Shown: positions 1 through 64,000 of the stretch, one piece after another
Layout: the number at the start of each line of letters is the position of its first letter
How positions within the stretch are numbered: position 1 is the first letter of the stretch
IMG/VR virus record: IMGVR_UViG_3300024239_000011
Span: 310,001-374,000 of that record
Length of the DNA: 64,000 nucleotides
Direction: 5' to 3' (one strand)
Made by a program: the position numbers and the translations under genes
Notes under the pieces: generated by a model
Told to the model about the DNA's origin: nothing
The model's input: the letters and a program-made list of their open reading frames with translations, nothing else
Database searches by the model: none

Positions 1-2
1 CA

Positions 3-1874
3 GCGGACTACTATGGCTATAATACTTTATATGCGTCATCTGCTGCTAGTGGATATCAGGAAAGCTCAAAGGTCACCTTGCACTTGTACGAGGACATGAC
101 GACTGGAAAATTGAGCTTGCACGTCATAAACGACATGTCCCAGGGATTGGGTGATACCGGTGGTGGTGCTAACTATGTTGTGGTGGATAATCTTCCGACA
201 GGACATCAAGTAATTGCAGCGGATGATCCTGGCGAGGCATGGTCTAATAGTACGACACAGGCTATTGGTAATTTTGGATGGGGTGATTGCTGCACTGATG
301 GTATGGTAATCGATAATATTCAAGATATGACTGCAATTATGATTACCTGTTCTGGGTATAGCGGCGTTGATCAATTCAAGCTTGCGAGCTATGATGGACG
401 CATTCAATATCTCCCTCTGACAACAACACTAACAATCGAGAAGATTGTCGAAGAGATAGACGAAACATTGTTTTTACAAGAAAACCCGGTCGCAGGGCAA
501 TACACAGGTTCTCAAGTTGTATCTTTTACTAAGGCGGCGAATGTTACTGCTAAAATCGCGCTCAATGCCACCCCATCCAATTCAAAAATTATCGCATATG
601 ACGCCAATGAAAATCCATTCATTGCGGTCGTTGATGACGGGCGTGGACGTGTAGTCTTTGATGGCGGGTTCCCTAGATACTACAACTCAAATTGGAACGG
701 GGTTGGGTATTACACTCTGCTCAAAGCAGAGCATATGTTTCTCTATCAATGCATGAACTGGATTGTCAATCCGGTAAAGGTTCGTAATGGTAATAAGTCA
801 ATACTAATATTCAATGACAGCATCACTGGTGAGAATTACCCACTCAGTTCGTTTAATACAACATTGGATGGGGTTGCCGCGATTGCCGGTTATACTCTTG
901 TACACAAGGATCGGTCAAGCTTTGGGGCAGGAGATCAAGTAACAATCCCATTTGTTGAACTTGATCAGTATGCAGCGGTTATTGTGTTTTCAACAAGATA
1001 CTGGGGTTCGCCCAGTATTACGGCAGAAACCGGGGCAAATTTCAAGATATACCGGGAAGCCGGAAACGGTATTATGGTGATCACGGACCATTCCGATGGC
1101 ACAACGTCATTTCAGCATACCGCGAACGTTATTGCAAACCAGTTTGGGGCTAATTTTTACGGGTCTGTGGATAGAACCCCCGTCGCAGTTTCGACGTTGA
1201 AGCAAAATTATGGCGTCCATCCTCTTTGGAATAATATCCCTGGAAGTATTGTTGGGGGAGGTAGTGAAGGTAATATATCCGTCACCAATTTCCCTGATTA
1301 TAATGACACGTCGTGGGTAATTGATCCGGCAGACATTTACACCTTTAATGCTCTTGTCCAAGACGAGATTGGGTTCTTCTATCATTTCTCATTTGGATAT
1401 GCAATTGGCGTTGATGAACCGATACAATTGAATTTTTCACCGGAGACATTGAAGGATGTGGTGAACGTTGATTTCTACGTCGCTCAATATGCCGGTACTA
1501 CGAGTGGGTTTGTGATTGATGCCATCGGAAATGTCCTCGGGTCATTTCGTAATGATGGGACGTTCTCAATGACGTGGTACGATCCAGATTTCGCGACCGT
1601 ACAATTGACGAAAGGTGATGCGCCAATTGTAATCAATATTCGTGTTACGCATCCCTTCTCGTATACCAAGAAAGTTTCTCTGATACGCTATGTGAAGGCG
1701 TGCAATCCTTTAAGTTCATCTTCAATTCTTGATGCACTTCATGGTGCTGAGTTGCGGGATCATCTTGGATCACCAGCAAGGATTATTCGTGACTTCCGCG
1801 ATATTACCAATAATGATCCAAACAAGAAACCATCATTTGCGCTGTCATATCTGTACTACTATTTGCTTCCGTGA
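3..1874 (+). CDS. Virion structural / tail-associated protein, 5'-truncated by window edge
   Basis: Frame is open from base 3 to the stop at 1874. Gly/Thr/Asn/Tyr-rich, with a VVFDGGFPRYYN motif I recall from jumbo-phage virion proteins. Lies upstream of a tail-fibre gene. Confidence 0.6.
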   Translation, partial: ADYYGYNTLYASSAASGYQESSKVTLHLYEDMTTGKLSLHVINDMSQGLGDTGGGANYVVVDNLPTGHQVIAADDPGEAWSNSTTQAIGNFGWGDCCTDGMVIDNIQDMTAIMITCSGYSGVDQFKLASYDGRIQYLPLTTTLTIEKIVEEIDETLFLQENPVAGQYTGSQVVSFTKAANVTAKIALNATPSNSKIIAYDANENPFIAVVDDGRGRVVFDGGFPRYYNSNWNGVGYYTLLKAEHMFLYQCMNWIVNPVKVRNGNKSILIFNDSITGENYPLSSFNTTLDGVAAIAGYTLVHKDRSSFGAGDQVTIPFVELDQYAAVIVFSTRYWGSPSITAETGANFKIYREAGNGIMVITDHSDGTTSFQHTANVIANQFGANFYGSVDRTPVAVSTLKQNYGVHPLWNNIPGSIVGGGSEGNISVTNFPDYNDTSWVIDPADIYTFNALVQDEIGFFYHFSFGYAIGVDEPIQLNFSPETLKDVVNVDFYVAQYAGTTSGFVIDAIGNVLGSFRNDGTFSMTWYDPDFATVQLTKGDAPIVINIRVTHPFSYTKKVSLIRYVKACNPLSSSSILDALHGAELRDHLGSPARIIRDFRDITNNDPNKKPSFALSYLYYYLLP

Positions 1875-1913
1875 TTGTGGTTTGTGGGCGCACGCATTCA
1901 CCATACTCGAAGA

Positions 1914-1920
1914 ATAAATA
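1914..1920 (+). promoter_or_regulatory. Putative T4-like late promoter (ATAAATA)
   Basis: Intergenic ATAAATA about 30 nt before the fibre gene. The same (A/C/G)TAAATA core recurs before many structural and endonuclease genes. Confidence 0.55.
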
Positions 1921-1949
1921 CCAGGAATGTTTGAGTAGAGGGGTTGCGG

Positions 1950-3284
1950 ATGGTCTATTTTATTAACAAATACGATGGCACACAGGTAGCGGCAATTGCC
2001 GAAGGTGCAATGGACACCACCAGCACTTCATTGAAGTTGCTTGGGAGAAATTTTATCAACTATGGTGAGATCATCTCCGAGAACTTCGTTCATCTGATGG
2101 AGAATTTTGCCAGCCCAAACCCGCCTGCTGGGGTGCCATTATCTGGGCAGTTGTGGTTCAACACTACCGACAACAAAATGTATTTGTTTAATGGTACGAC
2201 TTGGGTTGTCGCCACCGCGATCAACGTGGGTAACACCGATGGTGATCCGAATAATAACGGGGATGGACCAAATGCATTACCACCGTCTGGTACAGCGGAA
2301 GGCGACCTCTATTGGGATGCCGATACGCAGCAGCTTTGGGGTTGGACCGAGATTGGCACCCCGCATTGGGTGTTGATTGGTCCGCCCGCACCGGACAGCG
2401 CAAATTCCAAGCTGGAATATCAGCAGATTGATGGTCATGATTGCCTTGTGATTACCATTGGTGGTCAATACATCGCCATCTGGTCAGCGGTATCGTTCAC
2501 TCCAACCACTGCTCCGTGGAATAGCATTTTCCCGGCTGCCGCTACCGGCGTTGAAGGTATTGTTGCCGGATTAACATTCCGCCGCGATGATATGAATAGT
2601 ATCAGAAGTGGTTCGCATTATCCGAGCAAGAACAATAGTTTCAACCTTGGTTCCGCGTCGTTGCGGTGGGATACACTGCATGCGCGTGTTGTAGTTGCTG
2701 ATAATATCCAGCAAACTGGTCAAGGAAGCATTGCTTTTAATAAATTCATGCGTACCGACCAAACCAATGTCCCCGATGTTAATGTGGCTTACGACCTTGG
2801 AAGCACAACGAATCGGTATTCAAAAGTTTACGCAACCGATTTCATGGGTACTTCCACCGCAACGCGCCTTGCCGACTTGGCAGAACGTTTTGCTGCGGAT
2901 GAGCCGATGGACGAAGGTACCGTTGTCAAGCTCGGGGGTTCCGCTGAAATTACCAAGACGACCGAAGCGGCAGATATCGATGTCCTCGGGGTGGTGTCCA
3001 CTCGTGCGGCATTCAAAATGAATGCCGAAGCTGGTGATGATAACTCCCATCCGTTCGTTGCTTTTGCTGGTCGAGTGCCATGCAAAGTTGTTGGTAAGGT
3101 CGAAAAGGGTGAACGTTTGATTACCTCCAATATTCCTGGGGTTGCTATTGGATTCAAAACAGCGTATCCGGAGATTGCTGGTTTTGGTACAAACCGCCAT
3201 GCGCTGGAAATTATTGGCCGTGCGCTTGAATGCAAAAACACTGACGAGGTGGGTTTGGTTATGATCGTGGTTGGTACGAAATAA
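1950..3284 (+). CDS. Tail fibre / baseplate-associated protein with C-terminal intramolecular-chaperone-like domain
   Basis: N-terminal LLGRNFINYGE..ENFVHLMENFA, repeats GQLWFNT..MYLFNGTTW and GDLYWD..LWGW, C-terminal ADLAERF..GTVV..VLGVVST..AGRVPCKV. Confidence 0.75.
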   Translation: MVYFINKYDGTQVAAIAEGAMDTTSTSLKLLGRNFINYGEIISENFVHLMENFASPNPPAGVPLSGQLWFNTTDNKMYLFNGTTWVVATAINVGNTDGDPNNNGDGPNALPPSGTAEGDLYWDADTQQLWGWTEIGTPHWVLIGPPAPDSANSKLEYQQIDGHDCLVITIGGQYIAIWSAVSFTPTTAPWNSIFPAAATGVEGIVAGLTFRRDDMNSIRSGSHYPSKNNSFNLGSASLRWDTLHARVVVADNIQQTGQGSIAFNKFMRTDQTNVPDVNVAYDLGSTTNRYSKVYATDFMGTSTATRLADLAERFAADEPMDEGTVVKLGGSAEITKTTEAADIDVLGVVSTRAAFKMNAEAGDDNSHPFVAFAGRVPCKVVGKVEKGERLITSNIPGVAIGFKTAYPEIAGFGTNRHALEIIGRALECKNTDEVGLVMIVVGTK

Positions 3285-3288
3285 TAAT

Positions 3289-3317
3289 TTGACGCATTCT
3301 AAATTTCACCCCATGAT
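3289..3317 (+). promoter_or_regulatory. Putative sigma70-type promoter of the radical SAM operon
   Basis: TTGACG-17 nt-CATGAT, followed by an AAGGAG RBS before the TTG at 3341. Confidence 0.5.
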
Positions 3318-3340
3318 CATCCACGCAAAGGAGCGAAGCG

Positions 3341-4483
3341 TTGAAGGAAATTGATCTCTATCTCGGTGGCTATTTGCTGTGCTGTGGCGACGTATTCGTT
3401 GACCTCGGTGATAAGCGATATGCTGATGCCGTATCGATACAGCCGCTTGCCGGGCGGTATGGCATCTACAACGTTCATCTGGATTCGAACCAGTTGAGCC
3501 TTATCCCCGAGCTTGAGCAGACCTTCCAGGGCGCTACGGTTCGGTTCTACGTCCGCCTGATTGATGGGAACGTCAATTACGCCCCGGCGCCGAACGTCAC
3601 GTTCTTCACCGATGATCAAGCGATCCTTGAACAGATGAATGCCGCAAACAGTGGACTTAATGTGACGTTCTTGCTCACCCCGGATGTTGCAATACAGCCA
3701 GTTGTTTCCCTGATTGAAACTTCGCAAAACACGATTCGCCTCCAACTGCTAGTGGTGAAGAATGGTACGGCTGTGAAGTGGAACCCAGGTACCCTGGATG
3801 AGGTGTTCTTTCACGTCTTTGATCATGTGGTTCGCACGGGTAATCCGCGTATCGTATTCGATTATCCGAGTATGCGTGGCGCAGAATACCATTGCTGGTT
3901 GGATCAGTATTATTTTGTCAATGGTGATACTGAGATTCAATGTCCACTAGTTGGGCATCTTCGCCCCTATGATTTAAATTATGAGCCACTAACCACCGAA
4001 TGCGCGTTATGTGCATTTAATAGTAAGTGCTTCAACTGTCGATGGGCGAACTATCATAATACCGCATCTTTTGTGAATACTGGATGTCGTGATGTGTCTG
4101 AGTTTTACGACAAATCATTGACTACCGTACACAACGTGCAATTATTTCAAGTGTTCAGTCAGATGTATGATAAATTCCGCGAGCAACCGGAAGAAATGCT
4201 CAAGGTTTATACGTTTCTGATATCGGAGAACCGCCCTGATCAATGGATTTCGGTGCGGGAGGTATTTGGTGAATTGCTCAAGGAAGCAACCACCAAGGAT
4301 TATGCATTTGATTTTATGGTTTCTGTGATCTCGGCATATACCGATCCGCTTGCGGTATTTTCCACGGAAACTGTGCATACCATTGGGCGAAATATGTTTG
4401 AGATTGCCGAACCAAATCTCAATCAGCTTTTAGGATACCTATTCCTTATCGAATACGCGAAGATTTACCACGGGGAAGGTTAA
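3341..4483 (+). CDS. Degenerate radical SAM/SPASM-like protein (no CxxxCxxC)
   Basis: Has a SPASM-like CALCAFNSKCFNC..GC cluster but no N-terminal CxxxCxxC. First gene of the translationally coupled rSAM run. Confidence 0.5.
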   Translation: MKEIDLYLGGYLLCCGDVFVDLGDKRYADAVSIQPLAGRYGIYNVHLDSNQLSLIPELEQTFQGATVRFYVRLIDGNVNYAPAPNVTFFTDDQAILEQMNAANSGLNVTFLLTPDVAIQPVVSLIETSQNTIRLQLLVVKNGTAVKWNPGTLDEVFFHVFDHVVRTGNPRIVFDYPSMRGAEYHCWLDQYYFVNGDTEIQCPLVGHLRPYDLNYEPLTTECALCAFNSKCFNCRWANYHNTASFVNTGCRDVSEFYDKSLTTVHNVQLFQVFSQMYDKFREQPEEMLKVYTFLISENRPDQWISVREVFGELLKEATTKDYAFDFMVSVISAYTDPLAVFSTETVHTIGRNMFEIAEPNLNQLLGYLFLIEYAKIYHGEG

Positions 4484-5703
4484 TGCATAAGATCACCGGG
4501 AAGGTTAAGGGGACGGTCCTGTTCTATGATGAAAGGACCGCGATTCTCTACGACCATGACATGGTTCCGATCACCCAGACCCGTGACTATCAACGGTCTA
4601 AGTTTGGTGGTGCTATTGGTTTGTATAACATCGCCAGCGTGCAGTTTGGGCAATTCTGTAATCTCCGATGCACATACTGCCTGCAACGCACTATAGGAAG
4701 TGTTGATAGCGTTCATACCCCGGAGCGTGGTACGAAAATCCAACAGACGGTTGAGTATATTAGACGTACACTTGATCCGTGTATTCCAACCAAGGTTGAT
4801 TTGTGGGGCGGCGAACCGCTGTTCTATTGGGATGATCTGAAGGAGGTTGTCACCAGCCTGGAACCGCATGGGCAGATGCACTTCACGGTGTTTACCAATG
4901 GTATGGCACTCAAGGAAGAACATCTGGCGTGGTTCGCCAGCCGTCCATCCAAATTCACGGTGTCATTAAGCCATGATGGGTTTGGACAAGCCGCGCGTGG
5001 TAAAGACGTTCTGGACAAAGTGCTTGATTTGTTTGCTCACATAATTGCACCGAATATTGATTATTCAATTGCAACTACTGTGTCAAATACCAACCACGAC
5101 CTTCTTGCGCTGAATGATTTGTTCATGGTAGCACTGGATCGTCATGGGCTGCGGGATAGGGCGAAGTGGATCATTGAAATCCCACTGGTGTTCAGCGCAA
5201 AGGATGCTTTTGACCCCAAGCAGTTGCATAAGTTTACCGAGAACCTTAGGGCGTTCTTAACAGAAAATGAGCGCGGAAACCCACGCATTCTTAACAACAC
5301 CTTATGGTCTACTTTCGATCTGTTCGGTATATTTGCCCTGCTGAATCGTTTCAACAGCAAACATATACCAGGGTTCTACCGGTGCCATTTGTCCTATGAT
5401 AATGCCGTGGTTGTCAACACCAATGGTGAAGTGCTTCTCTGTCCTCATTCAACTTCTCCGACGCATGTGTTGGGGTCGGTTGACGGCGGTCAGGTCAAAC
5501 ACAAATCCGAGGTGATTCGCACCGGATATGATCCGCGTTGCGACGGTTGCCTCGTTCGTGATTTTTGTCGAAGCAGTTGCCCAATCATTGGTGGTACTTT
5601 TGAAGATAATCACAAAGTAATGTGGGCGTACTTCTCGACGTTGTACGAGTTCGCCTTTAAGCGTCTTCTTATGGAAGATGAAGTCGTAATCGAGCGAGTG
5701 TGA
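4483..5703 (+). CDS. Radical SAM / SPASM-domain protein
   Basis: CNLRCTYC, WGGEP, FTNG, SHDG, and C-terminal CDGCLVRDFCRSSCP. Confidence 0.92.
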   Translation: MHKITGKVKGTVLFYDERTAILYDHDMVPITQTRDYQRSKFGGAIGLYNIASVQFGQFCNLRCTYCLQRTIGSVDSVHTPERGTKIQQTVEYIRRTLDPCIPTKVDLWGGEPLFYWDDLKEVVTSLEPHGQMHFTVFTNGMALKEEHLAWFASRPSKFTVSLSHDGFGQAARGKDVLDKVLDLFAHIIAPNIDYSIATTVSNTNHDLLALNDLFMVALDRHGLRDRAKWIIEIPLVFSAKDAFDPKQLHKFTENLRAFLTENERGNPRILNNTLWSTFDLFGIFALLNRFNSKHIPGFYRCHLSYDNAVVVNTNGEVLLCPHSTSPTHVLGSVDGGQVKHKSEVIRTGYDPRCDGCLVRDFCRSSCPIIGGTFEDNHKVMWAYFSTLYEFAFKRLLMEDEVVIERV

Positions 5704-5704
5704 T

Positions 5705-6976
5705 ATGAAATTCAAGATCAGCGCCTTGGATACCCAAGCAACCATCATCTATGACAACGAAGCTAACATCTTTTTTGACGACACGGGAGTGCCGCTCACA
5801 CAAACCGCGAATTACATTCGTAGACGCGCGGCCAATTGGGACAAAACGCCGACGTGGCAAACATCCACTAATATTCGGCAAATCAAAATTTCTCTTGGGC
5901 AGTTCTGCAACTATTCCTGTACCTACTGTATGCAGAGCCAAATCGGTGAAGTGGGTAAGGAAGGTTTTGCGAAGAACGTCAACACCGACCGCATCATCGA
6001 AATCCTCAAGACCAATTACACGGTCCCCGACAACGTTCGCATCGAACTGTGGGGTGGTGAACCATTCTTCTATTGGGAAGATATGGTCAAGCTCATGGAG
6101 GCGTTCGATCATGAAACTGCTGAATTCCAGATTTTCACCAACGGATCAACTTTGCGACGCAAGCACCTTGATTTTTTCAAGGGTTTGAAGAGCCGTAAGA
6201 TCGATCTGGGGCTGTCGCACGACGCAGCCAAACAGGAAACCACCCGTGGTAAAAACTATCTCGCTGAAAACCTTGAACTGCTTCGCGAGTATCGTGAATT
6301 TACGAATATCCAACCTTTCTTGAGTGCCACGTTGACCAACGTGAATTATGATTTGTTGGAAATCAATGACTACTTTCGTGCTATGTTGGAGGCGCACTAC
6401 GGGGATACGAACCTGTGGATCAACTTCGACGTGCCGATGATTCACGAAAAGCAGAGTCTCAAGTTCTCACAAGACCAGCTTGATGGTTATAGCGCCAACT
6501 TGCGCAAGTACCTTCAAGCGTGTTGGGAGGATAAGAATCACGAGCGTATGATCCGTGGTTCGTTTTTTGAAGGCGGACAGCCAAGCTTCAAGCGCATCAT
6601 GGAATCCTTCCATTCCAAGGATATTGAGTCATTCATCAAATGTGCAGTGGGTTCGCCTAATTCGTTGACCCTCGATCTGGAAGGCAATGTTAAAACCTGC
6701 CCACACGCCGGGGATGCACATATATTTGGGAACGTCCTTGAGAGCGAAGACCACATTTTCAAGAATGATCCCACCTATGTGCGCACGGTAGAATACGACC
6801 AGTGTCAAAAGTGCTTGGTGCGCCGCTTCTGCCAAGGCGGTTGCCCTATCGTGATTGATAAAAACACGTGGTACTCGTATCACCATGTTTTGTGGACCCA
6901 CTACAGCACCATGTTCCAACTGGCTATGGAATTGTTGCTAGGTAGCAAAAAAGTGATGATCACAAATGTTGACTGA
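5705..6976 (+). CDS. Radical SAM / SPASM-domain protein
   Basis: CNYSCTYC, WGGEP, FTNG, CQKCLVRRFCQGGCP. Paralog of the preceding gene (shared N-terminal YD..I.D..VP.TQT). Confidence 0.92.
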   Translation: MKFKISALDTQATIIYDNEANIFFDDTGVPLTQTANYIRRRAANWDKTPTWQTSTNIRQIKISLGQFCNYSCTYCMQSQIGEVGKEGFAKNVNTDRIIEILKTNYTVPDNVRIELWGGEPFFYWEDMVKLMEAFDHETAEFQIFTNGSTLRRKHLDFFKGLKSRKIDLGLSHDAAKQETTRGKNYLAENLELLREYREFTNIQPFLSATLTNVNYDLLEINDYFRAMLEAHYGDTNLWINFDVPMIHEKQSLKFSQDQLDGYSANLRKYLQACWEDKNHERMIRGSFFEGGQPSFKRIMESFHSKDIESFIKCAVGSPNSLTLDLEGNVKTCPHAGDAHIFGNVLESEDHIFKNDPTYVRTVEYDQCQKCLVRRFCQGGCPIVIDKNTWYSYHHVLWTHYSTMFQLAMELLLGSKKVMITNVD

Positions 6977-8009
6977 TCTGTGCCGCAACGTCTCTATCAT
7001 CAATTTGTTGCTGACCAAAAAGTGCAACTACTCTTGCTCATATTGTCACCAGCTTCACAAAGACGATGTGCGACTTGCGGTATCACCACCCGAGCGTATC
7101 CACGAAATTGTGGAAAAGCTTGCTACGATCAATGATATCCCGAAGAACGTGCGATTTTTCGGCGGGGAAACGCTACTGCGTTTCCCCGATATCAAAGCCT
7201 ATTTTGAGGCATACCAACCGAACTATCCGGCACTGGGGTTTAGTGTTTATTCGAACGGATCACTCCTAACTCCTGACATGGGCGAATTCCTCGCCAAGAA
7301 CGGCGTAGACCTCACATTATCCATCGATGGGTATACAGAGGACGGTCAGCTTGAAAAGGACTATAAACGCCTAGAAACCGTCTTCCCGGCGATCTATCGC
7401 ATCTACGCCACTCACGGACGTATGATATCGGTGTCGGTGACCATCGACATTGCCAAAGTTCAGGCAGCGAAGAACCTGATGGTGTTGTTTACTCGGCGTT
7501 TTCCACGCACCAAACTTTTCATTTCTCCCGTTTTCCATTCGAAGGGTGATGGGAATACCCCATGGAGCATGGATGCGATTGATGACCTTCTGGGGTTTGT
7601 GGAGACCATCAACCAACAACGGGCAACACCGATCCTACAGGGATTGAATGTGATCTCATCGCCTCAGAAATGTATTAGCGTGGATTGGACATTGGCAGTG
7701 GACCTGTCGGGCGATCTGTCCAGTTGCTTCTTCACGATCACCGACAAGCTGACCTTCCCCGAGTACGTCTATGGGAACCTGTTGGACGACCGATTTGACG
7801 CGCCCCAATATGCTGCGATCTTGGAGCGGAAGCGTCAGATGTTCGACAACCCGTATTGCGCGGCATGCAGGTTCAAAGAAACCTGCATATCTTGCTCGAC
7901 GTGCGGGATGCTGTTCAACGAGAACCGGTGGTTCGAAAACGGCGAATGCAAGCCCTTGGTACATTTCTTGTCTGGGATGCATCACATGACCAGGGATGAA
8001 CCACTATGA
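6966..8009 (+). CDS. Radical SAM / SPASM-domain protein
   Basis: CNYSCSYC, FGGET, SNG, SIDG, CAACRFKETCISCSTC. Confidence 0.9.
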   Translation: MLTDLCRNVSIINLLLTKKCNYSCSYCHQLHKDDVRLAVSPPERIHEIVEKLATINDIPKNVRFFGGETLLRFPDIKAYFEAYQPNYPALGFSVYSNGSLLTPDMGEFLAKNGVDLTLSIDGYTEDGQLEKDYKRLETVFPAIYRIYATHGRMISVSVTIDIAKVQAAKNLMVLFTRRFPRTKLFISPVFHSKGDGNTPWSMDAIDDLLGFVETINQQRATPILQGLNVISSPQKCISVDWTLAVDLSGDLSSCFFTITDKLTFPEYVYGNLLDDRFDAPQYAAILERKRQMFDNPYCAACRFKETCISCSTCGMLFNENRWFENGECKPLVHFLSGMHHMTRDEPL

Positions 8010-9511
8010 ATGAAATTACCACTCTGCTGCGTAGCCGTGGGGTCTTTCAAGTGGTACTCACCAATCGCTGCAACTACAATTGCAACTACTGCTATCAGGA
8101 ACGCAATTTTAAGAAGTTCCCGAACGAGTTCGATAGCGCCGAGCAACTTGATCGTGTTTGCGGTAAATTGGTCGAACACCGCAAGGACGACACCCACTTC
8201 GAGTTCCAATTTCTCGGCGGCGAACCGCTGTTGAAGAAAAATGTTTTAATGAATTTTATGCGGGATTATGCATGGAAATATCCCAAGGTAGTATTCAACG
8301 TAATCACCAATGGTAAACTTCTCGATCACGAAACGGCAGTAGAGTATATCACGAGTCACCCTCTGGCGAAAATCTATTTTTCCTGTGACGGTATTGACCT
8401 GAATACCAATACGCATCCCAAGACCTGGGAACGTATTGCGATACTGTATGACCGGCTCTATCAACGCTTCCCAGAGCGCATTGGCATCATCCCGGTACTA
8501 ACCAGCAGTACCATCCCTAATTACGTTGCCCTATTGGATTTGATGGCGGAAAAATATCCACTCAGTCATGTTCATGCATTGGCCGCAATCAGCGACCATT
8601 TCGATACCAACTTCGAATGGTCGCCCGAGCATATTCGCAGCGTCGGGGAACAAATCCGTCCGTTCTTCCTGAAACACCCAGGTTGGACCATTGACTATTA
8701 CATGTGGGATTATCCGCTCGATTCCTTCCTCGATTCGGCGGACGACCCGGCGGTGATGCCAAACGGTGACATACATCTGATGCCATCGTATTTTATGGGT
8801 GAAGCAGCAGACCTAAGCAATAAACCAGACTTCAATGTAATCACCGGGGAAGTATACCCGTACCTTGCCCAGAAACAGATCAAAGAGCGGTTGATTCAAG
8901 CGGCGAAAACTGCCAACTCGCGCTGTCAGACATGCCCGATTTCGGGGCATTGTCTTCCGATGAAATTCTTCACATTGGTACACTTACCGGACGAGCAAAT
9001 TACCGCAGAGACCGTGGTTGATGCAGAATGTAACACCATGCTTGATTTCTTCTGGAATATGCCGGTGTTCGCACATTTTCCCACCGGCATATTTCAGAAC
9101 CTTCAACAGCAAGTCCAACTGTTCCAGAAGTATCGGACACGATATGTTCGGGCGCTTTATGTTTTAGACCGTTTGGCTATTCCAGTTCTGCAACTTCTAA
9201 ATGACGATTTTGTTGAGAATATCGAAAAACTTGGCGTTGGAAAATATTTCTATCTAGATATGTATGGGGTTTCCCGCCATACCGAAGAAGTGCGCTCCGC
9301 ATATAATACTCCATTGCGGGATATTTTTTGTCATTTCAAGCATCATCCGAAACGTCGTCCACTTCACCCGGCATTGGTATGTAAAGTTGTTCGTGAATTG
9401 TTGGATAAACCGACCGACCATTTGTTTGAGTTAATTATTCCGAACCTTTACCACAAGGTCTATTATGGTCCAACGTGGCATTGGTCGTTTGACGACACTT
9501 ATAGGTGGTAA
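8006..9511 (+). CDS. Radical SAM protein with partial SPASM and C-terminal extension
   Basis: CNYNCNYC, LGGEP, ITNG, SCDG, CQTCPISGHC. Confidence 0.9.
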   Translation: MNEITTLLRSRGVFQVVLTNRCNYNCNYCYQERNFKKFPNEFDSAEQLDRVCGKLVEHRKDDTHFEFQFLGGEPLLKKNVLMNFMRDYAWKYPKVVFNVITNGKLLDHETAVEYITSHPLAKIYFSCDGIDLNTNTHPKTWERIAILYDRLYQRFPERIGIIPVLTSSTIPNYVALLDLMAEKYPLSHVHALAAISDHFDTNFEWSPEHIRSVGEQIRPFFLKHPGWTIDYYMWDYPLDSFLDSADDPAVMPNGDIHLMPSYFMGEAADLSNKPDFNVITGEVYPYLAQKQIKERLIQAAKTANSRCQTCPISGHCLPMKFFTLVHLPDEQITAETVVDAECNTMLDFFWNMPVFAHFPTGIFQNLQQQVQLFQKYRTRYVRALYVLDRLAIPVLQLLNDDFVENIEKLGVGKYFYLDMYGVSRHTEEVRSAYNTPLRDIFCHFKHHPKRRPLHPALVCKVVRELLDKPTDHLFELIIPNLYHKVYYGPTWHWSFDDTYRW

Positions 9512-10890
9512 TCATGGACAACCCTTTCAGTCAGGTCTATTGGATCAATCTGCTCCTGACTAATAAATGTAACAAGCAGTGTTCGTACTGCTATGAGCAG
9601 CATAAAGCCGAGTTTGAACGGTCGTACATCAATGCACATCGTGTGGATGAAATCTGCGCGAAGATGGACACCATGAACTCGCTTCAGAAAACCCTCCATT
9701 TTTTTGGCGGCGAACCCATGCTGAAGTTCGACACCATCATGGAGTACATGCGGGCATCGTCCCATAAATACCCCACATTGTCTTACGTGATTATCACCAA
9801 CGGCACGCTACTGACTCCTCAGAAATTCGAGGATTTCGTTTCGCACGGCGGCTCATTCTACATTTCCTGCGACGGCTGGGGGATCGATAACACTGACATC
9901 ACAACCAAGGATTTCAGTGCTATCAAGGATGTGGTTGAGGCATGCTTCCCGGTGGTCGCAGCCTATGATAAACGCATTACGTTCGACGTAGTTGTGCATC
10001 CCCGTGAGGTCGCGTCGTTCGGGCGGTTTATGCAGTACCTCGCCGGAAGTCCGCATTTCGAGCAAATCAATATCCACATCAAGCCATTGCTATACAGCAT
10101 GACCGATGGGTTGGTGCGCTGGGATGACGCAGCGATTAATCAATTCTTACAGGAATGTATGAATGCCATTGTGAAATCAAAGGGCATCAATTTCGAGATA
10201 GAAGGGTTCTACGAGAAGTCATGGGGCACGTGCATGACCATGGCAAACAACCTGAATGTTGATGTTGAGGGTAATTTTTCAGGGTGTTATTTTCTACTGA
10301 ACCAACATAAAGCCACCTCGGCATTCGATGATGCCATTTTTGGCAACATTCTAACCGGCGAGATTGATACTGCCAAAATCGCCAACTTTAAACGCCTGGA
10401 ACAGGAACTCTACCAGTCCTCTAAATGCCAATCTTGCGTATTGAACCCAAAATGCTTCCAGTGCAGTGCTGGACTGTACACAACCCTTGGAAAGTGGTAC
10501 GACAACGACAAGCATTGCGAAATCGTTATCCCATTCATCCAACGGTTGAATTCCTTCCAAGCCATGAAAGAGGATGCATATATCATTGGCTGCCTGAAGG
10601 AGAAAATCCAGGAACATGGGTCTGAGTGGTTTGTGACTCGCCTTAAGTATTGGACGACAGTTCACATGCAAGCGACGTTGCTGGAAATTTGTAATGCACA
10701 TATCCCAGCACAAAACATTATGGCGGGAAATGCGCCACTTGATTTGGGTCAGTGGCTCAGTGATGCGGGGGCAAAGCAAGTAGCAGAGCTTCATCACATT
10801 TTCACGCCTGCATTGGCTGATCTTTCTGCTCAAGATCAGTTTACGCTTTGCGTTGCGCGTGTGATTGAGAAAGAACATCCCAAAACCTAA
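9505..10890 (+). CDS. Radical SAM / SPASM-domain protein with C-terminal extension
   Basis: CNKQCSYC, FGGEP, ITNG, SCDG, CQSCVLNPKCFQC. Confidence 0.92.
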   Translation: MVIMDNPFSQVYWINLLLTNKCNKQCSYCYEQHKAEFERSYINAHRVDEICAKMDTMNSLQKTLHFFGGEPMLKFDTIMEYMRASSHKYPTLSYVIITNGTLLTPQKFEDFVSHGGSFYISCDGWGIDNTDITTKDFSAIKDVVEACFPVVAAYDKRITFDVVVHPREVASFGRFMQYLAGSPHFEQINIHIKPLLYSMTDGLVRWDDAAINQFLQECMNAIVKSKGINFEIEGFYEKSWGTCMTMANNLNVDVEGNFSGCYFLLNQHKATSAFDDAIFGNILTGEIDTAKIANFKRLEQELYQSSKCQSCVLNPKCFQCSAGLYTTLGKWYDNDKHCEIVIPFIQRLNSFQAMKEDAYIIGCLKEKIQEHGSEWFVTRLKYWTTVHMQATLLEICNAHIPAQNIMAGNAPLDLGQWLSDAGAKQVAELHHIFTPALADLSAQDQFTLCVARVIEKEHPKT

Positions 10891-10898
10891 TAGAAAAC

Positions 10899-10935
10899 CC
10901 TCCATGGACTGCTAAATACGTGCAGTCCATGGAGG
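10899..10935 (+). promoter_or_regulatory. Late promoter inside an RBS-sequestering hairpin
   Basis: Perfect 14-bp inverted repeat cctccatggactgc / gcagtccatggagg. TAAATA is in the loop and the GGAGG RBS is in the 3' arm. Confidence 0.75.
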
Positions 10936-10941
10936 TGCTTG

Positions 10942-11805
10942 ATGGTGGTAACGGTAATCAGCGGCGGTGATAATTCATCCAGCTATGCAAAAGACAAAGC
11001 TTTTGATAATTCGATAACGACATCCTGGCGAAGCTTACAGACCGGCGTTGATGTTGTAAATGCCGCATGGCTCGGTCAAGATTTCGGTATTCCAGTTTAC
11101 GTGATTTCTGCGAGCTACCGTAAAGGGTCATACGATCCGGCATCGGTTGCGATACAGTACAGTGATGATGGATTGTCATGGACGAATACTGGTGTAACGT
11201 TTACCAGTTTTAGCAACGCGGTGGAAAAGAAAAGTATAGCAGTGGGTACACCGCATCGTTACTGGCGTGCAATTGCCACAGGTGCCACGGCAGGTACCAA
11301 CCCATGGGAAATTGTAGAATTGACTTTCGGCATCGCCACAACAGGATTACCCAAGTACATAACGAAGGTAGTGTCTCTTGGCGCAATAACCAATTTGAAC
11401 GCAACGGCATTGAAGGCACGGGTGAATACGTTGAAGACAAAGTTTGTTCAGAACGGCATTCTCACGGCAGTAGATATGCAGGAATTTTGGAGCATTCTTC
11501 GGGATTTCAGCCAACACTACCACCCATACACGGAAACGAAGCAGGCGATTGATAATATTCAGGCTGGTATTGATGCTATTACCGATTCAACAACAAAGAC
11601 CAATGCCCAGAACGCCGCAAACCCTCATAAGGTAACCGTTTTGAGTAACACCGGTCCTATATTATTTGACAATCCGATCACATCTGGGTTTTCTGTGGGG
11701 TTTGTATTGGATAAAGTGACAATGAATACGTTTATTGAAATGATAAATGCATCCCAACGTCATAAACATAGTGTAACTGATCGTTTTTTTGACACAGCAG
11801 TCTAA
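10942..11805 (+). CDS. Discoidin (F5/8 type C)-like domain protein with two HxH fibre-like modules; probable virion protein
   Basis: KAFD..TSW..WLGQDFG..IQYSDDG..W..HRYWR..WEIVEL, then QHYHPYTE and RHKHSVTD. Preceded by a late promoter. Confidence 0.65.
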   Translation: MVVTVISGGDNSSSYAKDKAFDNSITTSWRSLQTGVDVVNAAWLGQDFGIPVYVISASYRKGSYDPASVAIQYSDDGLSWTNTGVTFTSFSNAVEKKSIAVGTPHRYWRAIATGATAGTNPWEIVELTFGIATTGLPKYITKVVSLGAITNLNATALKARVNTLKTKFVQNGILTAVDMQEFWSILRDFSQHYHPYTETKQAIDNIQAGIDAITDSTTKTNAQNAANPHKVTVLSNTGPILFDNPITSGFSVGFVLDKVTMNTFIEMINASQRHKHSVTDRFFDTAV

Positions 11806-11816
11806 GGAAGTCCGAT

Positions 11817-12200
11817 ATGGCTGAACAAAATGTTCCTTCGAATACCGATGCAGCAACGTATTCGACCACAGCAGCGGAAACCCCGCAAATCACCGCACCG
11901 CAAATACTGACGGCCAACATGTTCCAAAACATGTTGAATGTGCTGGAAAATGCTCTCGGTAGCCATACCCATACGCATCAAGATACCGCATTGAATGCGT
12001 GTACGTGTTGGAACTATACACCGTGTGACCGTTTAGTGACCAACCTTACCTGTGTTGATTGTTCGCCTGGAAATTGTGCTGGGCAGTGCCGCACGTGTGG
12101 TACCGCGCAATGTGGGACTTATGAGTGTGCCTGTGCTGATGTTCAGGGATGGGTTGATAATACTCCTGGGGGTAACGGGACACCCTGCACACTGCCTTGA
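11817..12200 (+). CDS. Cys-rich protein, putative radical SAM substrate (HxH leader plus 12-Cys core)
   Basis: Cys-free N-terminal half ending SHTHTHQD, then 12 Cys in about 66 aa. Adjacent to six rSAM-like genes. Confidence 0.65.
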   Translation: MAEQNVPSNTDAATYSTTAAETPQITAPQILTANMFQNMLNVLENALGSHTHTHQDTALNACTCWNYTPCDRLVTNLTCVDCSPGNCAGQCRTCGTAQCGTYECACADVQGWVDNTPGGNGTPCTLP

Positions 12201-12278
12201 ATAATTACCTAAACAAATTGACCAGAAACCTCGAACCATGCGATTTTGGACGAGGTTCTGGTTAATGAAGGTATTAGG

Positions 12279-12749
12279 ATGATCGAGTGTAAATCGGGTG
12301 AGAGCAATCCACGTTTTCAATTTGATATTACTCGCGGTGAGCGCGAGTATTTTGATGCTTTTGCTGCGGAATGCGAACTGTTGTTCAACTTTGAGCGACA
12401 ACTTGCCCTTGTAATGCAAACACCCGTACCCGACCCCGCCTTGCATTACCACGATACATTGTCGGTGCTGTTTCGGGTTGATAAAGCACCGACGCTTGAT
12501 CTTGACCATGCACGCGCATGGCTCGAAGAAAACAAACCTGATTTGCCGCCACAACTTATTTTTCGCCGAGTGTTCCCTGATGATGCGGAGGGTGAAGCGT
12601 GGTTGGCGGAATTGACAATCCCCGAAACGGTGTCGGTGTCGAAGCTTGGGTATGTTGATCCCATGACGTTTGATATTTGGACCATGTACCAGTTCGAATG
12701 CCCCACGGTTGATGATGCCGCTGTGGTTGGTCCACTGGTGGAGGTTTAA
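12279..12749 (+). CDS. Hypothetical protein
   Basis: ORF tiling at the start of the accessory run. Confidence 0.6.
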   Translation: MIECKSGESNPRFQFDITRGEREYFDAFAAECELLFNFERQLALVMQTPVPDPALHYHDTLSVLFRVDKAPTLDLDHARAWLEENKPDLPPQLIFRRVFPDDAEGEAWLAELTIPETVSVSKLGYVDPMTFDIWTMYQFECPTVDDAAVVGPLVEV

Positions 12750-12752
12750 TCC

Positions 12753-13037
12753 ATGACGGCAGTATCGCAAAGAGAATTCGAGCGTATGGCGCAAGCAGTT
12801 TACCAACAGGAATTGAAAACTCCATGGTTTGCGCCAGTGGGGTTGATGCGCAGCATCAACCCCACGGACTACAATCCGTGTGCGGAGATTGCGTCGGTAC
12901 CTTATATAAGCCTTCAAACCCGACTGAAGATGGCGGGGCTTGATACGTTCGAGGTCGTATGTGACGAGCGGAACAACACCACCGAAACAAAGTCCAAGGT
13001 TGATTACTTGGCAGCTATTCGAGAGGTAGTGGGATAA
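12753..13037 (+). CDS. Mini-protein of tail-sheath-like motifs with C-terminal DYL tag
   Basis: PWFAPVGLMR and FEVVCDERNNT resemble conserved T4 gp18-family motifs. Ends KVDYLAAIREVVG. Confidence 0.6.
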   Translation: MTAVSQREFERMAQAVYQQELKTPWFAPVGLMRSINPTDYNPCAEIASVPYISLQTRLKMAGLDTFEVVCDERNNTTETKSKVDYLAAIREVVG

Positions 13038-13351
13038 TGACGACCGTAGGCGCACTTATCACGGAGAAGGCATACTTGATTCTGTCCGAGCATCATAAGG
13101 ATTTATGGGATCGGCTTGGTATCGAGGTTATTGGGATTGAAGAACTTGACGGCGATGAAGTAGGTGACGAGGGTCCAAACCTACTTCTTGATTTGAAGGT
13201 AAAACGCGATCTCCCGGATGGCACTTTACTGTTCGTGCGGGTCGGGCGTGTGGTTGAAGGTGAAAACGGTCCCGTAATGGACAAGAGTGCCTATGGGGCA
13301 ACGCCACTCATTGATGGGGAGCGTCGGGACGATCTGACGTGGTGGGGATGA
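13037..13351 (+). CDS. Hypothetical protein
   Basis: TAATG-coupled ORF. Confidence 0.6.
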   Translation: MTTVGALITEKAYLILSEHHKDLWDRLGIEVIGIEELDGDEVGDEGPNLLLDLKVKRDLPDGTLLFVRVGRVVEGENGPVMDKSAYGATPLIDGERRDDLTWWG

Positions 13352-13560
13352 GTTGGACGAAGCATGTTGTTTTCTTCACGCCATTGTATCCAGCACTTCC
13401 TTGTGTTCCGGTGAACCAAACAAAAATTCTCCTTACCCAGGAAATAATTGACCGGATGCGTCAGGCATATATACAACACAAAAAACAAGAACTACTAGAC
13501 GATTCTATCGTCTACCAGCACTCATCCCCACGAGGAAAGATCGAATATTATGAGCAATAA
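13348..13560 (+). CDS. Hypothetical protein, weak resemblance to a portal (gp20-family) segment
   Basis: ATGA-coupled ORF. KKQELLDDSIVY recalls the portal ELLEDxxxIYR motif. Confidence 0.45.
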   Translation: MSWTKHVVFFTPLYPALPCVPVNQTKILLTQEIIDRMRQAYIQHKKQELLDDSIVYQHSSPRGKIEYYEQ

Positions 13561-13762
13561 AATAATATGCCTGGAAATCCAGGCAGTGGGGCGTGGACTT
13601 CGTGAGGTTTCAGGGTATATCGAATTCGTTAATTTTACACCGTCATGTGACGACGATGTGGAACTGGAACGTCTCGCAAACGATATTGAATCCTTGGAAA
13701 CCATTGAAACCGAACAGGTTGATTATCTTGGTATTATCCGACAAGTCATTGGGTCTAAATAA
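13550..13762 (+). CDS. Small protein with C-terminal DYL tag
   Basis: Ends QVDYLGIIRQVIGSK. Confidence 0.6.
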   Translation: MSNKIICLEIQAVGRGLREVSGYIEFVNFTPSCDDDVELERLANDIESLETIETEQVDYLGIIRQVIGSK

Positions 13763-13788
13763 GTCAAACTGTCAATCAGAGGTGGTAA

Positions 13789-14172
13789 ATGGTCAATTTT
13801 GATATGCGCATTCTGGTAGTCGATGACTATGCTACGATGCAGAAGATTGAGCGCAATTTGCTCAAGCAGATTGGTTTCGGGAATGTTGATACCGCAAATG
13901 ACGGCTCCCAGGCACTTCAAATGCTTCGGTTGCAGCACTATGATCTTATCCTGTCCGATTGGAACATGGAGCCGATGACCGGTCTGATGTTGTTGCGCGA
14001 AGTGCGCAATGACCCTGCCCTGAAGCATATCCCATTCATCATGGTAACTGCGGAAACTAAACAGGAAAATGTGATCGCTGCTCGGGAAGCAGGGGTGTCC
14101 AACTATATAATTAAACCCTTTACGGCGGATACATTAAAGAAGAAACTACAGTCGGTTATCGGGGATTTCTAA
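13789..14172 (+). CDS. cheY: Chemotaxis response regulator CheY
   Basis: Single receiver domain: ILVVDD, phosphoacceptor in SDWNMEPM, MVTAE, YIIKPF. GAGG RBS. Confidence 0.92.
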   Translation: MVNFDMRILVVDDYATMQKIERNLLKQIGFGNVDTANDGSQALQMLRLQHYDLILSDWNMEPMTGLMLLREVRNDPALKHIPFIMVTAETKQENVIAAREAGVSNYIIKPFTADTLKKKLQSVIGDF

Positions 14173-14624
14173 TGTTCTCTCGAAAGCGCGATGCGCTTGA
14201 ACTCCTATGCACGTTGTACGTCATTTTTAAACTGGCAAAAACCAAAGGCGACCTCGCCCTTGAGTCGCATTGCGAGCAACCAGAACACAGCCCGATATTT
14301 GTTAATTCCAGCTTGTCAAAAGCAGAAAAGGTCGTACTTGCGGATTCGATGCGACTCTTAACACTCGGGTTAGATAGTCCTGATGATGTGGAACGTTTTA
14401 TGGTCGGTATGTTTGTCATATCCGTCAAACATACCGACAGGATGGATGTGATTATTGAAGCATTTGTGGCACATTGCAAAGGCTATGCACCGCAAATTTC
14501 CATTGAATTTGCTCGTGCCGCGTTCGGTATTAAAAACCGCCCGACTTTTCAGGAAACTGAGGAAGCAATCACTAACCTCCTTCTTGATGATTATCAGTAT
14601 AAATGGCAACATCACGGGAAATAA
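14172..14624 (+). CDS. Soluble MotA-like protein (two cytoplasmic segments fused, no TM helices)
   Basis: LELLCTLY..LALESHCEQPEHSPIF..DSMRLLTLG and GYAPQISIEFAR..RPTFQETEE match the MotA cytoplasmic loop and C-tail. Coupled to cheY. Confidence 0.75.
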   Translation: MFSRKRDALELLCTLYVIFKLAKTKGDLALESHCEQPEHSPIFVNSSLSKAEKVVLADSMRLLTLGLDSPDDVERFMVGMFVISVKHTDRMDVIIEAFVAHCKGYAPQISIEFARAAFGIKNRPTFQETEEAITNLLLDDYQYKWQHHGK

Positions 14625-14701
14625 TCACGCGCATATGTTTCGTCTTTGCGATCTTCACAAACCCGTGCTAAAAATGGCCAAAATGGTTTTGTGAGGTCGA
14701 A

Positions 14702-15268
14702 ATGTTTAAGTGGCTGGGTAGACTGCGATGTGATGTTTCGGCTCAAGAGATTGAGCCGCCCTCGGTGGTAGTATCACCAACCCCAGAGGAATACCTGAAT
14801 CGGGATTTCCCGCCATTGTGTTCGGAATTCAATTCCAGTGGGGAAGTTGAGACGGCACGCACTGCGTGGGTACAATACCAGAATGAAAAACGGCGATCCG
14901 AGCAGCAGCCCGAATTAGACAAACTGATTACTCAAGACAATATCGACCGGGAAGCGGCACAAACCTTCAAACCGAACGTGAAGATCGTTCGGTACGCGGC
15001 TGGTGATTTTCTAGTTTACGAAGGGCAGGAATACCCTCGTAATTTCATTGAGTCCATTGTTATTACCAATCCTGGCGTCGAACCGCAAGTGGTGCAACTT
15101 CACTGGACGATGCGTTTTCCGGGAACATTTGCCGCTGTATTAGTTCCGGCATCAATAACGATGCGTTTGTGTTCGGGGACGGAAATCGTCATTACCTGTA
15201 ACCGGTGGAACGTGGATATTCTTCATAAAGCATTGATTCATGCATGGAAACATGGAGAGCCGGATTGA
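14702..15268 (+). CDS. Hypothetical protein
   Basis: GAGG RBS, ORF tiling. Confidence 0.6.
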   Translation: MFKWLGRLRCDVSAQEIEPPSVVVSPTPEEYLNRDFPPLCSEFNSSGEVETARTAWVQYQNEKRRSEQQPELDKLITQDNIDREAAQTFKPNVKIVRYAAGDFLVYEGQEYPRNFIESIVITNPGVEPQVVQLHWTMRFPGTFAAVLVPASITMRLCSGTEIVITCNRWNVDILHKALIHAWKHGEPD

Positions 15269-15570
15269 ACATTGTGCTGGTTTCATCGGATATGTGGGCA
15301 CGACTGCATGAGGTATTACCATCTCGCGATGCCATCATTATGATAGTGCGCGAGACAATGCAAACTGTTATGAATACCTATTTGTTCGAAATGGTTGATG
15401 AAAACACTCGGCAATCCCTTTCCTTACATATGAGGCGTCAATTGTCCGTTTTACCACTCGAAGATTTCGCAGTGTTTGCTAAATTTCAGGGCAATGGTAT
15501 TACGGTTGATGTCATGGTCAAACACAATGGGGAATGGATTTCGTTCCCCGGTAAGATGGGTACTTGCTGA
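15244..15570 (+). CDS. Small protein resembling the tail sheath C-terminal domain
   Basis: YLFEMVDENTRQSL..LEDFAV..ITVDVMVK resembles gp18-family LFExNDxxTR..DF.V..D(I/V)YVK. Confidence 0.5.
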   Translation: METWRAGLNIVLVSSDMWARLHEVLPSRDAIIMIVRETMQTVMNTYLFEMVDENTRQSLSLHMRRQLSVLPLEDFAVFAKFQGNGITVDVMVKHNGEWISFPGKMGTC

Positions 15571-16013
15571 TGTTTCTTGACCCAACCCCTGAAATTCGGA
15601 AGAAGCATCGATTTGCTTCAAACGAATATTTGTACGATGACAATGTTGTCGTGATTCATGCGGATTGGTTTGGGAACCGTACCATCGAGGTTGTGCGTCC
15701 ACATCACATTCCGACCAGCGATCTTACCGGCTCTGTTGTCGGTTTGTATCAGTGTTTTGCTGTATTACCACCCACCACGGCAACCATTATCGACACGCCA
15801 TTTGGGTTCTGTGTCGAAGACGGGAATCGGTACTACGCATCGGATTTTTACGACAGCAAAACTGATCCCTTGCTGGTGGTCGAGCAAGTTGCCGTGCATG
15901 TGATGGATCAAGCTCGTTGGCACATTACCGAGCGAATTCACGAGGCAGTCCAGTGTATCCTTGCGTTGGTTCCGGAACAATGCGATACTCGGCCAACCGA
16001 ATCTTCCATATGA
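15564..16013 (+). CDS. Hypothetical protein
   Basis: ORF tiling. Confidence 0.55.
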   Translation: MLMFLDPTPEIRKKHRFASNEYLYDDNVVVIHADWFGNRTIEVVRPHHIPTSDLTGSVVGLYQCFAVLPPTTATIIDTPFGFCVEDGNRYYASDFYDSKTDPLLVVEQVAVHVMDQARWHITERIHEAVQCILALVPEQCDTRPTESSI

Positions 16014-16192
16014 GTTTTGGTCAATGACTGAAATATGGGACTACAAACAACCAGAACCGTTTCGGTGTCCCCTCAATAGTAGCTGCCAAAGCTGTGACGA
16101 GGCATGTGTACCGTTAGTTCCGGAGGATTTTGAACAACAAATCAAGGCTTACAAAGACTTGATGGACGGCAGCAGCAACGATTGAGGCGAAC

Positions 16193-16366
16193 ATGACGAT
16201 AAGCGGTGGGTTGATGATTTTTGTGGCGGCTATGGCTATTGCCATTGTGATGTTTGGGCTGAAAGCGGCGGTGTTCTTGGCAATCGGTGCAACCGTCGTC
16301 TTGGTATTCTTGCGTCCAGAGGTGGGACGGACATGTATTACCAAGATTCGTGAGCATTTGAAATGA
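16193..16366 (+). CDS. Small membrane protein (57 aa, below ORF-track cutoff)
   Basis: GAGG RBS; translation MTISGGLMIFVAAMAIAIVMFGLKAAVFLAIGATVVLVFLRP...; stop overlaps the next ATG. Confidence 0.55.
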   Translation: MTISGGLMIFVAAMAIAIVMFGLKAAVFLAIGATVVLVFLRPEVGRTCITKIREHLK

Positions 16367-16632
16367 AGAAACTCACGTTCCTACTGGTGCTAATAGCACC
16401 GACCATCGCTCACGCCGATTACGCTTTGCTATACCCTGCGGGGCACTCTCGACCTGGGGTGCAATTGGAAACGATTGAGGCATGTCGTCGTGGCGCAGCA
16501 GAGATATACCATTTCTGGGATACGTCCGGTAGATATAGCTTCCTCTGCATGAACACTAAAACCGGGGTGATTGAGGAAGAAGTAAAATGCGACGACCGCA
16601 AATGCACCGCGTATCAGAAAGCCGACAAATGA
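16363..16632 (+). CDS. Secreted 4-Cys small protein (paralog 1)
   Basis: Signal peptide ending IAHA; pattern EAC..C..TG..C...C. Confidence 0.65.
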   Translation: MKKLTFLLVLIAPTIAHADYALLYPAGHSRPGVQLETIEACRRGAAEIYHFWDTSGRYSFLCMNTKTGVIEEEVKCDDRKCTAYQKADK

Positions 16633-16967
16633 TTCGATCCCTGCTTGCGCTTATGCTTATCAGTGTGCCGTCACTGGTGCATGCCGGTGAATACATACTG
16701 ACGATGGGTATTGGGTACAACACTGCAACAACAGCAACACTCAATAATATCGAAGCCTGCATCACAATGGCGGCTGAGTTACACGGGCGATGGCGCGGTG
16801 GTGAACGGTATCAGTGCTTCGACAAGGATACCGGGAAAATGGTTGTAAAAATCGGATGTAACGACAATCGCGAGTGTAAAGCCTGGGATCGCACCGAGCG
16901 GTTGGTTGCCATTGTAGATATCACCAACGATGGTAAGGAAACCTCATTGCGGGCGGTGATGCCGTAA
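16629..16967 (+). CDS. Secreted 4-Cys small protein (paralog 2)
   Basis: Signal peptide MIRSLLAL..VHA; same Cys pattern. Confidence 0.65.
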   Translation: MIRSLLALMLISVPSLVHAGEYILTMGIGYNTATTATLNNIEACITMAAELHGRWRGGERYQCFDKDTGKMVVKIGCNDNRECKAWDRTERLVAIVDITNDGKETSLRAVMP

Positions 16968-16988
16968 CTGTTTCAACAGGAGAAGATT

Positions 16989-17210
16989 GTGATCTATCCG
17001 ATTACCAAAGAACTGGAAGCGCAATTGAATAGCGACCAGCTTCATGCTTTGCGCGAGAAAATCGCTTCGACCAAAGTCCTTGCTCATTCGAGTAAAATGG
17101 ATATTTGGTTGAGTGACCCGCGCCCGTGTTATGCAAGCAAGCACATTGCCTATTTCACCATGGCGGTGATCGTGTCTGCATTCGCTGTATTCATTATCAG
17201 CTTCGCCTAA
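16989..17210 (+). CDS. Small protein with C-terminal TM helix
   Basis: GGAG RBS; hydrophobic C-terminus. Confidence 0.55.
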   Translation: MIYPITKELEAQLNSDQLHALREKIASTKVLAHSSKMDIWLSDPRPCYASKHIAYFTMAVIVSAFAVFIISFA

Positions 17211-17219
17211 GAGGGTGCT

Positions 17220-17579
17220 ATGAAGAAATTCTTGCTCGCAACCGTTTTGTTCTTCCCGTTGTTTGCCAACGCGGCAGATTTGGAACATACGCTGATTGTT
17301 GAAATGGGCTTTCAACATGCGGTCTCGGTGCCTGTTAGCGGATCGGAGGCGTGCAAGAATTTGGCGTTCGACATCTACGCGAAGAAGAATGGTAATAATG
17401 GCGCACCACGCGGGGCACAAACTCTTCGGGTTGGGTCTGCTAATGTTGATATTGGACAGCGTATCATCGACCCTTGGTTCTTCGATTGCGTCAACTCAAA
17501 ACTCGGTAAAATCACGCATAGCATTATGTGTGAAAAAGGCGAGTGCAGCGTCATTGAGTACAAGGGAGACATAAAATGA
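17220..17579 (+). CDS. Secreted 4-Cys small protein (paralog 3)
   Basis: Signal peptide ending FANA; EAC..DCVNSKLG..C...C. Confidence 0.65.
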   Translation: MKKFLLATVLFFPLFANAADLEHTLIVEMGFQHAVSVPVSGSEACKNLAFDIYAKKNGNNGAPRGAQTLRVGSANVDIGQRIIDPWFFDCVNSKLGKITHSIMCEKGECSVIEYKGDIK

Positions 17580-18169
17580 ACATTACCGGAGACACATTCA
17601 CTGCCGACGCCGAAGTTATCGAGTACGATTGTTTTCAAATTCCGATTTTCATTCATACCATCAAATCAGTGGCAGACCTTCGTGGTGGTTGGATGTTCGA
17701 AGATGGTATTCATTATGCGGTCAACGAGGTTCGGGATGAGAAGGCGCTTCGCAGCGTCCTCATTGAGAAACTGCACGAATCCTTGAATGATTTCAATGCT
17801 CCACCGGCTGGACATGTGCGGGGTGTGATTAACTCGGCGTTGTGCCATAGTAATCGGCTGACCCCGCATGATATTGACGAAATCTACGCCATGGGAATCA
17901 ATCCCATTCGATTTATCAATGGGGCATTGGTGATCTGGGGACAACGCATCGTCAACCGGGGTAGCCCCCAGAACATGTATTGGGACCGGGGTAGGGGGAA
18001 ATTTGACCTCAATCCATGGTTTGAGCAGTTCAGCACGACCACAAAGATACGTTGGGAGTTTCCCATGATTTGGGATATGTCGAAACTTTTGGCGTCCGCA
18101 CCCGCACCAGAAGCCCTGAAAACCGATTACCTTGCCGCCATCCATGACATCTGCAAGGCGGAACAATGA
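17576..18169 (+). CDS. Tail-sheath-fragment protein with C-terminal DYL tag
   Basis: PPAGHVRGVI..DEIYAMGINPIRFING..VIWGQR matches gp18-family PAG..RG..LY..GINP..V(I/L)WG. Ends KTDYLAAIHDICKAEQ. Confidence 0.7.
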   Translation: MNITGDTFTADAEVIEYDCFQIPIFIHTIKSVADLRGGWMFEDGIHYAVNEVRDEKALRSVLIEKLHESLNDFNAPPAGHVRGVINSALCHSNRLTPHDIDEIYAMGINPIRFINGALVIWGQRIVNRGSPQNMYWDRGRGKFDLNPWFEQFSTTTKIRWEFPMIWDMSKLLASAPAPEALKTDYLAAIHDICKAEQ

Positions 18170-18348
18170 GCCAGTATGGTTTTTATACGGCGATCACCTC
18201 GTCAGTAGTTGCATTGGTCAACACCGTGATCATGCAATTACTGCGACTGTGGTACGGGTTCGAAGCCATGATCGCTTACGGTGCAATTATCTTGCTGATC
18301 TGTATGACAATCATTTGGCAGATGTTCCGTAAAAAGGACAAGTCATGA
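18166..18348 (+). CDS. Small two-TM membrane protein
   Basis: Two hydrophobic segments and a basic tail. Confidence 0.55.
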   Translation: MSQYGFYTAITSSVVALVNTVIMQLLRLWYGFEAMIAYGAIILLICMTIIWQMFRKKDKS

Positions 18349-18707
18349 CCGAGAAACCGTTAGAAGTCCGGTTCACGGATTGGAGAGGGCATTACCGGGG
18401 CAACCCCGGTGATATCGCGATCACGGTGACGTATCCACGTTCTTTTACCAAACGACGCCAGAAAAACCTTATTAAGTTCTTTACGTTCATTGGACCATTG
18501 GCTGAATTTACCGAACCATATGTTGCTGATGGGCGCGTCGAGGTGTTCTTTTTGGACCAAAATCAATGGCAAAACCGGTTGGCGACTTTGACCTTTGTAT
18601 TCAAGGAACATCAACTGGCGACGTTGTTCCGGCTAAAATTTGACGGCGCGCTGGGTATCACGTTCAAAAACATTGAGAATCTGTCTCAAATTGTCCGGGT
18701 GGCATAG
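18345..18707 (+). CDS. Hypothetical protein (F..A..F.L.F/W family)
   Basis: FVFKEHQLATLFRLKF; motif shared with 19414 and 43848. Confidence 0.6.
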   Translation: MTEKPLEVRFTDWRGHYRGNPGDIAITVTYPRSFTKRRQKNLIKFFTFIGPLAEFTEPYVADGRVEVFFLDQNQWQNRLATLTFVFKEHQLATLFRLKFDGALGITFKNIENLSQIVRVA

Positions 18708-18715
18708 GAAATACC

Positions 18716-19063
18716 ATGACGTATCTCGGTGAAATCTTCGAACTACGCGAAGAGCATTTTGCTCTTCTTGCCGGGATGGCGGGCGCGTTGGAGTGGTGTG
18801 AGGAACCCTACGAAGGTATTCCTCTGTTCGACATCAAACGCCCCTACGGTAATTCCGGTCGTGTGGCTATTGCCGCAGATGTAGCGGTACAAGTCGGACA
18901 CGACCGGGAATACGTTGAGGATAACGAAGAGCGCATTGAAGAAATGTTGGCACTGCATCGGGAAACCGCCGATGCACTTCACATCATCCTCACGGTGCGC
19001 AACGCAACCCCCGGAAAATATCGGCGGATATTCCGGAATGAATGGCTACGGGTGGAAGGGTAA
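18716..19063 (+). CDS. Hypothetical protein
   Basis: ORF tiling; DIKRPYGNS motif. Confidence 0.6.
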   Translation: MTYLGEIFELREEHFALLAGMAGALEWCEEPYEGIPLFDIKRPYGNSGRVAIAADVAVQVGHDREYVEDNEERIEEMLALHRETADALHIILTVRNATPGKYRRIFRNEWLRVEG

Positions 19064-19069
19064 TTGGCG

Positions 19070-19417
19070 ATGAGTGACCAGTTCGAGAAGAAAGCCAGTG
19101 ATGTCCTGGCACGGTTCCCCGCTCCGTCCAATTGGGCGGCTGGCGTCAAAGCCCAGCGTCTTGAACTGGCGTTGACCAATGCTCTGCGTGAAACATTTGA
19201 GCAAGGTCGCGCCTCGGTCGGCGGAAACACGGACGGGCTGGTGGCAATTGCCAAAGCAACGAAAAAATTCTTGTTGGCGTTGCATGACTATCGCGAGCGC
19301 CCGCTTGATGAATACAATGTGGCAACCGATGACCGTATTTCCTGTGTTGAAGACCTCGAAGACGAACTGATCGATGTTGTGAATGCCAATAAGCATGTGT
19401 TCGGGGATCACCAATGA
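19070..19417 (+). CDS. Hypothetical protein
   Basis: ORF tiling. Confidence 0.6.
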   Translation: MSDQFEKKASDVLARFPAPSNWAAGVKAQRLELALTNALRETFEQGRASVGGNTDGLVAIAKATKKFLLALHDYRERPLDEYNVATDDRISCVEDLEDELIDVVNANKHVFGDHQ

Positions 19418-19962
19418 TTACGTTCTATACCTCCAAGCCTATTGGAATCTTGAAAAAAGAACGTCCATGGGTACGTTTGACGGTTGATCCTGATCTGGTT
19501 AGTAATCTCGCGACAACATTGAATAACGAGCGAAATATTTCGGCGGATGATCTTATTGCGCGTGCCCGGACATGGCAACGTGACCGCAACTGGGATACTT
19601 TCTTTACTGCGTTTGAATGGCTTGCTTCGTGTGGTGATGATGTTGCTGTTAAACGCGGCGGGTTTCCCAAAAGCTCTCTGTTGTTTTTCTTTCAAGACCC
19701 AAATATCGCCATCAAATTTCGTTTTAAATTTCAAAGCGAATTTGCGGTCGATGGTATTAGTGTGTTGGGCACGGGTAAATTGCGTATCCATGATACCAGC
19801 GAACTAAATTGGGAGCAAACCCAACAGTTTTTTGAGCGTTTTGCGCAAATGTATCCGCAGATGCTTGAACAATGTATTATCGAAGCTATGGGGTCGTCCC
19901 CAAATGATGCCGGTGGGATGAACCCATACGACGCAATCCATGCTGTGGTAGGGGCACGTTAA
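19414..19962 (+). CDS. Hypothetical protein (F..A..F.F family) with degenerate C-terminal tag
   Basis: FFFQDPNIAIKFRFKF; ends NPYDAIHAVVGAR. Confidence 0.6.
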   Translation: MITFYTSKPIGILKKERPWVRLTVDPDLVSNLATTLNNERNISADDLIARARTWQRDRNWDTFFTAFEWLASCGDDVAVKRGGFPKSSLLFFFQDPNIAIKFRFKFQSEFAVDGISVLGTGKLRIHDTSELNWEQTQQFFERFAQMYPQMLEQCIIEAMGSSPNDAGGMNPYDAIHAVVGAR

Positions 19963-19963
19963 T

Positions 19964-20791
19964 ATGAAGTTCAGTTTTAAATGGGAAATGGAGTACCAAG
20001 CCTATAATAGCTGGGCTGGTGGTAACGTGACCTACAACCGGTGGTATGACAAGGACATTGACGCTGAGAATATTACCGAAGCCTATGATATGTTTATGGA
20101 AAAGCGCACCCGCGCTGTCTCTGCCTGGATTTCAATTAAGGATGAAAATGGCATAGAATACTACAACTGCACGGTGAAGGTTATCCGGGGTTACCTGCGC
20201 CCGCGAATTACCGACATGATGGTGATGACCAAGCGTGCCGGGTTTGATGTTCAGCACAGCCCTGATGGGCTTTATAACGCCCTTTCGGGGCGCAAGATTA
20301 AACGGTACGTGGACATTGGCAACGGCTATGTCGTGTCTCCCGCTGACATGAAAGACGTAGTGTTGGAGCGGGTGGCTGCGTATCGGTACGGTAAGGACCG
20401 GGGTACGACAATTCCCTACATGACGTTCGAAGAGATTGTCGCGTATTTCCGCAGCAACCCCAAGGCTGGTATTTGGCGGTCGTCGCGTGATTACACGGTG
20501 ATCTCGGATCAATCCAATGGTCAGTCGGAGATTGGTTTTACCGACCGCACAACCAAGACCGCGTTGCAAGAACTTGGTCATTTGAGCGCCAACACTTACG
20601 GCGGTTTCAAAAATTATTATTCGTGCTACCACTGCATTCCTGAAGGTGAAACGGCGCCCGATGAAGTCGTACCGATGTGGTTGCAGTGCAATCGGGTCGC
20701 ACATAGCATGGCAGCGGCGACGGGGTTGCCCGCCGATATGTTCTCGTCTGAGGCGCTTACGGTAGTCCAGCATCAGAATGGGATGAAGTAA
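19964..20791 (+). CDS. Hypothetical protein
   Basis: 275-aa ORF in the operon direction. Confidence 0.65.
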   Translation: MKFSFKWEMEYQAYNSWAGGNVTYNRWYDKDIDAENITEAYDMFMEKRTRAVSAWISIKDENGIEYYNCTVKVIRGYLRPRITDMMVMTKRAGFDVQHSPDGLYNALSGRKIKRYVDIGNGYVVSPADMKDVVLERVAAYRYGKDRGTTIPYMTFEEIVAYFRSNPKAGIWRSSRDYTVISDQSNGQSEIGFTDRTTKTALQELGHLSANTYGGFKNYYSCYHCIPEGETAPDEVVPMWLQCNRVAHSMAAATGLPADMFSSEALTVVQHQNGMK

Positions 20792-20935
20792 TGACCGATA
20801 AACCCGCCACACAAGCTGCCCATGAGGCGGGAAGTTCGCAATCGGTGGTGACCATTGACAACTTGATGAGGGTCGGGACTTCGGTTCCTGGGTGGTCACC
20901 ATCGAGCGCCGAACACGAACCCAATAGAGGAACAT

Positions 20936-21286
20936 ATGTCTGAAAAACGCAACGTAACGGTGACCGTTTCATCTCAAGCGGGATGTGGCAAGACTGAGGT
21001 CATTTTTCGCATTGCCGATGCATTGCATCACCTCGGCTACGAAGTCGATATGGGCAATGCGCTGGATGAATTGTGCCCGGTTGGGGTCTACGAGCGCATG
21101 CGATATCCACGTGATCTTTCGGAGAAAATTCGGATCATCATGCGTGAGCAGTATAATCGTATTCCCTCGGATAATGCTCGTCTTCAAGCGGAAATCGCGA
21201 CGTTGACCGCGCAACTTCGCGTTGCCAAAGAAGAAGCGGATCATTGGCGATCCAAATACTACGAACCCAATCCCTGCCATTTGTGA
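20936..21286 (+). CDS. Hypothetical protein with P-loop-like N-terminus and coiled coil
   Basis: SQAGCGKT; GAGGA RBS. Confidence 0.55.
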   Translation: MSEKRNVTVTVSSQAGCGKTEVIFRIADALHHLGYEVDMGNALDELCPVGVYERMRYPRDLSEKIRIIMREQYNRIPSDNARLQAEIATLTAQLRVAKEEADHWRSKYYEPNPCHL

Positions 21287-21293
21287 GGGCATC

Positions 21294-21503
21294 ATGGACA
21301 ACAAAACACGACACAGCTTCAAGAAAGCCGAAGAGGGTATGGACCTCACGGAAGATGAGTTGACCAATTTGTATTGTGAGGCACCGATAGTGCTGCGCGA
21401 GCGTGACGGACTGGAAGAAATGCTGTGGAAGATCGCCACCATGCCCGAGCATATCGGCGCTGCCGAACTTCGTCACCTCGCTGGTCGGGCTATCGGTCTG
21501 TAG
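21294..21503 (+). CDS. Hypothetical protein
   Basis: GAGGG RBS before MDNKT. Confidence 0.55.
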   Translation: MDNKTRHSFKKAEEGMDLTEDELTNLYCEAPIVLRERDGLEEMLWKIATMPEHIGAAELRHLAGRAIGL

Positions 21504-21596
21504 TTTTGTGGCAAGAAATACTACGACCATCCACCTGTTATTGGCGCCCTATGGCTGACGAAATGTGATGGTCTGTTGGTAAAATTGTGAGGAACC

Positions 21597-21884
21597 ATGG
21601 GTGTGATTAAAGAAGTAATTATGTATGAAGTTGCAGGCGAAACATTTGCGGATAAAAAACAAGCACTGCGTCATGCTGCTGAATTAAAAATAGCTATTAT
21701 GATACATGACCATACTTTTGGGAATGATCCTTTATTTCGTGGTCGGATCAGCACTGCGGCGCGTGAAATCGCGTCCCATATTGTAGAGATATTCAACTTT
21801 TACAGTGAATCGGGCGAAGCCCTGCCGTTAGTTTCTGATGCATGGGTGATCTGGCAGAAAATTCACAAGGAGTCAAACCAATGA
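21597..21884 (+). CDS. Hypothetical protein
   Basis: GAGGA RBS. Confidence 0.55.
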   Translation: MGVIKEVIMYEVAGETFADKKQALRHAAELKIAIMIHDHTFGNDPLFRGRISTAAREIASHIVEIFNFYSESGEALPLVSDAWVIWQKIHKESNQ

Positions 21885-22123
21885 GCGACAATGTTTCTAC
21901 CGTCCTGGCGCGTGGATATTATCACGTTTGTAATGGCGGGGTAATGGTTGATGTGACTTTGGAGAATGGCATGGTTTCGGTGAATATTGACACCAGCACT
22001 CACGGGTTTGGTGGTCAGTTTAGTTTCAATCTTCCGAACCCCACGGAAGGGCTTGCTATGCTCGCGAAGGTATTCACTGACGCAGCAACAAATTATGAAA
22101 CTCGGAAACCTGACGATGAATAA
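21881..22123 (+). CDS. Hypothetical protein
   Basis: AAGGAG RBS, ATGA overlap. Confidence 0.55.
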   Translation: MSDNVSTVLARGYYHVCNGGVMVDVTLENGMVSVNIDTSTHGFGGQFSFNLPNPTEGLAMLAKVFTDAATNYETRKPDDE

Positions 22124-22328
22124 TTATCAGCGATACGTTATTGTACAACAAGGAGACGCATACCAGTTCTTTTACAATGCAAAAACGTTTCGTTGGACTA
22201 AAGGGATTGACAATGCGTCGTTCCACTCGTTGGAAGCTGCTAAAAAACAGGTAGATTTCTGGAAAGAGCATCGTATTGCTGATCTTTGTGACGCGGTGGT
22301 GATGAAGGTTGAATGCCATGACTTATAA
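22116..22328 (+). CDS. Hypothetical protein
   Basis: Overlap-coupled ORF. Confidence 0.5.
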   Translation: MNNYQRYVIVQQGDAYQFFYNAKTFRWTKGIDNASFHSLEAAKKQVDFWKEHRIADLCDAVVMKVECHDL

Positions 22329-22542
22329 GATCGACGGTGAACGCCCCAAATGGGGAACTCACCCTATCCGGTGTGGAAAACCCCGTTGCACATGGCGTGG
22401 TCATGAAACCGATCTTCTGTTGGTTACCGATGACGAAATCGGTGGCGAAGTGTATACGTGTCCAAAGTGCGGCAACAACGATTACATGTTCATGACCGAG
22501 CGCGAAATTGCCGCGTGGAACCGTAAAAAGGGTACAGTATGA
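22318..22542 (+). CDS. Small zinc-ribbon protein
   Basis: CGKPRC and CPKCG. Confidence 0.6.
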   Translation: MTYKIDGERPKWGTHPIRCGKPRCTWRGHETDLLLVTDDEIGGEVYTCPKCGNNDYMFMTEREIAAWNRKKGTV

Positions 22543-22919
22543 GCGGGCATCTTCTTGAAATCCAGGCGCGTCGTCTCTTAAAAATGCCGGAAGATTGGCT
22601 GGCGCACAAATGGGAGAAGGTCGGGAACGGCTTTCTGGTGTCCGGGTGCGTATGCACCGAGGTATACAAGCGCGGTCCCCGTAAAGGACAGCCGAACTTC
22701 TCAAAGCGCGACAAGACCACCGACATGGTGGCGGTAATCTCGTATGAGGCTGCTGATGCGTTCAGGCTCGAATGGGAACAGGAAACCGAGCTGTGCAGCC
22801 GGTGCATGGGTAAGAAGCAAATCGTCAACGCATGGCATCATATCAACGGCACAACCTATCGCGATTGCCCGCGTTGCAAAGGCACCGGACAGGCGCCCGT
22901 ATCGGAGGAAGCGGCATAA
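22539..22919 (+). CDS. Hypothetical protein with DnaJ-type CxxCxGxG zinc finger
   Basis: CSRCMGKK..CPRCKGTG. Confidence 0.65.
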   Translation: MSGHLLEIQARRLLKMPEDWLAHKWEKVGNGFLVSGCVCTEVYKRGPRKGQPNFSKRDKTTDMVAVISYEAADAFRLEWEQETELCSRCMGKKQIVNAWHHINGTTYRDCPRCKGTGQAPVSEEAA

Positions 22920-23119
22920 TGGTTGAAGTCGTAGGTAAAGATACGCGGAACATGAAGGAGATTACCTGCTCCCATTGTTCCTCCGTCCTCCGCTATAACC
23001 CGGTTGATATCAAGACCGGGAAAGTATCCGATCCGTGGGATCATCGGATGTGTGCTGAAACCGTTGAATATCGGTTCATCATCTGCCCATCTTGTACAAA
23101 TCAAGTTGGTATCAAATGA
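22919..23119 (+). CDS. Small zinc-ribbon protein
   Basis: CSHC..CPSC. Confidence 0.6.
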   Translation: MVEVVGKDTRNMKEITCSHCSSVLRYNPVDIKTGKVSDPWDHRMCAETVEYRFIICPSCTNQVGIK

Positions 23120-23349
23120 CCAATGATATATGGCAATCCATGGATACCGCCCCGAAAACCCTTCATGGGTTTCGGGCGCTGATGGCAGATGACACGATTC
23201 ACGAGGACGTGCATTGGGCAGAAGACATGAGCGGATCGGATCAGCCGCCGTTTCGGGGATGGTTTATTCCCGTGGTTCAGGACGGGAAGGTGGTTCGCTT
23301 TCAAGAGATTGAAACCCCGGCTAAGTGGATGCCCCGGAAGGATACGTAA
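23116..23349 (+). CDS. Hypothetical phage protein (WQSMDTAPK..WMP type)
   Basis: Common phage WQxxxTAPK start and WMP end. Confidence 0.6.
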   Translation: MTNDIWQSMDTAPKTLHGFRALMADDTIHEDVHWAEDMSGSDQPPFRGWFIPVVQDGKVVRFQEIETPAKWMPRKDT

Positions 23350-23685
23350 ATGTACACGGTCACCATCAAGGTAAAACACCGGGAAATCATTGGTCGGGAA
23401 TACTTCTTCGCGTCTCGGACCACGGTGATTCAAACCGAGGTTCCGATTATTAAGGGGTCAACGATTCTGTATCAGGGCAACCGTTACCGGATACCAGAGG
23501 ACGCCAATATAGAAATTGATGGGTCTGCTTACTTGGTTGAGTATGACCTGTACAAATTGGAAATGTCCGGGTGGTCCGCCGAGATGATCGCATCCAACTT
23601 CCCGGAACCCCAGTGGGTAGTTGCTCGATCCAAAATCTGCGATGTCCCGGACAAAAAACCAAAAAAAAGCTGGCTATTCTTCTAG
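23350..23685 (+). CDS. Hypothetical protein
   Basis: ORF tiling. Confidence 0.55.
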   Translation: MYTVTIKVKHREIIGREYFFASRTTVIQTEVPIIKGSTILYQGNRYRIPEDANIEIDGSAYLVEYDLYKLEMSGWSAEMIASNFPEPQWVVARSKICDVPDKKPKKSWLFF

Positions 23686-23695
23686 GAGATTACGG

Positions 23696-24010
23696 ATGTT
23701 TTCTAAAGCCCAAATCCAAGCCCTCGAAGATTTCATTGAGGCGAAAATCCGCGATCAAAATTCTCGTGATGTGGAAGATTCCATCTATCTGTCACGGTGC
23801 CGCGATGACCTCATGGAAGCCCTTGGGATTACGGAACCTGATATAACGCTCGAACAGATTGAACGGATTGACGAACTACGGCGTATTGTGTCAGGTATGG
23901 AAATCCCCATCAAGGTACCGACCGAACATGCTGCTGCCGGGGCTTATCTGATGGCATTGGTGTCCGCCGCGCCGGAACTGTTGAGCGCGGCCAAACGCGG
24001 TCTTTCGTAA
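23696..24010 (+). CDS. Hypothetical protein
   Basis: AGGAG RBS; C-terminal SAAPELL motif common in phage proteins. Confidence 0.55.
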   Translation: MFSKAQIQALEDFIEAKIRDQNSRDVEDSIYLSRCRDDLMEALGITEPDITLEQIERIDELRRIVSGMEIPIKVPTEHAAAGAYLMALVSAAPELLSAAKRGLS

Positions 24011-24035
24011 TGTTCATTCAGAAGGAAAGTTACAA

Positions 24036-24875
24036 ATGACCTCAATTTTTACCATTGATGTTGAGCGCATACAAATACAAAAGTACAGATTAACACAACA
24101 TCCGTTACTCCATGGTAATTATTACCTACGGACGATTGATGATTTGCGACTGTTCATGGAACACCATGTATGGTGTGTGTGGGACTTTATGAGCTTGTTA
24201 AAGACATTACAGGTAAATGTTGCACCTTCCTGTAATATATGGACACCAAAACGCAATATACCAAGTGAAGCTGTTCGGTTAATAAACGAAATCGTTTTGT
24301 GTGAAGAAAGTGACATTACTCCGGTTGAAAACCAGTACATGAGCCATTTCGATTTGTATTTGACTGCCATGCGTGAAATTGGTGCTAATTATACTCACGT
24401 ATTGACTTTTACTAAACGGCTCCACGAGCATCTGGAAAATAATAATTTTGATGAAAATACATGGAAGACTTTTCACGAATCTAATCCAGATATAATTTCA
24501 ACAATCCCGCCTGCTGCGTTGCGCTTTGTGACAAATACCATGAAGTGGTGTTTAGTGCCACATCACGCAGCCGCAGCTTTTTGCTATGGACGCGAAACAA
24601 TTATTCCAGCCATGTTTCAGAATTTGCTTCGGCAATTGAATATTGGGAGTCACAAGGCTCCATTTTTTCATTTTTATCTTGAGCGTCATATTCAAGTAGA
24701 TGGTGAAGAACACGGAAATGCCGCCGAACGACTTATTACAATTTTGTGCGGTAATGATCCTCACAAAATACTTGAAGCAGAGAAAATTGCATTAGATGCA
24801 ATAGAAACTCGTTTTCAATTATGGTCAGATGTAGAAAAATTATTGATAAAAAATATTCGTCAAACCGTACTATGA
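24036..24875 (+). CDS. DUF3050-family heme-oxygenase-like protein
   Basis: FMEHHVWCVWDFMSLLK, INEIVLCEESD, SHFDLY, GRETIIP, YLERHIQVDGEEHG. Confidence 0.85.
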   Translation: MTSIFTIDVERIQIQKYRLTQHPLLHGNYYLRTIDDLRLFMEHHVWCVWDFMSLLKTLQVNVAPSCNIWTPKRNIPSEAVRLINEIVLCEESDITPVENQYMSHFDLYLTAMREIGANYTHVLTFTKRLHEHLENNNFDENTWKTFHESNPDIISTIPPAALRFVTNTMKWCLVPHHAAAAFCYGRETIIPAMFQNLLRQLNIGSHKAPFFHFYLERHIQVDGEEHGNAAERLITILCGNDPHKILEAEKIALDAIETRFQLWSDVEKLLIKNIRQTVL

Positions 24876-24882
24876 GGTTCCT

Positions 24883-25197
24883 ATGATAACAGTTCGCATT
24901 CCCGGTGTAAGAACCGAGGAAGAATGGCGTACAGTTGCCATTTCCGATAATATTGAAATATTGTCGAATGTTTCGTGGGAGCAAGAAGAAGGGCGACGCC
25001 AATTTTTGCGTCTTTGGCAGTATCTTCTAAAAGGATGCCTCTTTGACTTTTATAGCATTACATCTTCAAGTGGTAAAGTAATTATTACTGCCATCAATCC
25101 TAATTGGTTTGATTTTGTAATTGAGACTGTACCGGATAAACATATGGTTGATTTTTTTGAAGATCAACGCGAAGCAGCAAATCGCTGTCTCGATTAA
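24883..25197 (+). CDS. Hypothetical protein (paralog of next gene)
   Basis: Shared ILSN..W..G..FV..PD..MVDFFE.QR. Confidence 0.6.
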   Translation: MITVRIPGVRTEEEWRTVAISDNIEILSNVSWEQEEGRRQFLRLWQYLLKGCLFDFYSITSSSGKVIITAINPNWFDFVIETVPDKHMVDFFEDQREAANRCLD

Positions 25198-25215
25198 TAT
25201 CAAACGGTTGGTGCT

Positions 25216-25497
25216 ATGGAAAATGATCTAAATTCCTATGAGGGGAAGGTAGACTTCCTTTCTAACGACCCCGATGAGCTTGCTTGTGCAAAGAAAGAAT
25301 GGGACATCTTCTGGCAATCTCTGATTGCTGGAACGGTACATGATAACTATAATTTTCATAATGATGCCCATGGACGTATTCTGATAATCCCGCGTAACGG
25401 CGACTTGATGACGTTCGTGGTCGATAAACGCCCAGACGAAAACATGGTTGATTTCTTTGAAGCGCAACGCCAAGAGGCGATCCGCGATCTCGACTAA
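25216..25497 (+). CDS. Hypothetical protein (paralog of previous gene)
   Basis: Same motifs as the previous gene. Confidence 0.6.
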   Translation: MENDLNSYEGKVDFLSNDPDELACAKKEWDIFWQSLIAGTVHDNYNFHNDAHGRILIIPRNGDLMTFVVDKRPDENMVDFFEAQRQEAIRDLD

Positions 25498-25503
25498 AGG
25501 CAT

Positions 25504-25531
25504 CCTTCGCTAAATATTCGGTTAGCGAGGG
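25504..25531 (+). promoter_or_regulatory. Late promoter with RBS-sequestering hairpin
   Basis: ccttcgctaa / ttagcgaggg inverted repeat overlapping CTAAATA and the RBS. Confidence 0.6.
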
Positions 25532-25539
25532 AAATTGTC

Positions 25540-26079
25540 ATGTCAAATGATTTTCGTAAATGGATGAGCATTATTTCCGAGGGTGAGGTCGTCCCATTCG
25601 GGAAGAAACCCCCATTATCACCCCTCATGCAGGCGATGCGAGAAGACCCGCCTATCGAACATGAGAGTATTGAGGTTGTTGAGCGCCATTGGCATCAACC
25701 GACCATCCAAATTGTATGGAACGATCATGGGTTTGTCGCCAACATCACCAAAGAAACCGTGCTTGCACTGATGCGGTTGGCTGATAACCAGTCGGTTGTA
25801 GTAGAAGACTTACTCACTACGTCATACAAACGCGAAAAGAAAACCCACAACGACTACAAATACAAAATTACGCGCAAGGGTGCGACGTTCGTATTTCAGC
25901 CAAGCTATTGGTCAACCGAAATGGGTGGAGAACGCACGCAGAAATTCGTAGCAAGTGAATATTCGGTTCCGCGCTACGACTTGGCCACTAGTACACAAAA
26001 ACTAAAAACGTACAGGTCTAGCTACAAAATTAAGGATTTACCACTTAAGCAACCAGTTATACCATTTACATCAGAATAA
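25540..26079 (+). CDS. Late protein, possible internal head protein
   Basis: Late promoter; N-terminus MSNDFRKWMSIISE resembles capsid-targeting leaders ending in E. Confidence 0.5.
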   Translation: MSNDFRKWMSIISEGEVVPFGKKPPLSPLMQAMREDPPIEHESIEVVERHWHQPTIQIVWNDHGFVANITKETVLALMRLADNQSVVVEDLLTTSYKREKKTHNDYKYKITRKGATFVFQPSYWSTEMGGERTQKFVASEYSVPRYDLATSTQKLKTYRSSYKIKDLPLKQPVIPFTSE

Positions 26080-26168
26080 AGAAAGGGGGCATTAAGCCCC
26101 CTTTCGTGTAGATGCGGCGCAAATGTTTATCACCTCCTAAAGGAATTATCCGGCACCGCCATCTGAGG
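26075..26168 (-). ncRNA. Candidate sRNA displaying a perfect Shine-Dalgarno sequence
   Basis: Minus-strand TTGACC-17-TAACTT promoter (26202-26174); stem 26153-26164 with 26110-26120 enclosing AGGAGGTGAT; terminator 26081-26105 with U tail. Confidence 0.5.
26081..26105. terminator. Bidirectional intrinsic terminator
   Basis: gaaagggggc-attaa-gccccctttc. Confidence 0.8.
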
Positions 26169-26290
26169 ATTCAAAGTTACTGTACCATTACTATCCGGTC
26201 AATTTAAAAGTATTTTACGTCGAAACTAAATACATTAAGCACGACCATCCACGTAGTGGGGCGTGCTTTTGTTTTTTTTGGGGAAGTGTT

Positions 26291-26632
26291 ATGTACGATC
26301 AGAACGAAGTAAATCATCAGCAGGTTCTTGATGACCTCACGGTACTCTCTCAAATCAGCGGTAATATTCGACCGGAAATACGCCTACATGCGATAAGCCA
26401 TATCGATTACGATTCCAATGTATATGCGAATATGGGTAATGTTCACCTAGGTTCCCAAATGGAAACAGAAAGCAACCACAATTGGCATAATTGGGTTGAC
26501 CATCTTGATGGGAAAAATGACACCCATCGTAGTATGGAAGGTTGGATTGCGAGTGATCTTACGGGCGCGTCCACCCATCGAATTGATTTCGATGATTCTG
26601 ACGCGGGACGTGTTGAGAAATTGACGTGGTAA
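26291..26632 (+). CDS. Hypothetical protein
   Basis: ORF after CTAAATA and a hairpin/poly-T leader. Confidence 0.45.
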   Translation: MYDQNEVNHQQVLDDLTVLSQISGNIRPEIRLHAISHIDYDSNVYANMGNVHLGSQMETESNHNWHNWVDHLDGKNDTHRSMEGWIASDLTGASTHRIDFDDSDAGRVEKLTW

Positions 26633-26655
26633 TAGGAATAAAACGCCCACTACTC

Positions 26656-26684
26656 TTGACAATTTAGACATGTATTGGTACATT
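26656..26684 (+). promoter_or_regulatory. Sigma70-type promoter
   Basis: TTGACA-17-TACATT. Confidence 0.65.
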
Positions 26685-26709
26685 GGGCATCGCAGCAAGG
26701 AAACCAACC

Positions 26710-26964
26710 ATGTTCACGACCAGCATGTTCCACTACGATGCCAATCGCAAAGTTCTGTCGTGCTATGCGAGCGAACTGGGCATGATCCGGTTCCCGGAAA
26801 CGATCACCATTACCAGCGACCAAACCGGTCAGAAGGTGACGTTCACTGCGGACAAGGAAGCTGCTATCGCCGCCGAGTTCTGGGATGGCGAGTTGATGGA
26901 GTACGTGCCGGTTCAGGACGGTACTCCGATCAACGCCGAACGTCTGGTGATTATGGCGGGGTAA
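26710..26964 (+). CDS. Hypothetical protein
   Basis: AAGGA RBS downstream of the promoter. Confidence 0.6.
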   Translation: MFTTSMFHYDANRKVLSCYASELGMIRFPETITITSDQTGQKVTFTADKEAAIAAEFWDGELMEYVPVQDGTPINAERLVIMAG

Positions 26965-26967
26965 CGC

Positions 26968-27732
26968 TCACCATTGAAAATGGTATGTTTTGAAAAACGC
27001 CCGCCAATGTGTGCATTCATTGGCGGCGAAAGTTTCGCGCATGAACAAGTAGTTTCCGGTGGATGTTGATAGGTAATGCGCCGGGGCGTCGAACTGGATG
27101 CCCATGGCGATATCCTCCATTCCTTTGTACAAGACTGAGACGATATTCGTGGGTACACGCTCGTCTTCAATGACATACATACTGTCGTTGATGATAAAGG
27201 AAACCGGTTTCCCACCGAACGAGACATCAGACACGGCACACATAGCACTCGTGGTTCTGCGTTCGAATAAGTCGAGTGCGGTAGCATGATTCATCATGAC
27301 CACATTACCACGACCTCGGCGCGTTTTTGCGGCGCACAAGTTTCCGCCTCGATTTATGATGATGAACGGTGAAACACCATCGCCCCCGCAAAAGGTAAAT
27401 TTTCGCGGTGAATAATAGGCTGTCAGGTCAACTGCCTCTGGGTCAGCCGTGATAAGGCTGATAAAGTATTTCTCTGCTTCAGCTAGATCGGTTACTTTGA
27501 CCCACGTGCCTTTTCCATCAAACGGGCGACACACATCCATGCGCAGTTTGATCGTTGGGCGAGGCGCATCCGGTGCATATGCTTTGGTAATGAACCAAGC
27601 TGTATACTGACGCTCGAATTCGGTTGTCGGATTTGTTGGTGGTTGTGGGTATTCCCGTGGCGTTTGATCTACCATGGTCACCAATGCCGATACCGTGTCT
27701 CCGGTATGGATACCAAGAAATGGATGCTGCAT
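26968..27732 (-). CDS. Truncated, divergent major-capsid (gp23-family)-like protein
   Basis: INRGGNLCAAKTRRGRGNVVMM and VSVLYKG..DA resemble gp23 ANxIAxxTRRGKGN and VGYKG..DAG. Confidence 0.6.
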   Translation of the reverse strand: MQHPFLGIHTGDTVSALVTMVDQTPREYPQPPTNPTTEFERQYTAWFITKAYAPDAPRPTIKLRMDVCRPFDGKGTWVKVTDLAEAEKYFISLITADPEAVDLTAYYSPRKFTFCGGDGVSPFIIINRGGNLCAAKTRRGRGNVVMMNHATALDLFERRTTSAMCAVSDVSFGGKPVSFIINDSMYVIEDERVPTNIVSVLYKGMEDIAMGIQFDAPAHYLSTSTGNYLFMRETFAANECTHWRAFFKTYHFQW

Positions 27733-28628
27733 TAGAACTTTCCCACTATTTCTTTGATCTGGTCGATGGCTGACGCAAAGCGGGTTTTCTGCTTATAATG
27801 CGATGAATGATGCGGTAGATCGTACTCTGGTCGATCCAAGCGAAACCGCAATGCGCGTGTCATGTTATGCCAATATGGACGCTCGTTTTTGTACAACAGG
27901 TTCTCCACGGGCAAGCAAAGCCACAGATCGTTGTCATGCCCCGTACAGACGTATCCGACCGCATCAATCTCGCCCGGTCCCTTATAGAATTGATGAACCA
28001 CGTCAGGCTTAACGTCGTCGGAGGTAACAAAATGACATCCACCTACCTGTCCTATAACCGGGTATCCTGCCATTTCATCAAGCCATGGATATCCCTTGTA
28101 GTCGGCAAGAGAACTCACATCCGGTTTGGTAAACAGAGACTTGACCATATGCGGTCGCGGATCACCGCCCAGAACCCGATGGTACGTCTCAGCCTGGGCG
28201 AACCATGTCCCGGCGAACCCGCGTCGGTTTTCTTGCCCCAGAGTGTTGGCCCGGCTAATCATCCAATGAATATGGGCTTCGGTGGGGTTACGCCGTTCAT
28301 ATCGGAACGCAAAATCAGCGAGACTATCCCAGTCCTGTAGCCGTTCTTCTGCGCTCCGCTGAAGAACGATTTGTTCGGCATGCTTAATCGAATTGACCTT
28401 GTGCCATTCTGCACGCGGATCGCCAATCTCAAGTGTTACGACTTTGATATTGAGGCGGGGATCAGGGCTAAGATACCCCTTGGCAATAGACCATGGATTG
28501 ATGGGATCGGTCGGTGGTTCTATTTCAGGATAAATCAATTCCATTATCAACGCATGTACTTTACCCACACTTCCTTTTGTGGTCTGTATACCCAAAAATG
28601 GGTGTAGAAATTCTGATCGGTTGGTCAT
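27732..28628 (-). CDS. Truncated, divergent major-capsid (gp23-family)-like protein
   Basis: GIQTTKGSVGKVHAL (cf. GVQPMTGPTGxxFAL), ANTLGQENRRG, FYKGPGEIDAVGYVC. Ends AIDQIKEIVGKF. Confidence 0.6.
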   Translation of the reverse strand: MTNRSEFLHPFLGIQTTKGSVGKVHALIMELIYPEIEPPTDPINPWSIAKGYLSPDPRLNIKVVTLEIGDPRAEWHKVNSIKHAEQIVLQRSAEERLQDWDSLADFAFRYERRNPTEAHIHWMISRANTLGQENRRGFAGTWFAQAETYHRVLGGDPRPHMVKSLFTKPDVSSLADYKGYPWLDEMAGYPVIGQVGGCHFVTSDDVKPDVVHQFYKGPGEIDAVGYVCTGHDNDLWLCLPVENLLYKNERPYWHNMTRALRFRLDRPEYDLPHHSSHYKQKTRFASAIDQIKEIVGKF

Positions 28629-29350
28629 GATATCATCCCCTGGAACATGCTAATGTCTACAGCACAGGCATAGTTGCGCCAATCATCGCGAATGTATAAC
28701 GCGAGATCATCGTTTTTCCGAAATATATTGGTAACCAAAAATGCGGGAGCAATATGTTGACCGGTGCCGCGCCATAATACAATGCAACGATCAGGTGGTA
28801 TTCGTTCATCCAGATACCCGAAGAAATAAGAGCGGAAAAAATCGCCGCCATGCCCGCGTTCTTCGTTCCAGCAAACGTTCTCGATTTTCTCTCGCCAAAC
28901 CGGATTCAACATACGTGTATTGGCGCCTTGCCGATTTAGCCGTATTAGATAATTCGCAGCACGATTCCACGTTTTTTCGATGTGGTCGCTGGTCGTGTCA
29001 GGTTCGAGAACGTTTGTAAGCACTTTCTCAATAAAAATGCTTTCCGCTTCATCAATACTTGAAACTCGTACCCATTCGCCTTTCTGATCCCACCATGCTT
29101 TATCCATGATTGGAGCATAGTCACATGTCGTTTGACACCGCTCAACGACCCCATTCTGTTGCTTGTCCCATTCCATGGCGCGTTCGTAGGGCACGATCTT
29201 CAATACATGTACCGAACCAGTCTGAATACCGAACAGGTGGTGTTGTTGCTTAATTGTCCCTGATCGGTCTGCCACAAGATTGGAGATAGTCAAACTGTCT
29301 CGGAGGACATCAATCCATGCACGGAACCCATTGTCGTTTTCGGAAGTCAT
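28625..29350 (-). CDS. Third gp23-like paralog
   Basis: FGIQTGSVHVL, RAANYLIRLNRQGAN, DERIPP..VLWRG align with the two downstream paralogs. Confidence 0.5.
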   Translation of the reverse strand: MTSENDNGFRAWIDVLRDSLTISNLVADRSGTIKQQHHLFGIQTGSVHVLKIVPYERAMEWDKQQNGVVERCQTTCDYAPIMDKAWWDQKGEWVRVSSIDEAESIFIEKVLTNVLEPDTTSDHIEKTWNRAANYLIRLNRQGANTRMLNPVWREKIENVCWNEERGHGGDFFRSYFFGYLDERIPPDRCIVLWRGTGQHIAPAFLVTNIFRKNDDLALYIRDDWRNYACAVDISMFQGMIS

Positions 29351-29359
29351 GATTGATCC

Positions 29360-29405
29360 TATGTTAAACGGAAATCCCACAATGATAAATATTGAAGGGA
29401 AGTCC
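29360..29405 (+). promoter_or_regulatory. Late promoter flanked by two thyA-like 18-mers
   Basis: ATAAATA at 29385-29391. 29360-29377 and 29388-29405 each match thyA 30644-30661 at 15/18 positions. Confidence 0.6.
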
Positions 29406-29422
29406 AACGATTAGGTGAAGCA

Positions 29423-30364
29423 ATGTCTAGTGGTATATATCGTATTCGCAATGTAATCAATAATAAATCTTACTACGGTAGTTCGAAAGATATCGAAAAA
29501 AGATGGTGTCAGCATCAAAGTAATCTCAATTGCGAACGACATATCAACCCACATCTACAACGTGCTTGGAAAAAATACGGAGCAGACAATTTCGTGTTCG
29601 AGATAGTTGAACTCGTGGAGGTCGATTTATTACTTGATGTTGAGCAGCAATACTTGGATGAAAACGTAGGTGGGTATAACATCGCACCGGCTGGTGGTGG
29701 CGATACAACCTCTAAACATCCAGATCGTGAGGCGATTATTGCTAAGCGCGTTGAAAGTGTTATCAATCGAAATGCTAAGTTATGCCCCGAGGAATATGCA
29801 AGGATTTATTGTGGGAAAATTGGTGAAAAGAACGGGATGTATGGAAAAACACACACGGAAGATGTAATAAGAAAAATCAAAGAAAAACTTCACAGTTGGT
29901 ATTCAGAAAATGATGGATACCGTAAAGGTAAGACGTTCGAAGAAGTGCATGGTGCCGAGATTGCTGAACACTTAAAACGAAAATTAAGTGAGTTTGCGTC
30001 TACCAGAACCGGTGCCAAAAATCCATTCTACGGTAAACATCATTCGGACGAAGCCAAACAAAAAATACGAGAAAAACACCTTGGCAAACCGCTATCTCAA
30101 TCAGCTAAACTGGCTATTACCGGAGAAAATTCTGCAAAATTTCAAGGATACTACCACACCCCATGGGGTGTGTTTCCTTCCACCCCACAAGCACAAAAGG
30201 CTCACCCATATCTATTATCCAACACCATTAACACTTGGTGCAAGAAATGTGATGTGGTAATTTCAAGAACTGGAAGATCGCGATACCTTCAGGAAATCGG
30301 GGAAAGTGTCGTGGGAAAAACCTACCGCGAAATTGGGTTTTGGTTTGAAGAAAAGGGCGCGTGA
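29423..30364 (+). mobile_element. Free-standing GIY-YIG homing endonuclease with NUMOD3 repeats
   Basis: SGIYRIRN..SYYGSS..RWCQH; repeats KNGMYGKTHT and KNPFYGKHHS. Convergent on thyA. Confidence 0.9.
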
Positions 30365-30385
30365 TGTACGCGCCCTTTCTTTTTA
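30351..30385. terminator. Bidirectional terminator
   Basis: aaagggcgcgt-gatgt-acgcgcccttt. Confidence 0.75.
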
Positions 30386-31216
30386 TACCGAAATCGGCAT
30401 GTCAATTTTGGGGTAACATTGGTAATTTTCGAGTTTGAAATCTTCGTATTTGAAATCGAAGATGTTCTTGACCTCGGGATTAATCCACATACGCGGCAAC
30501 GGATATGGTTCTCGGGTTAATTGAAGGTCGATCTGCTCGATGTGGTTGGTGTAGATATGTGCATTCATAATCGAGTGTACAAATTCACCCGGTTCAAGGT
30601 CGCATACTTGCGCCACCATCATGGTCAATAATGCATAGCTGGCTATATTAAAGGGAATTCCGAGTCCTACGTCCCCTGAACGTTGAAACAGTTGGCATGA
30701 CAATCTACCATTAGTTACAGCAAACCCAAAAGTTGTATGGCACGGGGGGAGCGCCTGAAGCCCGACAGCAGCGTTCTCATGTGGTTTCTTCTTGGGATCG
30801 GGTAGCAGAGCCGGATTCCACCCAGACACAATCAGACGGCGGCTGTCGGGGTTGCTCTTGATCTCTTTGATCAGGTCCGCGATCTGGTCGATGGTCTGTC
30901 CACAATTTCCGGGCCAAGACCGCCACATCTTGCCATAGACGGGACCAAGGTCACCCTCGGGTGTTGCCCATTCGTTCCATATATTAACGCCGTTGTCGGT
31001 CAGGTATTTGATGTTCGTGTCGCCCGCCAGGAACCACAGCAGTTCATGGATGATCCCCTTGGTGAAGACCTTTTTGGTTGTCACCAGCGGGAAACCCTCG
31101 GACAGATCAAAGCGCATCTGGTACCCGAACACCGAATAGGTACCGGTACCGGTGCGGTCCTGCTTGTACACGCCGTTTTCACGGATGTGTTTCAAAAGTT
31201 GAAGATACTGTTTCAT
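30383..31216 (-). CDS. thyA: Thymidylate synthase
   Basis: [37 protein letters not shown]. Confidence 0.97.
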
Positions 31217-31458
31217 TATAGCATATCCTCGATAATCTGCGATAACACGGTTTCATAATCCATTGCTGGCTGTCCAACCAACGCAAGTTGACGATTCAAC
31301 TCATCGAGGTTACGCCCAACCAATGACGCAAGAAAACGTGCGTAAAGATCACGTTCGTCGTCGGTGAATTTGGTGGGGTTGTCACGGCAATCTTTGATAA
31401 ACATTCTAACAAGAACGCGCATCATATCAGCACGGGTATGCACTACATTAGTCGTCAT
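31216..31458 (-). CDS. Hypothetical protein
   Basis: Fills the dhfr-thyA gap, coupled to thyA. Confidence 0.5.
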
Positions 31459-31462
31459 ATTT

Positions 31463-31948
31463 TCACACTCGCACCATTTTGTTGAATACAAATGCCGGGT
31501 GGGTGTCGGTGGCTTGGTAATAGCCAGCATCGACGGTGCGCCATACGGCTTTGTCTATTTCAGGGAAGAACGCATCTGCATCGGGAACGTCTACTTCGAC
31601 TTGTGTGACGTAGAGTTTGTTCGCACGATGTATGGACTGTGCGTAAATCTGGGCACCACCAATGACCATAATCTCGTCGCTGGTAGCCGCCTCAAACGCA
31701 GAGTCAAGGGACCGGACGACGGTTGCACCGGGGATCGCCAATTCTGGATTGGTAGAAACCACGATGTTGTGCCTATTGGGAAGAACTCGCCCGATTGATT
31801 CGAACGTCTTCCGACCCATGATGATCGACTTGTTCTGGGTGACTTGCTTGAAGTACCGAAGATCGGTGGGGATATGCCAAAGAAGCTTGTTATCCTTGCC
31901 GATTGCCATGTTGCGAGACACCGCAACTATCAGAGATACCGTTCCCAC
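31463..31948 (-). CDS. folA: Dihydrofolate reductase
   Basis: AIGKDNKLLWHIPTDL..IMGRKTFESI..LPNR..VIGGAQIY..DAFFP. Confidence 0.96.
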   Translation of the reverse strand: MGTVSLIVAVSRNMAIGKDNKLLWHIPTDLRYFKQVTQNKSIIMGRKTFESIGRVLPNRHNIVVSTNPELAIPGATVVRSLDSAFEAATSDEIMVIGGAQIYAQSIHRANKLYVTQVEVDVPDADAFFPEIDKAVWRTVDAGYYQATDTHPAFVFNKMVRV

Positions 31949-32225
31949 TTACCACGTCCCTATGCAGATTTTTCAACGTCCTAACAAGTATCTTTTCAAT
32001 CAATGTGTAATCCAGATCGGCAGTGATCCCGACCAACATTTCTGCGTTGTCCACCCCCGGCTCTTCTAACAACTCCAAGAAACCCGAGAGGTTATGATTT
32101 ACGACCTTACCTGATTCGTAAGTGATCTGTACATTTTTAACGAAACGTGGATTTACTTTTGCAAAATCGATAACAATCCCAGTAAACGCATAGTCTAAAT
32201 GTGATGGGGGCTTCATGATAACCAC
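31890..32225 (-). CDS. Hypothetical protein
   Basis: ORF upstream of dhfr. Confidence 0.5.
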   Translation of the reverse strand: MVIMKPPSHLDYAFTGIVIDFAKVNPRFVKNVQITYESGKVVNHNLSGFLELLEEPGVDNAEMLVGITADLDYTLIEKILVRTLKNLHRDVVSGNGISDSCGVSQHGNRQG

Positions 32226-32300
32226 TCATAAAATACACACATAATAATTGGGAATATACCAGTAAATATTACCGGTCGCATTCCAATCAGTAGGTCTAAT

Positions 32301-33242
32301 ATGGCTAAACTAACGAGAGAAGAATTCATTGATCGTAGCATTGCAATTCATGGCGACAAATATGATTATTCACTGTGTGAATATCATAACTGTGATACCC
32401 CTGTCATTATTTTGTGCAGGGAGCATGGTACGTTTTCACAAACTCCATACCTTCATATGAAAGGGAGGGGCTGCCGCAAATGTGGTTATTTGAAAGTATC
32501 CAAATTTACATCAGAGAATAATAAGAAGAGGATAGTTCCGATTGAGCAAATTAGACTGCGACTTGCTGAAAAATACCCGTTATATAATTACGATAAAGCT
32601 GAACTATTCGGGAATACGCTTCAAGATATTTGGTGCCCAAAACACGGTTATTTTGAATTAAACTATCGATTACATGCTCATACCAATCGCCAATCAAAAT
32701 GCCCGAAATGCGCCCTCGAAATCAGAACTGGTAAACTCCGTCATACCCTTGATGATTTTATTCGCAAATCACAAGATGTGCATGGTAACAAGTATAATTA
32801 TTCAGCATCAACATATCTGGGGGATAGTTATAAAATTGAGATTGAATGCCCAGAACATGGTGTGTTTGCTCAAAAAGCAAATAACCATTTAAACGGGCAT
32901 GGGTGTCCAAAATGCGCCAACCGCTGGAAAATGCAAGATTTGTGGCTTGACCATCTTGGTCTTCCGCGATCATCCACACACCGACAAATACATCTTACAA
33001 TCGGTGATTATAAATTCATAGCAGATGGGTTTGATCCGGTTCAAAACACCGTCTATGAATTTTGGGGTGATTATTGGCACGGCAATCCAAGAAAATATAA
33101 TGCAGCAGCGACAAATCACTTCGGTAAAACCTTTGGAGATTTGTACACTGCTACATTAGAAAAACGCCGTGTCATCTTGACCAAATTTCAGTTGATTGAA
33201 ATTTGGGAGGATGAATACTTACTTCAACAACCCACGCTCTGA
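32301..33242 (+). mobile_element. Putative homing endonuclease (DUF723-like zinc repeats plus C-terminal nuclease)
   Basis: Repeats HGxKYxYS..CxxHGxF..GCxxC; C-terminal ADGF..YEFWGDYWHG. Opposite strand to its neighbours. Confidence 0.8.
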
Positions 33243-33488
33243 CATCATATCAAGATGTTCGTATGCTGCCAGTAAAATTGCAGAAGATTTTGTAATAATC
33301 TCTGCAAATTCGTCAGCATCTAATGGAACCGCATGATTGGCGTTTGATGCCAGTTGAAAAAGGTATTTCCCAACAATAGCACACCAATCATTTGGGGTAT
33401 TTGTGCGGTCCCACTCGCTCCCAAAACGATCAAGCTGATGCTCACGCTCAAGCAAAACCCGATCCAAGAATTCAGTTCGCTTGCTCAT
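33219..33488 (-). CDS. MazG-like small helical protein
   Basis: ERxxQ..WD..NTPNDW..AILLAA pattern. Confidence 0.45.
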   Translation of the reverse strand: MSKRTEFLDRVLLEREHQLDRFGSEWDRTNTPNDWCAIVGKYLFQLASNANHAVPLDADEFAEIITKSSAILLAAYEHLDMMSERGLLK

Positions 33489-33498
33489 GGTTTGACCT

Positions 33499-34287
33499 TT
33501 ACGCAGCAGCCTGCTTACGAGCAGGTTTCTTTGCAACGGTCTTCTTAGCCGTAGTGGGCTTCCGCGCTGGTTTTGTCACCGTAGCAGTATCCGAACTAAC
33601 CGACTGAGCAGCAGGGGCGGATACCGGGGCAGCAACCTGGGCAACAACTTCACGCGGACGAAGGCTAGGGGCGATCTTGTACGCCTGCTCGCGCTTACGA
33701 GCAGCTTCACCTTCGAGCATTTCGGCTTCAAGGATGATGTTGTGTGCAATCGCAATGTTCTCTTCAACACGACCGGCCACGGTGTTGTGGGCATGGGGGT
33801 TGAAGGTGTCAATAACCGCATTGCTCATCGGCTCCGGGGCTTCCATCGGCGGGCGGATGCTCTGGTTTGACTGTGCCTGAACGAGGTTCTGTTCATGCTG
33901 AGCAGCTTCCATCATCTGTTGGATGGTAGGCTGTGCTGAAGACCGACCCAAGGCAACTGCCAGCGGGATCGGCATATTCGGACGTGGGAACAGGGTGACG
34001 TTCTCAATCGGCTGTGCCTGAAGCGCACTAATGGCGAACAGGGTATTCATCAGGTCTACACCGGTATCGGTGAATACACGACGCTGAAGTACATTCGCGA
34101 GAACGTTGGTAGTCTGCCCTTCCTTCTGAACTACGTCCATCAGGGCGTCATGCAAACGGGGCGGAAGGGCATCGGTATCAACCACCAAAGCCATATTCGG
34201 GTTATGGGGATTGGTCGGGTAGACAACCACGCAGCGCCGATCAGTGTTATTCAGCTTACCAACGTGGTGGACAATATCGTTACTCAT
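33499..34287 (-). CDS. Conserved-looking jumbo-phage hypothetical protein with basic tail
   Basis: Strong coding bias; HVGKL..CVVV..LVVDTDALP; K/A-rich C-terminus. Confidence 0.7.
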   Translation of the reverse strand: MSNDIVHHVGKLNNTDRRCVVVYPTNPHNPNMALVVDTDALPPRLHDALMDVVQKEGQTTNVLANVLQRRVFTDTGVDLMNTLFAISALQAQPIENVTLFPRPNMPIPLAVALGRSSAQPTIQQMMEAAQHEQNLVQAQSNQSIRPPMEAPEPMSNAVIDTFNPHAHNTVAGRVEENIAIAHNIILEAEMLEGEAARKREQAYKIAPSLRPREVVAQVAAPVSAPAAQSVSSDTATVTKPARKPTTAKKTVAKKPARKQAAA

Positions 34288-34576
34288 GTTCGTTCCTCTC
34301 AAATACCTTGGTGTTATCTACTGCGAGAGTTAATATACGCTGTGCAACTTCAAGTTCATCCGGTTCGACTAACGCAAGATCAGTAACGTGGGGGCATATT
34401 GCCCCCACGTTTTCGATAACATCAACAGATGCGTTGATCAAATAAAGGGGACCACCCTCTACATCGTGCTTACCCAGCACCGTGCAGAAGCCCCGAACCG
34501 AACGACCCTCGGCGTCAATGTAATTAACCAACGCTTTATCACCGGGAGAGAAGTGGGGGTCGTATATGGCGTTCAT
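34280..34576 (-). CDS. Hypothetical protein
   Basis: ORF tiling. Confidence 0.55.
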   Translation of the reverse strand: MNAIYDPHFSPGDKALVNYIDAEGRSVRGFCTVLGKHDVEGGPLYLINASVDVIENVGAICPHVTDLALVEPDELEVAQRILTLAVDNTKVFERNEHE

Positions 34577-34585
34577 GGGACGCCT

Positions 34586-34885
34586 TTACTTCTTTGCCGA
34601 CTTCTTGGCAGGAGCCTTCTTCTTCGGCTCTTCGGCTGCTGCGGGAACTTCATCAGTACCAGCCGCAACCGCTTCGCCCTCAACCTGCGTATCATAATGT
34701 GCGACAAAAGCCCGCAGACGGTCATAAACATAACCAATACTGGACAGTTCAGCCGCCTTCACAGTGGAGCGTTCCGTAAGAAACTCGATCACCTTGATTG
34801 CGTTCTTGATATCGACAAGTTTCAAATCAGGTCCAGCAGCCTGCTCGACGGGGTTTTCACCTTCAACAACAGTAGTCTCAGTCAT
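34586..34885 (-). CDS. Hypothetical protein
   Basis: GAGGG RBS; CTAAATA upstream on the minus strand. Confidence 0.65.
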   Translation of the reverse strand: MTETTVVEGENPVEQAAGPDLKLVDIKNAIKVIEFLTERSTVKAAELSSIGYVYDRLRAFVAHYDTQVEGEAVAAGTDEVPAAAEEPKKKAPAKKSAKK

Positions 34886-35010
34886 CTGTTTTCCCTCAAA
34901 AAATCACAGATCGTGATTGAAATTATGAGCGCATTTTATCCGCGCTATCCAATGCTCCGCAATATTTTTGTTCACGGTGCATTCCCGGTATGTTCCTATT
35001 TAGGAAAAAT

Positions 35011-35041
35011 AAAAACCGGCTATTTGAAATAGCCGGTTTTT
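35011..35041. terminator. Intrinsic terminator
   Basis: aaaaaccggctatt-tga-aatagccggttttt. Confidence 0.8.
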
Positions 35042-35054
35042 AACGGTCTGGTGA

Positions 35055-35630
35055 TCATATTATACGCTGAAACTCGCGACGAGCTTCTTCATATCGGGGT
35101 ATGATCAAGCTCGGTTCCCAACCCAGGTATTCGTTCCACGAGGGGTGAAACGAAATGATGGGCAGTTTCTTCCGCTTGTTAACCATTTCCCAATAGTCCG
35201 GACGGCGCGGCTTGGAACGTGGTAGGCGATCAAGAAAGTGTGCCTTATCGCGATTGCATTCCATACAACACGCCACGACGTTCGACCAATTGGTTTTGCC
35301 GCCGTGGTATCGGGGCTTAACGTGGTCGAGGGTCAGTTCATCCTTTGGAAATTTCTTCCGACAATACTGGCACGTAAACTCGTCACGCAGATACACATTG
35401 TACCTGCTGAACTTCACATGTAGTTCTGGCTTAATAAATTTGCGCAGCATCACGACCGCCGGTACGGTAATCGTCATCCGGGGTGAGTGAACCTGCCAAT
35501 CGTCATAGAACGCCAAAGCATCAGCCCGTTCTTCGAAAACGGAAATAATAGCTTCTTTCCATGTCGTTACCGACAGGGGCATGATCTTTAGAGGGCTGGC
35601 ATCAGCGTTAAGAACGAGGCAGGCACACAT
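35055..35630 (-). CDS. HNH endonuclease (McrA-like)
   Basis: LVLNAD..NVYLRDEFTCQYC..LTLDHVKPRYHGG..WSNVVACCMECNRDK. Confidence 0.9.
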   Translation of the reverse strand: MCACLVLNADASPLKIMPLSVTTWKEAIISVFEERADALAFYDDWQVHSPRMTITVPAVVMLRKFIKPELHVKFSRYNVYLRDEFTCQYCRKKFPKDELTLDHVKPRYHGGKTNWSNVVACCMECNRDKAHFLDRLPRSKPRRPDYWEMVNKRKKLPIISFHPSWNEYLGWEPSLIIPRYEEARREFQRII

Positions 35631-35800
35631 TTACTAAACCTTTACAAAAGCATTTCCATGAGGTTTGAGGTTTGAGGTTGTCGTGGATAACAAGATACTT
35701 TGTCATAATCACCCGCGCAATGACAAGAAAATTTAATAGCCGTTTCATCAGATGACACATTCCGTCACACCTAGGGGGTGATTTGTCACCAATGTATTTC

Positions 35801-35829
35801 TTGACCTTGTACTCTAAATACGGTACGTT
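35801..35829 (+). promoter_or_regulatory. Overlapping sigma70-type and late promoters of the diguanylate cyclase
   Basis: TTGACC-17-TACGTT with CTAAATA (35814-35820) inside the spacer. Confidence 0.5.
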
Positions 35830-35849
35830 GCACAATAATTTTTACCCTG

Positions 35850-37175
35850 GTGTGTAATGTGAATACGCCCGAACTTCTAGCCAAAGCACTTGAATCGCTA
35901 CAGGATGGTGTGATCGTCACCGACGCTTCGCAAACCATAGTGTTCGTCAACGATTCGGTGTTGGCACAGACTGGGTACACCAGGGAGGAAGTGGTTGGAC
36001 AAACCCCCAAACTCTTCCAGTGTCATCAAACAACGGATACCTTTAAAAATTCAATACGCGCTACCCTTGCGCGTGGCGATTCCTTTATTGGGACGACGGT
36101 GAACCGTCGTAAAGACGGTACCACGTATCATGTTGAATTATATGTTGCTCCGATCCACGGGGAGGGTGGGATAACTCATTACGTTGGTACTCAACGCGAT
36201 ATTATCCGCCGAGGCGGAAGACATTTTGAATCATTTTTTGATGTATCCACCCACCTTCTAATTATCCTTGATGTGGATGGTACTCGTATCCGCATAAACA
36301 CCATTAATGCATTGGCAGAGAAATACCTTAATCCAGAATGGTGTACCTGCCGTGGTTTGGATATTTCGTTTCAATGCGCTGGGTTGGAGGAATTCGTCAT
36401 CCATGCCAAATTATGCACGGAGACGTGTGAGGTAACTCGCTTTGAGCAGGTTATCAATACCAATCAGGGTGAGCGCGTTGTTGAGTTCACGTTAGTCCCG
36501 GTAGTTGATGGTAATGGTGTATGTGTCGGTTTGAATTGCGTTGGTGAGGATATCACCAGCGAAAAAGAGGCTTTGGAACATATTCATTTCTTGGCCTACC
36601 ATGACAGCCTTACCGAACTTCCAAACCGCGTCCTCATGACGCAACGCATGAATGCTGAGATTGAACGTTCTCGGCGTTTTGGGCACCCGTTTGCGTTGCT
36701 GTTTCTTGATCTTGATAATTTCAAACAGGTCAACGACACGATGGGTCATGGGGTTGGTGATAAACTTCTCAAAAAGGTTGCGAAGCGTCTTTCTAGTGCT
36801 GTACGCAAGAATGATCTGGTGGCACGATTAGGTGGTGATGAATTCGCTGTCATCATGACAACGGACGGAGATGCTTTAGCTGATGCGGAAACGTTGGCGA
36901 CCCGAATCATTGCCGCATTATCACTACCGTTCGAGGTTGATGAACACCGGATCGATAATATCGGCGTGAGTGTTGGGGTTGCACTATTCCCCAATCATGC
37001 AACTTCGAGAGACGAGTTATTTCGCAACGCCGACATAGCGATGTATCACGCTAAACGCACACACGGAAATTGTCATACCGTTTTTGTAGATGTATTTGGT
37101 GGGTGTAAAAAAGATTGCGAACACTGTGATCTAAAAGTTCGATGCTTCGGAGATAGCTTCGTTCTCACCCCGTAA
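35850..37175 (+). CDS. PAS-PAS-GGDEF diguanylate cyclase
   Basis: PAS motifs (TGYTREEVVGQTP, NRRKDG); HDSLTELPNR, DLDNFKQVNDTMGH, RKND I-site, RLGGDEF. Confidence 0.95.
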   Translation: MCNVNTPELLAKALESLQDGVIVTDASQTIVFVNDSVLAQTGYTREEVVGQTPKLFQCHQTTDTFKNSIRATLARGDSFIGTTVNRRKDGTTYHVELYVAPIHGEGGITHYVGTQRDIIRRGGRHFESFFDVSTHLLIILDVDGTRIRINTINALAEKYLNPEWCTCRGLDISFQCAGLEEFVIHAKLCTETCEVTRFEQVINTNQGERVVEFTLVPVVDGNGVCVGLNCVGEDITSEKEALEHIHFLAYHDSLTELPNRVLMTQRMNAEIERSRRFGHPFALLFLDLDNFKQVNDTMGHGVGDKLLKKVAKRLSSAVRKNDLVARLGGDEFAVIMTTDGDALADAETLATRIIAALSLPFEVDEHRIDNIGVSVGVALFPNHATSRDELFRNADIAMYHAKRTHGNCHTVFVDVFGGCKKDCEHCDLKVRCFGDSFVLTP

Positions 37176-37221
37176 AAGCGGTGATATGGAAACTGGTGGG
37201 AGTTACCTCCCACCAGCAACT

Positions 37222-38559
37222 TTAGAACCGCATGATCTCATTCATTTTAAGAAGATCGTTACCGGTGAACTTCACCGTTACCATGGTCAGTGGTCCACCC
37301 TTCCCGCATCCAGTATCCGCGAACACAACCTTCCCGCCATTGGGGTTGGTGTAGATGTCCGGGTTTCCATCCACCGCACGGCTGTAATCGTGCCCGACAA
37401 TGGCGATCTGGTGTGCCGGAATGTTGTCCATCCAGTCATAAAGACGGGTAGGAAACTCTTTACCGGTCGCCGGATCGACAGTCTTGGTCCCATCCGTTTG
37501 ACCAAACATTGCCATGTTTTCCAACATGCCGTGTAACCGATGGGCATAACTGTTCAACATACCGGGATGAATGGCACCGTGGACGAAAGTCAGGTTACCG
37601 ATCCGCAGATGATGGCGTGCAAGACTGTACAACGCCATGAACTTACGTTCCCAGGATTGGCGCTGTTCCATCGGCAAAGCTTCGATCACGTTGAAAGTTT
37701 CACGGGTACCATGGGTGAACATGACCGTGATGTTGTCTTCAGTGCGCTCGTAACCTTCGACTTCGGCTTTCCCAAGCTGCTCGATGACCTTCTTGTATTT
37801 CCGCTCGTGATTACCCAGGATCATCATGCCGCGTCCGGTAGTCACCAAATCGTACATAAAGTCAACGGTACCCACCGGGTCGGGTCCATAGTCCACCACA
37901 TCACCCAACTGAACCACGAACAGGTTGTTCTCCTTGGCGTATTCCAAGGCATCCATCAACTGCTCAGACATATTGTGGACATCACCGATCACCGCGATAC
38001 CGGCAAACCCCTTCTCCTTGATCCACGTCAGTAAATCATAGTGATTGGGCTTTTGTACGACCACGAATTCATCGGTGCGCGCATCAACGACCAAGCGGTT
38101 CGGGGCATTATCGCCTCGAAGGATCGCCTGCTCATTTGCCTTGAATGTCTCGTGATGTGCTTCCACGAGCGTCTTGTCCTTGATAATCACACCATGACGC
38201 CACCCTTGTGTCTTCATTTTCTCGGGCAACGGGCGGTCATATACCAGATAAACCACAGGTACACCAGCATCAACGCCAATTTTAGCCGAGGATTCGCGGT
38301 CGCGCGTCTTCAGGTGCGTTGCATCAATAACGACACGTTCACCAACAGAAAGTTTCAACGCGGCACGGTGGCGCACTTCGTCAAAGACGATTTCGTTGAT
38401 ATCCTGGCGCATGTGGTCATTGACCAATTCGGCACGGATTGCGTCAGTCGAGATTACTTCATATGGACGAAAATGCTGCTCACAAAGGGTGGATTTCCCC
38501 GCACCTGATGGACCTACTAACAATACAAGTGCGTGAAGTGGAATAGATTTTACAGACAC
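37222..38559 (-). CDS. Polynucleotide kinase-phosphatase (P-loop kinase plus metallophosphoesterase)
   Basis: GPSGAGKS, STDAIR; GDVH, GDVVDYGP, GNHE, VHG, DTGCGKGG. The GTG start is a judgement call. Confidence 0.88.
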   Translation of the reverse strand: MSVKSIPLHALVLLVGPSGAGKSTLCEQHFRPYEVISTDAIRAELVNDHMRQDINEIVFDEVRHRAALKLSVGERVVIDATHLKTRDRESSAKIGVDAGVPVVYLVYDRPLPEKMKTQGWRHGVIIKDKTLVEAHHETFKANEQAILRGDNAPNRLVVDARTDEFVVVQKPNHYDLLTWIKEKGFAGIAVIGDVHNMSEQLMDALEYAKENNLFVVQLGDVVDYGPDPVGTVDFMYDLVTTGRGMMILGNHERKYKKVIEQLGKAEVEGYERTEDNITVMFTHGTRETFNVIEALPMEQRQSWERKFMALYSLARHHLRIGNLTFVHGAIHPGMLNSYAHRLHGMLENMAMFGQTDGTKTVDPATGKEFPTRLYDWMDNIPAHQIAIVGHDYSRAVDGNPDIYTNPNGGKVVFADTGCGKGGPLTMVTVKFTGNDLLKMNEIMRF

Positions 38560-38622
38560 GATACAAAACCTTTTTCTTTTCTTGGCCCTCCTTATACCGT
38601 GAACAATTTTCAAAGATCAATT

Positions 38623-38874
38623 TTAAAACTTTGTCTCATTAGCAACCCGTAGTCCCGTAGCAAGATGTTCGACTACACCGATTACCTGTCCTTTACGCAA
38701 AATTTTGTATTTTTTTTGTGCAGACATGATATTATCTAAAGTAATCCGATCACCGTTGGTGAGATAATAAACTCGTCCACCATCAGGCAATTGATCAACT
38801 TTCTCAATACCGTTAGGATACAACTTGGGCATGCATCTCGTCCGTTCTTGGTTAAGTTGATCGTACAATAACAC
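38623..38874 (-). CDS. Hypothetical protein
   Basis: ORF with RBS. Confidence 0.5.
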   Translation of the reverse strand: MLLYDQLNQERTRCMPKLYPNGIEKVDQLPDGGRVYYLTNGDRITLDNIMSAQKKYKILRKGQVIGVVEHLATGLRVANETKF

Positions 38875-38923
38875 ATTTATTCCCCTTCATAAATACTGTC
38901 GTTCTACGACAATTGAGCCGCAC

Positions 38924-39370
38924 ATGTCGAAATTCATTCCATCATTGATTGTTACGTTGTTAGTGTCGTCACCGTCCTACGGTCTGGACATTTCGGGGAA
39001 AATTACAGTTTTGGGGGAATGCCAAGCGACATATGCGCAATTGGTCATGATTTCCAATCTAACTGCCGGTTTCTTAACCATGTCTAATGCACCATCCGAA
39101 CAGGTACTCGGTTTTGCGCGTATTGGGCAGCACGCATTGGATGGGTTTGATCAAGCCGACGCAGAAGCCGAACGAATCATTGGAAATGCATCACCAAAGG
39201 ATCGAATTCGGCTTGATGTGATTAATAATCAAACTTTTCAAGAAACCACCAAGACGTGGGAAGAATTAAAAGTGTCGCTTACCACCGGGGCGTCCACCGC
39301 AACAATGTTCATGAAAAATTTGGTGGAAAAATCAAATCAGTGTGATGGTATATTGTCACAGATCGACTAA
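38924..39370 (+). CDS. Putative secreted protein
   Basis: Signal-peptide-like N-terminus; ATAAATA upstream. Confidence 0.55.
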   Translation: MSKFIPSLIVTLLVSSPSYGLDISGKITVLGECQATYAQLVMISNLTAGFLTMSNAPSEQVLGFARIGQHALDGFDQADAEAERIIGNASPKDRIRLDVINNQTFQETTKTWEELKVSLTTGASTATMFMKNLVEKSNQCDGILSQID

Positions 39371-40308
39371 GCGATATTCGCTCTGAGGCAATCATGAATA
39401 TGAATTACACCCATCACCTGATCGGCATCTACCACAATCAAGCTCGTAATGGTACGATCTGTCATCAGCTTCAGAGCATCCACCGCAAATGTATCAGGGG
39501 ACACCGTTTTAGGGTTCCGGGTCATGAAAACATCCACAGGCGTAGTCAACGGAACATGATCGATATTTCGACGGATATCCCCATCCGTGACTAGCCCTAA
39601 TAGCGTATTATCGTCATCCACCACAACCGCACACCCAAGTGCTTTTTTTCCAATGACGAGAATGGCGTCCTTCATCGTCGCGTGAATACACACTAAAGGC
39701 ATTGCTGGTCCTTGATGCATGATCTGCTTGACCAACAGCAATTCCCGCCCAAGCTTTCCACCGGGATGATAATGACCAAATTCTCGTTCGGTCAGTGTCT
39801 CGCTGTAAAGTGCCACTGCCAGCGCATCACCCAATGCTAACGACATCGTGGTTGAGGTCGTTGGTACCAATCCAAGTGGACATGCTTCGCGTTTTGGGAG
39901 GGTTAAAACGACCGTAGCTGCTGCGCCGATGGTGCTACTGGGGTTGGAAGTGATTACTACCACGGGTATCGCCCGGCGCCGACAGTAGTGCATTAGGTTG
40001 AACATTTCCCCGGTTTCGCCGGAATTCGAAATCCCAATGACCGCATCGCCCGGTTGGATCATCCCCATATCACCGTGGTTCGCCTCGGCGGGATGAACGA
40101 AGACCGCCGGTTTCCCTACTGATGATAATGTGGCCGCAATCTTACGGGCAATATGCCCGCTTTTGCCCATACCGGTAACGATTATTCGCCCACTCACTCC
40201 GGTAAGAACTTCACAGGCAGAAGTAAACCTTCCATCAAGGGTATTCGCCAGTTCTTGAATACCATCAGCTTCTTCTTTTAGTGTACGCTTTGCAATGTCG
40301 ATATACAT
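39367..40308 (-). CDS. kpsF: KpsF/GutQ arabinose-5-phosphate isomerase (SIS plus 2 CBS)
   Basis: VTGMGKSGHIARK, HPAEANHGDMG, SNSGET, PTTSTT, HPGGKLG, CBS pair. GAGGTG RBS before MYIDI. Confidence 0.93.
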   Translation of the reverse strand: MYIDIAKRTLKEEADGIQELANTLDGRFTSACEVLTGVSGRIIVTGMGKSGHIARKIAATLSSVGKPAVFVHPAEANHGDMGMIQPGDAVIGISNSGETGEMFNLMHYCRRRAIPVVVITSNPSSTIGAAATVVLTLPKREACPLGLVPTTSTTMSLALGDALAVALYSETLTEREFGHYHPGGKLGRELLLVKQIMHQGPAMPLVCIHATMKDAILVIGKKALGCAVVVDDDNTLLGLVTDGDIRRNIDHVPLTTPVDVFMTRNPKTVSPDTFAVDALKLMTDRTITSLIVVDADQVMGVIHIHDCLRANIA

Positions 40309-40348
40309 ATATTTCACCTCAATACATGAACATATACATACTGCTGAC

Positions 40349-40377
40349 TTGACATGCGGACAATTATTTTCTATACT
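40349..40377 (+). promoter_or_regulatory. Sigma70-type promoter
   Basis: TTGACA-17-TATACT. Confidence 0.7.
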
Positions 40378-40402
40378 GGTTAAAGTCAAGGAGAAAATCC
40401 CC

Positions 40403-40621
40403 ATGCGTTCAATTACCAAAGCCGACGTGGAACACTATTACGGCGGGATGGTTATGACGATGGCACGTTCGTTGGCAACCAAACCGTGGGATGATTTGAC
40501 TTTTAGATCGCGTCAGCGGCTTTTGAACAAAGCAGTAAAAGCACTTCATGCCATGCTCAATAACAAAGAGTGCGTGAGTGCATTGTTCACGTTTACCAGG
40601 GATCGTCTTACCAATAAGTAG
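40403..40621 (+). CDS. Hypothetical protein
   Basis: Has a promoter, AAGGAG RBS and downstream hairpin. Confidence 0.6.
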   Translation: MRSITKADVEHYYGGMVMTMARSLATKPWDDLTFRSRQRLLNKAVKALHAMLNNKECVSALFTFTRDRLTNK

Positions 40622-40661
40622 AAGGGAGCTTACGCCCCCTTCTGCCTACGGAAACCCTAGT

Positions 40662-41057
40662 TTATTCAGCAGCCGCCCCAAGGCGAGCCGCCTCCCGTTG
40701 TTCGTGTGCCATTTCCTTAGCGAAGAAGCGCAGGAACATCAGGTTGCGGGCACGATCCCGAAGGTTCTGACGTTCGATAGCAGCCCAAGAATCGTAGTCC
40801 GGATTAATCCCGATGTTCTTCTTGGTGGTCTGCGCCCGTTCACCCATGATAGTCTTGATCACTTCCCACAGGCACTTCTTGCGCTTACCCTTACAGGCGC
40901 GGATTTCCTGATTGATCTCAGCCAAATCCGCCTTCCAAGCCTTCAGCCACGCAAGGTACTGATCCTTGTTGGTAAAATCGAGCGCCTTACGTGCAGCTTC
41001 ACGCTCATAGGTTTCGTTGAAAGCGGTACCGAAAATCTGAGTGAAAGTCTTTAACAT
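40662..41057 (-). CDS. Hypothetical protein
   Basis: GGAG RBS; FTNKDQYLAW..WK motif. Confidence 0.65.
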   Translation of the reverse strand: MLKTFTQIFGTAFNETYEREAARKALDFTNKDQYLAWLKAWKADLAEINQEIRACKGKRKKCLWEVIKTIMGERAQTTKKNIGINPDYDSWAAIERQNLRDRARNLMFLRFFAKEMAHEQREAARLGAAAE

Positions 41058-41114
41058 GATACTTCTCCATTCTGTGCGGCATCTTGCCGCGATTGATTAA
41101 CCCACCATTGGGTT

Positions 41115-41495
41115 TTACTGGGTGAACTCTTTCGTGAGTTCTTCAAACTGACGACGGCGCTCTTCTTTTTTACGAGCTTCTTCCGCCGACCGCTTGTTTT
41201 CTTCTTCAAGTTGAAGCTGGAATTCAGCTTCTTCGCACTCTCCGAAGTATTCCTTCCGGGCATCCTCATTCCATAACAGGTCAGCATTGATGTATTCGTA
41301 GTCAATGTCGTTGCAGCATCCGCACCGCGCACTGTTGTAACTGAATTCAATCATCCCATTGTTGAATTTGATGCCTTCAAGCTTCCATTTGTGGTAGCCC
41401 ATGGCTGCAAGACGACGTTCCGCAAGTTGTTCGGCCAACATGTAGATGTCGTCCAGAATTTCAGCCGCAGCCTTAATCTGTTCATTAGTCGCCAT
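41115..41495 (-). CDS. Hypothetical protein
   Basis: CGCC motif and coiled-coil tail. Confidence 0.6.
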   Translation of the reverse strand: MATNEQIKAAAEILDDIYMLAEQLAERRLAAMGYHKWKLEGIKFNNGMIEFSYNSARCGCCNDIDYEYINADLLWNEDARKEYFGECEEAEFQLQLEEENKRSAEEARKKEERRRQFEELTKEFTQ

Positions 41496-41496
41496 G

Positions 41497-42021
41497 TTAG
41501 ATGCTCCCCGCCAGACGCGCCGCGTCTTCCAACCGACGCGCCACTTCATCGTTGATGTACTGGTTGATCCCACTAACCATTTTCTTGTCGATAATGTCCT
41601 TGATCTGCGATTCAATGTGACGTTGAACCATGCTGGCACGCTCTTCGATCTTACCAGCCGCCTCATTCACATTCCGGTGGACTTCCTGGCGGGCGAGGTT
41701 GATCAGGTCGTGTTCATCAACCGCCGCTTTCGCCATCGCTTTGATCTCAGCCTGAATTTCCGGGTTGAGGACAAACTTCTTCTGGTTCGAATATCCACCC
41801 TTGATCTGTTCCCAACGACCGAACAACCCGAGGACTTCTTCTTCGAACTGCTTGCGAACGGTTTCATCAATCAGACGCTTGGTATCGTCATTGAGGAAAA
41901 TCTTATGGCTCGCAGCAGCAGCCGAGATTACGGCTCGGCGCATTTCCAGCTTGAATTCCTCGCCTTCAGAAGCGATGAAGTGGTTGAGAGCTTTGGTATC
42001 CAGAGTGATTTGAATGGTCAT
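41497..42021 (-). CDS. Hypothetical helical protein
   Basis: GAGGA RBS, coding bias. Confidence 0.65.
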   Translation of the reverse strand: MTIQITLDTKALNHFIASEGEEFKLEMRRAVISAAAASHKIFLNDDTKRLIDETVRKQFEEEVLGLFGRWEQIKGGYSNQKKFVLNPEIQAEIKAMAKAAVDEHDLINLARQEVHRNVNEAAGKIEERASMVQRHIESQIKDIIDKKMVSGINQYINDEVARRLEDAARLAGSI

Positions 42022-42036
42022 GATGCGATCCTCTTT

Positions 42037-42480
42037 TTACTTGGCAGTGAAACGGATGTTGCGAGAGCGATACTTGTCAACGACGCCGCTAAGGCTGTTC
42101 GGGTTCGGTTGGTTGGCATCGAGCCACCCGTCCCAATCGAGAACCACCGGCAGAGCCTCGGCGTTGCGAGCGTCGTAGATGCGGAAGGCGAGGTCGGGGC
42201 GGGATTTCGACCAGCTTTCCAAGTCGCGCTGCGCCATCGCCAAACCGTCCACCTTAAACTTGCCACCGAAATTCGACGTGGCATTGTCGGACGACCAGTT
42301 GAACTGGACGAACGCGGGGGACAGACCGAGCGAGAACGAGTTCTCAACCGTACCGTAGAACCGCTGTTCTTCCGCCGACCACCCGAGAACGACGTAGCCG
42401 GGCAGTGCCATCAGGCGTTCGTCACGCTCATTGAACGAGCGAAGCGGGGGAAGACCCTTGATGGTGATGTGTTCGGACAT
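42037..42480 (-). CDS. Hypothetical protein
   Basis: GGAGG RBS. Confidence 0.65.
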   Translation of the reverse strand: MSEHITIKGLPPLRSFNERDERLMALPGYVVLGWSAEEQRFYGTVENSFSLGLSPAFVQFNWSSDNATSNFGGKFKVDGLAMAQRDLESWSKSRPDLAFRIYDARNAEALPVVLDWDGWLDANQPNPNSLSGVVDKYRSRNIRFTAK

Positions 42481-42497
42481 GACTGATCCTCCCCGGC

Positions 42498-42884
42498 TTA
42501 CAGCGAGCTAAAACGCTTGGTGATGTGATGTATGTCAGACCGGCGTGCGGGACCGATACCCAGCGCGGTGATGATGGGGTTGCCATCAAAATGCGGGGGT
42601 AGGATATGACCGCTATCGGTGATGAGGGCGCAGGGCAGCCCAGCCCGTTCCGCTTCTTCCTTGGCGCGGAGAAGCTGGTTCAGGTTCTTGGCTTTCAAAA
42701 CACATTTCGTTCCGTGCCGATCCCCCAAATATTCAGTCGCATGACTTGGGGTTTCCGCGTGGGCTTTGAGGAACGTATCAAGAAAAGCATGTCCGCATTG
42801 CGCAGCAGCTTTGCCCGGCGGCATATCAAGATCGCCGCGAATAATGGCATACAATCGAAGGGTGGGATCAGGAATCTACGACAT
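42498..42884 (-). CDS. Peptidyl-tRNA hydrolase, PTH2 type, with in-frame TAG at codon 3
   Basis: LYAIIRGDLDMPPGKAAAQCGHA..KCVLKA..ITDSG..TALGIGP. GGAG RBS then ATG TCG TAG ATT CCT GAT. Confidence 0.85.
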
Positions 42885-42965
42885 GGTACATACTCCAAGT
42901 TCTTAGGGTTTAGACATAAGTTCTTTGCTTTTAGATAAATAATTTATCAGGCAAGGAACTACTCA

Positions 42966-43646
42966 ATGTACGATACGTCAGAACACTATTTTGTGTATAT
43001 TTTGCTTAATCCGTTAAAAGACTATCTTCCATTTTACGTTGGTAAAGGGTCGCGGAACCGCATAAAAGAACATCTTTGGGAGACAGCAGAAACAACGTCG
43101 AATCGCCACAAATTCAATACTGTAAAGAAAATCCTCGCTTCCGGATTTGATGAAATACCATTCGTTAAATGGATCGACGGTATTGACGAAGAAACTGCAT
43201 ATAGAATTGAAGAAGTTTTAATTCGATGGTATGGGCGACGGGTAGACGGGGGGATTTTAACGAACTTGTCATTATCGCAACGCCCGCCGTCACGTTTTGG
43301 TATGACACACTCAGATGAAACTAAATGTCTTATATCCAAAAACCGCAAGGGGAAAGGACGAGGTTCCCCGTCAGCAGAACACCGTCGTAAAATTGCAGTC
43401 GCTTTGAAGGGGAAACCTAAATCGCCCGAAACAATCGAAAAACGACGCGAGACGATGAAGGCAAAATCAGAGGAAGAGATTGAAAACATGCGCACCAAAA
43501 TGCGACATGCTCGTTCCGAACAAATTTTCACAGCCGAATCCAACCGCAAACGCGCATTGGCGAATACGGGGAAAAAACGGTCTGAAGAAACAAAACGGAA
43601 AATTTCGGAAGCACTAAAACGGCGACATGCGGAAATGCCAACCTGA
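42966..43646 (+). mobile_element. Free-standing GIY-YIG-like homing endonuclease with NUMOD3 repeats
   Basis: YFVYILL..PFYVGKG..RIKEH; repeats HSDETK, KSPET, RSEETKRKISEAL. Preceded by late promoter ATAAATA in hairpin 42919-42960. Confidence 0.85.
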
Positions 43647-43654
43647 ATTGTGCA

Positions 43655-43795
43655 GTGCCCGGCTTGTGATGCTGTCTTTCCACTACTCATGTCAAGGTCG
43701 CCACGAGCAATGGCGTAGAGACGCAGGGTGGGATCGCCACCCAGATTAGGGATCGAAGTAGAAATCTACGTGTCAGCGGCACTGATATGGGTCAT
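43655..43795 (-). pseudogene. Orphaned 5' fragment of pth
   Basis: GGAGG RBS, then MTHISAADT*ISTSIPNLGGDPTLRLYAIARGDLDMSSGKTASQAGH, which breaks off at the endonuclease 3' end. Confidence 0.8.
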
Positions 43796-43847
43796 AGGAA
43801 CCTCCGGTTTTCGATAATCCTATTTATAAACACCTGAGTTATGGGTG

Positions 43848-44213
43848 TCAATAGATTTTTTCTTCTTTCCGGTACCATTCCAGTTTAAAGCGGGCAGCCT
43901 CAAGTTTTTTCTCGAAACGAAAAGTCAATGTAATGCTTCGGTCCTTGTTTTCATCGACCGACACATAGGACCGCCCTCGGGTGTTCTTCCGCAGCCAGTC
44001 CTTCATGATTGAAATGTCTTCGCGGTAGCCAATTCCGGCTTTAATTCGGACGACGTACTTGCACGTCTTGTATATTTCTTCCGTTATCTCGTGTGGAGTT
44101 TTCTGTTCCGCAAGGATATTCCCTTTGGTTTTGACAACCAACACGATGAAAGAGAACAGAATAATCACATAACCAATTGCGAACAAAGGTCCGGTAAACG
44201 AATCCAGCCACAT
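43848..44213 (-). CDS. Membrane-anchored hypothetical protein (F..A..FKL.W family)
   Basis: N-terminal TM helix; FRFEKKLEAARFKLEW. Confidence 0.6.
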   Translation of the reverse strand: MWLDSFTGPLFAIGYVIILFSFIVLVVKTKGNILAEQKTPHEITEEIYKTCKYVVRIKAGIGYREDISIMKDWLRKNTRGRSYVSVDENKDRSITLTFRFEKKLEAARFKLEWYRKEEKIY

Positions 44214-44263
44214 ATGTAGTTCTCACAAAGGGTTGGGGTGGGCGAACCCACCCCGTCCCGTAT

Positions 44264-46681
44264 TTACGCCTCTGCCATCTTCTGGATGGTCGCATAGTCG
44301 GTCTTGCCGGTGCCCAGCAACGGGATGGCATCGACCACCTTGATCACCGCCGGAACCGACAGGGCACTGATGCCCTTACTCTTGGCATCTTCCGCCAAGG
44401 CAGCGCGGTTCGCATCCGGATTGGTCGTGAAGAGGACCAACTGTTCGCCCTTCTTCTCGTCCTTGATAGCGACCACGGCGTGCTGGTGTTGTACCCACAG
44501 CGCCGATACCTGGGTTTCGACGGCGGTCAACGACACCATTTCGCCCGCGATCTTGGCGAACCGCTTGGCACGCCCGCGAATGGTGATGAAACCCTGATCG
44601 TCCAGGCTCACCATGTCGCCGGTATCATACCAGCCATCCTCGGGCTGCTGGATGACGCCGGGGTTGTCCGCCTTGAGATAACCCAGCATGACGTTCGGAC
44701 CCCGGACGATCAGGCGGAAAGCATCCTCGACGCCGGGCACCGTGACCAACTTGTAGTCGATCAGGGGCATCAGGCGCCCAACAGTCCCGGAGCGATAGTG
44801 CATCGGGGTGTTGGTGGCGATGACAGGGGCGCATTCGGTCGCGCCGTAGCCCTCGTAGATCGCCCGCTGGAACTTCTCCATGTAGAGCGCGCGAGTGCTG
44901 TCCTTGACCTTCTCAGCGCCCGCAAAGATGTAGCGGATGCTGCGGAAATCATAGGGGTGCGCTTGCTTGGCGTAGCCGTTCAGGAACGTGTCCGTACCAA
45001 ACATGATGGTCACGTTGCGGTCATAGACCAGTTCCGGGATGACTTTGTAGTTCAAAGGGTTCGGGAACAGGAACACCTTGATGCCATTCAGGAACGGCAA
45101 TAGCGTGCCCGCCGTCAGACCAAAGCTGTGGAACATGGGCAGAGCGTTCAGTACGATGTCCTGCGGCGAGAAATCGACCGAGGCAGCCAACTGGTACATG
45201 TTGGATAGCAGGTTCTTGTGCGACAGTACGACGCCCTTCGGGACGCCCTCCGACCCACTGGTGAAAATCACAACCGCCGGGGTATGCGCGGTCAGGTCTT
45301 CGCTGTCATGCAGACTATACGGGGGACGTGTTGCATCATAGTGAATCGCACGGGCATCGGTATAGTCCAAGAATTTACCACGCAACTTGGCGATCAGCCC
45401 GATATTAGCACCGATATCTTCGAGGTAGACCACGTTGACGCCATTCAGTGAATCGTTCTCACCGTTTTCCAACCCCTTGATCACGTCCTGAAGCTTCGCC
45501 TGTTCAACGAAGAACCGGCTGGTGATCACGGTCTTGATCTCCGCTGCTCGGATTGACGCCTGAATATTGCGCAACCCGGTACTGAAATTCAACATGGCGG
45601 GCACACGACCGAACGCCTGAAGGGCAAAGAACGTTACGGCAGTCTTGATGCTGTTGGGCAGCAAAACACCGATAAATTCACCCTGGTTGGTAAACTGGCT
45701 CAATTGACGACCTAGAACCAGTGTCCCCACAATGAAATTCTTGTAGGTTATCGCGGTGATTTCCTTGGTCGTAGGGTCGATGTTTTCCGCAATCACGGTC
45801 TTTTCGCCGTAGGATGCCGATGCATCAAGCAAACCTTCATACAACGTTTGATCAGCACGATCAGTGGCAGCCATCATGGCAACCATTTCATCGTACAGCC
45901 AATTACCAATGGCAATGCGGCGGGTTTTGCCACGCATCGGTACATGACCCGTACCATCACACCGCTCGCATAGGCGACGGTTGTCACCCGGATACAAACC
46001 AGATGCAAAAATGATATCACCGTCGCCATCGCATACAGGGCATTGCTGCTGCCCGATATTGACCTTACGGGGCGGAAGCATGGTCATTTCGAACGGATGC
46101 CCATAATGTACTGGGTTCCGCCCGCGCAGCCGCGACAATGGCGTGAAATGGACACCTTCCAGACGGATGGGGACAATGTTGGCATCCGCTTTATCCGCGA
46201 TCATACCGGGACCGTCGTAAACCTTCATCAGACCATTGGTGACAGTCAATCGTCCCTCTGGAAAAATCACAACCGGCTTGCCGTCCTTAACCAGATTGAC
46301 GAGCGCCTTGATCGCCATTGGGTTGCGTGTGTCGAGGGTCACACAGTTGAAAAACGGCATAACCAATTGCATCCACCACCACTTCGACGCACCAAGATTA
46401 ACGGCGAACGTCGGGTTCCCCGGAATGTAGGTGGCGAGGATGGCAGCATCCACGAAGCTGACATGATTGGCGATATAGATGACGCGATCCCCGGCGAGTT
46501 TGGCGTTTTCCAGCCCCTTCACCGTGATGTTGTTGTGCAGAGCAAAGACAATACGCAAACCCAGACGAACAAAAGGACCGCCGATTTTCTTCAGCACGGC
46601 AAACCACATGTCGATCATACACCGCAACATGTGGTCGATCATCCAGTTATAGACAGTGTTTTTAATCTCACGATCAGTCAT
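44264..46681 (-). CDS. aas: Bifunctional acyltransferase / acyl-ACP synthetase (Aas-like)
   Basis: PlsC motifs ANHVSFVD and IFPEGR; AMP-binding FTSGSEGVPKG, YEGYGATE, WYDTGD, GKTDY. Confidence 0.92.
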   Translation of the reverse strand: MTDREIKNTVYNWMIDHMLRCMIDMWFAVLKKIGGPFVRLGLRIVFALHNNITVKGLENAKLAGDRVIYIANHVSFVDAAILATYIPGNPTFAVNLGASKWWWMQLVMPFFNCVTLDTRNPMAIKALVNLVKDGKPVVIFPEGRLTVTNGLMKVYDGPGMIADKADANIVPIRLEGVHFTPLSRLRGRNPVHYGHPFEMTMLPPRKVNIGQQQCPVCDGDGDIIFASGLYPGDNRRLCERCDGTGHVPMRGKTRRIAIGNWLYDEMVAMMAATDRADQTLYEGLLDASASYGEKTVIAENIDPTTKEITAITYKNFIVGTLVLGRQLSQFTNQGEFIGVLLPNSIKTAVTFFALQAFGRVPAMLNFSTGLRNIQASIRAAEIKTVITSRFFVEQAKLQDVIKGLENGENDSLNGVNVVYLEDIGANIGLIAKLRGKFLDYTDARAIHYDATRPPYSLHDSEDLTAHTPAVVIFTSGSEGVPKGVVLSHKNLLSNMYQLAASVDFSPQDIVLNALPMFHSFGLTAGTLLPFLNGIKVFLFPNPLNYKVIPELVYDRNVTIMFGTDTFLNGYAKQAHPYDFRSIRYIFAGAEKVKDSTRALYMEKFQRAIYEGYGATECAPVIATNTPMHYRSGTVGRLMPLIDYKLVTVPGVEDAFRLIVRGPNVMLGYLKADNPGVIQQPEDGWYDTGDMVSLDDQGFITIRGRAKRFAKIAGEMVSLTAVETQVSALWVQHQHAVVAIKDEKKGEQLVLFTTNPDANRAALAEDAKSKGISALSVPAVIKVVDAIPLLGTGKTDYATIQKMAEA

Positions 46682-46871
46682 GAAGGCAATCCTGCGGCAG
46701 GTTAAGAGGTGAGTTTTAACGAACACCATCCCAACTAGCAAGACCTTAAATATGGCTTTTGCACTTGTTCCTATGGTAAATAAGGTTCGCCGCTGATGCT
46801 CAAACCACACCATAGGCAGGGCATGGTGGCACCCTCACAACCTCCAAACTACACCAAGCAGGAGAGAGTTT

Positions 46872-47948
46872 ATGTCTGATTTGTTTACAGCGGAAACGCT
46901 GGCAAAATTTGTCAGCAATCAATCGTTTCTCATCATGCTCATTTCGATCATGGTGATTTCCGGGATCATGAAGACCAAGGGTATTCTTGAACCCATCTAT
47001 AGCATTCTCGTGAAGTACATACCGAATCGTCGCGTGCTGTTGAGCATCCTCACGACGATCTATGGTGTCCTTCCGGTCCCGTCCCGTGTTACTGTCACAG
47101 CCGCGTTGCTAGACACCATGGTGGACAAAACCAAGGACAACCGCAAAATGGGTCTGCTGTCGTACATCGCGACCCACCATTACTATCTGTGGAGTCCGCT
47201 TGAAAAAAGCGTGCTGATCTGTATGGCGGGTCTCGGTCTGACATATTCGGCGTTTATCGGCTACATGATCATACCGGTTATCCTTAGCTTCGCAGTCATC
47301 TTTGGCTATATTTTCTGGTGCATCAAGGATGAGGATATCATTGGTTTTCACGTCGATGAAAATGCTCAGATGTCATGGAGCAAGCGCGTCGATTTTCTGC
47401 TATTGACGTTTTTCCTCATTCTTAACGCATGTAGCGTTTTCGCTGATATCAAGCTAGGATCGATAAAAATTAGCGGAATGGCGTGGAGCGCCGCTTTCTT
47501 TGCGATCTATCTGGTGTTCAAACATATCCCGTCGCGTGCTGAACTGGCGTCGTTTGTAAATTGGAAATTGGTCAGCTTCACTGCCCTCGTAATCACAGCC
47601 GGTTGGTTGGTTGGGTTCTATGCCAATTCAATTCAAGATTTTATCAAAGCAAATGCCCAAGGTTATGGGGTATTTGGCGCGTTGATTATCGGCTTTGCTG
47701 CTGCCTTCGCGTTGGGGTCGAGCAGCCGCTATGCCGCGATTGCGGTCATCCTGACCAAGATATTCGGGATGCCTTTCTTCCTGCTGTTCTTCATCGTTGA
47801 ATATGCGGGATACCTACTTAGCCCCACCCATAAGTGCATGGCAATCGGGCAGTTGTACTTCAATACCCGCCTGCGGGATACCTATGCGGTTGTCGGATTT
47901 CTTGTGGTGGTTCTCATCACGTTTGCCACCGTATACACGCTCGTCTAA
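46872..47948 (+). CDS. Multi-TM membrane protein (DUF401 / ion-transporter superfamily-like)
   Basis: About 10 hydrophobic segments; GYLLSPTHKC motif. Confidence 0.65.
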   Translation: MSDLFTAETLAKFVSNQSFLIMLISIMVISGIMKTKGILEPIYSILVKYIPNRRVLLSILTTIYGVLPVPSRVTVTAALLDTMVDKTKDNRKMGLLSYIATHHYYLWSPLEKSVLICMAGLGLTYSAFIGYMIIPVILSFAVIFGYIFWCIKDEDIIGFHVDENAQMSWSKRVDFLLLTFFLILNACSVFADIKLGSIKISGMAWSAAFFAIYLVFKHIPSRAELASFVNWKLVSFTALVITAGWLVGFYANSIQDFIKANAQGYGVFGALIIGFAAAFALGSSSRYAAIAVILTKIFGMPFFLLFFIVEYAGYLLSPTHKCMAIGQLYFNTRLRDTYAVVGFLVVVLITFATVYTLV

Positions 47949-47954
47949 ACGCGA

Positions 47955-47983
47955 AAATGGGTGGGGTTATCCCCACCCATTTT
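47955..47983 (+). terminator. Intrinsic terminator
   Basis: aaaatgggtgggg-ttat-ccccacccatttt. Confidence 0.75.
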
Positions 47984-48032
47984 CCATTGCAACCCACTAT
48001 AGCAAACCCTATAATAGGGTACGAGGTGGGTG

Positions 48033-48464
48033 ATGAAATACGTAGATTGTCATTTAGCTGATCAAATTTACACACATATCGATCCAACTGATGGAACGGT
48101 ACGTCATTTCAATGCGTCCGCAATGATTGATGCATGCAAAACCGGTCACTGTCCGTTCAAACGTCTAATAATTCCCATTGAACCATTATTTGTCCAACTT
48201 TGTCTTGAACAGCGCGGAATTGAACCACATCGGTTGGTTCGACTTACTACAGAACAACTTGATGACCCAATTCTTGGCGCACGGTTTCCCGATGGAACAA
48301 CGCTGACAGTTGATGGTCATCATCGTTATGTTCGGCGGTACCAACTAAATCATAAAACCATCACCATGTGGGTCATGTTTCCACTTCATTGGAAACGATT
48401 TTTGATTGATGATTTACCAACGACCAATAGTGCCGATCTTCTTTCTGAATACTCGGGGTTGTAA
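48033..48464 (+). CDS. ParB/Srx-like domain protein
   Basis: PIL..TLTVDGHHR. Confidence 0.55.
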   Translation: MKYVDCHLADQIYTHIDPTDGTVRHFNASAMIDACKTGHCPFKRLIIPIEPLFVQLCLEQRGIEPHRLVRLTTEQLDDPILGARFPDGTTLTVDGHHRYVRRYQLNHKTITMWVMFPLHWKRFLIDDLPTTNSADLLSEYSGL

Positions 48465-48465
48465 A

Positions 48466-48891
48466 ATGTCCATACTTGAAATCAATGACGTTGTTCGGGT
48501 GCAAATGCGCGAGATCATCACCCGTGCGTCAGTGAACCCATATACACAGGCGCAAATTGAGGCATTGATGCGCCTCGGGTCGGCTTCCGGTACTGCCGCC
48601 GACCCTGCGGAAAGAAACAAACTTTTCACTATGACGGTTCCTCACGGGTTTAATGTAACATACACCCATGAGCATCAACCATTTGGTCTTGCACGGCATT
48701 TGTCAGTGAGCGTGCTACGCAAAGGTCGTGTGCCGAATGTTCCCGCTATGGAAATGATCATGCAGGAATTCGGTTTCACATCCGATTTTCAATTGTGTAT
48801 AAACAACGGAACTGTATGGAACGAGAAAATTCCCAACGGAAATTATGCTATCAATGTCATCGAACCAGTTGAAGGATGGGGTGCGGTTTAG
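48466..48891 (+). CDS. Hypothetical protein
   Basis: RHLSVS..GRVP motif; ORF tiling. Confidence 0.6.
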   Translation: MSILEINDVVRVQMREIITRASVNPYTQAQIEALMRLGSASGTAADPAERNKLFTMTVPHGFNVTYTHEHQPFGLARHLSVSVLRKGRVPNVPAMEMIMQEFGFTSDFQLCINNGTVWNEKIPNGNYAINVIEPVEGWGAV

Positions 48892-49241
48892 CTTTCTAGC
48901 CCTTCGGCACATGAAATATTGATCGCGATGAGCGTATCGAGTTTTTCTGGTGTTGGGTTCTCGTAGATTTCCAAGGTTCTACGATCCACGAATGCCGATA
49001 ACCGCAGCAAGTTGGTTCGAAGGTCCGCCGGAAGTGGGCAGTCGTCGGACATCGCATCAGCCTGTACAACCGTCCAGAAACGCTGATTGTACTTTAACGC
49101 ATCGTTGAGGTTGTCGGGGTTCCAGTTATTACGAAGGTCTTGTAATCGCCCAATAGCCGTGCGCAATACACGTGCTTGCACTAGGCGATCACTAGCAAGT
49201 ACCCGATTTGCTTTTTGATATGCGCCGATCCCATTAGACAT
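48888..49241 (-). CDS. flaF: Flagellar biosynthesis regulator FlaF
   Basis: AYQ..ALKYNQRFWT..PLPADLRTNLLRLSAFV..LIAINISCAEGL. Confidence 0.9.
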   Translation of the reverse strand: MSNGIGAYQKANRVLASDRLVQARVLRTAIGRLQDLRNNWNPDNLNDALKYNQRFWTVVQADAMSDDCPLPADLRTNLLRLSAFVDRRTLEIYENPTPEKLDTLIAINISCAEGLES

Positions 49242-49617
49242 TTAGAAGCTCTCCTTCGTACTCGATCAGTTTTTGGCATTCGCGTAGGGCTTTGTAATAC
49301 TGCCCAGCAACAAGATGTTGTTGGATTGCGATAATGAAGGGGTACATAGATGGTGCCGCTTTCATGAGTTCGCCAACGTGATCAAAGAAATCTGTTTGGT
49401 ATTTTTCGATATTGTCCGTGTCTACGTACATCATCTGAATGAACAGGTACGCGACTTTCGATGGGGTGTCGGCGGTTTCAACCGTCAGCACATCTTTCTG
49501 ACGAAGAATTGGCACATCATTGTGGATAGTAATTTCCGTTTTACCGGTTTCAGCACCGGTAATCACGGCGGTACCGACAATGATTTTCTCATTGGGTTTG
49601 AGAACAAGTTTTAGCAT
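49234..49617 (-). CDS. flbT: Flagellin translational regulator FlbT
   Basis: LKLVLKPNEKIIVG..ILRQKDVL..ADTP..YLFIQMMY..YYKALRECQKLIEYE. Confidence 0.92.
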   Translation of the reverse strand: MLKLVLKPNEKIIVGTAVITGAETGKTEITIHNDVPILRQKDVLTVETADTPSKVAYLFIQMMYVDTDNIEKYQTDFFDHVGELMKAAPSMYPFIIAIQQHLVAGQYYKALRECQKLIEYEGELLNV

Positions 49618-49664
49618 TTCATTTGCTCCGCAAGGTCGGGGGTGCCAAAGCACCCCCTATCCTA

Positions 49665-50504
49665 TTAACCGAAAAGACGCAGAACGCCTTGAGCGGACTG
49701 ATTCGCCATGCTCAGCGAGTTAAGAGCAAGCTGGCTACGGGTCTGAAGGGCGAGCAGCTTGGCGCTTTCGTCATTCATGTCCGCATTGGTCAGATCATCG
49801 GCACCAGCACGGTGAGTGGTGATCATGTTCTTGGTGAAATCCGAGCGAATCTTCAGCAAGCTATTGGAGCTACCCAGTGTTGCTGCCGTTGAACGGACGG
49901 TGGACATCGCAGTAGACAAAAGCGCAATGTCGGCATCGATTGCAGCAGTACCAGTTGCCAGGGTCGCATTACCCCAGTCCCCAGCCGCAGTCACCGCCAA
50001 TCCGGTTGCATCACTAGCCGTACCGGTGACAGACATTGATGCGGAACCATCACGATTGAAAGTGACCGTGAGACTGTCCGGGGTACCCTTGATGAGGTTC
50101 ACACCGTCATAGGTAGAGTCCGATGCAATCTTGTCCAACTGAGTACGAAGTGCATCGTACTGAGTTTTGAAAGCAGTGCGGTCAGCCGCAACCGAAGATG
50201 CCTTAGCTTGCTCAGCAAGACCCTTCATTTGTTTCAAAACACCTTCAATGGCGGTTAGACCATCGGTTGCAGTCTTAACGGTATTCATGGCATTGGTAAT
50301 GCCATCCTTTAGAGAAAACAAGTCGTCGGCAGTATCATAGAGATTTTTGGCCCGGAAATAGTTCACCGGGTCATCAATTGCACTGGCAACTCGCTTACCA
50401 GATGCTAAGCGTCCTTGTACGACGCTCATATCACTGTCCGTCCGTTGAAGAGACAGCAGAACATTGCGAACACTTGCATTGAGGGAAATGTTGTCCGTAG
50501 ACAT
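49665..50504 (-). CDS. Flagellin (short alphaproteobacterial type)
   Basis: SVRNVLLSLQ..RLASGKRVASAIDDP, YDGVNL, ADMNDESAKLLALQTRSQL..SMANQSAQGVLRLF. Confidence 0.95.
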   Translation of the reverse strand: MSTDNISLNASVRNVLLSLQRTDSDMSVVQGRLASGKRVASAIDDPVNYFRAKNLYDTADDLFSLKDGITNAMNTVKTATDGLTAIEGVLKQMKGLAEQAKASSVAADRTAFKTQYDALRTQLDKIASDSTYDGVNLIKGTPDSLTVTFNRDGSASMSVTGTASDATGLAVTAAGDWGNATLATGTAAIDADIALLSTAMSTVRSTAATLGSSNSLLKIRSDFTKNMITTHRAGADDLTNADMNDESAKLLALQTRSQLALNSLSMANQSAQGVLRLFG

Positions 50505-50513
50505 GATAGACCT

Positions 50514-50565
50514 CCTCCTGAGGGTATGTTAGTGGATTACTTCCACCACAAATATTTACAGGAGG
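50514..50565 (-). promoter_or_regulatory. Late promoter with RBS-sequestering inverted repeat upstream of flagellin
   Basis: Minus strand reads cctcctG-TAAATA ... caggagg (RBS). Confidence 0.6.
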
Positions 50566-50609
50566 GGGTACTACTTTTACGTAGGTTTTAATTATTCCAT
50601 ACACGCCAC

Positions 50610-50840
50610 GTGATGTTGACCGTCGAACGACTCACCAACCCACGGTTCCCCAGTAAAATTACGGACGAGTACGGGTTTGACCCAACAATCTGGTACCACG
50701 GCACGCGGAGACGATTTGAACAATTCCGTGATCCCGAGAAAGAAACTCACAAATCACAAATTGAGGAACTTGGACCGGTACCAGACCAACTGGTGGTGTT
50801 CAAACCCGAGGATGTTCGAATCCTCGCACGCCACAAATGA
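50610..50840 (+). CDS. Internally deleted ADP-ribosyltransferase-like mini-protein or relic
   Basis: WYHGT..FEQF and VVFKPEDVR, the two ends of an ART-like domain, within 76 aa. Confidence 0.4.
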   Translation: MMLTVERLTNPRFPSKITDEYGFDPTIWYHGTRRRFEQFRDPEKETHKSQIEELGPVPDQLVVFKPEDVRILARHK

Positions 50841-50851
50841 AAAAGGGAGGC

Positions 50852-51211
50852 TTAAGCCTCCCCGTCCTCTTCAAGGTCTGACAACTGAGTATTGGCGCTA
50901 TCAAGAGCGCGAAGTTCCTGCATGGTCAGGATATTATATCCACCCGCACCAAGACGGTTGCGCGGATTACCGCACATATAACAGGAACAAACCTTCAGGT
51001 GATCGTGATTACGCCGAGCGAAGTAATCGCGCTTTTCGAAAACCTCATCCCAGGTTTCCTGACGCACGATAAAGCGGCGTTTAACACGATCAATCCAATC
51101 ATAATGATGCTCTGGCTGACGATGCCAACGAGAGGCAACACGGCGCCCACGAGCAATCATACGTTCGCGGTCGCGAATACGACGTGCGCGTTTTGGTTCT
51201 TTAAAAGACAT
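50852..51211 (-). CDS. Small basic protein with CSCxMCGNPR motif
   Basis: Arg-rich; GGAGG RBS inside a long hairpin; downstream terminator. Confidence 0.7.
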   Translation of the reverse strand: MSFKEPKRARRIRDRERMIARGRRVASRWHRQPEHHYDWIDRVKRRFIVRQETWDEVFEKRDYFARRNHDHLKVCSCYMCGNPRNRLGAGGYNILTMQELRALDSANTQLSDLEEDGEA

Positions 51212-51366
51212 TCTTCTTCCTCCGAGTTCGCTCTAGAGCGAGCCGCCGGAAGAAATAACCGACCGCCCTAGAGCATGTTTCGGAGGAAGAAGGGATTTTG
51301 TATGTTCTGATCCATGCTGCTATTTACGCTAAATAGGTCTAGAATGTCAACCGGGAGATTTGATAA

Positions 51367-53349
51367 ATGGGAATTTCTTTTGGCGGTGGGGTGAACCCAT
51401 TTGGTACGTTTAAAATACGCACTAACATCCCACCTTCATGGGGCACCAATAGTGGTACAATTGGTTCGGCTAATGGTGGAATTCCCTACAATTTCACATT
51501 TGTTGCCACTGACATCGATCACGGACCTATTCCTCTATCGATTCACTTGGCTTCTGGAACGCTTCCTGCTGGGTTGAATATATCGGATATGAGCATAGTC
51601 GGAACACCAGTTAATATCCCAGGAACCTATGTGTTTACCTTACGGCTGACCGATGGATTGGCGGAAGCATTTCGAACTTTTAGTCTTGATGTCACCAACC
51701 AGAATCCAATATGGCAAACCAACGCCGGTTCTCTCGGGACGTTTTATACAAATACTGCGGTAAACCAAACATTATTGGCAACCGACCCTAATAACGATTC
51801 GATCACGTTTGGTGTTGTTGAGGGGGCACTCCCGCCAGGAATTACATTATCAAGTGCAGGAAACCTTAGCGGTACTCCAACCATGACTGGTATTACCAAT
51901 TTCACAGTACGCGCGTCCGATAATCACGGCGGTGCCGTTGATCGTGTTTTTACAATGACCGTTTCCGAAAACATCCCAATGACTGGTTTGGTTGGTTGGT
52001 GGGACACATCTACGGTGACGGCATCTACGGGACAAACTGTCACAACCCTGACCGATCTCAGCGGTGCTGGTAATCACATGACCGGTAATGGAACATGCTC
52101 CATCGGACCAAATAGTATGAAAGTCGCAAGTGGGTCATTTACGGCTCCACATAGTACGACATTTAATCATAATGGCGAATACACCACGTTTACGGTATAC
52201 AAATCCACCGTTCCGAATAACACATGGAGTTCTATTGGGTTTAACAAAGACGCTTATCCATCTGGGGCAACTCAATACCAGAACTATGTTTACACCAATG
52301 GCAGTGTTCCAACGGTATATGCATCTATAGCAACAGTCCCCGGCACTGCAAGTTACGCACAGAATTATGCCCATACAAATAATGAATGGACTATTGGGTG
52401 TTTCCGTGTGAACTACAATGGAACCCAGTCATGGTTGAATTATTACAAAAATGGTATTAATCATGGTGATGGTGCTAAAATTACCGGGAAGACGGAAAAC
52501 AATACTTCGAACGCAGTATTGAATATTGGTTCTGGCACCCTTGCCGAATGCTTGGTGTACACTCGTAAACTTACAGATACCGAACGAATTCAGGTCGAGA
52601 ACTACCTATCATCAAAATGGGGATTGTGGGTTGCTTCGAACAACACCATGATGAAAACAGATGGTCTACTCTTTGATTTTGATGCCACCGCCATTTCCGC
52701 GACAGATGGGCAAACAATTACTGCATGGAATGATCGGTCTCAGTACGGGCATCATTTGACCGGAAGCGGAAAATATTTAACCAATCAAGTTGGCGGCAAA
52801 CCGGTGCTGGAAATCAGCAGTGGTCAAAGTTTTTATCGCGCCAATCAAGCAACTCTTCACCACAACGGTGAATACTCCGGATTTTATGTATATAAACAGA
52901 ATGGCTGGGATCAATATACCCCTCTCATCATAAAATCGGATTGGAGTAATAACGGACCAACCGAATTTCAATTTGCGCAGACCCAAAATGACAATTCAAC
53001 ATGGTACGGGTACTGCGGTGGAAATGGTGGTCGTGGCGGGAATGTTATTTCGGTAAGCACTCTTCAGCCTCAAAATACGTTTAGCATCGTTGCACAAACG
53101 GTCACCTACAATGGTTCTACCAGCTTGATGTCGTTCTTTCGTAATGGCGTTTCTAAAGGGTCCGGGTCACAAACAGGTAAAACAAATCAAGCAGCAGCAG
53201 GGCTATCAGTTGGTGGTGTAAATGCGACCACCACAAAACAATACATTGCTCAAATTATTATGTTTACTCGTCGCCTATCTAATGCGGAGCAGAATTGGGT
53301 TCAAGGCTATTTGTCCTCCAAATACGATATCGCAGTGACACAATCATAA
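51367..53349 (+). CDS. Virion fibre/decoration protein: two Ig-like repeats plus two LamG/concanavalin-like domains
   Basis: SGTLPAGL..GTP and GALPPGITLS..GTP; duplicated (G/F)WD..W.D.S..G.H..VE.YLSSK(W/Y). CTAAATA at 51329-51335. Confidence 0.75.
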   Translation: MGISFGGGVNPFGTFKIRTNIPPSWGTNSGTIGSANGGIPYNFTFVATDIDHGPIPLSIHLASGTLPAGLNISDMSIVGTPVNIPGTYVFTLRLTDGLAEAFRTFSLDVTNQNPIWQTNAGSLGTFYTNTAVNQTLLATDPNNDSITFGVVEGALPPGITLSSAGNLSGTPTMTGITNFTVRASDNHGGAVDRVFTMTVSENIPMTGLVGWWDTSTVTASTGQTVTTLTDLSGAGNHMTGNGTCSIGPNSMKVASGSFTAPHSTTFNHNGEYTTFTVYKSTVPNNTWSSIGFNKDAYPSGATQYQNYVYTNGSVPTVYASIATVPGTASYAQNYAHTNNEWTIGCFRVNYNGTQSWLNYYKNGINHGDGAKITGKTENNTSNAVLNIGSGTLAECLVYTRKLTDTERIQVENYLSSKWGLWVASNNTMMKTDGLLFDFDATAISATDGQTITAWNDRSQYGHHLTGSGKYLTNQVGGKPVLEISSGQSFYRANQATLHHNGEYSGFYVYKQNGWDQYTPLIIKSDWSNNGPTEFQFAQTQNDNSTWYGYCGGNGGRGGNVISVSTLQPQNTFSIVAQTVTYNGSTSLMSFFRNGVSKGSGSQTGKTNQAAAGLSVGGVNATTTKQYIAQIIMFTRRLSNAEQNWVQGYLSSKYDIAVTQS

Positions 53350-53378
53350 GAAAAGGGCGGGATTTCTCCCGCCCTTTT
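53350..53378. terminator. Bidirectional terminator
   Basis: aaaagggcggga-tttc-tcccgccctttt. Confidence 0.8.
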
Positions 53379-53790
53379 ACACTACGTCCCGAATGCATTG
53401 GAGGTAATCAACCGGTGCAAATACCGCATCAGATTCAATCTCGGTCGCCGCCAGTTTCATAAACTGACCATGGCGATCCTTGAGAACCTTGTAGCCATCA
53501 GGGCAGTCTTCGAGAATAAGATCGGGAATTGCAGACATTTCCCGTGGACCACGAATGGTACGTACTTCTTTGTCAGCGTGTCGTAAGAAATCAGTGGAAC
53601 GCACCATCAAGCACAGAGATTTCCGGTCTATTTGTGATTGAGTATGTGCGTTAAGAATGGTTTCCGCCATAGTATTGAAGGAGCGAACCCCAAAAAATCC
53701 AGCCGCACGAATTTCCCCTGCGGTAATCACCCTATAACGATCACCAAGCAGCCCCGTAACTTCTATTTGAGACAATAACCGCTGTGTCAT
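53377..53790 (-). CDS. Small protein with C-terminal DYL tag (paralog of 54097)
   Basis: Ends PVDYLQCIRDVV; IPDLIL..YKVLKDRHG. Confidence 0.6.
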   Translation of the reverse strand: MTQRLLSQIEVTGLLGDRYRVITAGEIRAAGFFGVRSFNTMAETILNAHTQSQIDRKSLCLMVRSTDFLRHADKEVRTIRGPREMSAIPDLILEDCPDGYKVLKDRHGQFMKLAATEIESDAVFAPVDYLQCIRDVV

Positions 53791-54113
53791 TCTACAACTT
53801 CCTTCGTGATTTGTAAAAAATCAACCCCATCCGCGATGGCTTCGTTAACCAGCTTTGCCCAGCGGTCGTCGTAATCGTGATCCGACCACCCGGCACACTC
53901 AGGCTGCCCACGGAGCCAATTCCGAACCTGCATACCTTCCCGGAAATGAACCGGGTGTGGAATGTAGGGACCGGACGGATTCATGGGATGGGTGGTCGAA
54001 ATGACCGGTGAAACCGTACCAAATTCCTTCTTGTAATCGCGGAAGAGGGAAATCCCATCATTCCCCAACCATTCTTTCAAACGTTGAATAAGCATCTTAG
54101 CCACCTTGTACAC
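53787..54113 (-). CDS. Small protein with C-terminal DFL tag
   Basis: HFREGMQVRNWLR; ends GVDFLQITKEVVE. Confidence 0.6.
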   Translation of the reverse strand: MYKVAKMLIQRLKEWLGNDGISLFRDYKKEFGTVSPVISTTHPMNPSGPYIPHPVHFREGMQVRNWLRGQPECAGWSDHDYDDRWAKLVNEAIADGVDFLQITKEVVE

Positions 54114-54480
54114 ATTGTTTGATACAATCTAAGTAGTCAACCGGAGGACGTAGGGCGGATTCCCATAATGTCCCCTCAACATCTCTCAATATTTTGTATC
54201 CAGTATATCCCCGCTGGATGACCAAATCCGGAATTTTTAATAATGGGACTATGAAAACCGGCACCACAAAGAGATCATCCGGGGCGCCGAAGTATGGGAT
54301 ATGAAGGCACAGTTTCTTACCCGATGTATGAGCCTCGTCATAATGCTCTTCAAGTGCCGGAACGGTATCGTGAGCCGTATGAATAAGTTCTCGGTATGAT
54401 ACCGTCAGGTACCGTTTCCCCATTAGACGATCTAATTCTGGTTGCGTTAGTATCCGGCGCATAACGTAGAATTCAAGCAT
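54097..54480 (-). CDS. Small protein with C-terminal DYL tag (paralog of 53377)
   Basis: Ends PVDYLDCIKQCVQGG; IPDLVI..YKILRD. Confidence 0.6.
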   Translation of the reverse strand: MLEFYVMRRILTQPELDRLMGKRYLTVSYRELIHTAHDTVPALEEHYDEAHTSGKKLCLHIPYFGAPDDLFVVPVFIVPLLKIPDLVIQRGYTGYKILRDVEGTLWESALRPPVDYLDCIKQCVQGG

Positions 54481-55438
54481 GAACGTTCTCGAACAGAGGG
54501 TTGAGATACCGTGCCACCTTGTCCTCATGCATGAACATGAGATCATATTCTTCGACCGGCTTCCCAAAGTAATATTTGATCACCTGAGGAAGGACGAAGA
54601 CTGGCACGTTACGGAATTTCGGGGTGGCACCATCCCATTCCTTGACGAAGAAATCATGGTCGGGATGGATACGACGCAACCAGAACGGCTCCACCCGTAA
54701 ATTGAATGCCCCCTCAACTTTATCACGGTACCGGCGGAACAACGATCCAGTGTGATTAGTGGAAGTAAGCTCCCAATCGCTGACAAAATCCTTCTCGCTG
54801 GACACAACAATCAGTTCATCAGACCCTAGCAGGCGTAAACGCTCTTCGGGGATTCCGGCTTCGATGACCGACTGCAACACATGGTTCAGCATCCACCGAT
54901 TGATGTGCTGCTGACGGGTAGGTGATAGTTTCCCGAAGATGGACTGCCGCAGGTTCTTTGACTTCGCGAAGTACGCCGGGTGGTCGGTGAATCTGCCTAC
55001 AAAATCCTCGTATGACGCACACCCATCCACAAAATCCGCATCAAAATACCGAAGCGACTGGAAATTTGCGGTTTTGATGTCGATGCTGATAAACAGCGTG
55101 TCCGCGTTCCCGGCATGATAAATGCCTTCCTGGCGCACCCCGAGGTCACGGACCTTCATCTTACCAATGAAGTCATCTTCATTCTTCGCGAAGGCTTGGT
55201 ACCGAGGCTTGTTTTCGACGTGGCTGATGATGCGATCTCGAAGATCAGCACCAGCCACGAAGAATTGTTCCTCACCGCCGTAGTGGTTCACCGCATCCAC
55301 CAGCAACTTGTAATACCCCTCCGTCGAATACAAGGGGTCATACAGTTCTAGATAGTATTCAAAGTACGGGTCGGTAAGAACCGGGATTTGAAGCGAAAAA
55401 TCCTTAACGAATCTACGCCGAGTCTGATCGGTTAGCAC
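54473..55438 (-). CDS. Hypothetical protein with polymerase-palm-like motifs
   Basis: FISIDIKTANF, SKNLRQSIFGKL, LGSDELIV. Confidence 0.55.
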   Translation of the reverse strand: MLTDQTRRRFVKDFSLQIPVLTDPYFEYYLELYDPLYSTEGYYKLLVDAVNHYGGEEQFFVAGADLRDRIISHVENKPRYQAFAKNEDDFIGKMKVRDLGVRQEGIYHAGNADTLFISIDIKTANFQSLRYFDADFVDGCASYEDFVGRFTDHPAYFAKSKNLRQSIFGKLSPTRQQHINRWMLNHVLQSVIEAGIPEERLRLLGSDELIVVSSEKDFVSDWELTSTNHTGSLFRRYRDKVEGAFNLRVEPFWLRRIHPDHDFFVKEWDGATPKFRNVPVFVLPQVIKYYFGKPVEEYDLMFMHEDKVARYLNPLFENVHA

Positions 55439-55528
55439 GACTTTGGTCCTTTTGCCTTTTCGGTCTTATATGACAGAGGGGGCCAAACTGCAAGGAAAAT
55501 GCGCCCCTCCGAAGAAGGGCGCCCTCAG

Positions 55529-56743
55529 TTAGAAAGTATACCAATTCAACGGAATCAGATCGCGGATGCTCTCGATCTTGGTTGAGGTGCCTGTGTTCTT
55601 CAGCACGAAGTCACGGACCATAGCGAAGGCGTTCTTGCCATCCCAAACTTGGAACGACAACGGACGAAGGCGGCTGTCCAACTTCTGCGAAGCCCCCAGT
55701 GCGTATTCCTTCTTCGCCTGCTTTTCATCGCCGCCCACTGCCTTCAGAATCTCTTCTTTGGCGGTCGCGACGTAGGTTTCCAACTGCTTGGCTTGTTTGG
55801 CGATTTCATGGTTCAACGCATCGGTGAATGCACTCAGTCGGTTGCGATCAGCTTCCTCCATGAATGCCATGGCGTCATCCATACTCTCGCTGAGAACGAG
55901 TTCCCACACGTTCTTCTCAATGGCGATAAGTTCTTTCGCCTTGTGAATACGGCAGTAATGTTCGTTCTTGACCTTGTACATCCGCCCATCAGCAAAGCGG
56001 ATCACATAACCTTCGCCTTCAGTTTCCCCCTTTGTTCTCTCCAAGAAAGCCTGGATATCTGCAATACTCGACCCGAACACCTCGACTACCGGAATACCAA
56101 ACGGCTGTGCCATCTGCACCATGTCTTCATAGGGCACGTAGTAGCCCTTGATCATATGTCGAATAGCGGTCAACACCAGCATGTCTTCCGGGTAATCTAC
56201 GACAATTCTTTGTTTACGCGAACACCACTCAAAGATAGGGGTAAAGCCGTTCTCCAACATGGATGCCATGAAATTTACGTAGCCAATTTCATCATGCCCG
56301 AACGCAAATTCCTGCGCAGGGATAGCAACGTCAGTCGGACCCATCTTGGTGCAGAGGATCATCTTTCCGCCCAGAATCATGGGATGGATCATGCTGCCAT
56401 CCATCTTCGCCATGATGCGGAGATCAGACGACCAATTGACCTGATGCGGTTGAGTTTCCTCGCGTTCACCCACATTGAAGAATTTGTGATAAACACGTGC
56501 CAAAATCTTCCCCGTGGCAGAGCAGAACTTGATGCCACGAGCTTCCCGACGAACAATCGCCTTTAGACGATCACGGGGATCATCTATAGAAATCAAATCA
56601 GGGAAAGTATGGGCGAAGTTGACCGCGTAATTCACAACGGTAAAGCCGTCGCGCTCGCCTACAATCCACTCTTCACCACGGACGCCATTCTCGTCGGTCA
56701 ACGCCCACAACAGGTCGTCTATATGCTGTATTTGCGGAAACAC
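55529..56743 (-). CDS. T4 Rnl1-type RNA ligase
   Basis: REARGIKF, YHKFFNVGE, KMDGSMI, TPIFEW, EGYVI, YKVK. Confidence 0.9.
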   Translation of the reverse strand: MFPQIQHIDDLLWALTDENGVRGEEWIVGERDGFTVVNYAVNFAHTFPDLISIDDPRDRLKAIVRREARGIKFCSATGKILARVYHKFFNVGEREETQPHQVNWSSDLRIMAKMDGSMIHPMILGGKMILCTKMGPTDVAIPAQEFAFGHDEIGYVNFMASMLENGFTPIFEWCSRKQRIVVDYPEDMLVLTAIRHMIKGYYVPYEDMVQMAQPFGIPVVEVFGSSIADIQAFLERTKGETEGEGYVIRFADGRMYKVKNEHYCRIHKAKELIAIEKNVWELVLSESMDDAMAFMEEADRNRLSAFTDALNHEIAKQAKQLETYVATAKEEILKAVGGDEKQAKKEYALGASQKLDSRLRPLSFQVWDGKNAFAMVRDFVLKNTGTSTKIESIRDLIPLNWYTF

Positions 56744-56835
56744 CGAATCTCTCCTTATCAGATTCGGACAAATATATTGGAGAGCGTTCTTTGACTGTTA
56801 TTTCTTTCTTACGAAGTCAAAGTACCGGGTTTGGG

Positions 56836-56864
56836 TTGACCAAAATGCGTTCGATTGATATAAA
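56836..56864 (+). promoter_or_regulatory. Sigma70-type promoter
   Basis: TTGACC-17-TATAAA. Confidence 0.6.
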
Positions 56865-56893
56865 GACCCAAATTCTCACAATGGGCATGGACG

Positions 56894-58156
56894 ATGGAAT
56901 TCACCCCTCTTGAAATTCTCACCATTCTGCTTGGTATTTCGACCGCTTGTTATTCTGCGGTTCGAAAATTCACCAAGCTACCGCTGACCATCGGTATGGT
57001 CATGGCGTCGCTGGCTGCGTCTTACGGGATGATTGGGCTGGAAATGCTATTCCCCGGCTCGGGTATTCGCGCCATGGTCGAGGGCATCATCGGCAGCGGG
57101 AACTTCTCGAAGATCGTACTGGAATTCGCGCTGACCCCGTTGGTCTTTGCTACCGCGATGGAAGTGGACATCGACCAACTCAAGAGCCGGTGGAAATCCG
57201 TGCTGGTGCTTTCCACGGTCAGCGTGCTGATTTCCACCGCACTGTTCGGGATGCTGTTGCCTTCGGCTGCACTGATCGTGGGTAGCTCGATGACCGTGAT
57301 GGGCGCCTTGCTGCTTGGGTCGATGCAGTCGGCAACCGACCCGGTGGCGGTCAACGCGCTGCTGAAGGAACTCCCGTTCGTCCCCGACAGCCTCAAGATC
57401 AAAATTTCTGGTGAAAGCTTGGTCAATGATGGCGTTGCCGTTGTGGTCTACCTCGTCATGCTCTCGATGGCACAAGCTGCGGGAAATGCCGATCTGAGCT
57501 ACAGCCAAGCCGGGTGGTTGTTTGTTCAAGAAGCTGGCGGGGGGCTGGTCATCGGTGGGTTGGTCGCCGCCTTTATTTACCGTTGGACAAAAGCGCATGA
57601 CGAAGGTGAACTGGAATTCCTAATCACGCTGTTCGGTGTTCTGATCCTGATCGTGGTCGGTATCCGTTTGCACGTCAGCGCGCCGCTTGCTGCCCTGGTG
57701 GTGGGGATCGTGATTGGAAATTGGGGTGTTCGTTTCGCCATGAGCGATACCACTCATCAAGTCGTCCACACAGTCTGGCGGGTGATTGACGTAACTCTGA
57801 ATGCGATCCTGTTCACGCTGATCGGCACCGTCGTGATCATCATCAACCATGACGCCAAACATGTGTTGTTCTCAGTTGCCGCAATCGCCGTGTCGCTGGT
57901 GGCGCGGTTTGTATCGGTGGCAATACCGCTCAAACTGCTTGGATGGTTTACCAATGAAAAACCCACCAAAGGTGCGACCCGTGTGTTGACTTGGGGCGGT
58001 TTACGAGGTGGTATTCTGGTGGCGTTGGCGCTGTCATTACCCGACACCATCCCCGGCAAGAGCTACATTCTCGCGGGTGCTTACGGTATCGTTCTATGGA
58101 CCATCATCGTCCAAGGGCTAACCGTGAAATGGCTAATCCTGCGAGTGGTCAAGTAG
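56894..58156 (+). CDS. CPA1-family Na+/H+ antiporter (NhaP-like)
   Basis: SATDPVAV, GESLVNDG, WGGLRG; about 12 TM segments. Confidence 0.92.
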   Translation: MEFTPLEILTILLGISTACYSAVRKFTKLPLTIGMVMASLAASYGMIGLEMLFPGSGIRAMVEGIIGSGNFSKIVLEFALTPLVFATAMEVDIDQLKSRWKSVLVLSTVSVLISTALFGMLLPSAALIVGSSMTVMGALLLGSMQSATDPVAVNALLKELPFVPDSLKIKISGESLVNDGVAVVVYLVMLSMAQAAGNADLSYSQAGWLFVQEAGGGLVIGGLVAAFIYRWTKAHDEGELEFLITLFGVLILIVVGIRLHVSAPLAALVVGIVIGNWGVRFAMSDTTHQVVHTVWRVIDVTLNAILFTLIGTVVIIINHDAKHVLFSVAAIAVSLVARFVSVAIPLKLLGWFTNEKPTKGATRVLTWGGLRGGILVALALSLPDTIPGKSYILAGAYGIVLWTIIVQGLTVKWLILRVVK

Positions 58157-58307
58157 AATCGTCCAACGTTTCCTTGACCTTGGCAAGCTCGTCAGGTGCC
58201 ACCCAGCTTTCAAACAGGCGGGGTGGCGTTTCTTTTGCGGTTTTAAGCTTGCCTGGGCACCCGGAAGACCATCCAGTACAACATCAGCGGGAAAACTGGG
58301 CACAGGG

Positions 58308-58667
58308 TCATAAAATCGGGTACAGGATGGGTATATCAGGGAAGAGTTCCATCTGACGGTCATCGGGGATCACCCCGGTATACGGGTGGATGGAATCGCC
58401 GTATCCCCACCGCGCCCGATGCCGAACGACATCGGGCGCGGTGGACATCACATAGACCAAGAATTCGCTTTTGTTGTCCTCACACACCTCGTCCCAATGG
58501 ACTTCGGTGATGGGGTCGCGCTCTTCCTCGGTTACACCGGTACTGACCACATAGACGTAGGCGACCTTCTCGATACCAGTCAAGACAGCGGGAACCCAAC
58601 GTTCCCGCTCCGTGATATCGGGGTGCTTAAACAGCACCCAATCACCTATGCGAAGGTAGTCAGACAT
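58308..58667 (-). CDS. Hypothetical protein
   Basis: Follows clpP closely. Confidence 0.55.
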   Translation of the reverse strand: MSDYLRIGDWVLFKHPDITERERWVPAVLTGIEKVAYVYVVSTGVTEEERDPITEVHWDEVCEDNKSEFLVYVMSTAPDVVRHRARWGYGDSIHPYTGVIPDDRQMELFPDIPILYPIL

Positions 58668-58670
58668 TGG

Positions 58671-59258
58671 TTACGGACGCTTCGAGATCACGTCGTCAAC
58701 CAGACCCAGCGCCTTCGCCTCTTCGGCTGACAGAAACGTATCGCGGTCCAACTTGTCTTCCCATACCTCAAGGGCAACGCCGGTATGTTCGGCATACTTC
58801 TTGGTCAGCTTGTCCTTGATGTTCTGAATTTCCTTCGCCTGGATTTGGATGTCACTACACATACCACCAGCACCACCGGACGGCTGGTGTACCATGACGC
58901 GAGCATTTGGCAGGATGAAACGCTTACCCTTAGCACCAGCCATGAGTAAGAACGAACCCATCGATGCTGCCTGACCAATACACACAGTTGAGACATCCGG
59001 CTTGATGAACTGCATCGTGTCGTAAATGGCAAGACCGGAGGTTACTACACCGCCCGGTGAATTGATGTACATATGAATGTCCGCGTTCGGATCATCACTC
59101 TCCAAGAAAAGAAGCTGGGCACAAACCAGTTCAGCAGTGTGGTCATCAATAGCACCATTGATGAACAGCACTCGTTCTTTCATCAATCTGCTGAAAAGAT
59201 CGTAGCTGCGTTCACCGCGACCACTCTGTTCAACAACAATCGGAACAAGATTCGACAT
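58671..59258 (-). CDS. clpP: ATP-dependent Clp protease proteolytic subunit
   Basis: YDLFSRL, YINSPGG, AASMGS, MVHQP, DRD. Confidence 0.97.
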
Positions 59259-59363
59259 TAGACCCTCTCAGGATTATGAATGCCCTGACCGTATCAGAGC
59301 ATGGAAGTTTCGGCCAATTTGTTTTATGGATAGAGCGGTAATCAAGTTGATCTGATCCATGGG

Positions 59364-60656
59364 TTAAGACCCACCGTTCGACGGGATATATGGCACAGTA
59401 GTCCCAAACGGAGCTTCAATCTTGCTTCCCTTGTTATTAATAATGAACAAGGTGTCGCAGAAATAAGGATCACCCCATCCTTTATTTGGCAATCCATCAG
59501 TAAACATGACGAACTGCTCTGGTACCATATCCATTCGACGCATAAATTCCCAATTTGCCTCGAATCGGGTACCACCACCACCTTTCACCCATTGATAATC
59601 GAACATCGTGTCAGCGTTGTCCGGGGTGAAAATGTGATAGCTGTCCTTGTAGACTTTGGTGTCAAACGACCAGATATGGATTTTGTAGTCCGGGAACTGA
59701 TCCATAATTCCTTTCGTTTCCGTCAGAAAATCACGAATCATTTCCTCGGTAATACTAGCAGATGCATCAATACCAACGTGGATTTCAATAGTGTCCTCGT
59801 AGATCATACCGGGAAGAATGATTCCGAGGTGAGCGCACTTACGGCTTGGCTTGGTGTAGCTGTAATCCTCTTTGACAAGGCTCTGTACTGTGCGATTGAG
59901 CATTTGGCGCCAGTCAAGCTGCGGATCAGCGATATCCGCAATTAGGCGTCGTAAAGACGCCGGGACAGCACCAGCCCCGACCACCTGAGCCGCATTGATC
60001 ATGGCGTTCCGTATTTCGTTGCGGACTTGCTGCAACTCTTCCTCGGACATTTCCGGCGGACCATTACCGTCGCCTTGGATACGAACCTTGACTTTCTTCT
60101 GCCCACTTCCGGTATCGGCGCCTAGGTCAAGATGCATGTCCATCGTCATTTCGACTTCAACGCCACGCTTCTTCAGGTCTTCATAAACCTGCTCGGACGA
60201 CCACGGCTCGGGGAACATGAACCGTTCATCGTACAGCCCGACGCGCTGGACCTTACCATCCTTGTCCTTGCTGTCCTTGTCCTTGACCCGCAATTTCTCG
60301 CGAACCGGCATGCTTCCGATGTCTTCCTTCATCAGCATGCCGTTCACAACGTAATCGTTGGCGTTGTTCCACAGCCCCGGATCACGTTCGCCCCGCCGCC
60401 CGAAGTGGTCGAGAATGCAATGCCCGACCTCATGTACCAATACGAACACAAGTTCAGGCTTGGTCAGTGACGCCACAAATTCCGGATTGTAATAGAGTTT
60501 GCGGAAATCGGTTGCCATGGTGGGGCACCAATCACTCGCTTCCTCAAGCTCCATATGGGAAATGATGTTCCCAAAGAACGTGTGCTTGAAAAGCAGATGC
60601 GTCTTGGCAAACACAATCTGTTTTTCAATCTCATCCTTGAACAAATTCGAAGTCAT
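59364..60656 (-). CDS. DUF2201-type metallopeptidase plus VWA-like protein
   Basis: TMATD, HEVGH, WNNANDYVVN; VWA IDASAS, FDT, GGGTRF, FTDG. Confidence 0.88.
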   Translation of the reverse strand: MTSNLFKDEIEKQIVFAKTHLLFKHTFFGNIISHMELEEASDWCPTMATDFRKLYYNPEFVASLTKPELVFVLVHEVGHCILDHFGRRGERDPGLWNNANDYVVNGMLMKEDIGSMPVREKLRVKDKDSKDKDGKVQRVGLYDERFMFPEPWSSEQVYEDLKKRGVEVEMTMDMHLDLGADTGSGQKKVKVRIQGDGNGPPEMSEEELQQVRNEIRNAMINAAQVVGAGAVPASLRRLIADIADPQLDWRQMLNRTVQSLVKEDYSYTKPSRKCAHLGIILPGMIYEDTIEIHVGIDASASITEEMIRDFLTETKGIMDQFPDYKIHIWSFDTKVYKDSYHIFTPDNADTMFDYQWVKGGGGTRFEANWEFMRRMDMVPEQFVMFTDGLPNKGWGDPYFCDTLFIINNKGSKIEAPFGTTVPYIPSNGGS

Positions 60657-60657
60657 A

Positions 60658-60861
60658 TTACCAACCTTCGGAAATTACATCTCTGATCAACGTTAGATAA
60701 TTGATACTGTCGTTTTTAGGCGACGCAAACACTACCCATTTACACCCATCAAACAAATAAAGGTTTCCATCTATTGTGTTGAGGTAAACGTCATTGCGGG
60801 TAGGTGATGGCAAGTGTTCAGCAGACGGCGTGTGATAAGTAATTGTTTCAATGATCATCAA
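60658..60861 (-). CDS. Mini-protein: one tail-fibre repeat plus C-terminal NYL tag
   Basis: NDVYLNTIDGNLYLFDGCKWVV matches GQLWFNTTDNKMYLFNGTTWVV of the fibre at 1950. Ends INYLTLIRDVISEGW. Confidence 0.65.
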   Translation of the reverse strand: MMIIETITYHTPSAEHLPSPTRNDVYLNTIDGNLYLFDGCKWVVFASPKNDSINYLTLIRDVISEGW

Positions 60862-62192
60862 GTTGCTTTCGTGGCTTTGTACCGATTGTACTCTATATGT
60901 GCTTCGTCTTCAGTAAATCTATGCTTATTACTATCATAGATCATGTATTGAAATGCATATCCATTTCCTATAACCGCCTCTCGTTTGGCGTTATTTCGAG
61001 GAAAACTATCCCCAAACGTGAACACACTTTTCACTTCAATGATCAGCTTTTCGGATGGTACATAAATGTCAGGATGATACAAACGTTCACGACCCATATA
61101 ATTGTAGCGGAAAGATGGTACATCTTTTCCAAAATAAAGGAGTTGTTCTTGGTAATGCATTAAGAGATCGTCACATGCCCAATCTTCATACCCCTGAACC
61201 TTGATAACCTTTCCTGAGGGCAACACGTAGTCTTTGTTACGATAGCAACCCTTCCTCGTTGCGTCCCACCATGCATCACTTCGGATCATGGTTCGAAAAG
61301 CATCAGTATGAGCGAAATGTTCGACCCCATAACGGTCGAGCATCGTGCGGCGTGCTTTGATGAATACACTACCACCCGTCCGCATGCAATTTTCACCATA
61401 TACTTGACGCCGAGTTGCCATCATTTTCGTTGAGAATTGTTGCCGAACTCCATCATCCTTGTATTTCTCAATCATTATTTCAGAACGATGTGTTTTTGCA
61501 CTGGGGCATTCTTGGTAATATGGCGAACAACACCATTTCGAGTTGTCGTACCCAGATGTCATGAGTTCATAATGCGCTGCCTGCCCACAGCCGTAATCAC
61601 AAACATGATTGCTATTCTCATGAAATACCCCTTCGCGTTTTTTACCACGTAATGCTTCGCTGATTTTGCGTCCGTAGCCGGGGCAATCCGATATTTGTTC
61701 TACACATCGCCATTGCCACGTTACTTCACTGAAATGCGTCCCGGTTGCCCCACAGTGCGCGCAAATCGGCGGTGGGATTTCACGAGCATTCAACTGTCCA
61801 GGGTTGGTTACGCCATATCGTTCGACCAGCGTCTTTTCAATTTTGTCCCGAACCTCCGGGGTGCGTTGGGCAAATTCATCACCGTACCGATCCCGGTTGG
61901 TTGCTTTTCGCTTCTCAAGAGTTTGTGTATTCGTAGCCGCGCATTTCTCCGAACAATACCGGGAGTACCCTTTATCTCGACCCGGCACTTTCCACTGCGT
62001 GGCGCTTCCACACGTCGGGCAACACGGAATGTCATCACCATGGATCACGTGCCAACATTTTCGCTGCAAACACCAATCATCGGGATACATCACCAAATAG
62101 GTCGCAAGTTCTTCCCAGTGATCCCACTTAGGAAGGTTGTACCATTTCATACGATTTGACGTATTAAGGTAATCAATAAGACGCGATTTCAT
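60858..62192 (-). mobile_element. Putative homing endonuclease (zinc fingers, RYG repeats, PD-(D/E)XK nuclease)
   Basis: Repeats ERYGV/DRYG; VQGYE, YHPDIY..IIEVKS. TATAAATA at 62236-62243 overlaps a 14-bp hairpin at 62203-62238. Confidence 0.75.
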
Positions 62193-62252
62193 GGTGTTCT
62201 CCATAGTCAGGTGGACTTTTAGTTGTCCACCTGACTATTTATACAACTTCCG

Positions 62253-63362
62253 TCAAGCTTCTAATATAAGTTCTTCGTATTTATCAGAAAACCACTCCCA
62301 GTTGCGCATCAAATCCGGCATAAACGGTAGGTTCTCTGACTTCAACGCGATACGTACAGCCAGGATGATCATTTCGCGCTGGAAGTTCTTGTCCACGAAA
62401 GCGAGGAAGTTGTCAGCCATTTCGAACCACGGCGTCAAATCGCTGCGGTCCTGGGCAAGCTTCAACTGCTTCTTCAACTCGTAGCACAGCGAAGTGGTCA
62501 GCGAATACTTCACATCAAGACGGAGATCGGAGGGGATCGTCTTACGTTCACCAGTAAGAATGGTGATGGCGCGCGGTAGCTTGACCGTGTGACGCAGAAC
62601 CGCCATGAAACGCAGGGCGGCGGCATCACCGACGCAACCAGCGATCCACTTCAGAAGGTCTTCGTCCTGCTGGGGCGACATTTCTTCCGTGAATTCTTCG
62701 TCCCACAGCGCCTCGGACACGAACGACCATGTGCGAGGGGTCTGGAAACCACGGCTGGCAGAGCGAGGATTGAACTGGAAAAGATCGTCTTCTTTGGCGC
62801 TCAAATAACCAACCACGTCCGGATGGATGCCGTTTTCATATGCCCACTTCTGCCAATCCGGGAACCAACGCATAAGCTCAAAATGTACCAGACGGTTGGC
62901 AAGGGCGCTCGGCATGCTAACCGCAACAGCGCGGTCAGATTCGCGGTTACCAGCGGCTAGGAGGGCGCAATTCGGCGGGAGGTGGTATTCACCGATCTTG
63001 CGATCCAACACCCACTGTAGCGCCGCGCCCATGACCATCTTCGGGGCAGCGTTGATTTCGTCCAAGAAAATGATTGCGGAGCTATCGGGATCATCCGGCA
63101 ATTCGCTCGGATGTGCGTATTCCATCTTGTTGGTTTTTGGGTTGTAGAACGGAATGCCGCGAAGGTCGCTGGCTTCCTTGAGCAGCAAACGAATATCAAT
63201 GACCGGACGGTTCTGTTCTATTGCAATCTGCTTAACGATATCAGATTTGCCTAGACCCGGCGGACCCCAGATCATAGCAGGACGCTTGAGGCGAATCGAC
63301 TTGCGTAGCTGGCGCTTCAACGCGCTGGGGATAACGCGAAGAGGTTCGTGCGACGTACTCAT
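62253..63362 (-). CDS. MoxR-like AAA+ ATPase
   Basis: WGPPGLGKS, DLRGIP, FLDEIN, AAGNR, ALANR, TPRTW. Typical partner of DUF2201/VWA proteins. Confidence 0.9.
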   Translation of the reverse strand: MSTSHEPLRVIPSALKRQLRKSIRLKRPAMIWGPPGLGKSDIVKQIAIEQNRPVIDIRLLLKEASDLRGIPFYNPKTNKMEYAHPSELPDDPDSSAIIFLDEINAAPKMVMGAALQWVLDRKIGEYHLPPNCALLAAGNRESDRAVAVSMPSALANRLVHFELMRWFPDWQKWAYENGIHPDVVGYLSAKEDDLFQFNPRSASRGFQTPRTWSFVSEALWDEEFTEEMSPQQDEDLLKWIAGCVGDAAALRFMAVLRHTVKLPRAITILTGERKTIPSDLRLDVKYSLTTSLCYELKKQLKLAQDRSDLTPWFEMADNFLAFVDKNFQREMIILAVRIALKSENLPFMPDLMRNWEWFSDKYEELILEA

Positions 63363-63455
63363 TAAAAATCCTTCCACCAAATGCCATGCGGTAAACCCGC
63401 GCAAACAGTTGATGGAGGATCACATAGCCGGTAATCCGGTGTCACTAAACTTTTT

Positions 63456-64000
63456 TTACTTGAATTCGCGCACAAATTCTAAGAAATCATCAGCGGGCAT
63501 CGGGCGTGCAAAGTAATATCCTTGAACAATGCGGACGTTATGCTGACGCATAAAATCAATTTGTGCTTCTGTTTCCACACCTTCTGCAACCATTTCGAGA
63601 TCAAGACTTTTGGCAATGGAAATAATCGCCTCGACTAACTTGGTATTTCCAGAAAGCACTTTATCAACAAACGATTTATCAATCTTCAAAACGTCTAGTG
63701 GAAATTCTGATAGATAGGCAAGGCTAGACCACCCAGTACCAAAATCGTCAATCGCGATGGTAACACCCAACTTACGCAGATGACGCAATACCGTAATGGC
63801 ATTGTGCTGGTTGCTCATAAAACTACTTTCGGTAATTTCCAGTTCAAGATTGGCTGGTGAAATTCCAGTTTCCAACAAGACATCACGAACATTACGTTCA
63901 AGTGAATTATGGACAAACTGTTGCGGTGCAACGTTCACTGCTAATTTAAGATCGATGCCATGTCCAGATAATACTTTGGCAAACTCACACGCTTTCCGCA
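63456..64000 (-). CDS. EAL-domain c-di-GMP phosphodiesterase (5' part outside window)
   Basis: AVNV, LELEITES, IAIDDFGTG, LKIDKSFV, VAEGVET, QGYYFARP. Frame open to the window edge. Confidence 0.93.
   Translation of the reverse strand, partial: RKACEFAKVLSGHGIDLKLAVNVAPQQFVHNSLERNVRDVLLETGISPANLELEITESSFMSNQHNAITVLRHLRKLGVTIAIDDFGTGWSSLAYLSEFPLDVLKIDKSFVDKVLSGNTKLVEAIISIAKSLDLEMVAEGVETEAQIDFMRQHNVRIVQGYYFARPMPADDFLEFVREFK

Follow-up and report, generated by a model that had tools for sequence, protein, structure and literature searches.

Why does a phage with a complete contractile tail sheath gene also encode, far from that gene, three small ORFs that look like pieces of the sheath? We examined this question in a 64,000-nucleotide window (positions 310,001 to 374,000) of the 543-kb genome of an uncultured subsurface megaphage, IMG/VR record IMGVR_UViG_3300024239_000011. 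A preliminary description made from the sequence alone noted three intact, translationally coupled ORFs (here ORFs A, B and C) with gp18-family motifs, too short to be sheaths and not within a structural operon, two of them ending in a shared 'DYL tag'. It proposed that they are baits mimicking the phage's own immune trigger proteins, with the tag sequestering or degrading the bound sensor, or alternatively that they poison assembly of competing phages. The observation is confirmed by our analysis, whereas the proposed interpretation is only partly supported.

Sheath-related ORFs outside the tail module

All three ORFs are present and intact, overlap or abut their neighbors, and contain the motifs described (Table 1). 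The motifs match the phage's own 1059-residue sheath, the closest sequence relative in the genome. BLASTP aligns ORF A with the sheath in two colinear segments, WFAPxG and VVCDExNN (E-values 1e-3 and 9e-3), and ORF C at 33% identity over 73 residues (E-value 8e-6), but does not detect ORF B. As an unbiased test we built an HMM of the C-terminal 260 residues of the sheath from this phage and 80 IMG/VR relatives and searched it against all 5,268 six-frame ORFs of the genome. The hits are the sheath itself (1e-145), an obvious 135-residue sheath fragment (2.9e-22), ORF A (1.3e-4), ORF C (8.5e-3) and ORF B (0.015), with the next hit at 0.74, and the aligned segments are colinear with the sheath. 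Reciprocally, a profile of the ORF C family hits only ORF C and the sheath in this genome (4.5e-5), and only sheath proteins in the PDB (T4 gp18 residues 485–540, 1.7e-6).

Table 1. Features of the mini-sheath region, tagged ORFs and related genes. Coordinates are those of the 64-kb window unless marked as genome coordinates.
Coordinates	Strand	Feature	C-terminal tag	Remarks
1944–3284		Fibre-like protein		Shares phrog_8309 with the ORF at 60658–60861
12753–13037	+	ORF A, 94 aa; composite of two sheath motifs (aa 15–35, WFAPVG region; aa 57–81, FEVVCDERNNT region) followed by the tag		Identical in three independent assemblies
12999–13034	+	Tag of ORF A	VDYLAAIREVVG	Retained where the payload is swapped
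13550–13762	+	70-aa tagged ORF	EQVDYLGIIRQVIGSK	Payload unassigned; one synonymous strain SNP
13789–14624	+	CheY homologue (127 aa) and TM-less mini-MotA (150 aa), between ORFs A and B
15244–15570	+	ORF B, 108 aa, untagged; predicted stand-alone sheath C-terminal (handshake/gp25-like) domain		HMM alignment of aa 32–78 to profile positions 164–214; two synonymous and one non-synonymous strain SNPs
17576–18169	+	ORF C, 197 aa; sheath core domain (aa 18–135), variable helical linker (aa 136–182), then the tag
17627–17980	+	Sheath-core domain of ORF C (PAGxxRG ... INPI ... WGQ)
18122–18166	+	Tag of ORF C	TDYLAAIHDICKAEQ	Predicted helix 185–196
18166–18348	+	60-aa ORF translationally coupled to ORF C		Weak similarity to small membrane proteins (PHROG E-value 0.027)
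26968–27732	-	Untagged mini-capsid protein, 254 aa		38% identical over 112 aa to the phage's Gp23-like major capsid protein
53377–53790	-	137-aa tagged ORF	APVDYLQCIRDVV	Payload unassigned
53787–54113	-	108-aa ORF with a tag-like end	GVDFLQITKEVVE	Weak profile match (E-value 5.3), but at the extreme C-terminus and between two tagged paralogues
54097–54567	-	156-aa tagged ORF	PPVDYLDCIKQCVQGG
60658–60861	-	67-aa ORF with a tag-like end	NYLTLIRDVISEGW	Payload matches the N-terminal part of the fibre-like protein (BLASTP E-value 2.6e-4)
175933–179112 (genome)	-	Tail sheath, 1059 aa
272208–272417 (genome)		Canonical GPW_gp25 gene
276755–277162 (genome)		Sheath C-domain fragment, 135 aa		4.5 kb from the gp25 homologue, in the baseplate region

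The three ORFs differ in how much of the sheath they retain. ORF C is a stand-alone sheath core domain: its AF2 model has a pLDDT of 86, Foldseek and VIA-align matches are to sheaths only, and it superposes on residues 262–389 of the Mu sheath with a Z score of 10.2 (rmsd 2.8 over 111 residues), with all 28 listed matches being sheath proteins. It belongs to an unnamed family of phage proteins, mostly of 150–300 residues, whose 31 representatives conserve PAG..RG..INPI..WGQ and lie in non-structural neighborhoods in other phages. ORF B is predicted from an ESM Atlas model (pTM 0.65) to have the sheath C-terminal fold, with a TM score of 0.67 to a 111-residue cluster carrying Phage_sheath_1C and of 0.56–0.63 to gp25 and sheath-initiator clusters. 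ORF A keeps only the two motifs and has no fold support (ESM pLDDT 0.43).

None of the three can be a sheath subunit. Such a subunit would carry Phage_sheath_1 and Phage_sheath_1C above the curated thresholds in one chain of at least about 350 residues, but Pfam gives no hit for A, B or C, genome scans with PF04984 and PF17482 find only the true sheath and the 135-residue fragment, and PHROG sheath models do not reach significance. Each of the small proteins keeps a single sub-domain, and no N-terminal part of the sheath is retained. In the T6SS, TssB and TssC show that sheath domains can be encoded as separate small polypeptides, but together these rebuild a full sheath protomer and are encoded with the tube, whereas here a complete sheath gene exists elsewhere and the small ORFs are diverged accessory paralogues.

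The genes lie at 322–328 kb in the genome, outside the tail module, among genes for CheY, mini-MotA and small secreted proteins. The description of the region as not a structural operon is mostly right; a virion protein and a fibre-like gene lie 9–12 kb upstream, but five radical-SAM genes separate them from it. Giant phages often scatter their virion genes, and the predicted gp25-like fold of ORF B could suggest minor tail parts (an extra sheath initiator, terminator or decoration adaptor) encoded away from the tail module. We consider this improbable. Stand-alone gp25/TssE initiators are of similar size (about 110–140 residues), but ORF B has no sequence match to PF04965 or PF10934; PF04965 matches only the canonical gp25 gene in the baseplate region and PF10934 matches nothing in the genome. 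The mini-sheath genes are also absent from five relatives of 194–490 kb that share the sheath at about 60% identity, and essential structural parts would not be swapped between strains as described below.

A C-terminal tag shared by small ORFs

The tag on ORFs A and C is confirmed, and is larger than the preliminary description reported. Eight ORFs carry DYLxxI within their last 20 residues, compared with 0.45 expected from shuffled sequences (maximum 4), and a tag profile finds 14 ORFs in all. These at least 14 small ORFs, seen only in this phage and a co-occurring sister strain, end in [V]DYLxxI[RH]x[IV]VG, always 0–4 residues from the C-terminus. Synonymous codons vary among the copies, so selection acts on the peptide. 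The 12-residue tag is predicted to form an amphipathic helix following a low-confidence, Glu-rich linker. The proteins are modular, with variable front parts (payloads) that are often pieces of core phage proteins: besides the sheath, tagged payloads derive from the prohead protease, the fibre-like protein and a neighboring 586-residue protein. Recognizable payloads are biased toward core proteins, however, because only those have detectable families.

A comparable arrangement is seen in T4 gp43, gp33 and gp55, where a short C-terminal peptide on an unstructured linker ties unrelated proteins to the sliding clamp (PMC2988020). Here, however, the phage's own DNA polymerase ends in ..VELDTDLFSF rather than in the tag, and no large replication or transcription protein carries it. 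The ORF C family mostly lacks the tag in other phages. Mini-sheath function therefore cannot depend on the tag, and the tag says little about what mini-sheaths do in general.

Strain variation and payload exchange

In co-occurring strains the payloads of ORFs A and C are replaced, with breakpoints at the gene start and the first tag codon. For ORF A the joint is 12749->12989. For ORF C the joint is 17548->18124 with a loose end at 18169, such that the tag forms a conserved island between two divergent segments. Flanking genes are 81–97% identical, whereas ORF C is 52% identical and the coupled 60-residue ORF downstream, which diverges together with it, is 50% identical. In the 52%-identical ORF C allele, 13 of 14 tag residues are retained. 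The variant allele of ORF A seems to lack the CDExNN motif just before the tag (loose end ..AFHVALREY), and the sheath motifs in ORF A may be relics rather than working surfaces.

The genes are nevertheless intact and constrained rather than decaying; neutral decay had been named beforehand as an outcome that would count against the preliminary proposal. Strain SNPs in the region are mostly synonymous, and the ORF C core has a pN of 0.24 against a saturated pS. The genome does hold about 23 short paralogues of larger proteins, and ORF A keeps only two short motifs, so functionless debris of partial duplications with the tag as a DNA-level repeat might be envisaged. This reading is already largely refuted and is very unlikely, given the intact frames in several independent assemblies, the purifying selection on the ORF C core and tag, the synonymous variation among tag copies and the conservation of the ORF C core across its 31-representative family.

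Possible roles of the mini-sheath and tagged proteins

We regard the identity and architecture of these proteins as shown with high confidence: the three ORFs are real, selected genes for domain-sized, strongly diverged paralogues of the phage's own sheath, and A and C belong to the tagged set. What they do is inferred from sequence alone, including any binding, packaging, cleavage or immune function, and no RNA run contains the region. Our preferred but tentative explanation is that the payload acts by competitive binding through the sheath contact surface it retains, the target being sheath protomers, sheath-like assemblies or a factor that recognizes sheath, and that the helix docks all family members to one common partner. 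Because the payloads are swapped between co-occurring strains while the tag is kept, we read them as accessory 'conflict' proteins rather than housekeeping assembly parts.

For the partner of the tag we weakly favor addressing to the prohead or virion, although this remains doubtful. The nearest analogue is the T4 internal proteins (IPI-III), described as diverse defense proteins sharing only a capsid-targeting sequence (PMC3012670). Like these, the tagged proteins are small, very diverse, variable between strains and share one short conserved peptide, and the head module is T4-type, with a Gp23 capsid protein and an S77 protease. The linkers contain Glu, consistent with gp21-type cleavage, and [LIV]xE occurs within 14 residues upstream of the tag in 8 of 14 ORFs compared with a 15% background (p 3e-4), although this enrichment was noticed post hoc in linkers that are Glu-rich anyway and is only a hint. 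The T4 peptide, however, is N-terminal and of different sequence, and T4 internal proteins are not fragments of virion proteins.

An alternative, which we think unlikely, is that free core or handshake domains cap sheath protomers, either preventing premature polysheath formation by the phage's own sheath or blocking assembly of rival myoviruses, tailocins or the host T6SS. The ORF C family conserves exactly the most conserved sheath motifs, gp25/TssE-type initiators, whose fold ORF B is predicted to share, bind sheath arms by strand addition, and the further 135-residue sheath C-domain protein lies in the baseplate region. However, the context is non-structural both here and in other phages, and payload hypervariability is odd for a housekeeping chaperone, given that a sheath C-terminal segment from one of the same samples is 100% identical. 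A poison aimed at near-identical sheaths would also hit the phage's own sheath. The proposed poisoning of rival assembly has no direct evidence.

The immune decoy proposal, in which the small proteins mimic the sheath, capsid and protease epitopes bound by host pattern-recognition sensors and soak these up, is likewise unlikely on present evidence, and is neither shown nor excluded. There is circumstantial support for a conflict role: payloads derive from several core proteins, an untagged mini-capsid protein is present, A and C are strain-variable cassettes, the genes lie in an accessory, host-manipulation context with CheY and mini-MotA, and in another phage a mini-Gp23 gene sits directly beside an ORF C relative. 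Avs-type sensors recognize the conserved core folds of many structural proteins (10.64898/2026.01.04.697583), but that preprint, the only one read, names the tail sheath only as a possible, not yet shown, target, and keyword searches found no sheath-sensing defense. No direct evidence supports binding of immune sensors, or the tag as a degradation or sequestration signal, and the variation of its last residues argues against recognition of the C-terminal carboxylate. A decoy resembling the trigger could equally activate a sensor.

A broader possibility, improbable but not excluded, is that this megaphage lineage runs a modular 'mini-self' system, cutting domain-sized pieces out of its own sheath, capsid, prohead protease and fibre proteins, fusing many of them to one addressing helix, and exchanging the payloads between strains as cassettes. 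The pieces would act as molecular mimics that blind host sensors of the core phage proteome or disable rival contractile machines, a general decoy or dominant-negative strategy not yet described for phages.

Stand-alone sheath-domain proteins encoded outside tail modules have no Pfam or PHROG family, although relatives occur in many phage metagenomes. The tag is a clear in silico case of a short addressing peptide shared by many unrelated small phage proteins, and the exchange of payloads exactly at its boundary gives a handle for finding a hub protein in an uncultured 543-kb phage. If the payloads act as mimics, this would open the question of whether phages counter sensors of structural proteins with decoys, and if the tag addresses the virion, it would extend the T4 internal-protein principle to huge phages.

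Genomic setting and sheath relationship of ORFs A, B and C

The 543,035 bp virus record, of which the window is bases 310001-374000, derives from a subsurface metagenome, and its head is of the T4 type, with a Gp23-like capsid protein and an S77 prohead protease. The preliminary description drew attention to three small ORFs (A, B and C) as miniaturised sheath fragments; the real tail sheath is a 1059-residue protein encoded elsewhere in the genome. The three ORFs lie within a run of short overlapping ORFs downstream of a virion protein, a fibre-like protein, five tandem radical-SAM genes (phrog_1802), an F5/8-type-C (discoidin) protein, and a Cys-rich ORF; the segment from the radical-SAM genes to the Cys-rich ORF could be a peptide-modification (RiPP-like) cluster in a megaphage. 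Between ORFs A and B is a CheY homologue (NF007901, 1.4e-45; about 70% identical to bacterial CheY), followed immediately by a MotA fragment that matches MotA in two separate stretches (TIGR03818, 1.4e-17), which we read as its cytoplasmic parts (loop and C-tail) without the membrane segments, suggesting interference with the host flagellar motor. A metagenome scan anchored on CheY returned only bacterial cheY genes. Three paralogous-looking proteins just upstream of ORF C have signal peptides and conserved Cys pairs, but no family was found for them. A 469-residue ORF beside the sheath gene looks, by eye only, like a homing-endonuclease-type protein with repeated DNA-binding motifs.

Coordinates of features in the window (w), the whole genome record (g) or individual sequences
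Location	Strand	Feature	Size
w 4483-12200	+	Five radical-SAM genes, discoidin protein and Cys-rich ORF	
w 11817-12200	+	Cys-rich ORF	127 aa
w 12.2-20.8 kb	+	Run of short, overlapping ORFs	
w 13789-14624	+	CheY homologue and MotA fragment	150 aa (MotA fragment)
w 15748-15878 and 16670-16992		Strain-variable hot spots inside ORFs 15564-16013 and 16587-16967	
w 16363-16632, 16587-16967, 17220-17579	+	Three small paralogous-looking proteins upstream of ORF C	
w 26968-27732	-	Truncated capsid protein paralogue, untagged	254 aa
g 175933-179112	-	Tail sheath	1059 aa
g 205994-207268		Gp23-like major capsid protein	
g 208647-209282		S77 prohead protease	
g 254587-255259		Three small ORFs with weak capsid hits	
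g 272208-272417		Canonical gp25	
g 276755-277162 (L002:1405-1812)	+	Sheath C-terminal domain fragment, untagged	135 aa
g 380871-382565 and 389482-391113 (L011)	-	Family-B DNA polymerase, two genes	
g 385860-386090		Tagged ORF between the polymerase genes	76 aa
L001:18-1427	+	ORF beside the sheath gene	469 aa
L104:1418-2008 (unrelated viral contig)	+	ORF with tag-like end	196 aa

Direct BLASTP comparison with the phage's own sheath gives two colinear segments for ORF A (E 1e-3 and 9e-3), 33% identity over 73 residues for ORF C (8e-6), and nothing for ORF B. Pfam and PHROG sheath models do not reach significance for any of the three, and single-sequence phmmer does not detect them. We therefore built a clade-specific HMM of the last 260 sheath residues, using this phage and 80 IMG/VR relatives, and searched all 5,268 six-frame ORFs of the genome. 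The sheath (1e-145) and the 135-residue fragment (2.9e-22) are followed directly by ORF A (1.3e-4), ORF C (8.5e-3) and ORF B (0.015), with noise starting at E 0.74. The aligned pieces are colinear with the sheath, A covering profile positions 75-95 and 202-226, C 115-149, and B 164-214. The three ORFs first singled out are therefore exactly those that an unbiased search picks out, and the observation is both confirmed and extended. The 135-residue fragment, made of the sheath C-terminal domain (PF17482, 4.6e-7), has an N-terminus that looks like a twin-arginine signal (TRRGFFAGL..ATA), and lies 4.5 kb from the gp25 homologue.

For ORF C, an exhaustive profile search found 31 cluster representatives, mostly of 150-300 residues, which share xIPIHIH..PGIHYAV..PPAGxxRG..GINPI..WGQ. 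Their profile hits only sheath proteins in the PDB (T4 gp18 residues 485-540, 1.7e-6), and in this genome only ORF C and the sheath (4.5e-5). A first AF2 run with a 2-sequence alignment was uninformative (pLDDT 33), but with the family alignment AlphaFold gives pLDDT 86 and pTM 0.75. The top 19 Foldseek matches to this model are all sheaths, and VIA-align gives Z 10.2 to Mu sheath residues 262-389 over model residues 18-135. Beyond the core the model has low-confidence helices and a terminal helix at 185-196, which is the tag described below. In other phages, ORF C relatives sit among non-structural genes such as RecA, a methylase, SspB and phosphatases; one (contig of P0004; ENA ERZ1426827) lies directly downstream of a 240-residue Gp23 fragment, on a contig that also encodes ribosomal protein S21 and RF-1 fragments.

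The ESM Atlas model of ORF B (pTM 0.65) matches a 111-residue cluster carrying Phage_sheath_1C (TM 0.67), as well as gp25, sheath-initiator and Mu gp46 clusters (TM 0.56-0.63). On this predicted structure B is therefore a stand-alone handshake-type domain. The canonical gp25 of this genome is encoded elsewhere. ORF A, in contrast, has only the two motifs and no confident fold, an Atlas search being uninformative, and it has no homologues beyond identical copies.

A shared C-terminal tag

Eight ORFs carry DYLxxI within their last 20 residues, compared to 0.45 expected from shuffled sequences, and a tag profile raises the count to 14 ORFs of 46-197 residues, including ORFs A and C, with the motif always 0-4 residues from the end. 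The codons differ at synonymous sites, so it is the peptide that is conserved, and we reject the interpretation of the tag as a DNA-level repeat. The payloads preceding the tag include a truncated prohead protease (phrog_207 1.8e-14; PF03420 4.6e-6) that is 30% identical to the true protease, a piece of the fibre-like protein (2.6e-4), and a piece of a neighbouring 586-residue protein. A 175-residue tagged ORF was considered as a mini DnaB/RecA fragment, but this rests only on weak hits (E 0.04-0.17), and an Atlas search with the payload of a 137-residue tagged ORF was uninformative. Untagged small versions of core proteins are also present: ORF B, the 135-residue sheath fragment, and the truncated capsid paralogue, which is 38% identical over 112 residues to the Gp23-like major capsid protein (E 4e-12).

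Several identities for the tag were considered. By eye it resembles ..DYIYIPARLVG in the 135-residue fragment, and BLAST runs the tag of the small protease onto ..YPRAVYEALNYA of the true protease, raising the possibilities that it is the sheath's own C-terminal strand or the protease's post-catalytic helix. However, the tag profile does not score the sheath, the fragment or the protease, and neither reading is supported. A role as a sliding-clamp-binding tail is unlikely, as the DNA polymerase ends ..LDTDLFSF and PF09116 finds no gp45-type clamp. This family-B polymerase is split into two genes about 7 kb apart, with about 15 small ORFs between the halves, one of which is tagged. Resemblance to the FtsZ C-terminal peptide or the SspB ClpX-binding tail is no more than a possibility.

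Five huge relatives (194-490 kb) that share the sheath at about 60% identity have neither ORF C-like genes nor multiple copies of the tag. A scan of viral contigs for the tag found one plausible case among chance hits, in an unrelated 5.7-kb contig (L104), where a 196-residue ORF following a possible holin and a possible endolysin (both recognized by eye only) ends QDYLNQIRSIVGYKPK, a near-perfect copy of the tag. The T4 late-promoter motif TATAAATA is not placed upstream of the capsid or sheath genes, and a sigma-70 scan gives the same count as shuffled sequence.

Strain variation and possible roles

A sister strain, represented by contigs L003-L006, has flanking genes that are 81-97% identical, whereas ORF C is only 52% identical, and the 60-residue ORF coupled to it, weakly similar to small membrane proteins, only 50%. 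Synonymous sites in ORF C are saturated (pS 0.75), whereas pN is 0.24 in the core and 0.47 in the linker, and the tag is identical at 13 of 14 residues. Alignment of contigs from four metagenome runs with the region shows that the co-occurring strain replaces the payloads of both tagged sheath-derived ORFs, with joints at 12749->12989 and 17548->18124 that fall at the gene start and the first tag codon, although searches did not recover the variant ORF A allele. ORF B and its neighbours differ only by SNPs, most of them synonymous. Neutral decay is therefore excluded, and the payloads behave as exchangeable cassettes anchored on the tag. Two further strain-variable hot spots have dense SNPs, compensating indels and a 201 bp replaced segment. 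An 869,618 bp contig from another assembly (L193; ENA ERZ27245855 k141_178484) carries this region with identical ORFs A and B, and may be a concatemer, a misassembly, or a larger genome than the 543-kb record.

The analysis thus establishes homology to the sheath, the fold as judged from predicted models, selection, a modular architecture, and cassette behaviour, whereas it is an inference that the small proteins act by binding through retained sheath surfaces and that the helix docks them to a common partner. An analogy with the T4 internal proteins is favoured by the T4-type head, the tagged protease paralogue, the small sizes, and the presence of an [LIV]xE site upstream of the tag in 8 of the 14 ORFs against a 15% background (p 3e-4, although this was a post hoc comparison). 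Against it, the tag is C-terminal, and nothing shows packaging. The proposal in the preliminary description that these proteins are immune decoys is unproven; it remains possible, as does a role in capping sheath assembly, although a limited search of the literature, by keyword and in one preprint, revealed no sheath-sensing defence. We conclude that these proteins represent a new, unnamed family of sheath-domain miniproteins, together with a putative C-terminal addressing tag that, apart from the one plausible case in L104, is seen only in this phage and its sister strain.

What the first reader, a model, noticed from the sequence alone, without database searches (positions are those of the whole stretch)
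13789..64000. Dispersed motility and c-di-GMP control toolkit in one phage
Seen: CheY with all key residues (13789), mini-MotA (14172), a PAS-PAS-GGDEF cyclase with intact GGDEF and RxxD under overlapping early and late promoter motifs (35850), flagellin-FlbT-FlaF (48888-50504), an EAL phosphodiesterase (63456-end) and an NhaP antiporter. The genes are at separate loci, implying repeated independent acquisition. Inference: the phage controls switch bias, torque, filament and the motile-sessile messenger of its host.
Basis: partly seen in the sequence, partly recalled or inferred. Interest (0 to 1): 0.72.

Follow-up and report, generated by a model that had tools for sequence, protein, structure and literature searches.

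The report
Megaphage encodes flagellar motor control kit
A giant uncultured phage of Magnetospirillum-like bacteria carries its own copies of the cytoplasmic parts of the bacterial flagellar motor (FliG, FliM, FliN, CheY, a membrane-less fragment of the stator protein MotA, a flagellin with its regulators, and two c-di-GMP enzymes), which I found reported for no other virus and which suggests the phage takes over its host's swimming from the inside.

Summary
The record is a T4-type megaphage (gp23 capsid, 66 tRNAs, 543 kb, and a fragment of an 870-kb contig).

The kit is larger than reported. Outside the window the same genome encodes a full FliG, FliM fused to a PopZ-like N-terminus, two FliN, a second CheY and a membrane-anchored FliG_C domain. 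No membrane or export parts, CheA/W, MCP, CheZ or PilZ were found in the 543 kb.

FliG, FliM and CheY are 73-80% identical to Magnetospirillum proteins but have phage-like codon composition, so they are old, selected residents.

Mini-MotA is the stator's FliG-contacting domain with all four TM helices excised. It belongs to an undescribed soluble family that sat beside FliG_C genes in all four bacterial contexts checked.

"Repeated independent acquisition" is not supported: the genes come in blocks, and a related phage contig shares two of them.

Most likely the phage controls the motor from the cytoplasmic side, with late-promoter genes acting as a brake. This function is inferred, not shown.

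The parts
13755..13762 (+). Late-type promoter motif CTAAATAA, 34 nt upstream of cheY
   Evidence: The motif class NTAAATAN is 10-15x enriched upstream of genes and peaks at -45 to -20. Of 10 motif-bearing genes scanned, 5 hit PHROGs with a named function, and 4 of those 5 are structural.
13789..14172 (+). CheY, 127 aa, with all phospho-acceptor and switch residues
   Evidence: Pfam 4e-28 and NCBIfam CheY 1.4e-45. It is 73% identical to the Magnetospirillum sp. UT-4 CheY that lies next to cheZ.
14172..14624 (+). Mini-MotA (p150): a soluble MotA cytoplasmic domain. The TM2-TM3 loop (the torque-generating interface) is fused to the C-terminal tail, and there is no TM helix. Its start codon overlaps the cheY stop.
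   Evidence: TIGR03818 at 1.4e-17 in 2 stretches. Two-stretch matches to full MotAs against one-stretch matches to about 25 soluble clusters. No TM by hydropathy. Alignment A1 shows the excision. AF2 pLDDT is 90.8, and the top six structural matches are all MotA/PomA at Z 8.8-11.8.
35801..35829 (+). Overlapping promoter motifs before the cyclase: TTGACC-N17-TACGTT (host/early type) containing CTAAATAC (late type, 35814-35821)
   Evidence: Sequence. Both motif classes are positionally enriched genome-wide.
35850..37175 (+). PAS(-PAS)-GGDEF diguanylate cyclase, 441 aa, with intact GGDEF and RxxD I-site
   Evidence: The PAS domain resembles LOV domains but lacks the NCRFLQ cysteine (read from the sequence).
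48888..49241 (-). FlaF (flagellin secretion chaperone family), overlapping the flbT stop by 8 nt
   Evidence: PF07309 at 8.5e-27. 45% identical to the copy on related contig L010.
49234..49617 (-). FlbT (flagellin mRNA translational regulator family); the ATG at 49617 is preferred over the GTG at 49653
   Evidence: PF07378 at 4.7e-37. 55-59% identical to the L010 copy, depending on the stretch aligned.
49638..49657 (-). Inverted repeat GGGGGTGC-TTT-GGCACCCCC between the flagellin stop and the flbT start
   Evidence: Read from the sequence printed; not tested further.
49665..50504 (-). Short flagellin (279 aa, N and C helical domains only)
   Evidence: Flagellin_N 6.5e-18 and Flagellin_C 1.8e-9. 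36-49% identical to Magnetospirillaceae flagellins, one of which is followed by flaF. 62% identical to the L010 copy.
56894..58156 (+). CPA1 Na+/H+ antiporter (NhaP-like); its link to motility is unproven
   Evidence: PF00999 at 7.9e-52 and TIGR00831 at 7.6e-35.
63456..64000 (-). 3' part of a TM-GGDEF-EAL gene (the full ORF runs to window position 64871; 471 aa)
   Evidence: EAL 4.4e-67 and GGDEF 7.2e-40.

Best explanation
The window lies in a T4-type megaphage whose host is a Magnetospirillum-like member of the Rhodospirillales. The phage has long carried host-derived genes for every soluble, cytoplasm-facing part of the flagellar motor and its control.

The gene set:
- FliG, FliM and two FliN (the rotor/switch ring).
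- Two CheY.
- A flagellin with FlbT and FlaF.
- Two derived 'half-interface' proteins: a soluble MotA torque-interface domain (mini-MotA) and a membrane-anchored FliG C-domain.
- A PAS-GGDEF cyclase and a TM-GGDEF-EAL enzyme.

Proposed mechanism (inferred): the phage takes control of the motor from the cytoplasmic side, in two stages.

Early stage. Genes behind host-type promoters are the fliM-fliN-fliN operon and the cyclase. They feed phage-made subunits into a switch ring that is known to remodel.

Late stage. Genes behind late-type promoters are fliG, cheY-miniMotA and again the cyclase. They uncouple and stop the motor in four ways:
- Mini-MotA occupies the FliG torque helix in place of real stators.
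- The anchored FliG_C, and a FliG whose FliF-docking domain has diverged, titrate stators and FliM.
- Excess CheY fixes the switch bias.
- c-di-GMP rises.

Flagellin plus FlbT could, as in Caulobacter, co-repress translation of host flagellin mRNAs.

What is shown: gene identities, intact motifs, host affinity, long residence, the two promoter classes, and the MotA fold of mini-MotA. What is inferred: all binding events, the timing, and the direction of the effect on swimming.
For: Identity of the parts.

Only soluble parts were found. There was no hit for the MotA_ExbB TM domain, MotB plug, FliF, FlhA, rod/hook proteins, CheW/CheA, MCP, CheZ or PilZ.

Host affinity:
- FliG is 80% identical to Magnetospirillum FliG and falls, on a long branch, inside the Magnetospirillum/Telmatospirillum/Phaeospirillum group.
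- CheY is 73% identical and FliM 76%.

Purifying selection after long residence: GC3 is 0.38-0.68 like the phage (0.52 +/- 0.09), against 0.78-0.94 for host fliG.

Functional motifs kept:
- The CheY catalytic set.
- The FliM LNQDEIDSLL CheY-P site and its GG motif.
- The FliG EYPQ motif and torque-helix charges R285, E292, D293 and R301.
- Mini-MotA K23 and E31 at the positions of E. coli MotA R90 and E98. Those residues contact FliG D288/D289 and R281 (PMC12505986).

Link between soluble MotA domains and FliG_C: 4 of 4 bacterial family members checked are adjacent to a FliG_C gene. An ESM Atlas cluster carrying FliG_C matches the mini-MotA fold at TM 0.72.

The phage FliG keeps its M domain (91-92%) and C domain (83-85%) but not its N domain (57-64%). 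Host-host pairs keep N at 76-83%.

Promoter classes.

Conservation in a second phage-like contig.

Literature:
- The FlbT/FljJ/FlaF mechanism is described in PMC7591256.
- Adaptive remodelling of the C-ring is stated in the abstract of PMC10128058, as listed.
Against: - No expression or phenotype data exist. Only DNA runs from subsurface metagenomes hold the sequence.
- The one complex prediction (mini-MotA plus FliG 190-338) gave no answer, with score 0.00.
- Intact, highly conserved FliG, FliM and FliN fit simple replacement or maintenance at least as well as sabotage.
- 'Late' is assigned only by motif analogy to T4 and by the structural genes that share the motif.
- The record is incomplete, so the parts reported missing may lie in the roughly 326 kb not seen.
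- The host is inferred from protein similarity only.
Confidence: 0.45

Rival explanations
1. Pure maintenance ('auxiliary motility genes'). As cyanophages carry psbA, the phage resupplies turnover-prone motor parts so that the infected cell keeps swimming. These parts are FliM, FliN, FliG, CheY and flagellin with its chaperone. The cell then holds its place in the oxic-anoxic gradient during a long infection while host expression is shut off. Mini-MotA and the anchored FliG_C would be assembly or regulatory helpers.
For: - FliG, FliM and CheY are 73-80% identical to the host proteins with all interfaces intact.
- Only soluble, cytoplasm-facing parts are encoded, of the kind that could exchange into an existing motor.
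- The C-ring is reported to remodel adaptively (PMC10128058 abstract).
- FlaF is a secretion chaperone needed to export flagellin (PMC7591256).
Against: - A TM-less stator domain cannot deliver torque, and should compete with real stators.
- The anchored FliG_C has lost two torque-helix charges (R to H, E/D to Y).
- fliG and cheY carry late-type rather than early-type promoters.
- The FliF-docking domain of FliG is the one that has diverged.
Confidence: 0.25
2. Pure shutdown by decoys throughout infection. All products act as dominant-negative or titrating copies that paralyse the flagellum. The benefit would be saving proton-motive force and protein synthesis, or excluding flagellum-dependent superinfecting phages.
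For: - Mini-MotA and the anchored FliG_C look like decoys.
- FlbT with a flagellin is a known translational co-repressor pair.
- The cyclase has an intact active site.
- No phosphatase or kinase accompanies CheY.
Against: A decoy needs one interface only. Yet FliG keeps both its FliM-binding and stator-binding domains, FliM keeps the CheY site and the FliG-binding motif, and two FliN genes are kept. A GGDEF-EAL enzyme with an intact EAL argues for two-way control of c-di-GMP.
Confidence: 0.17
3. The proteins are repurposed for a phage structure or a polar scaffold unrelated to swimming. For example, a FliG/FliM/FliN assembly could be targeted by the PopZ-like N-terminus of phage FliM and bound by mini-MotA.
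For: - The phage FliM ORF carries an N-terminal extension with EPTMEDILTSIRRVL and DDIDAMF motifs. These match the N-terminus of the single DUF2497 (PopZ-type) protein of each host genome at E 4e-6 to 2e-3.
- A related motif is present in the tail of mini-MotA homologue P0040.
- Bacterial soluble-MotA/FliG_C pairs lie outside flagellar clusters.
Against: CheY, flagellin, FlbT and FlaF have no obvious role outside the flagellum. The conserved residues are exactly those of the motor interfaces.
Confidence: 0.1
4. Artefact or dead cargo: host DNA mis-assembled into a viral contig, or decaying passenger genes.
For: The genome comes from a metagenome assembly, and the record is a fragment.
Against: - The same gene neighbourhoods recur in independent assemblies from several samples.
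- GC3 is phage-like.
- Phage promoter motifs precede the genes.
- The ORFs and catalytic motifs are intact.
- The genes are flanked by ORFans and homing endonucleases.
Confidence: 0.03

Closest known systems
Flagellar stator protein MotA/PomA (e.g. PDB 8gqy, 6ykm, 8ucs)
   Same: Mini-MotA has the fold and sequence of the cytoplasmic torque-generating interface plus the C-terminal tail. It keeps the K/R and E residues that contact FliG.
   Different: All four TM helices and the ion channel are absent. There is no MotB partner in the record. It cannot be a stator.
Motor brakes and clutches that act at the FliG-MotA interface (YcgR, EpsE, MotI)
   Same: The proposed point of action is the same rotor-stator contact (YcgR literature: PMC10140304).
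   Different: Those proteins are PilZ or glycosyltransferase-type proteins. No PilZ was found here. The candidate inhibitor here is a copy of one side of the interface itself.
Caulobacter FljJ-FlbT-FlaF flagellin control module
   Same: The same three families sit in one operon-like block. FlbT plus a regulatory flagellin represses flagellin translation, and FlaF is the export chaperone.
   Different: Here the module is encoded by a virus. Whether the phage flagellin is regulatory or structural is unknown. It is only 36-49% identical to host flagellins.
Phage auxiliary genes that replace turnover-prone host components (e.g. cyanophage psbA; from general knowledge)
   Same: These are host-derived genes under purifying selection, ameliorated to phage composition, and encoding parts of a host machine.
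   Different: The machine here is a motility organelle and its signalling, not metabolism. Truncated derivative proteins are included.
T4-type jumbo phages of Alphaproteobacteria (e.g. Agrobacterium phage Atu_ph07; recalled from memory, not tested)
   Same: A gp23-type capsid, a T4-like late promoter motif, many tRNAs, T4 RNA ligase and homing endonucleases.
   Different: There is no nucleotide similarity to any of 50,697 phage records. No flagellar genes are mentioned for jumbo phages in two recent surveys.

Membership tests
CheY (single-domain chemotaxis response regulator) | Receiver fold with D12/D13/D57 acid pocket, T87, Y106 and K109; about 130 aa with no output domain | tested here: met
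   73% identical to the host CheY next to cheZ.
CheY (single-domain chemotaxis response regulator) | Phosphorylation by CheA and binding to FliM | not testable with these tools
   No CheA/CheW or CheZ in the 543-kb record. The FliM CheY-binding motif is present in both phage and host.
MotA flagellar stator subunit | Four TM helices forming the ion channel with MotB | tested here: not met
   Maximum hydropathy is 0.99 with no TM segment. There is no MotA_ExbB domain and no MotB plug in the record.
MotA flagellar stator subunit | Cytoplasmic torque-generating interface with conserved charged residues (E. coli R90, E98) | tested here: met
   TIGR03818 positions 71-148 are matched. K23 and E31 are conserved. 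MotA chains match the model at Z 8.8-11.8.
Soluble MotA-cytoplasmic-domain family (undescribed; defined here) | 150-240 aa, one continuous match spanning the MotA loop plus tail, no TM helix | tested here: met
   There are two supported clades, and p150 lies in clade S2 with P0002, P0003 and P0040.
Soluble MotA-cytoplasmic-domain family (undescribed; defined here) | Adjacent FliG_C-domain gene | tested here: not met
   This holds for 4 of 4 bacterial-context members. It does not hold for p150 or the phage-type members. The phage's two FliG_C genes lie 17 kb and 172 kb away.
FliG / FliM / FliN switch complex | FliG N+M+C domains with EHPQR-type motif and charged torque helix; FliM with N-terminal CheY-P peptide and FliM domain; FliN SpoA domain | tested here: met
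Flagellin | Conserved N- and C-terminal helical (D0/D1) domains | tested here: met
   Ability to polymerise was not testable.
GGDEF diguanylate cyclase | GG(D/E)EF active site; optional RxxD I-site | tested here: met
   The cyclase has RKND-x5-GGDEF. The hybrid enzyme has GGDEF without RxxD.
EAL phosphodiesterase | EAL, DDFGTG, EGVE and QG(Y) catalytic motifs | tested here: met
   EAL domain 4.4e-67.
T4-type (gp23 capsid) tailed phage | gp23-family major capsid protein; large terminase | tested here: met
   Gp23 at 4.6e-81. Terminase_6C is absent from the 543-kb record. A called gene with a Terminase_6N hit lies just beyond its end on the 870-kb contig.

The most novel reading that the evidence does not exclude
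A virus encodes a complete, host-compatible flagellar switch complex plus mimics of both sides of the rotor-stator interface. It uses them to rebuild, re-target (through a PopZ-N-terminus/FliM chimera) and then brake the host motor. The soluble MotA domain would be the founding, characterisable member of a widespread, undescribed class of proteins that bind FliG_C.
Probability: 0.3. Interest if true: 0.92.

Novelty: new variant of a known kind. Interest (0 to 1): 0.85.

Why it matters
Phages are known to use flagella as receptors and to carry metabolic auxiliary genes. A phage that carries the rotor/switch proteins, CheY, a stator-interface mimic and c-di-GMP enzymes would show that host behaviour (swimming, taxis, settling) is itself a target of viral reprogramming.

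The work also yields two handles for motor biology:
- A naturally soluble MotA torque-interface domain, with conserved FliG_C neighbours in bacteria. The weak stator-rotor contact has been hard to study biochemically, and this could make it tractable.
- A natural experiment: a FliG whose FliF-docking domain has drifted while its FliM and stator faces are held.

Separately, the genome appears to be part of an 870-kb contig. If that contig is real, it would, as far as I recall, exceed the largest published phage genomes.

Tried and rejected
- Nucleotide searches of the phage collection, near and distant: no match.
- PDB sequence search with mini-MotA: nothing. Plain Foldseek against PDB: only weak MotA hits at E about 0.5-1. 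VIA-align was needed to see the match.
- IMG/VR viral contigs scanned with mini-MotA, FlbT, the mini-MotA alignment A3, the FliG alignment A4 and the FlbT alignment A5: no relatives besides the window's own record. A2 was too diverse to use. The JGI metagenome scan with A5 returned only the source contig.
- Homologue search with the FliG_C-only protein: only itself.
- Complex prediction of mini-MotA with FliG 190-338: no answer, not evidence either way.
- The 870-kb ENA record is not held, so it could not be searched. One exact-protein look-up failed on start-codon choice.
- No RNA runs hold the sequence.
- LOV photoreceptor reading of the cyclase's PAS domain: rejected, because the adduct-forming cysteine motif is absent.
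- Idea that mini-MotA is a recent truncation of host motA: rejected. It is only 45-57% identical to host MotA, it belongs to soluble clade S2, and the hosts lack soluble copies.
- Idea that the anchored FliG_C comes from the bacterial mini-MotA partner family: rejected. It is 26% identical to that family, against 43% to the phage's own FliG.
- Neighbours of cheY-miniMotA: no Pfam hits.
- Literature searches for phage-encoded C-ring genes or soluble MotA: nothing found.

Full report
**Setting**

The window is bases 310001-374000 of a single 543,035-bp contig (48.7% GC) with 66 tRNA genes, nearly all clustered at 77-172 kb. The tools class it as an IMG/VR virus record. It has a T4-type gp23 capsid gene (E 4.6e-81).

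The window itself holds the following phage-type content:
- a virion structural protein, a tail-fibre-like protein and five tandem radical-SAM genes;
- GIY-YIG and HNH homing endonucleases;
- thymidylate synthase, T4-type RNA ligase and ClpP;
- a VWA-metallopeptidase/AAA pair, and many ORFans.

There is no nucleotide match in 50,697 phage records.

**Checking the observation**

All named genes are present with strong scores.

- CheY (13789-14172) matches the CheY equivalog at 1.4e-45. It carries D12, D13, D57, T87, Y106 and K109 in E. coli register.
- The cyclase (35850-37175) has PAS plus GGDEF with an RKND-x5-GGDEF I-site.
- Flagellin, FlbT and FlaF (48888-50504, minus strand) form a tight block. 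The preferred FlbT start is the ATG at 49617.
- The antiporter (56894-58156) is a CPA1 exchanger.
- The 'EAL' gene is really a 471-aa ORF that runs 871 bases past the window end. It has an N-terminal TM helix, an intact GGDEF without an I-site, and a complete set of EAL motifs.

**Mini-MotA**

The 150-aa product of 14172-14624 has no Pfam hit. It matches the MotA equivalog TIGR03818 at 1.4e-17 in two pieces.

An exhaustive phmmer search of 1.8 billion representatives gave two kinds of match:
- Full-length MotAs (285-295 aa) match in two stretches: query 5-78 to MotA 71-150, and query 93-135 to MotA 241-283.
- About 25 clusters of 150-240-aa proteins match in one continuous stretch.

These short proteins start with Met and have no hydrophobic segment, whereas the full MotAs show four. 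The alignment shows clean excision of TM1-2 and TM3-4.

K23 and E31 occupy the positions of E. coli MotA R90 and E98. The literature gives those residues as the contacts to FliG D288/D289 and R281 (PMC12505986).

An AlphaFold model (pLDDT 90.8) has six MotA/PomA stator chains as its top structural matches, at Z 8.8-11.8 over 100-109 residues. They include the FliG-bound stator 8ucs. The next unrelated chain scores 6.6.

It is the stator's torque-generating interface plus C-terminal tail, made soluble. It cannot conduct ions or anchor to the wall.

**The soluble family and its link to FliG_C**

In a tree, the soluble proteins form at least two supported clades, S1 (99/95) and S2 (100/97). The phage protein sits in S2 with three other members from phage-like or ORFan-rich contigs.

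All four bacterial-context members I looked up lie directly next to a gene with a FliG_C domain. An ESM Atlas cluster of 278-aa FliG_C proteins matches the mini-MotA fold at TM 0.72.

Five Magnetospirillaceae genomes have only the full-length MotA, at 45-57% identity to the phage protein.

This is guilt-by-association evidence that the soluble domain works with a FliG C-domain. My one complex prediction gave no answer. I found no paper describing such proteins.

**The full inventory**

- A complete FliG (N, M and C domains, 338 aa) lies 2.3 kb before the window, at genome 306724-307740.
- A 177-aa protein with an N-terminal TM helix and a FliG_C domain lies at 151814-152347.
- FliM and two FliN genes lie at 68291-70186.
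- A second CheY lies at 127374-127820, with a truncated CheY remnant beside it.

Not found at E <= 0.1 in the 543 kb:
- MotA TM domain, MotB plug, FliF, FlhA and rod/hook proteins;
- CheW/CheA, MCP and CheZ;
- PilZ and the PopZ C-domain.

Within the 543 kb, then, only the soluble or cytoplasm-facing components were found.

**Host and age of the genes**

Similarity to the presumed host:
- Phage FliG is 80% identical to Magnetospirillum FliG. It joins the Magnetospirillum/Telmatospirillum/Phaeospirillum group on a long branch (0.62, against a median of 0.02).
- CheY is 73% identical to the host CheY that sits beside cheZ.
- FliM is 76% identical.
- Flagellin is only 36-49% identical.

GC3 of all kit genes (0.38-0.68) matches the phage (0.52 +/- 0.09), not host fliG (0.78-0.94). 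These are old, ameliorated residents kept by selection.

A different phage-like 38-kb contig shares several genes with this phage:
- flagellin, 62% identical;
- FlbT, 56%;
- FlaF, 45%;
- mini-MotA, 45%;
- an Apyc1-like gene, 62%.

In one host genome the best-matching flagellin is followed by flaF, so the trio probably arrived as one block. 'Repeated independent acquisition' is therefore not what the data show.

**Telling details**

- Phage FliG keeps its FliM-binding M domain (91-92%) and its stator-binding C domain (83-85%). Its FliF-docking N domain has fallen to 57-64%. Host-host pairs at similar overall distance keep N at 76-83%.
- The anchored FliG_C is 43% identical to the phage FliG C-domain. 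It has lost two torque-helix charges (R285 to H, E292 to Y).
- The FliM ORF has a phage-specific N-terminal extension with the motifs EPTMEDILTSIRRVL and DDIDAMF. These match the N-terminus of the single DUF2497 (PopZ-type) protein in each host genome.
- A second short motif, LMxEWxAM, is shared by host and phage FliM N-termini and by the tails of several phage-type mini-MotAs. I cannot explain either motif.

**Promoters**

An NTAAATAN motif is 10-15-fold enriched upstream of genes. It sits 20-45 nt before 76-90 of the 776 heuristically called starts. Of ten motif-bearing genes scanned, five hit PHROGs with a named function. Four of those are structural (head-tail adaptor, baseplate/virion, tail fibre) and one is a homing endonuclease. 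The tail-fibre-like gene in the window also carries the motif. This fits a T4-like late promoter.

The motif lies 34-36 nt before cheY (and so before mini-MotA), fliG and the cyclase.

A TTGAC-N17-19-TANNNT motif is concentrated 41-80 nt upstream of starts: 29 in one bin against 1.9 expected. It precedes the fliM operon and the cyclase.

The timing itself remains inference.

**Interpretation**

The conserved interfaces argue that the phage FliG, FliM, FliN and CheY still engage host partners. The two truncated proteins look like competitors for the two faces of the rotor-stator contact. FlbT with a flagellin is a known translational co-repressor pair, and FlaF is the export chaperone (PMC7591256).

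I favour staged control: the switch ring is supplied early, and the motor is uncoupled and c-di-GMP signalling shifted late (0.45). The rivals are pure maintenance (0.25), pure decoy shutdown (0.17), a non-motility scaffold (0.10) and artefact (0.03).

Independent assemblies from several samples carry the same neighbourhoods. That makes mis-assembly unlikely.

**Caveat on completeness**

The record is labelled 100% complete, but an 869,618-bp ENA contig says otherwise.
- It is 100% identical over the record's first 12.7 kb. It then continues for 8 kb of phage-like genes, including a called gene with a Terminase_6N hit. Apart from two short stretches (83 and about 190 bases), that continuation does not match the record, and it does not match its other end.
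- fliG and cheY-miniMotA lie on that contig at the same spacing.
- By collinearity, about 326 kb remain unseen. 'Not found' therefore applies only to the 543 kb.

The sequence comes from subsurface metagenomes, and no RNA data were available.

Noticed in passing
genome 1-12736 and beyond (outside the window); locus L124: The 543-kb record is a fragment. ENA contig k141_178484 (869,618 bp) is identical over its first 12.7 kb, then continues into 8 kb of phage-like genes (a gene with a Terminase_6N hit, DUF7487, a T7-kinase-like gene). That continuation does not match the record's other end. If the contig is real, the genome is at least 870 kb, which as far as I recall exceeds any published phage genome.
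   Followed up: partly
window 4483-10890 (+): Five consecutive radical-SAM genes (phrog_1802, E 1e-25 to 1e-38), directly after virion and tail-fibre-like genes. The substrate is unknown.
   Followed up: no
genome 68291-69661 (locus L024:8291-9661): The FliM ORF carries a phage-specific N-terminal extension. It mimics the N-terminus of the host DUF2497 (PopZ-type) protein with the motifs EPTMEDILTSIRRVL and DDIDAMF. A similar motif sits in the tail of mini-MotA homologue P0040.
   Followed up: partly
genome 68291-69661; proteins P0002, P0040, P0042, P0046: The short motif LMxEWxAM occurs twice before the CheY-binding peptide in host and phage FliM. It occurs again at the C-terminal tails of phage-type soluble MotA domains. 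The partner is unknown.
   Followed up: no
genome 308085-308828 (-) and window 58671-59258 (-): An arginyl/leucyl-tRNA-protein transferase (ATE_N/ATE_C) lies next to fliG, and a ClpP lies in the window. Both are parts of an N-degron protein-degradation route, which is unusual in a phage.
   Followed up: no
genome 286666-301632 (-): A single 4,988-aa open reading frame lies just upstream of the fliG region.
   Followed up: no
window 44264-46813 (-), 39367-40419 (-), 46872-47948 (+): Envelope-related host-like genes: an Aas-type acyl-ACP synthetase/lysophospholipid acyltransferase (982 bits to PRK06814), a KdsD/KpsF arabinose-5-phosphate isomerase, and a TIGR00529-like membrane protein. Aas and NhaP have the highest GC3 of the genes checked (0.68-0.70).
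   Followed up: no
genome 456893-457786 (+): A gene 62% identical to the Apyc1-type (anti-Pycsar) metallo-beta-lactamase-fold gene of related contig L010. It is a probable counter-defence nuclease for cyclic nucleotides.
   Followed up: no
genome-wide; e.g. window 13755-13762 and 35814-35821: Two promoter classes can be read from the sequence. One is a T4-late-like NTAAATAN motif 20-45 nt before 76-90 genes. The other is TTGAC-N17-19-TANNNT 41-80 nt before about 46 genes.
   Followed up: yes
genome 127839-128039 (-): A 66-aa remnant of the C-terminal half of a CheY-type receiver lies directly beside the second cheY. It looks like the trace of a duplication or of decay.
   Followed up: no
window 27097-27366 (-): A weak gp23-like match (E 9.7e-4) lies inside the 254-aa ORF 26968-27732, which has no Pfam hit. 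It may be a diverged capsid-fold paralogue.
   Followed up: no
window 49638-49657 (-): A GC-rich inverted repeat (8-bp stems, 4-nt loop) lies between the flagellin stop and the flbT start. It could set the ratio of flagellin to FlbT/FlaF.
   Followed up: no

Follow-up and report, generated by a model that had tools for sequence, protein, structure and literature searches.

A soluble MotA cytoplasmic domain encoded next to cheY in a huge uncultivated phage: a candidate stator mimic from an apparently undescribed family

EpsE of Bacillus subtilis, a glycosyltransferase-family protein that acts as a soluble flagellar clutch, reportedly uncouples rotor and stators by binding to FliG (work attributed to Blair et al. 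in 2008). The protein described here, a phage-encoded MotA derivative that we call MotA-TGI, would resemble EpsE in its proposed mode of action only: the two share no homology, no match to glycosyltransferase family 2 was found in MotA-TGI (the one match in Pfam and NCBIfam is MotA), and MotA-TGI is a copy of the stator's own interface. The c-di-GMP brakes of the YcgR/PilZ type act at the interface between MotA and FliG and alter motor output (PMC10140304). The site of action that we propose for MotA-TGI is the same, but MotA-TGI is not homologous to these brakes, lacks a PilZ domain by Pfam match and shows no sign of binding c-di-GMP. Among phage proteins, inhibitors of type IV pili serve superinfection exclusion (PMC8764522), and phage-borne CheY-like and flagellar genes, CheY and flagellin, have been reported earlier (PMC10579305; preprint 10.64898/2026.05.02.722434). 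MotA-TGI shares with all of these that it is a phage-encoded candidate modulator of host motility, yet none of them derives from MotA or mimics a stator, and the term MotA does not occur in the preprint, which deals with Nitrosospira phage.

The nearest relative is MotA itself (TIGR03818; PF20560 and PF01618; TGI5 type, Pseudomonadota), to which MotA-TGI is homologous over the entire cytoplasmic interface and the C-terminal tail; the charged residues of the rotor contact and the predicted fold of this domain are also shared. It differs in lacking the four transmembrane (TM) helices, the ion pathway (the region of P173 and P222) and the MotB partner, and for these reasons it cannot be a stator. 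The name TGI for the cytoplasmic region of MotA, the torque-generating interface, is taken from a 2025 paper on MotAB evolution, in which no stand-alone form is described (PMC12505986). In our literature search, neither TM-less MotAs nor stator mimics nor fusions of MotA with FliG_C turned up. The MotA protein of phage T4, a middle-gene transcription activator, is unrelated and has the name alone in common with MotA-TGI.

A transmembrane-less MotA gene coupled to cheY

We analysed a 64-kb window, that is, the whole stretch of 64,000 nt presented here. The MotA-TGI gene occupies positions 14172..14624 on the + strand, with an intact frame of 150 codons, and is preceded by a gene for a CheY-type single-domain response regulator of 127 aa (13789..14172, +). 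The ATG of MotA-TGI (14172-14174) and the TAA of cheY (14170-14172) have one nucleotide in common (TAATG), and a Shine-Dalgarno-like GGGGA motif, found by reading the sequence, lies inside the 3' end of cheY, 6 nt before the ATG (14161..14165, +). A scan for sigma-70 promoters and terminators around the gene pair gave nothing interpretable. On the variant contigs L002 and L003, which were compared for dN/dS, the cheY and motA genes are nucleotide-identical.

The CheY protein aligns without gaps to E. coli CheY at 51% identity, so that all six key residues (D12, D13, D57, T87, Y106 and K109), which include the phospho-acceptor and the switch residues, are in place. Its best NCBIfam family is, by a wide margin, CheY (NF007901) at 154.5 bits, which falls short of the equivalog cutoff of 189, and it matches Pfam Response_reg (PF00072) with E 4.4e-28.

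The downstream protein matches the NCBIfam MotA profile TIGR03818 in two partial stretches with E 1.4e-17 and 63.8 bits, below the curated equivalog cutoff of 303.8 bits; in this alignment, residues 4-78 correspond to profile positions 71-148. No Pfam family matched even at E <= 1, MotA_ExbB (PF01618) and MotA_N (PF20560) included. Aligned to E. coli K-12 MotA, whose sequence was taken from the annotated genome, MotA-TGI spans residues about 72-152 and about 234-287, which are the loop after TM2 (the TM2-TM3 loop) and the C-terminal tail after TM4. TM1-TM2 have no counterpart, and TM3-TM4 are replaced by a linker of about 8-10 residues. The 19-residue Kyte-Doolittle maximum is 0.99, compared with 2.2 in E. 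coli MotA. Identical in both proteins are G93, L97, E98, R131, L132, G136, the GYAP motif at 251-254, E259, R262, R270, P271, F273, E275 and E277 (E. coli numbering), and the rotor-contact positions R90 and E98 correspond to K23 and E31. MotA-TGI is therefore confirmed as a true MotA homologue that has no TM segment and consists of the cytoplasmic torque-generating interface alone. The first-pass annotation, made from the sequence without database searches, had described a TM-less MotA made of loop and tail, with K and E at the two rotor-contact positions, translational coupling to cheY and no adjacent motB; each of these points holds, the last because profile matches of the neighbouring ORFs returned no MotB/OmpA-like gene.

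Structure prediction agrees with this assignment. AlphaFold2 gave pLDDT 79 for MotA-TGI when three sequences were supplied; the use of 23 family members raised this to pLDDT 91.3, with pTM 0.86, for a compact all-helical domain of eight helices. The ESM Atlas model of MotA-TGI superposes on the model of a full-length MotA cluster (297 aa) with a query-normalised TM score of 0.86 over 146 residues; MotA-TGI is thus the cytoplasmic domain of MotA as a fold in its own right. Against the PDB, Foldseek searches with both AlphaFold models returned no significant match; MotA/PomA chains reached ranks 2, 4, 21, 29 and 40 with E about 1-5 (8gqy_A came second with probability 0.60 and 8ucs_C fourth, followed at lower ranks by 8ucs_G, 8brd_C and 6ysf_C). 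These weak scores are likely due to the discontinuity of the domain in MotA and to the fact that the solved stator structures are all of the TGI4 type, which is distant from MotA-TGI. No look-alike was found in the viral BFVD with Foldseek, and phmmer with the single protein gave no match in the PDB.

A family of soluble TGI domains and its FliG_C partners

A word-indexed search returned two short proteins of the same layout and without a Pfam channel domain, P0002 (206 aa) and P0003 (179 aa), which are 50% and 45% identical to the phage protein. We built a profile from these two and the phage protein and obtained 545 matches among 1.84 billion cluster representatives. Full-length MotAs match this profile in two separated stretches; about 27 representatives of clusters at 50% identity, roughly 150-240 aa long, show one contiguous match and no TM segment. 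The short-form representatives are all metagenomic, with 0 NCBI accessions, and JGI labels a few of them 'MotA'; the ESM Atlas contains matching unnamed clusters, one of them with 216 members. We defined the family by (i) a single contiguous profile match across loop and tail, (ii) the lack of a TM segment and (iii) equivalents of G93, E98, R131, G136, G251, P254 and R262, and the phage protein has every one of these features.

Conservation was determined for 23 TM-less members whose identity to the phage protein is only 22-50%. All 23 share the equivalents of G93, G136, G251, P254, R262 and P271 without variation. At the rotor contacts, conservation is at least that in full-length MotAs: 21 of the 23 members have K or R at the R90 equivalent, compared with 69 of 86 full-length proteins, and at the E98 equivalent 22 members have E and one has D, compared with E in 84 of 86. 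The TM-less architecture is thus that of a family in which the rotor-contact charges are conserved, which the first-pass annotation had not noted.

In a maximum-likelihood tree on common columns, the phage protein falls into a short-form clade (Group A, support 97-99%) that is nested among MotAs of Rhodospirillales and other Alphaproteobacteria. A second short-form clade (Group B, support 97%) lies beside E. coli-type MotAs. The two placements suggest that the short form arose independently at least twice; an AU test did not reject a single origin (p = 0.20), and we therefore do not claim convergence. Among 185,579 species genomes, the closest full-length MotAs belong to Magnetospirillum, Phaeospirillum and Rhodospirillaceae MAGs, and no short form is present among the best 80 loci. 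The soluble TGI domains are apparently an undescribed family. Since the same architecture is found throughout a diverse family that includes cellular-looking members, the phage may have acquired a gene that was already TM-less. The two precise deletions proposed in the first-pass annotation are correct insofar as both hairpins are absent, but they are not events specific to the phage, the architecture being common to a diverse and well-supported clade.

Several further features were observed in the family. Tandem arrays occur in P0085 (545 aa, three soluble domains) and P0132 (295 aa, two). P0044 (184 aa) keeps an N-terminal TM segment and lacks TM3-TM4 alone, which may represent an intermediate architecture or an artefact of assembly or gene calling. 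In the alignment, the cellular Group A members P0003, P0038, P0040 and P0042 share an acidic N-terminus (MAEDLEEDF), and P0002, P0039, P0041, P0045, P0116 and P0126 end in an acidic helix of the L-[ML]-x-E-W type, whereas of these motifs only a W near the C-terminus remains in the phage protein. Group B proteins end in an amphipathic ..FF.. helix, presumably reminiscent of MinD-type membrane-targeting sequences. In locus L006 (991-3058), the P0003 gene lies directly 3' of two TerD genes and a TerC gene of the tellurite-resistance family. Two MAGs labelled Bacteroidota and Solirubrobacterales (L022, L053) carry MotAs nearly identical to those of Magnetospirillum, with branch lengths of about 0-0.02, and their placement is probably due to binning contamination.

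The recurrent partner of these domains is FliG_C, an association absent from the first-pass annotation. Seven proteins from both Groups A and B are clear fusions of a MotA-like domain with Pfam FliG_C: P0148 (E 1e-10), P0151 (1e-13), P0193 (8e-18), P0075 (2e-16), P0082 (2e-12), P0111 (4e-15) and P0126 (5e-13). One more, P0154, is borderline at 22.4 bits against a cutoff of 23.3 bits. In some of them, such as P0075, P0111 and P0126, a hydrophobic hairpin lies between loop and tail, without TM1-TM2. Stand-alone members adjoin FliG_C genes in three independent contexts: P0040 is followed by a 304-aa FliG_C protein, P0043 by a 303-aa FliG_C protein with a 4-nt overlap, and an 81-aa mini-FliG_C comes before P0093 on each of two contigs. 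FliG_C is the sole domain detected in these separate partners, which are not canonical FliG, and the 303-aa protein has a hydrophobic N-terminus. The partner loci include L015 626-1537 and L012 9741-9986. Such pairs would invert the topology of the motor, with a soluble 'stator' domain and a possibly membrane-anchored 'rotor' domain. An HMM search of the 64-kb phage window found no FliG_C-like ORF.

When two domains are fused or kept adjacent, this is a classic sign that they interact physically. R90 and E98 of MotA contact D289 and R281 of FliG (PMC7564593), and the fusions and adjacencies mirror these contacts; the soluble domain probably retains its partnership with FliG_C, for which they are the strongest support. 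The FliG binding put forward in the first-pass annotation has thus gained indirect, comparative support (FliG_C fusions, adjacency and charges kept across 23 members).

A huge phage with flagellar genes

The gene and its flanks are carried by IMG/VR contig IMGVR_UViG_3300024239_000011 (543,035 bp), and the window contains a virion structural protein (PHROG E 4.9e-76) and a tail-fibre-like protein. It further encodes a high density of GIY-YIG/HNH homing endonucleases (29423-30364, 32301-33242, 59364-60656 and 60858-62204), ThyA (30383-31216), a T4-type RNA ligase and a polynucleotide kinase/phosphatase, in addition to long co-directional runs of small ORFans. The source of MotA-TGI is a huge uncultivated phage, in agreement with the phage origin given in the first-pass annotation. 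An 869,618-bp ENA MEGAHIT contig and short JGI contigs of two other samples contain the gene and its flanks in identical form, which brings the samples with an identical gene to four. The 869,618-bp contig may be chimeric or a non-phage element; to our knowledge, this length, if it is that of a true single genome, exceeds the largest phage genomes.

On the opposite strand of the window, we identified a flagellin gene (49665..50504, -; 279 aa with Flagellin_N and Flagellin_C) and genes for the alphaproteobacterial flagellin translation regulator FlbT (49234..49653, -; PF07378, E 4.7e-37) and its partner regulator FlaF (48888..49241, -; PF07309, E 8.5e-27), none of which the first-pass annotation had brought up. 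In deposited phage genomes, flagellin is essentially absent, the sole matches being two tiny and dubious Listeria fragments. The host to which the MotA-like gene, FlbT and FlaF point is an alphaproteobacterium, probably of the Rhodospirillales type.

A second, divergent phage-like contig (L010, 38 kb) carries the same flagellin/FlbT/FlaF trio (1617-3254; 62%, 56% and 45% identical to the trio of the window) and a short TM-less MotA, P0039, along with T4 RNA ligase, the anti-Pycsar protein Apyc1 and many ORFans. The contig of P0002 is syntenic with L010, and both have an upstream gene of 396-399 aa in common. No CheY gene lies beside P0002, P0003 or P0039, which makes the coupling to cheY specific to the MotA-TGI phage. 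The search for TM-less MotAs in other phages, which the first-pass annotation had recommended, yielded P0039 and nothing in deposited genomes: neither the region nor the MotA-TGI protein matched any of 50,697 deposited phage genomes in megablast and tblastn searches. Further scans of viral contigs returned the same IMG/VR contig alone, and a metagenome scan returned mostly full-length MotAs and no additional phage example.

Proposed action on the host motor and other genes of the window

With a probability of roughly one half, we consider that MotA-TGI mimics the stator in soluble form: deployed alongside the phage CheY, it would sit on FliG_C of the host rotor and thereby uncouple the motor. 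Made along with this CheY, MotA-TGI would bind the C-terminal domain of host FliG through its conserved K23/E31 face and compete with the membrane-embedded MotA5B2 units for the FliG contacts that are required in assembly and for torque. The motor would thus be uncoupled or stopped, by a mode more like a clutch than a friction brake; the brake of the first-pass annotation is a hypothesis. In parallel, the phage CheY would act on FliM/FliN, with host CheA or acetyl phosphate as the source of its phosphoryl group. The unidirectional motor of several Alphaproteobacteria is slowed or stopped by CheY-P, and the effects of the two phage proteins could therefore converge. Speculatively, the phage might benefit by sparing proton-motive force, by holding the host cell in place or by excluding flagellum-dependent phages. 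Contacts between stator and rotor are weak and transient and are presented by a MotA pentamer, for which reason a monomeric soluble domain may bind poorly.

The TGI domain is seen in several forms: alone, in tandem, or fused to or paired with FliG_C. A wider and more tentative proposal is that stand-alone TGI domains are undescribed, widespread regulators of stator-rotor contacts, one of which was captured by huge alphaproteobacterial phages and deployed with CheY, flagellin, FlbT and FlaF as a module for takeover of the flagellum.

Because cellular relatives carry a FliG_C partner of their own, the ancestral target may have been this partner and not flagellar FliG. MotA-TGI could accordingly be directed at a non-flagellar host module, acting on a cellular pair of soluble TGI and FliG_C-like proteins or replacing its TGI half. 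The cellular-looking Group A members that are fused to or encoded with their own FliG_C proteins, and the non-canonical partners with a hydrophobic N-terminus, speak for such a target. We nevertheless regard it as unlikely, since MotA-TGI is nested among genuine flagellar MotAs of Alphaproteobacteria, keeps the residues that contact flagellar FliG and is found in a phage context of adjacent CheY and genomic flagellin, FlbT and FlaF.

The phage gene set, with its flagellin, FlbT and FlaF, allows readings other than a simple shut-down of the flagellum, and we infer a functional link between the flagellin cluster and the MotA-TGI gene. Together with these proteins and a complete CheY, MotA-TGI might remodel the flagellum instead of inhibiting it, through changes in assembly, in the composition of the filament or in rotation bias that might, for instance, modify the cell surface or dispersal. 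The joint occurrence of the trio and a TM-less MotA in two divergent phage contigs would fit this. Remodelling is quite unlikely in view of the fact that a TGI domain without an ion channel cannot generate torque and that the cluster lies 34 kb from the MotA-TGI gene on the other strand; moreover, we know of no mechanism by which a TGI domain would promote flagellar assembly.

Preservation of motility, with which the flagellin genes are also compatible, would result if MotA-TGI served as a decoy for MotA-binding regulators, such as the PilZ-type c-di-GMP brake YcgR, and kept the motor running; titration of a brake protein was the alternative raised in the first-pass annotation. YcgR interacts with MotA as well as FliG (PMC10140304), and the G93/S96 region of MotA is kept in the family (G26 does not vary, and 22 of 23 members have A or S at position 29). 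A PilZ or other brake gene is associated with none of the examined family members, where FliG_C is the recurrent partner, and we consider the decoy very unlikely. That MotA-TGI is a non-functional remnant of a captured motA, as the loss of all ion-conduction parts and of a motB partner might suggest, is barely credible given the intact frame, the translational coupling to cheY, the confident fold, the identity of the gene across four samples and, above all, the same boundaries and invariant interface residues in about 27 divergent clusters; on this family-wide conservation, the pseudogene reading was rejected.

If the proposed stator mimic does bind FliG_C, it would be the first known viral protein that acts on the flagellar torque-generating interface, and a naturally soluble, well-folding rotor-binding domain of MotA would become available as a reagent for the study of stator-rotor contacts outside the membrane, a long-standing problem. 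The family comprises tandem repeats, operon pairs and fusions to FliG_C, and it suggests that cells have regulators derived from motor parts which have escaped recognition. In the phage, the combination of CheY, a candidate stator mimic, flagellin and regulators of flagellin translation suggests that control of host swimming can be an organised part of infection by huge phages.

Other genes of the window include a KdsD-like arabinose-5-phosphate isomerase (39367-40419) and a DUF3050/heme-oxygenase-like gene (24036-24875). Upstream of cheY, five radical-SAM/4Fe-4S genes lie in series (4483-10890, +), followed by the gene of an F5/8 type C domain protein and, at 11817-12200, a 127-aa ORF whose C-terminus is rich in Cys; the region 4483-12200 (+) is a possible phage-borne, RiPP-like cluster for peptide modification.

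What the first reader, a model, noticed from the sequence alone, without database searches (positions are those of the whole stretch)
26075..26202. Candidate ~95-nt sRNA presenting a perfect complement of the 16S rRNA 3' end
Seen on the minus strand: TTGACC-17-TAACTT, then a stem (agatggcggtgc / gcgccgcatct) enclosing a loop with AGGAGGTGAT (26129-26138), then an intrinsic terminator. That 10-mer is exactly complementary to the 16S tail AUCACCUCCU. No ATG follows it, and the only TTG frame runs into the terminator. Inference: a 30S decoy, a sponge for host sRNAs with CU-rich anti-SD loops (common in alphaproteobacteria), or a GGA-binding protein sponge. A 10-codon ORF (MAVPDNSFRR, ending AGG AGG TGA) is an alternative reading.
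Basis: partly seen in the sequence, partly recalled or inferred. Interest (0 to 1): 0.68.

Follow-up and report, generated by a model that had tools for sequence, protein, structure and literature searches.

The report
Orphan ribosome-binding site on a mini-transcript
Between two genes of an uncultured 543-kb phage lies a tiny opposite-strand unit with a promoter, the strongest ribosome-binding site in the window and a terminator but no conserved reading frame, so it is a credible small-RNA candidate whose function remains untested.

Summary
AGGAGGTGAT (26138-26129, minus strand) is the longest complement to the 16S tail in the window. About 0.12 copies are expected, and AGGAGG is 3.6-fold depleted here. 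TTGACC-17-TAACTT ranks 17th among all sigma-70-like sites. The better-ranked sites that I checked precede an SD and a start codon. The terminator at 26105-26081 has its U-tract on the minus strand. The stem enclosing the SD is no better than chance (z = -1.5).

The window is an uncultured huge-phage contig. Both flanking genes are ORFans. Two other assemblies are identical across the spacer. One variant strain keeps the hairpin, loop and terminator unchanged. It carries a 2-nt insertion in the spacer that shifts both SD-led mini-ORFs, so a conserved peptide is unlikely. That strain's contigs break at 26163/26282, where identity falls from 96.6% to 77%, so no covariation test is possible.

Best reading (0.42): a real minus-strand mini-transcript of about 92 nt whose exposed SD docks 30S subunits or CU-rich RNAs. 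Main rival (0.25): the 5' stump of a truncated gene. The decoy and sponge functions are untested.

The parts
26197..26202 (-). -35 hexamer TTGACC of the candidate promoter P1
   Evidence: Read. Together with TAACTT it scores 11.7 bits and ranks 17th of all sites in the window.
26174..26179 (-). -10 hexamer TAACTT of P1, 17-nt spacer. The predicted start near 26168-26164 lies at the foot of the hairpin.
   Evidence: It is below the 9/12 threshold of the simple scan but keeps T1, A2 and T6.
26145..26174 (-). Alternative promoter TTGAAT-18-GATAAT. It would start the RNA at A26138, the first base of the SD.
   Evidence: 9/12; 10.0 bits; 57 sites in the window score as well. Weak.
26153..26164 (-). 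5' arm of the hairpin, AGAUGGCGGUGC. It contains the AUG of the 10-codon ORF.
   Evidence: The stem has one G.U on the minus strand, which is an A.C mismatch on the plus strand (-18.2 vs -14.1 kcal/mol).
26129..26138 (-). AGGAGGUGAU, a perfect 10-nt Shine-Dalgarno sequence in the 32-nt loop
   Evidence: unique, longest, hexamer depleted. (duplex -17.5, opening cost 3.4 kcal/mol).
26110..26120 (-). 3' arm of the hairpin, GCGCCGCAUCU. The UUG at 26122-26120 abuts it.
26106..26109 (-). Single-stranded spacer ACAC between hairpin and terminator. It is the only place where the variant strain differs (AUAUAC).
26072..26105 (-). Intrinsic terminator: 10-bp stem with 7 G-C pairs, 5-nt loop and U-tract UUUAUUCUG. 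The tract overlaps the stop codon and last codons of gene A on the other strand.
   Evidence: On the plus strand the tail is only UUUCGUGU.
26130..26162 (-). 10-codon ORF MAVPDNSFRR*, with no SD of its own. Its stop codon lies inside the SD.
   Evidence: Codon score -4.2. AGG makes up 3.2% of Arg codons.
26066..26122 (-). SD-led UUG frame of 18 codons. Its stop codon lies beyond the U-tract, and the frame is shifted in the variant strain. The AUU frame (26124-26092) ends in the terminator loop.
26237..26279 (+). Context: plus-strand intrinsic terminator (hairpin plus UUUUGUUUUUUUU) that ends 1 nt before the RBS of gene B
   Evidence: A variant of its 3' arm is present in L031.
25540..26079 (+). 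Context: gene A, a 179-aa ORFan. It is truly coding: 7 of 9 strain differences fall at third codon positions.
26291..26632 (+). Context: gene B, a 113-aa ORFan. It shows in-frame indels relative to the ENA strain.

Best explanation
This is a genuine, self-contained minus-strand mini transcription unit in the spacer between two plus-strand ORFan genes of a huge phage. A host-type (sigma-70-like) promoter would start an RNA of about 92 nt at the foot of a hairpin. The large loop of that hairpin carries AGGAGGUGAU. Four nucleotides after the hairpin comes a strong intrinsic terminator.

The RNA has no conserved reading frame, so it works, if it works, as RNA. Its active part is the SD loop, which pairs with CCUCC-type sequences. 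The most abundant such sequence is the 16S 3' tail, so 30S subunits would dock on it. Docking would either be idle or start abortive translation at UUG or AUU that runs into the terminator hairpin.

Shown: the motifs, their rarity, the strand polarity, the computed accessibility and duplex energy, and the frame-breaking insertion. Inferred: transcription, 30S binding, and any effect on host or phage.
For: - The 10-mer is unique and the longest 16S complement in the window. AGGAGG is 3.6-fold depleted, so a perfect copy is unlikely to be accidental.
- The promoter ranks 17th of all sites. Six of the other high-scoring sites (40349, 26656, 47987, 43851, 35801, 3289) sit 20-45 nt upstream of an SD and a start codon, so host-type promoters are in use.
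- The terminator U-tract is good only on the minus strand, and a G.U pair favours the minus strand.
- The layout is compact: the predicted start is about 2 nt before the hairpin, and a 4-nt spacer leads to the terminator. Random decay of a gene would rarely leave this.
- A strain 96.6% identical has no change in the 79 structured nt (about 3 expected at the 3.9% third-position rate of gene A). Its only differences are in the spacer, and they shift both SD-led frames.
- The duplex with the 16S tail is -17.5 kcal/mol against a 3.4 kcal/mol opening cost.
Against: - There are no expression data.
- The only relatives are identical copies (L029, L030) and one partial variant, so there is no covariation.
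- The conservation argument is weak, because 1.4 kb nearby is also identical.
- The hairpin alone is no better than chance.
- The promoter lies in the 26164-26281 segment that is not recovered in the variant strains.
- Promoter-like sites at this score are as common as in shuffles.
- No described sRNA class has a perfect SD as its active element.
- Titrating ribosomes would need very high copy numbers (general knowledge).
- A UUG lies 10 nt after GGAGG, so the unit could be a gene start.
Confidence: 0.42

Rival explanations
1. This is a fossil: the 5' stump (promoter, 5' UTR, RBS, UUG and four or five codons) of a minus-strand gene. The body of that gene was lost when the gene A plus terminator module, or another recombination at this mosaic junction, replaced it. 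The RNA may still be made, but it has no function.
For: - The unit has the same layout as true gene starts in this genome: promoter, 20-45 nt, SD, start codon.
- It sits where identity to the ENA strain falls from 96.6% to 77% and where three variant contigs break.
- Both neighbours are ORFans.
- There is a precedent in the same window. At 43851-43650 a promoter, an SD and the first codons of a Pth2-like gene are duplicated beside a homing-endonuclease insertion.
Against: - It needs a breakpoint within about five codons of the start, plus a minus-polarity terminator exactly at the junction.
- Promoter, SD and terminator are all intact, with no decay.
- A 10-nt SD is longer than that of any of the ~75 gene starts I inspected in the window.
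- No severed gene body was found. The minus ORF 25228-25503 scores worse than the overlapping plus ORF, and nothing else in the window repeats the spacer.
Confidence: 0.25
2. It is a translated micro-cistron or regulatory leader. Ribosomes load at the SD, start at UUG (18 codons) or AUU (10 codons) and translate into the terminator hairpin. Translation, not the peptide, then decides whether the terminator forms and whether antisense transcription continues into gene A. The unit could also act as a minigene that traps ribosomes or tRNA.
For: - UUG lies 10 nt and AUU 8 nt after GGAGG.
- TTG starts with good SDs occur elsewhere in the window, for example at 3341.
- In both strains one of the two frames ends at the UAA in the terminator loop.
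- The phage carries a Pth2-like peptidyl-tRNA hydrolase gene.
Against: - There is no AUG or GUG.
- The peptide is not conserved because the frames are shifted by 2 nt.
- The UUG frame has no stop codon before the expected 3' end.
- No minus-strand gene lies downstream to be regulated.
Confidence: 0.12
3. The functional strand is the plus strand. The gene A to gene B spacer RNA, read through the weak plus-side terminator and ended at the strong terminator at 26237-26279, carries AUCACCUCCU. That sequence copies the 16S tail and would mask an SD in cis or in trans, as in the 3'-UTR anti-SD of S. aureus icaR.
For: - A strong plus-strand terminator lies just before the RBS of gene B, so plus-strand RNA does cross the spacer.
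- The MFE fold pairs UCCUAAAGGAA with the U-run and GGGG of gene B's RBS.
- This phage does use cis anti-SD/SD hairpins: at 51214-51294, CUUCUUCCUCC pairs with GGAGGAAGAAG at the RBS of minus gene 50852-51211.
- The icaR precedent is PMC3868564 (abstract).
Against: - The plus-strand hairpin is weaker (-14.1 kcal/mol, z = -0.2) and has an A.C mismatch.
- The predicted pairing with gene B's RBS is made of A-U and G.U pairs, and the whole fold gives z = -1.7.
- No plus-strand promoter scores above 6.3 bits.
- The terminator next to gene A is polarised for the minus strand.
Confidence: 0.08
4. The features are a chance co-occurrence of a 10-mer, a promoter-like site and the bidirectional terminator of gene A in a non-coding spacer.
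For: - About 0.12 copies of the 10-mer are expected per window.
- The counts of promoter-like sites equal those in shuffles.
- The hairpin is not significant.
- The window holds 53 inverted repeats of comparable size.
Against: - AGGAGG is strongly depleted.
- The joint placement is improbable: the SD lies 36-45 nt after a top-17 promoter and 24 nt before a minus-polarity terminator, inside roughly 8% non-coding sequence.
Confidence: 0.08

Closest known systems
Phage lambda OOP RNA (short antisense RNA between cII and O; from general knowledge)
   Same: A short RNA of under 100 nt, encoded on the opposite strand between two same-strand phage genes. It has its own sigma-70-type promoter and an intrinsic terminator, and it converges on the upstream gene.
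   Different: OOP overlaps about 55 nt of the cII coding region and acts as an antisense RNA. Here the overlap with gene A is at most 5 nt plus the stop codon, and the distinctive element is an SD, not an antisense segment.
STAB-SD and strong-SD 5' stabilisers (B. thuringiensis cry3A; B. subtilis hbs, PMC5737220)
   Same: A near-perfect complement to the 16S 3' end that is not used to start a protein. Bound 30S subunits or ribosomes act on the RNA itself.
   Different: STAB-SD sits in the 5' UTR of a long mRNA upstream of the real RBS and protects against RNase J in Firmicutes. Here a terminator follows 24 nt later, there is no mRNA body to protect, and the host is unknown. The phage's nearest kin infect Alphaproteobacteria and Gammaproteobacteria.
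CsrB/RsmY/RsmZ protein-sponge RNAs (general knowledge)
   Same: GGA-containing motifs presented in hairpin loops that overlap SD-like sequence, and a Rho-independent terminator.
   Different: Those sponges carry 5-22 GGA loops. This RNA has two GGA motifs (26150-26148, 26137-35), and one of them is predicted to lie in a stem.
Prophage-encoded anti-sRNAs AgvB/AsxR of EHEC (general knowledge; reviewed in PMC12197685)
   Same: Short RNAs encoded in phage intergenic regions that mimic an mRNA target site and soak up host sRNAs.
   Different: Their mimic sequences match specific sRNA seeds (GcvB, FnrS). Here the mimic would be a generic SD, and no partner sRNA is known.
5' gene stump beside a homing-endonuclease insertion, window 43851-43650
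   Same: A minus-strand TTGACA-17-TATAAA promoter, a GGAGG and a start codon, with no full-length gene behind them, next to mobile or foreign DNA.
   Different: That stump keeps about 40 recognisable codons of a Pth2-like gene, which is duplicated on the other side of the endonuclease gene. The unit at 26 kb keeps no recognisable coding remnant.

Membership tests
Independent sRNA gene (own promoter, Rho-independent terminator, non-coding) | Own promoter at a suitable distance | tested here: met
   TTGACC-17-TAACTT scores 11.7 bits and ranks 17th in the window. About 0.007 such sites are expected in the relevant 60 nt. This is a sequence match only.
Independent sRNA gene (own promoter, Rho-independent terminator, non-coding) | Intrinsic terminator of the same polarity | tested here: met
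   10-bp stem with 7 G-C pairs and a U-tract on the minus strand.
Independent sRNA gene (own promoter, Rho-independent terminator, non-coding) | No conserved reading frame | tested here: met
   A 2-nt insertion in strain L003 shifts both the UUG and the AUU frames. The 10-codon AUG ORF has no SD and a poor codon score.
Independent sRNA gene (own promoter, Rho-independent terminator, non-coding) | Structure conserved with covariation in relatives | tested here: inconclusive
   Only identical copies (L029, L030) and one partial variant without stem changes were found. No other relatives exist in the viral, metagenome or protein collections.
Independent sRNA gene (own promoter, Rho-independent terminator, non-coding) | A discrete transcript is made | not testable with these tools
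   No transcriptome data are available, and the phage is uncultured.
Any Rfam family | Match at or near the gathering score | tested here: not met
   No hit in the window at gathering score. The best hit at 25900-26400 is 20 bits against a threshold of 50, and it comes from the terminator only.
STAB-SD 5' stabiliser | Orphan SD in the 5' UTR of a longer mRNA, upstream of the true RBS | tested here: not met
   A terminator follows 24 nt after the SD, and no minus-strand gene lies downstream.
Csr/Rsm sponge RNA | Many (at least 5) GGA motifs in hairpin loops | tested here: not met
   There are two GGA motifs in about 92 nt, one of them in a predicted stem.
Leader-peptide transcription attenuator | Leader ORF plus terminator upstream of a regulated gene on the same strand | tested here: not met
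   Downstream on the minus strand lies only the antisense of gene A, with no ORF of credible coding score.
Lambda bar-type minigene | SD followed at proper spacing by AUG, one to a few codons and a stop | tested here: not met
   No AUG or GUG follows the SD, only UUG and AUU.
Lambda OOP-like antisense RNA | Substantial overlap with the coding region of the convergent gene | tested here: not met
   The predicted 3' end near 26075 overlaps gene A (which ends at 26079) by at most 5 nt.

The most novel reading that the evidence does not exclude
The phage makes a dedicated SD-decoy RNA. This short, stable transcript would exist only to present a maximal-affinity Shine-Dalgarno loop. It would capture host 30S subunits, or host regulatory RNAs or proteins that recognise SD or anti-SD sequence, and so re-route translation during infection.
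Probability: 0.1. Interest if true: 0.8.

Novelty: new member of a known kind. Interest (0 to 1): 0.36.

Why it matters
Huge phages are known to carry many translation-related genes, but almost nothing is known about their small RNAs. If this unit is expressed, it would be a rare case of an RNA whose only obvious active element is a perfect ribosome-binding site without a gene. It would give a direct handle on whether phages tamper with initiation by RNA mimicry. If it is a fossil, it marks a recombination scar at a strain-variable junction and has only local interest. At present it is a well-formed candidate in a single uncultured lineage, with no expression data and no covariation.

Tried and rejected
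- **Rfam.** Nothing at gathering score or at E-value level. No tRNA or tmRNA.
- **Homologues of the flanking genes.** Megablast and tblastn against phage records found none. The viral-contig scans returned only the window's own contig. The 5.8-billion and 1.8-billion protein searches gave one near-identical relative for each gene.
- **20-mer scan of viral contigs.** Four hits, all in coding sequence of one unrelated phage group, so chance.
- **Structured pattern in metagenomes.** The window's own contig plus 15 GC-rich chance hits.
- **Distant BLAST of the spacer against phages.** Only the terminator hairpin matches other terminators.
- **Copies or targets within the window.** blastn-short found no complementary or repeated stretch longer than 12 nt.
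- **Host identification through genome contigs.** Only a 28%-identical MAG hit, which is uninformative.
- **AlphaFold model of gene A.** pLDDT 37.7, unusable.
- **[quoted passage not shown]** Rejected, because AGG is 0.16% of codons and AGGAGG is depleted.
- **"The minus ORF 25228-25503 is the severed body of the gene."** Rejected on codon score, 11.3 against 28.7 for the overlapping plus ORF.
- **The simple promoter scan as evidence.** The hit count equals shuffles.
- **Exact-protein look-ups.** Two more assemblies were found, but they are identical, so they add no variation.

Full report
**Where the window comes from.** The window is part of IMGVR_UViG_3300024239_000011 (also Ga0247724_1000001), a 543,035-bp viral contig. 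It carries virion-protein genes distantly related to Salicola phage SCTP-2 and phiKZ-like phages. It also carries a Pth2-like gene that is 50-53% identical to those of Agrobacterium phage Atu_ph07 and Sinorhizobium phage Phosso. It is therefore an uncultured huge phage with an unknown host. The finding lies in a 211-nt spacer between two plus-strand genes. Gene A (25540-26079, 179 aa) and gene B (26291-26632, 113 aa) have no Pfam or PHROG match. Each has a single near-identical relative in billions of proteins.

**The observation.**
- TTGACC at 26202-26197, a 17-nt spacer, and TAACTT at 26179-26174.
- A hairpin with arms at 26164-26153 and 26120-26110 (11 pairs, one bulge, one G.U).
- AGGAGGTGAT at 26138-26129, inside the 32-nt loop.
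- A 4-nt spacer, then a 10-bp G+C-rich hairpin at 26105-26081 followed by UUUAUUCUG.
- No ATG or GTG after the SD.
- UUG at 26122, which opens 18 codons that run through the terminator to a stop at 26068-26066, beyond the expected 3' end.
- AUU at 26124, which opens 10 codons ending in the terminator loop.
- The ORF MAVPDNSFRR at 26162-26130, which has no SD of its own.

**How much exceeds chance.**
- *The SD.* The 10-mer is the only perfect copy in the window and the longest contiguous complement to the canonical 16S tail. The ~75 gene starts I inspected use at most 7-8 nt. Base composition predicts 0.12 copies. AGGAGG occurs 8 times against 28.9 expected, and AGG is 3.2% of Arg codons. SD-like hexamers are therefore selected against here, and a perfect one in non-coding DNA is unlikely to be accidental.
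- *The terminator.* It is among the three best in 20 kb, and its U-tract is good only on the minus strand.
- *The promoter.* It fails the 9/12 threshold of the simple scan. On a rough sigma-70 weight matrix (frequencies from general knowledge) it scores 11.7 bits and ranks 17th of all sites on both strands. About 0.007 such sites are expected in the 60 nt where a promoter would be useful. Sites at that score are no more frequent than in shuffles (17 vs 18.7). Six of the other high-scoring sites (40349, 26656, 47987, 43851, 35801, 3289) each lie 20-45 nt upstream of an SD and a start codon. Host-type promoters are therefore in use, and this site has the same geometry.
- *The hairpin.* Taken alone, it is not significant. 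It gives z = -1.5 on the minus strand and z = -0.2 on the plus strand, and the window has 53 inverted repeats of similar size.
- *Accessibility of the SD.* The central bases have P(unpaired) of 0.14-0.16. Opening costs 3.4 kcal/mol, against a -17.5 kcal/mol duplex with the 16S tail.

**Which strand.** The G.U pair in the stem becomes an A.C mismatch on the plus strand (-18.2 vs -14.1 kcal/mol). The terminator next to gene A has a long A-tract upstream and only UUUCGUGU downstream on the plus strand. Both points favour the minus strand. A separate, strong plus-strand terminator (26237-26279) ends 1 nt before the RBS of gene B. Plus-strand RNA probably crosses the spacer too, and any minus-strand RNA would be antisense to it.

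**Comparative evidence.**
- Exact-protein look-ups found the same phage in ENA ERZ27245855 and JGI 3300035670. The whole spacer is identical in both.
- A variant population in ENA ERZ4201046 gives two contigs. L003 matches window 21979-26163 at 96.6% and ends at the foot of the hairpin. L004 starts at 26282 and is only 77% identical from there on.
- L031 (JGI 3300034072) starts inside the plus-strand terminator, with several differences.
- The unit therefore sits on a strain-variable mosaic junction. The segment 26164-26281, which holds the candidate promoter, has not been recovered in any variant.
- In L003 the terminator, the part of the hairpin it covers and the loop (79 nt in all) are unchanged. 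The third codon positions of gene A differ at 3.9% (7 of 9 differences are at third positions). About three changes would therefore be expected, giving a Poisson P near 0.05. This is only suggestive, because 1.4 kb nearby is also identical.
- The only differences are in the spacer between hairpin and terminator (ACAC becomes AUAUAC). The net 2-nt insertion shifts both SD-led frames. A conserved peptide is therefore unlikely, while a single-stranded linker in an RNA would tolerate the change.
- No covariation test is possible.

**Interpretation.** The evidence supports a real ribosome-binding site on a compact minus-strand unit with no conserved coding capacity.
- *Best reading (0.42): a short RNA that acts through the SD loop.* It would dock 30S subunits or other CCUCC-bearing partners, and UUG/AUU initiation would be abortive at most. 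The compact layout and the intact state of all three signals argue for this reading. So does an SD longer than that of any gene inspected here.
- *Main rival (0.25): a 5' stump of a minus-strand gene truncated at this junction.* The unit looks like real gene starts in this genome. A promoter, an SD and an N-terminal fragment of a Pth2-like gene are duplicated beside a GIY-YIG endonuclease gene at 43851-43650. Against it, the stump would need a breakpoint within a few codons of the start and a correctly polarised terminator at the join. No severed gene body was found.
- *Smaller rivals.* These are a translation-dependent micro-cistron (0.12), a plus-strand anti-SD element in the A-B spacer RNA (0.08; weak fold, no promoter) and chance (0.08).

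**Comparison with known systems.**
- No Rfam family matches.
- In anatomy the unit resembles lambda OOP RNA, but it barely overlaps gene A.
- It resembles STAB-SD in having an orphan SD, but there is no downstream mRNA.
- It has only two GGA motifs, so it is not a Csr/Rsm-type sponge.
- It lacks an AUG, so it is not a bar-type minigene.
- No minus-strand gene lies downstream, so it is not a leader-peptide attenuator.
- I therefore file it as a new candidate member of the broad class of phage-encoded small RNAs. A dedicated SD decoy remains possible but untested (probability about 0.1).

**Verdict.** Interest is moderate to low until a transcript is shown.

Noticed in passing
window 42498-43851; L027 (Atu_ph07) 440-660; L028 (Phosso) 395-660: A Pth2-like peptidyl-tRNA hydrolase gene (42498-42854, minus strand; phrog_1866) is separated from a promoter, an SD and a duplicated copy of its first ~40 codons (43851-43650) by a plus-strand GIY-YIG/NUMOD3 homing-endonuclease gene (42966-43646). 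In both window copies, and in Atu_ph07 and Phosso, the conserved domain is preceded in frame by an SD-led ORF of 2-8 codons ending in TAG or TGA. No ordinary start codon lies between that stop and the conserved residues. This could reflect readthrough, reinitiation, or a minigene sensor upstream of a peptidyl-tRNA hydrolase.
   Followed up: partly
window 51195-51300: CUUCUUCCUCCGA and UCGGAGGAAGAAG form a 13-14-nt inverted repeat about 55 nt apart. On the minus strand, the upstream arm would sequester the RBS (GGAGGAAGAAGA-ATG) of gene 50852-51211. This would be a cis anti-SD/SD translational control hairpin.
   Followed up: partly
window 26237-26290; L031 1-31: A strong plus-strand intrinsic terminator (hairpin plus U4GU8) ends 1 nt before the RBS of gene B, so gene B depends on readthrough. 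A variant strain has a changed 3' arm and a better SD (GAGGAAG).
   Followed up: partly
window 26163/26282 versus L003 and L004; window 29423-30364; L004 4989-7321: Strain mosaicism relative to the ENA ERZ4201046 strain. Identity is 96.6% to the left of the element and 77% to the right. The GIY-YIG endonuclease gene at 29423-30364 is absent from the ENA strain. The ENA strain instead carries IS605 OrfB/TnpB and IS1595 transposase genes where the window has 32217-33441.
   Followed up: partly
window, whole: AGGAGG is 3.6-fold under-represented (8 observed, 28.9 expected) and AGG is 3.2% of Arg codons. This is consistent with a host that uses a canonical anti-SD.
   Followed up: yes
window 13789-14172, 35850-37175, 4483-10890, 24036-24875: Unusual cargo for a phage: a CheY-like receiver protein (Pfam Response_reg, 4e-28), a PAS-GGDEF diguanylate cyclase, five consecutive radical-SAM genes, and a DUF3050/HamA_HO-like (PF11251) gene.
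   Followed up: no
L029 and L032 (ENA ERZ27245855, contig k141_178484): The same region lies on an 869,618-bp contig, much longer than the 543-kb IMG/VR contig. The true genome may be larger, or that contig may be a concatemer or a misassembly.
   Followed up: no
window 26968-29407 (minus strand): Three tandem minus-strand genes. In the window or in the ENA strain's gene table, two of the three give weak Pfam Gp23 (major capsid) hits. They converge on the plus-strand block that contains the element.
   Followed up: no
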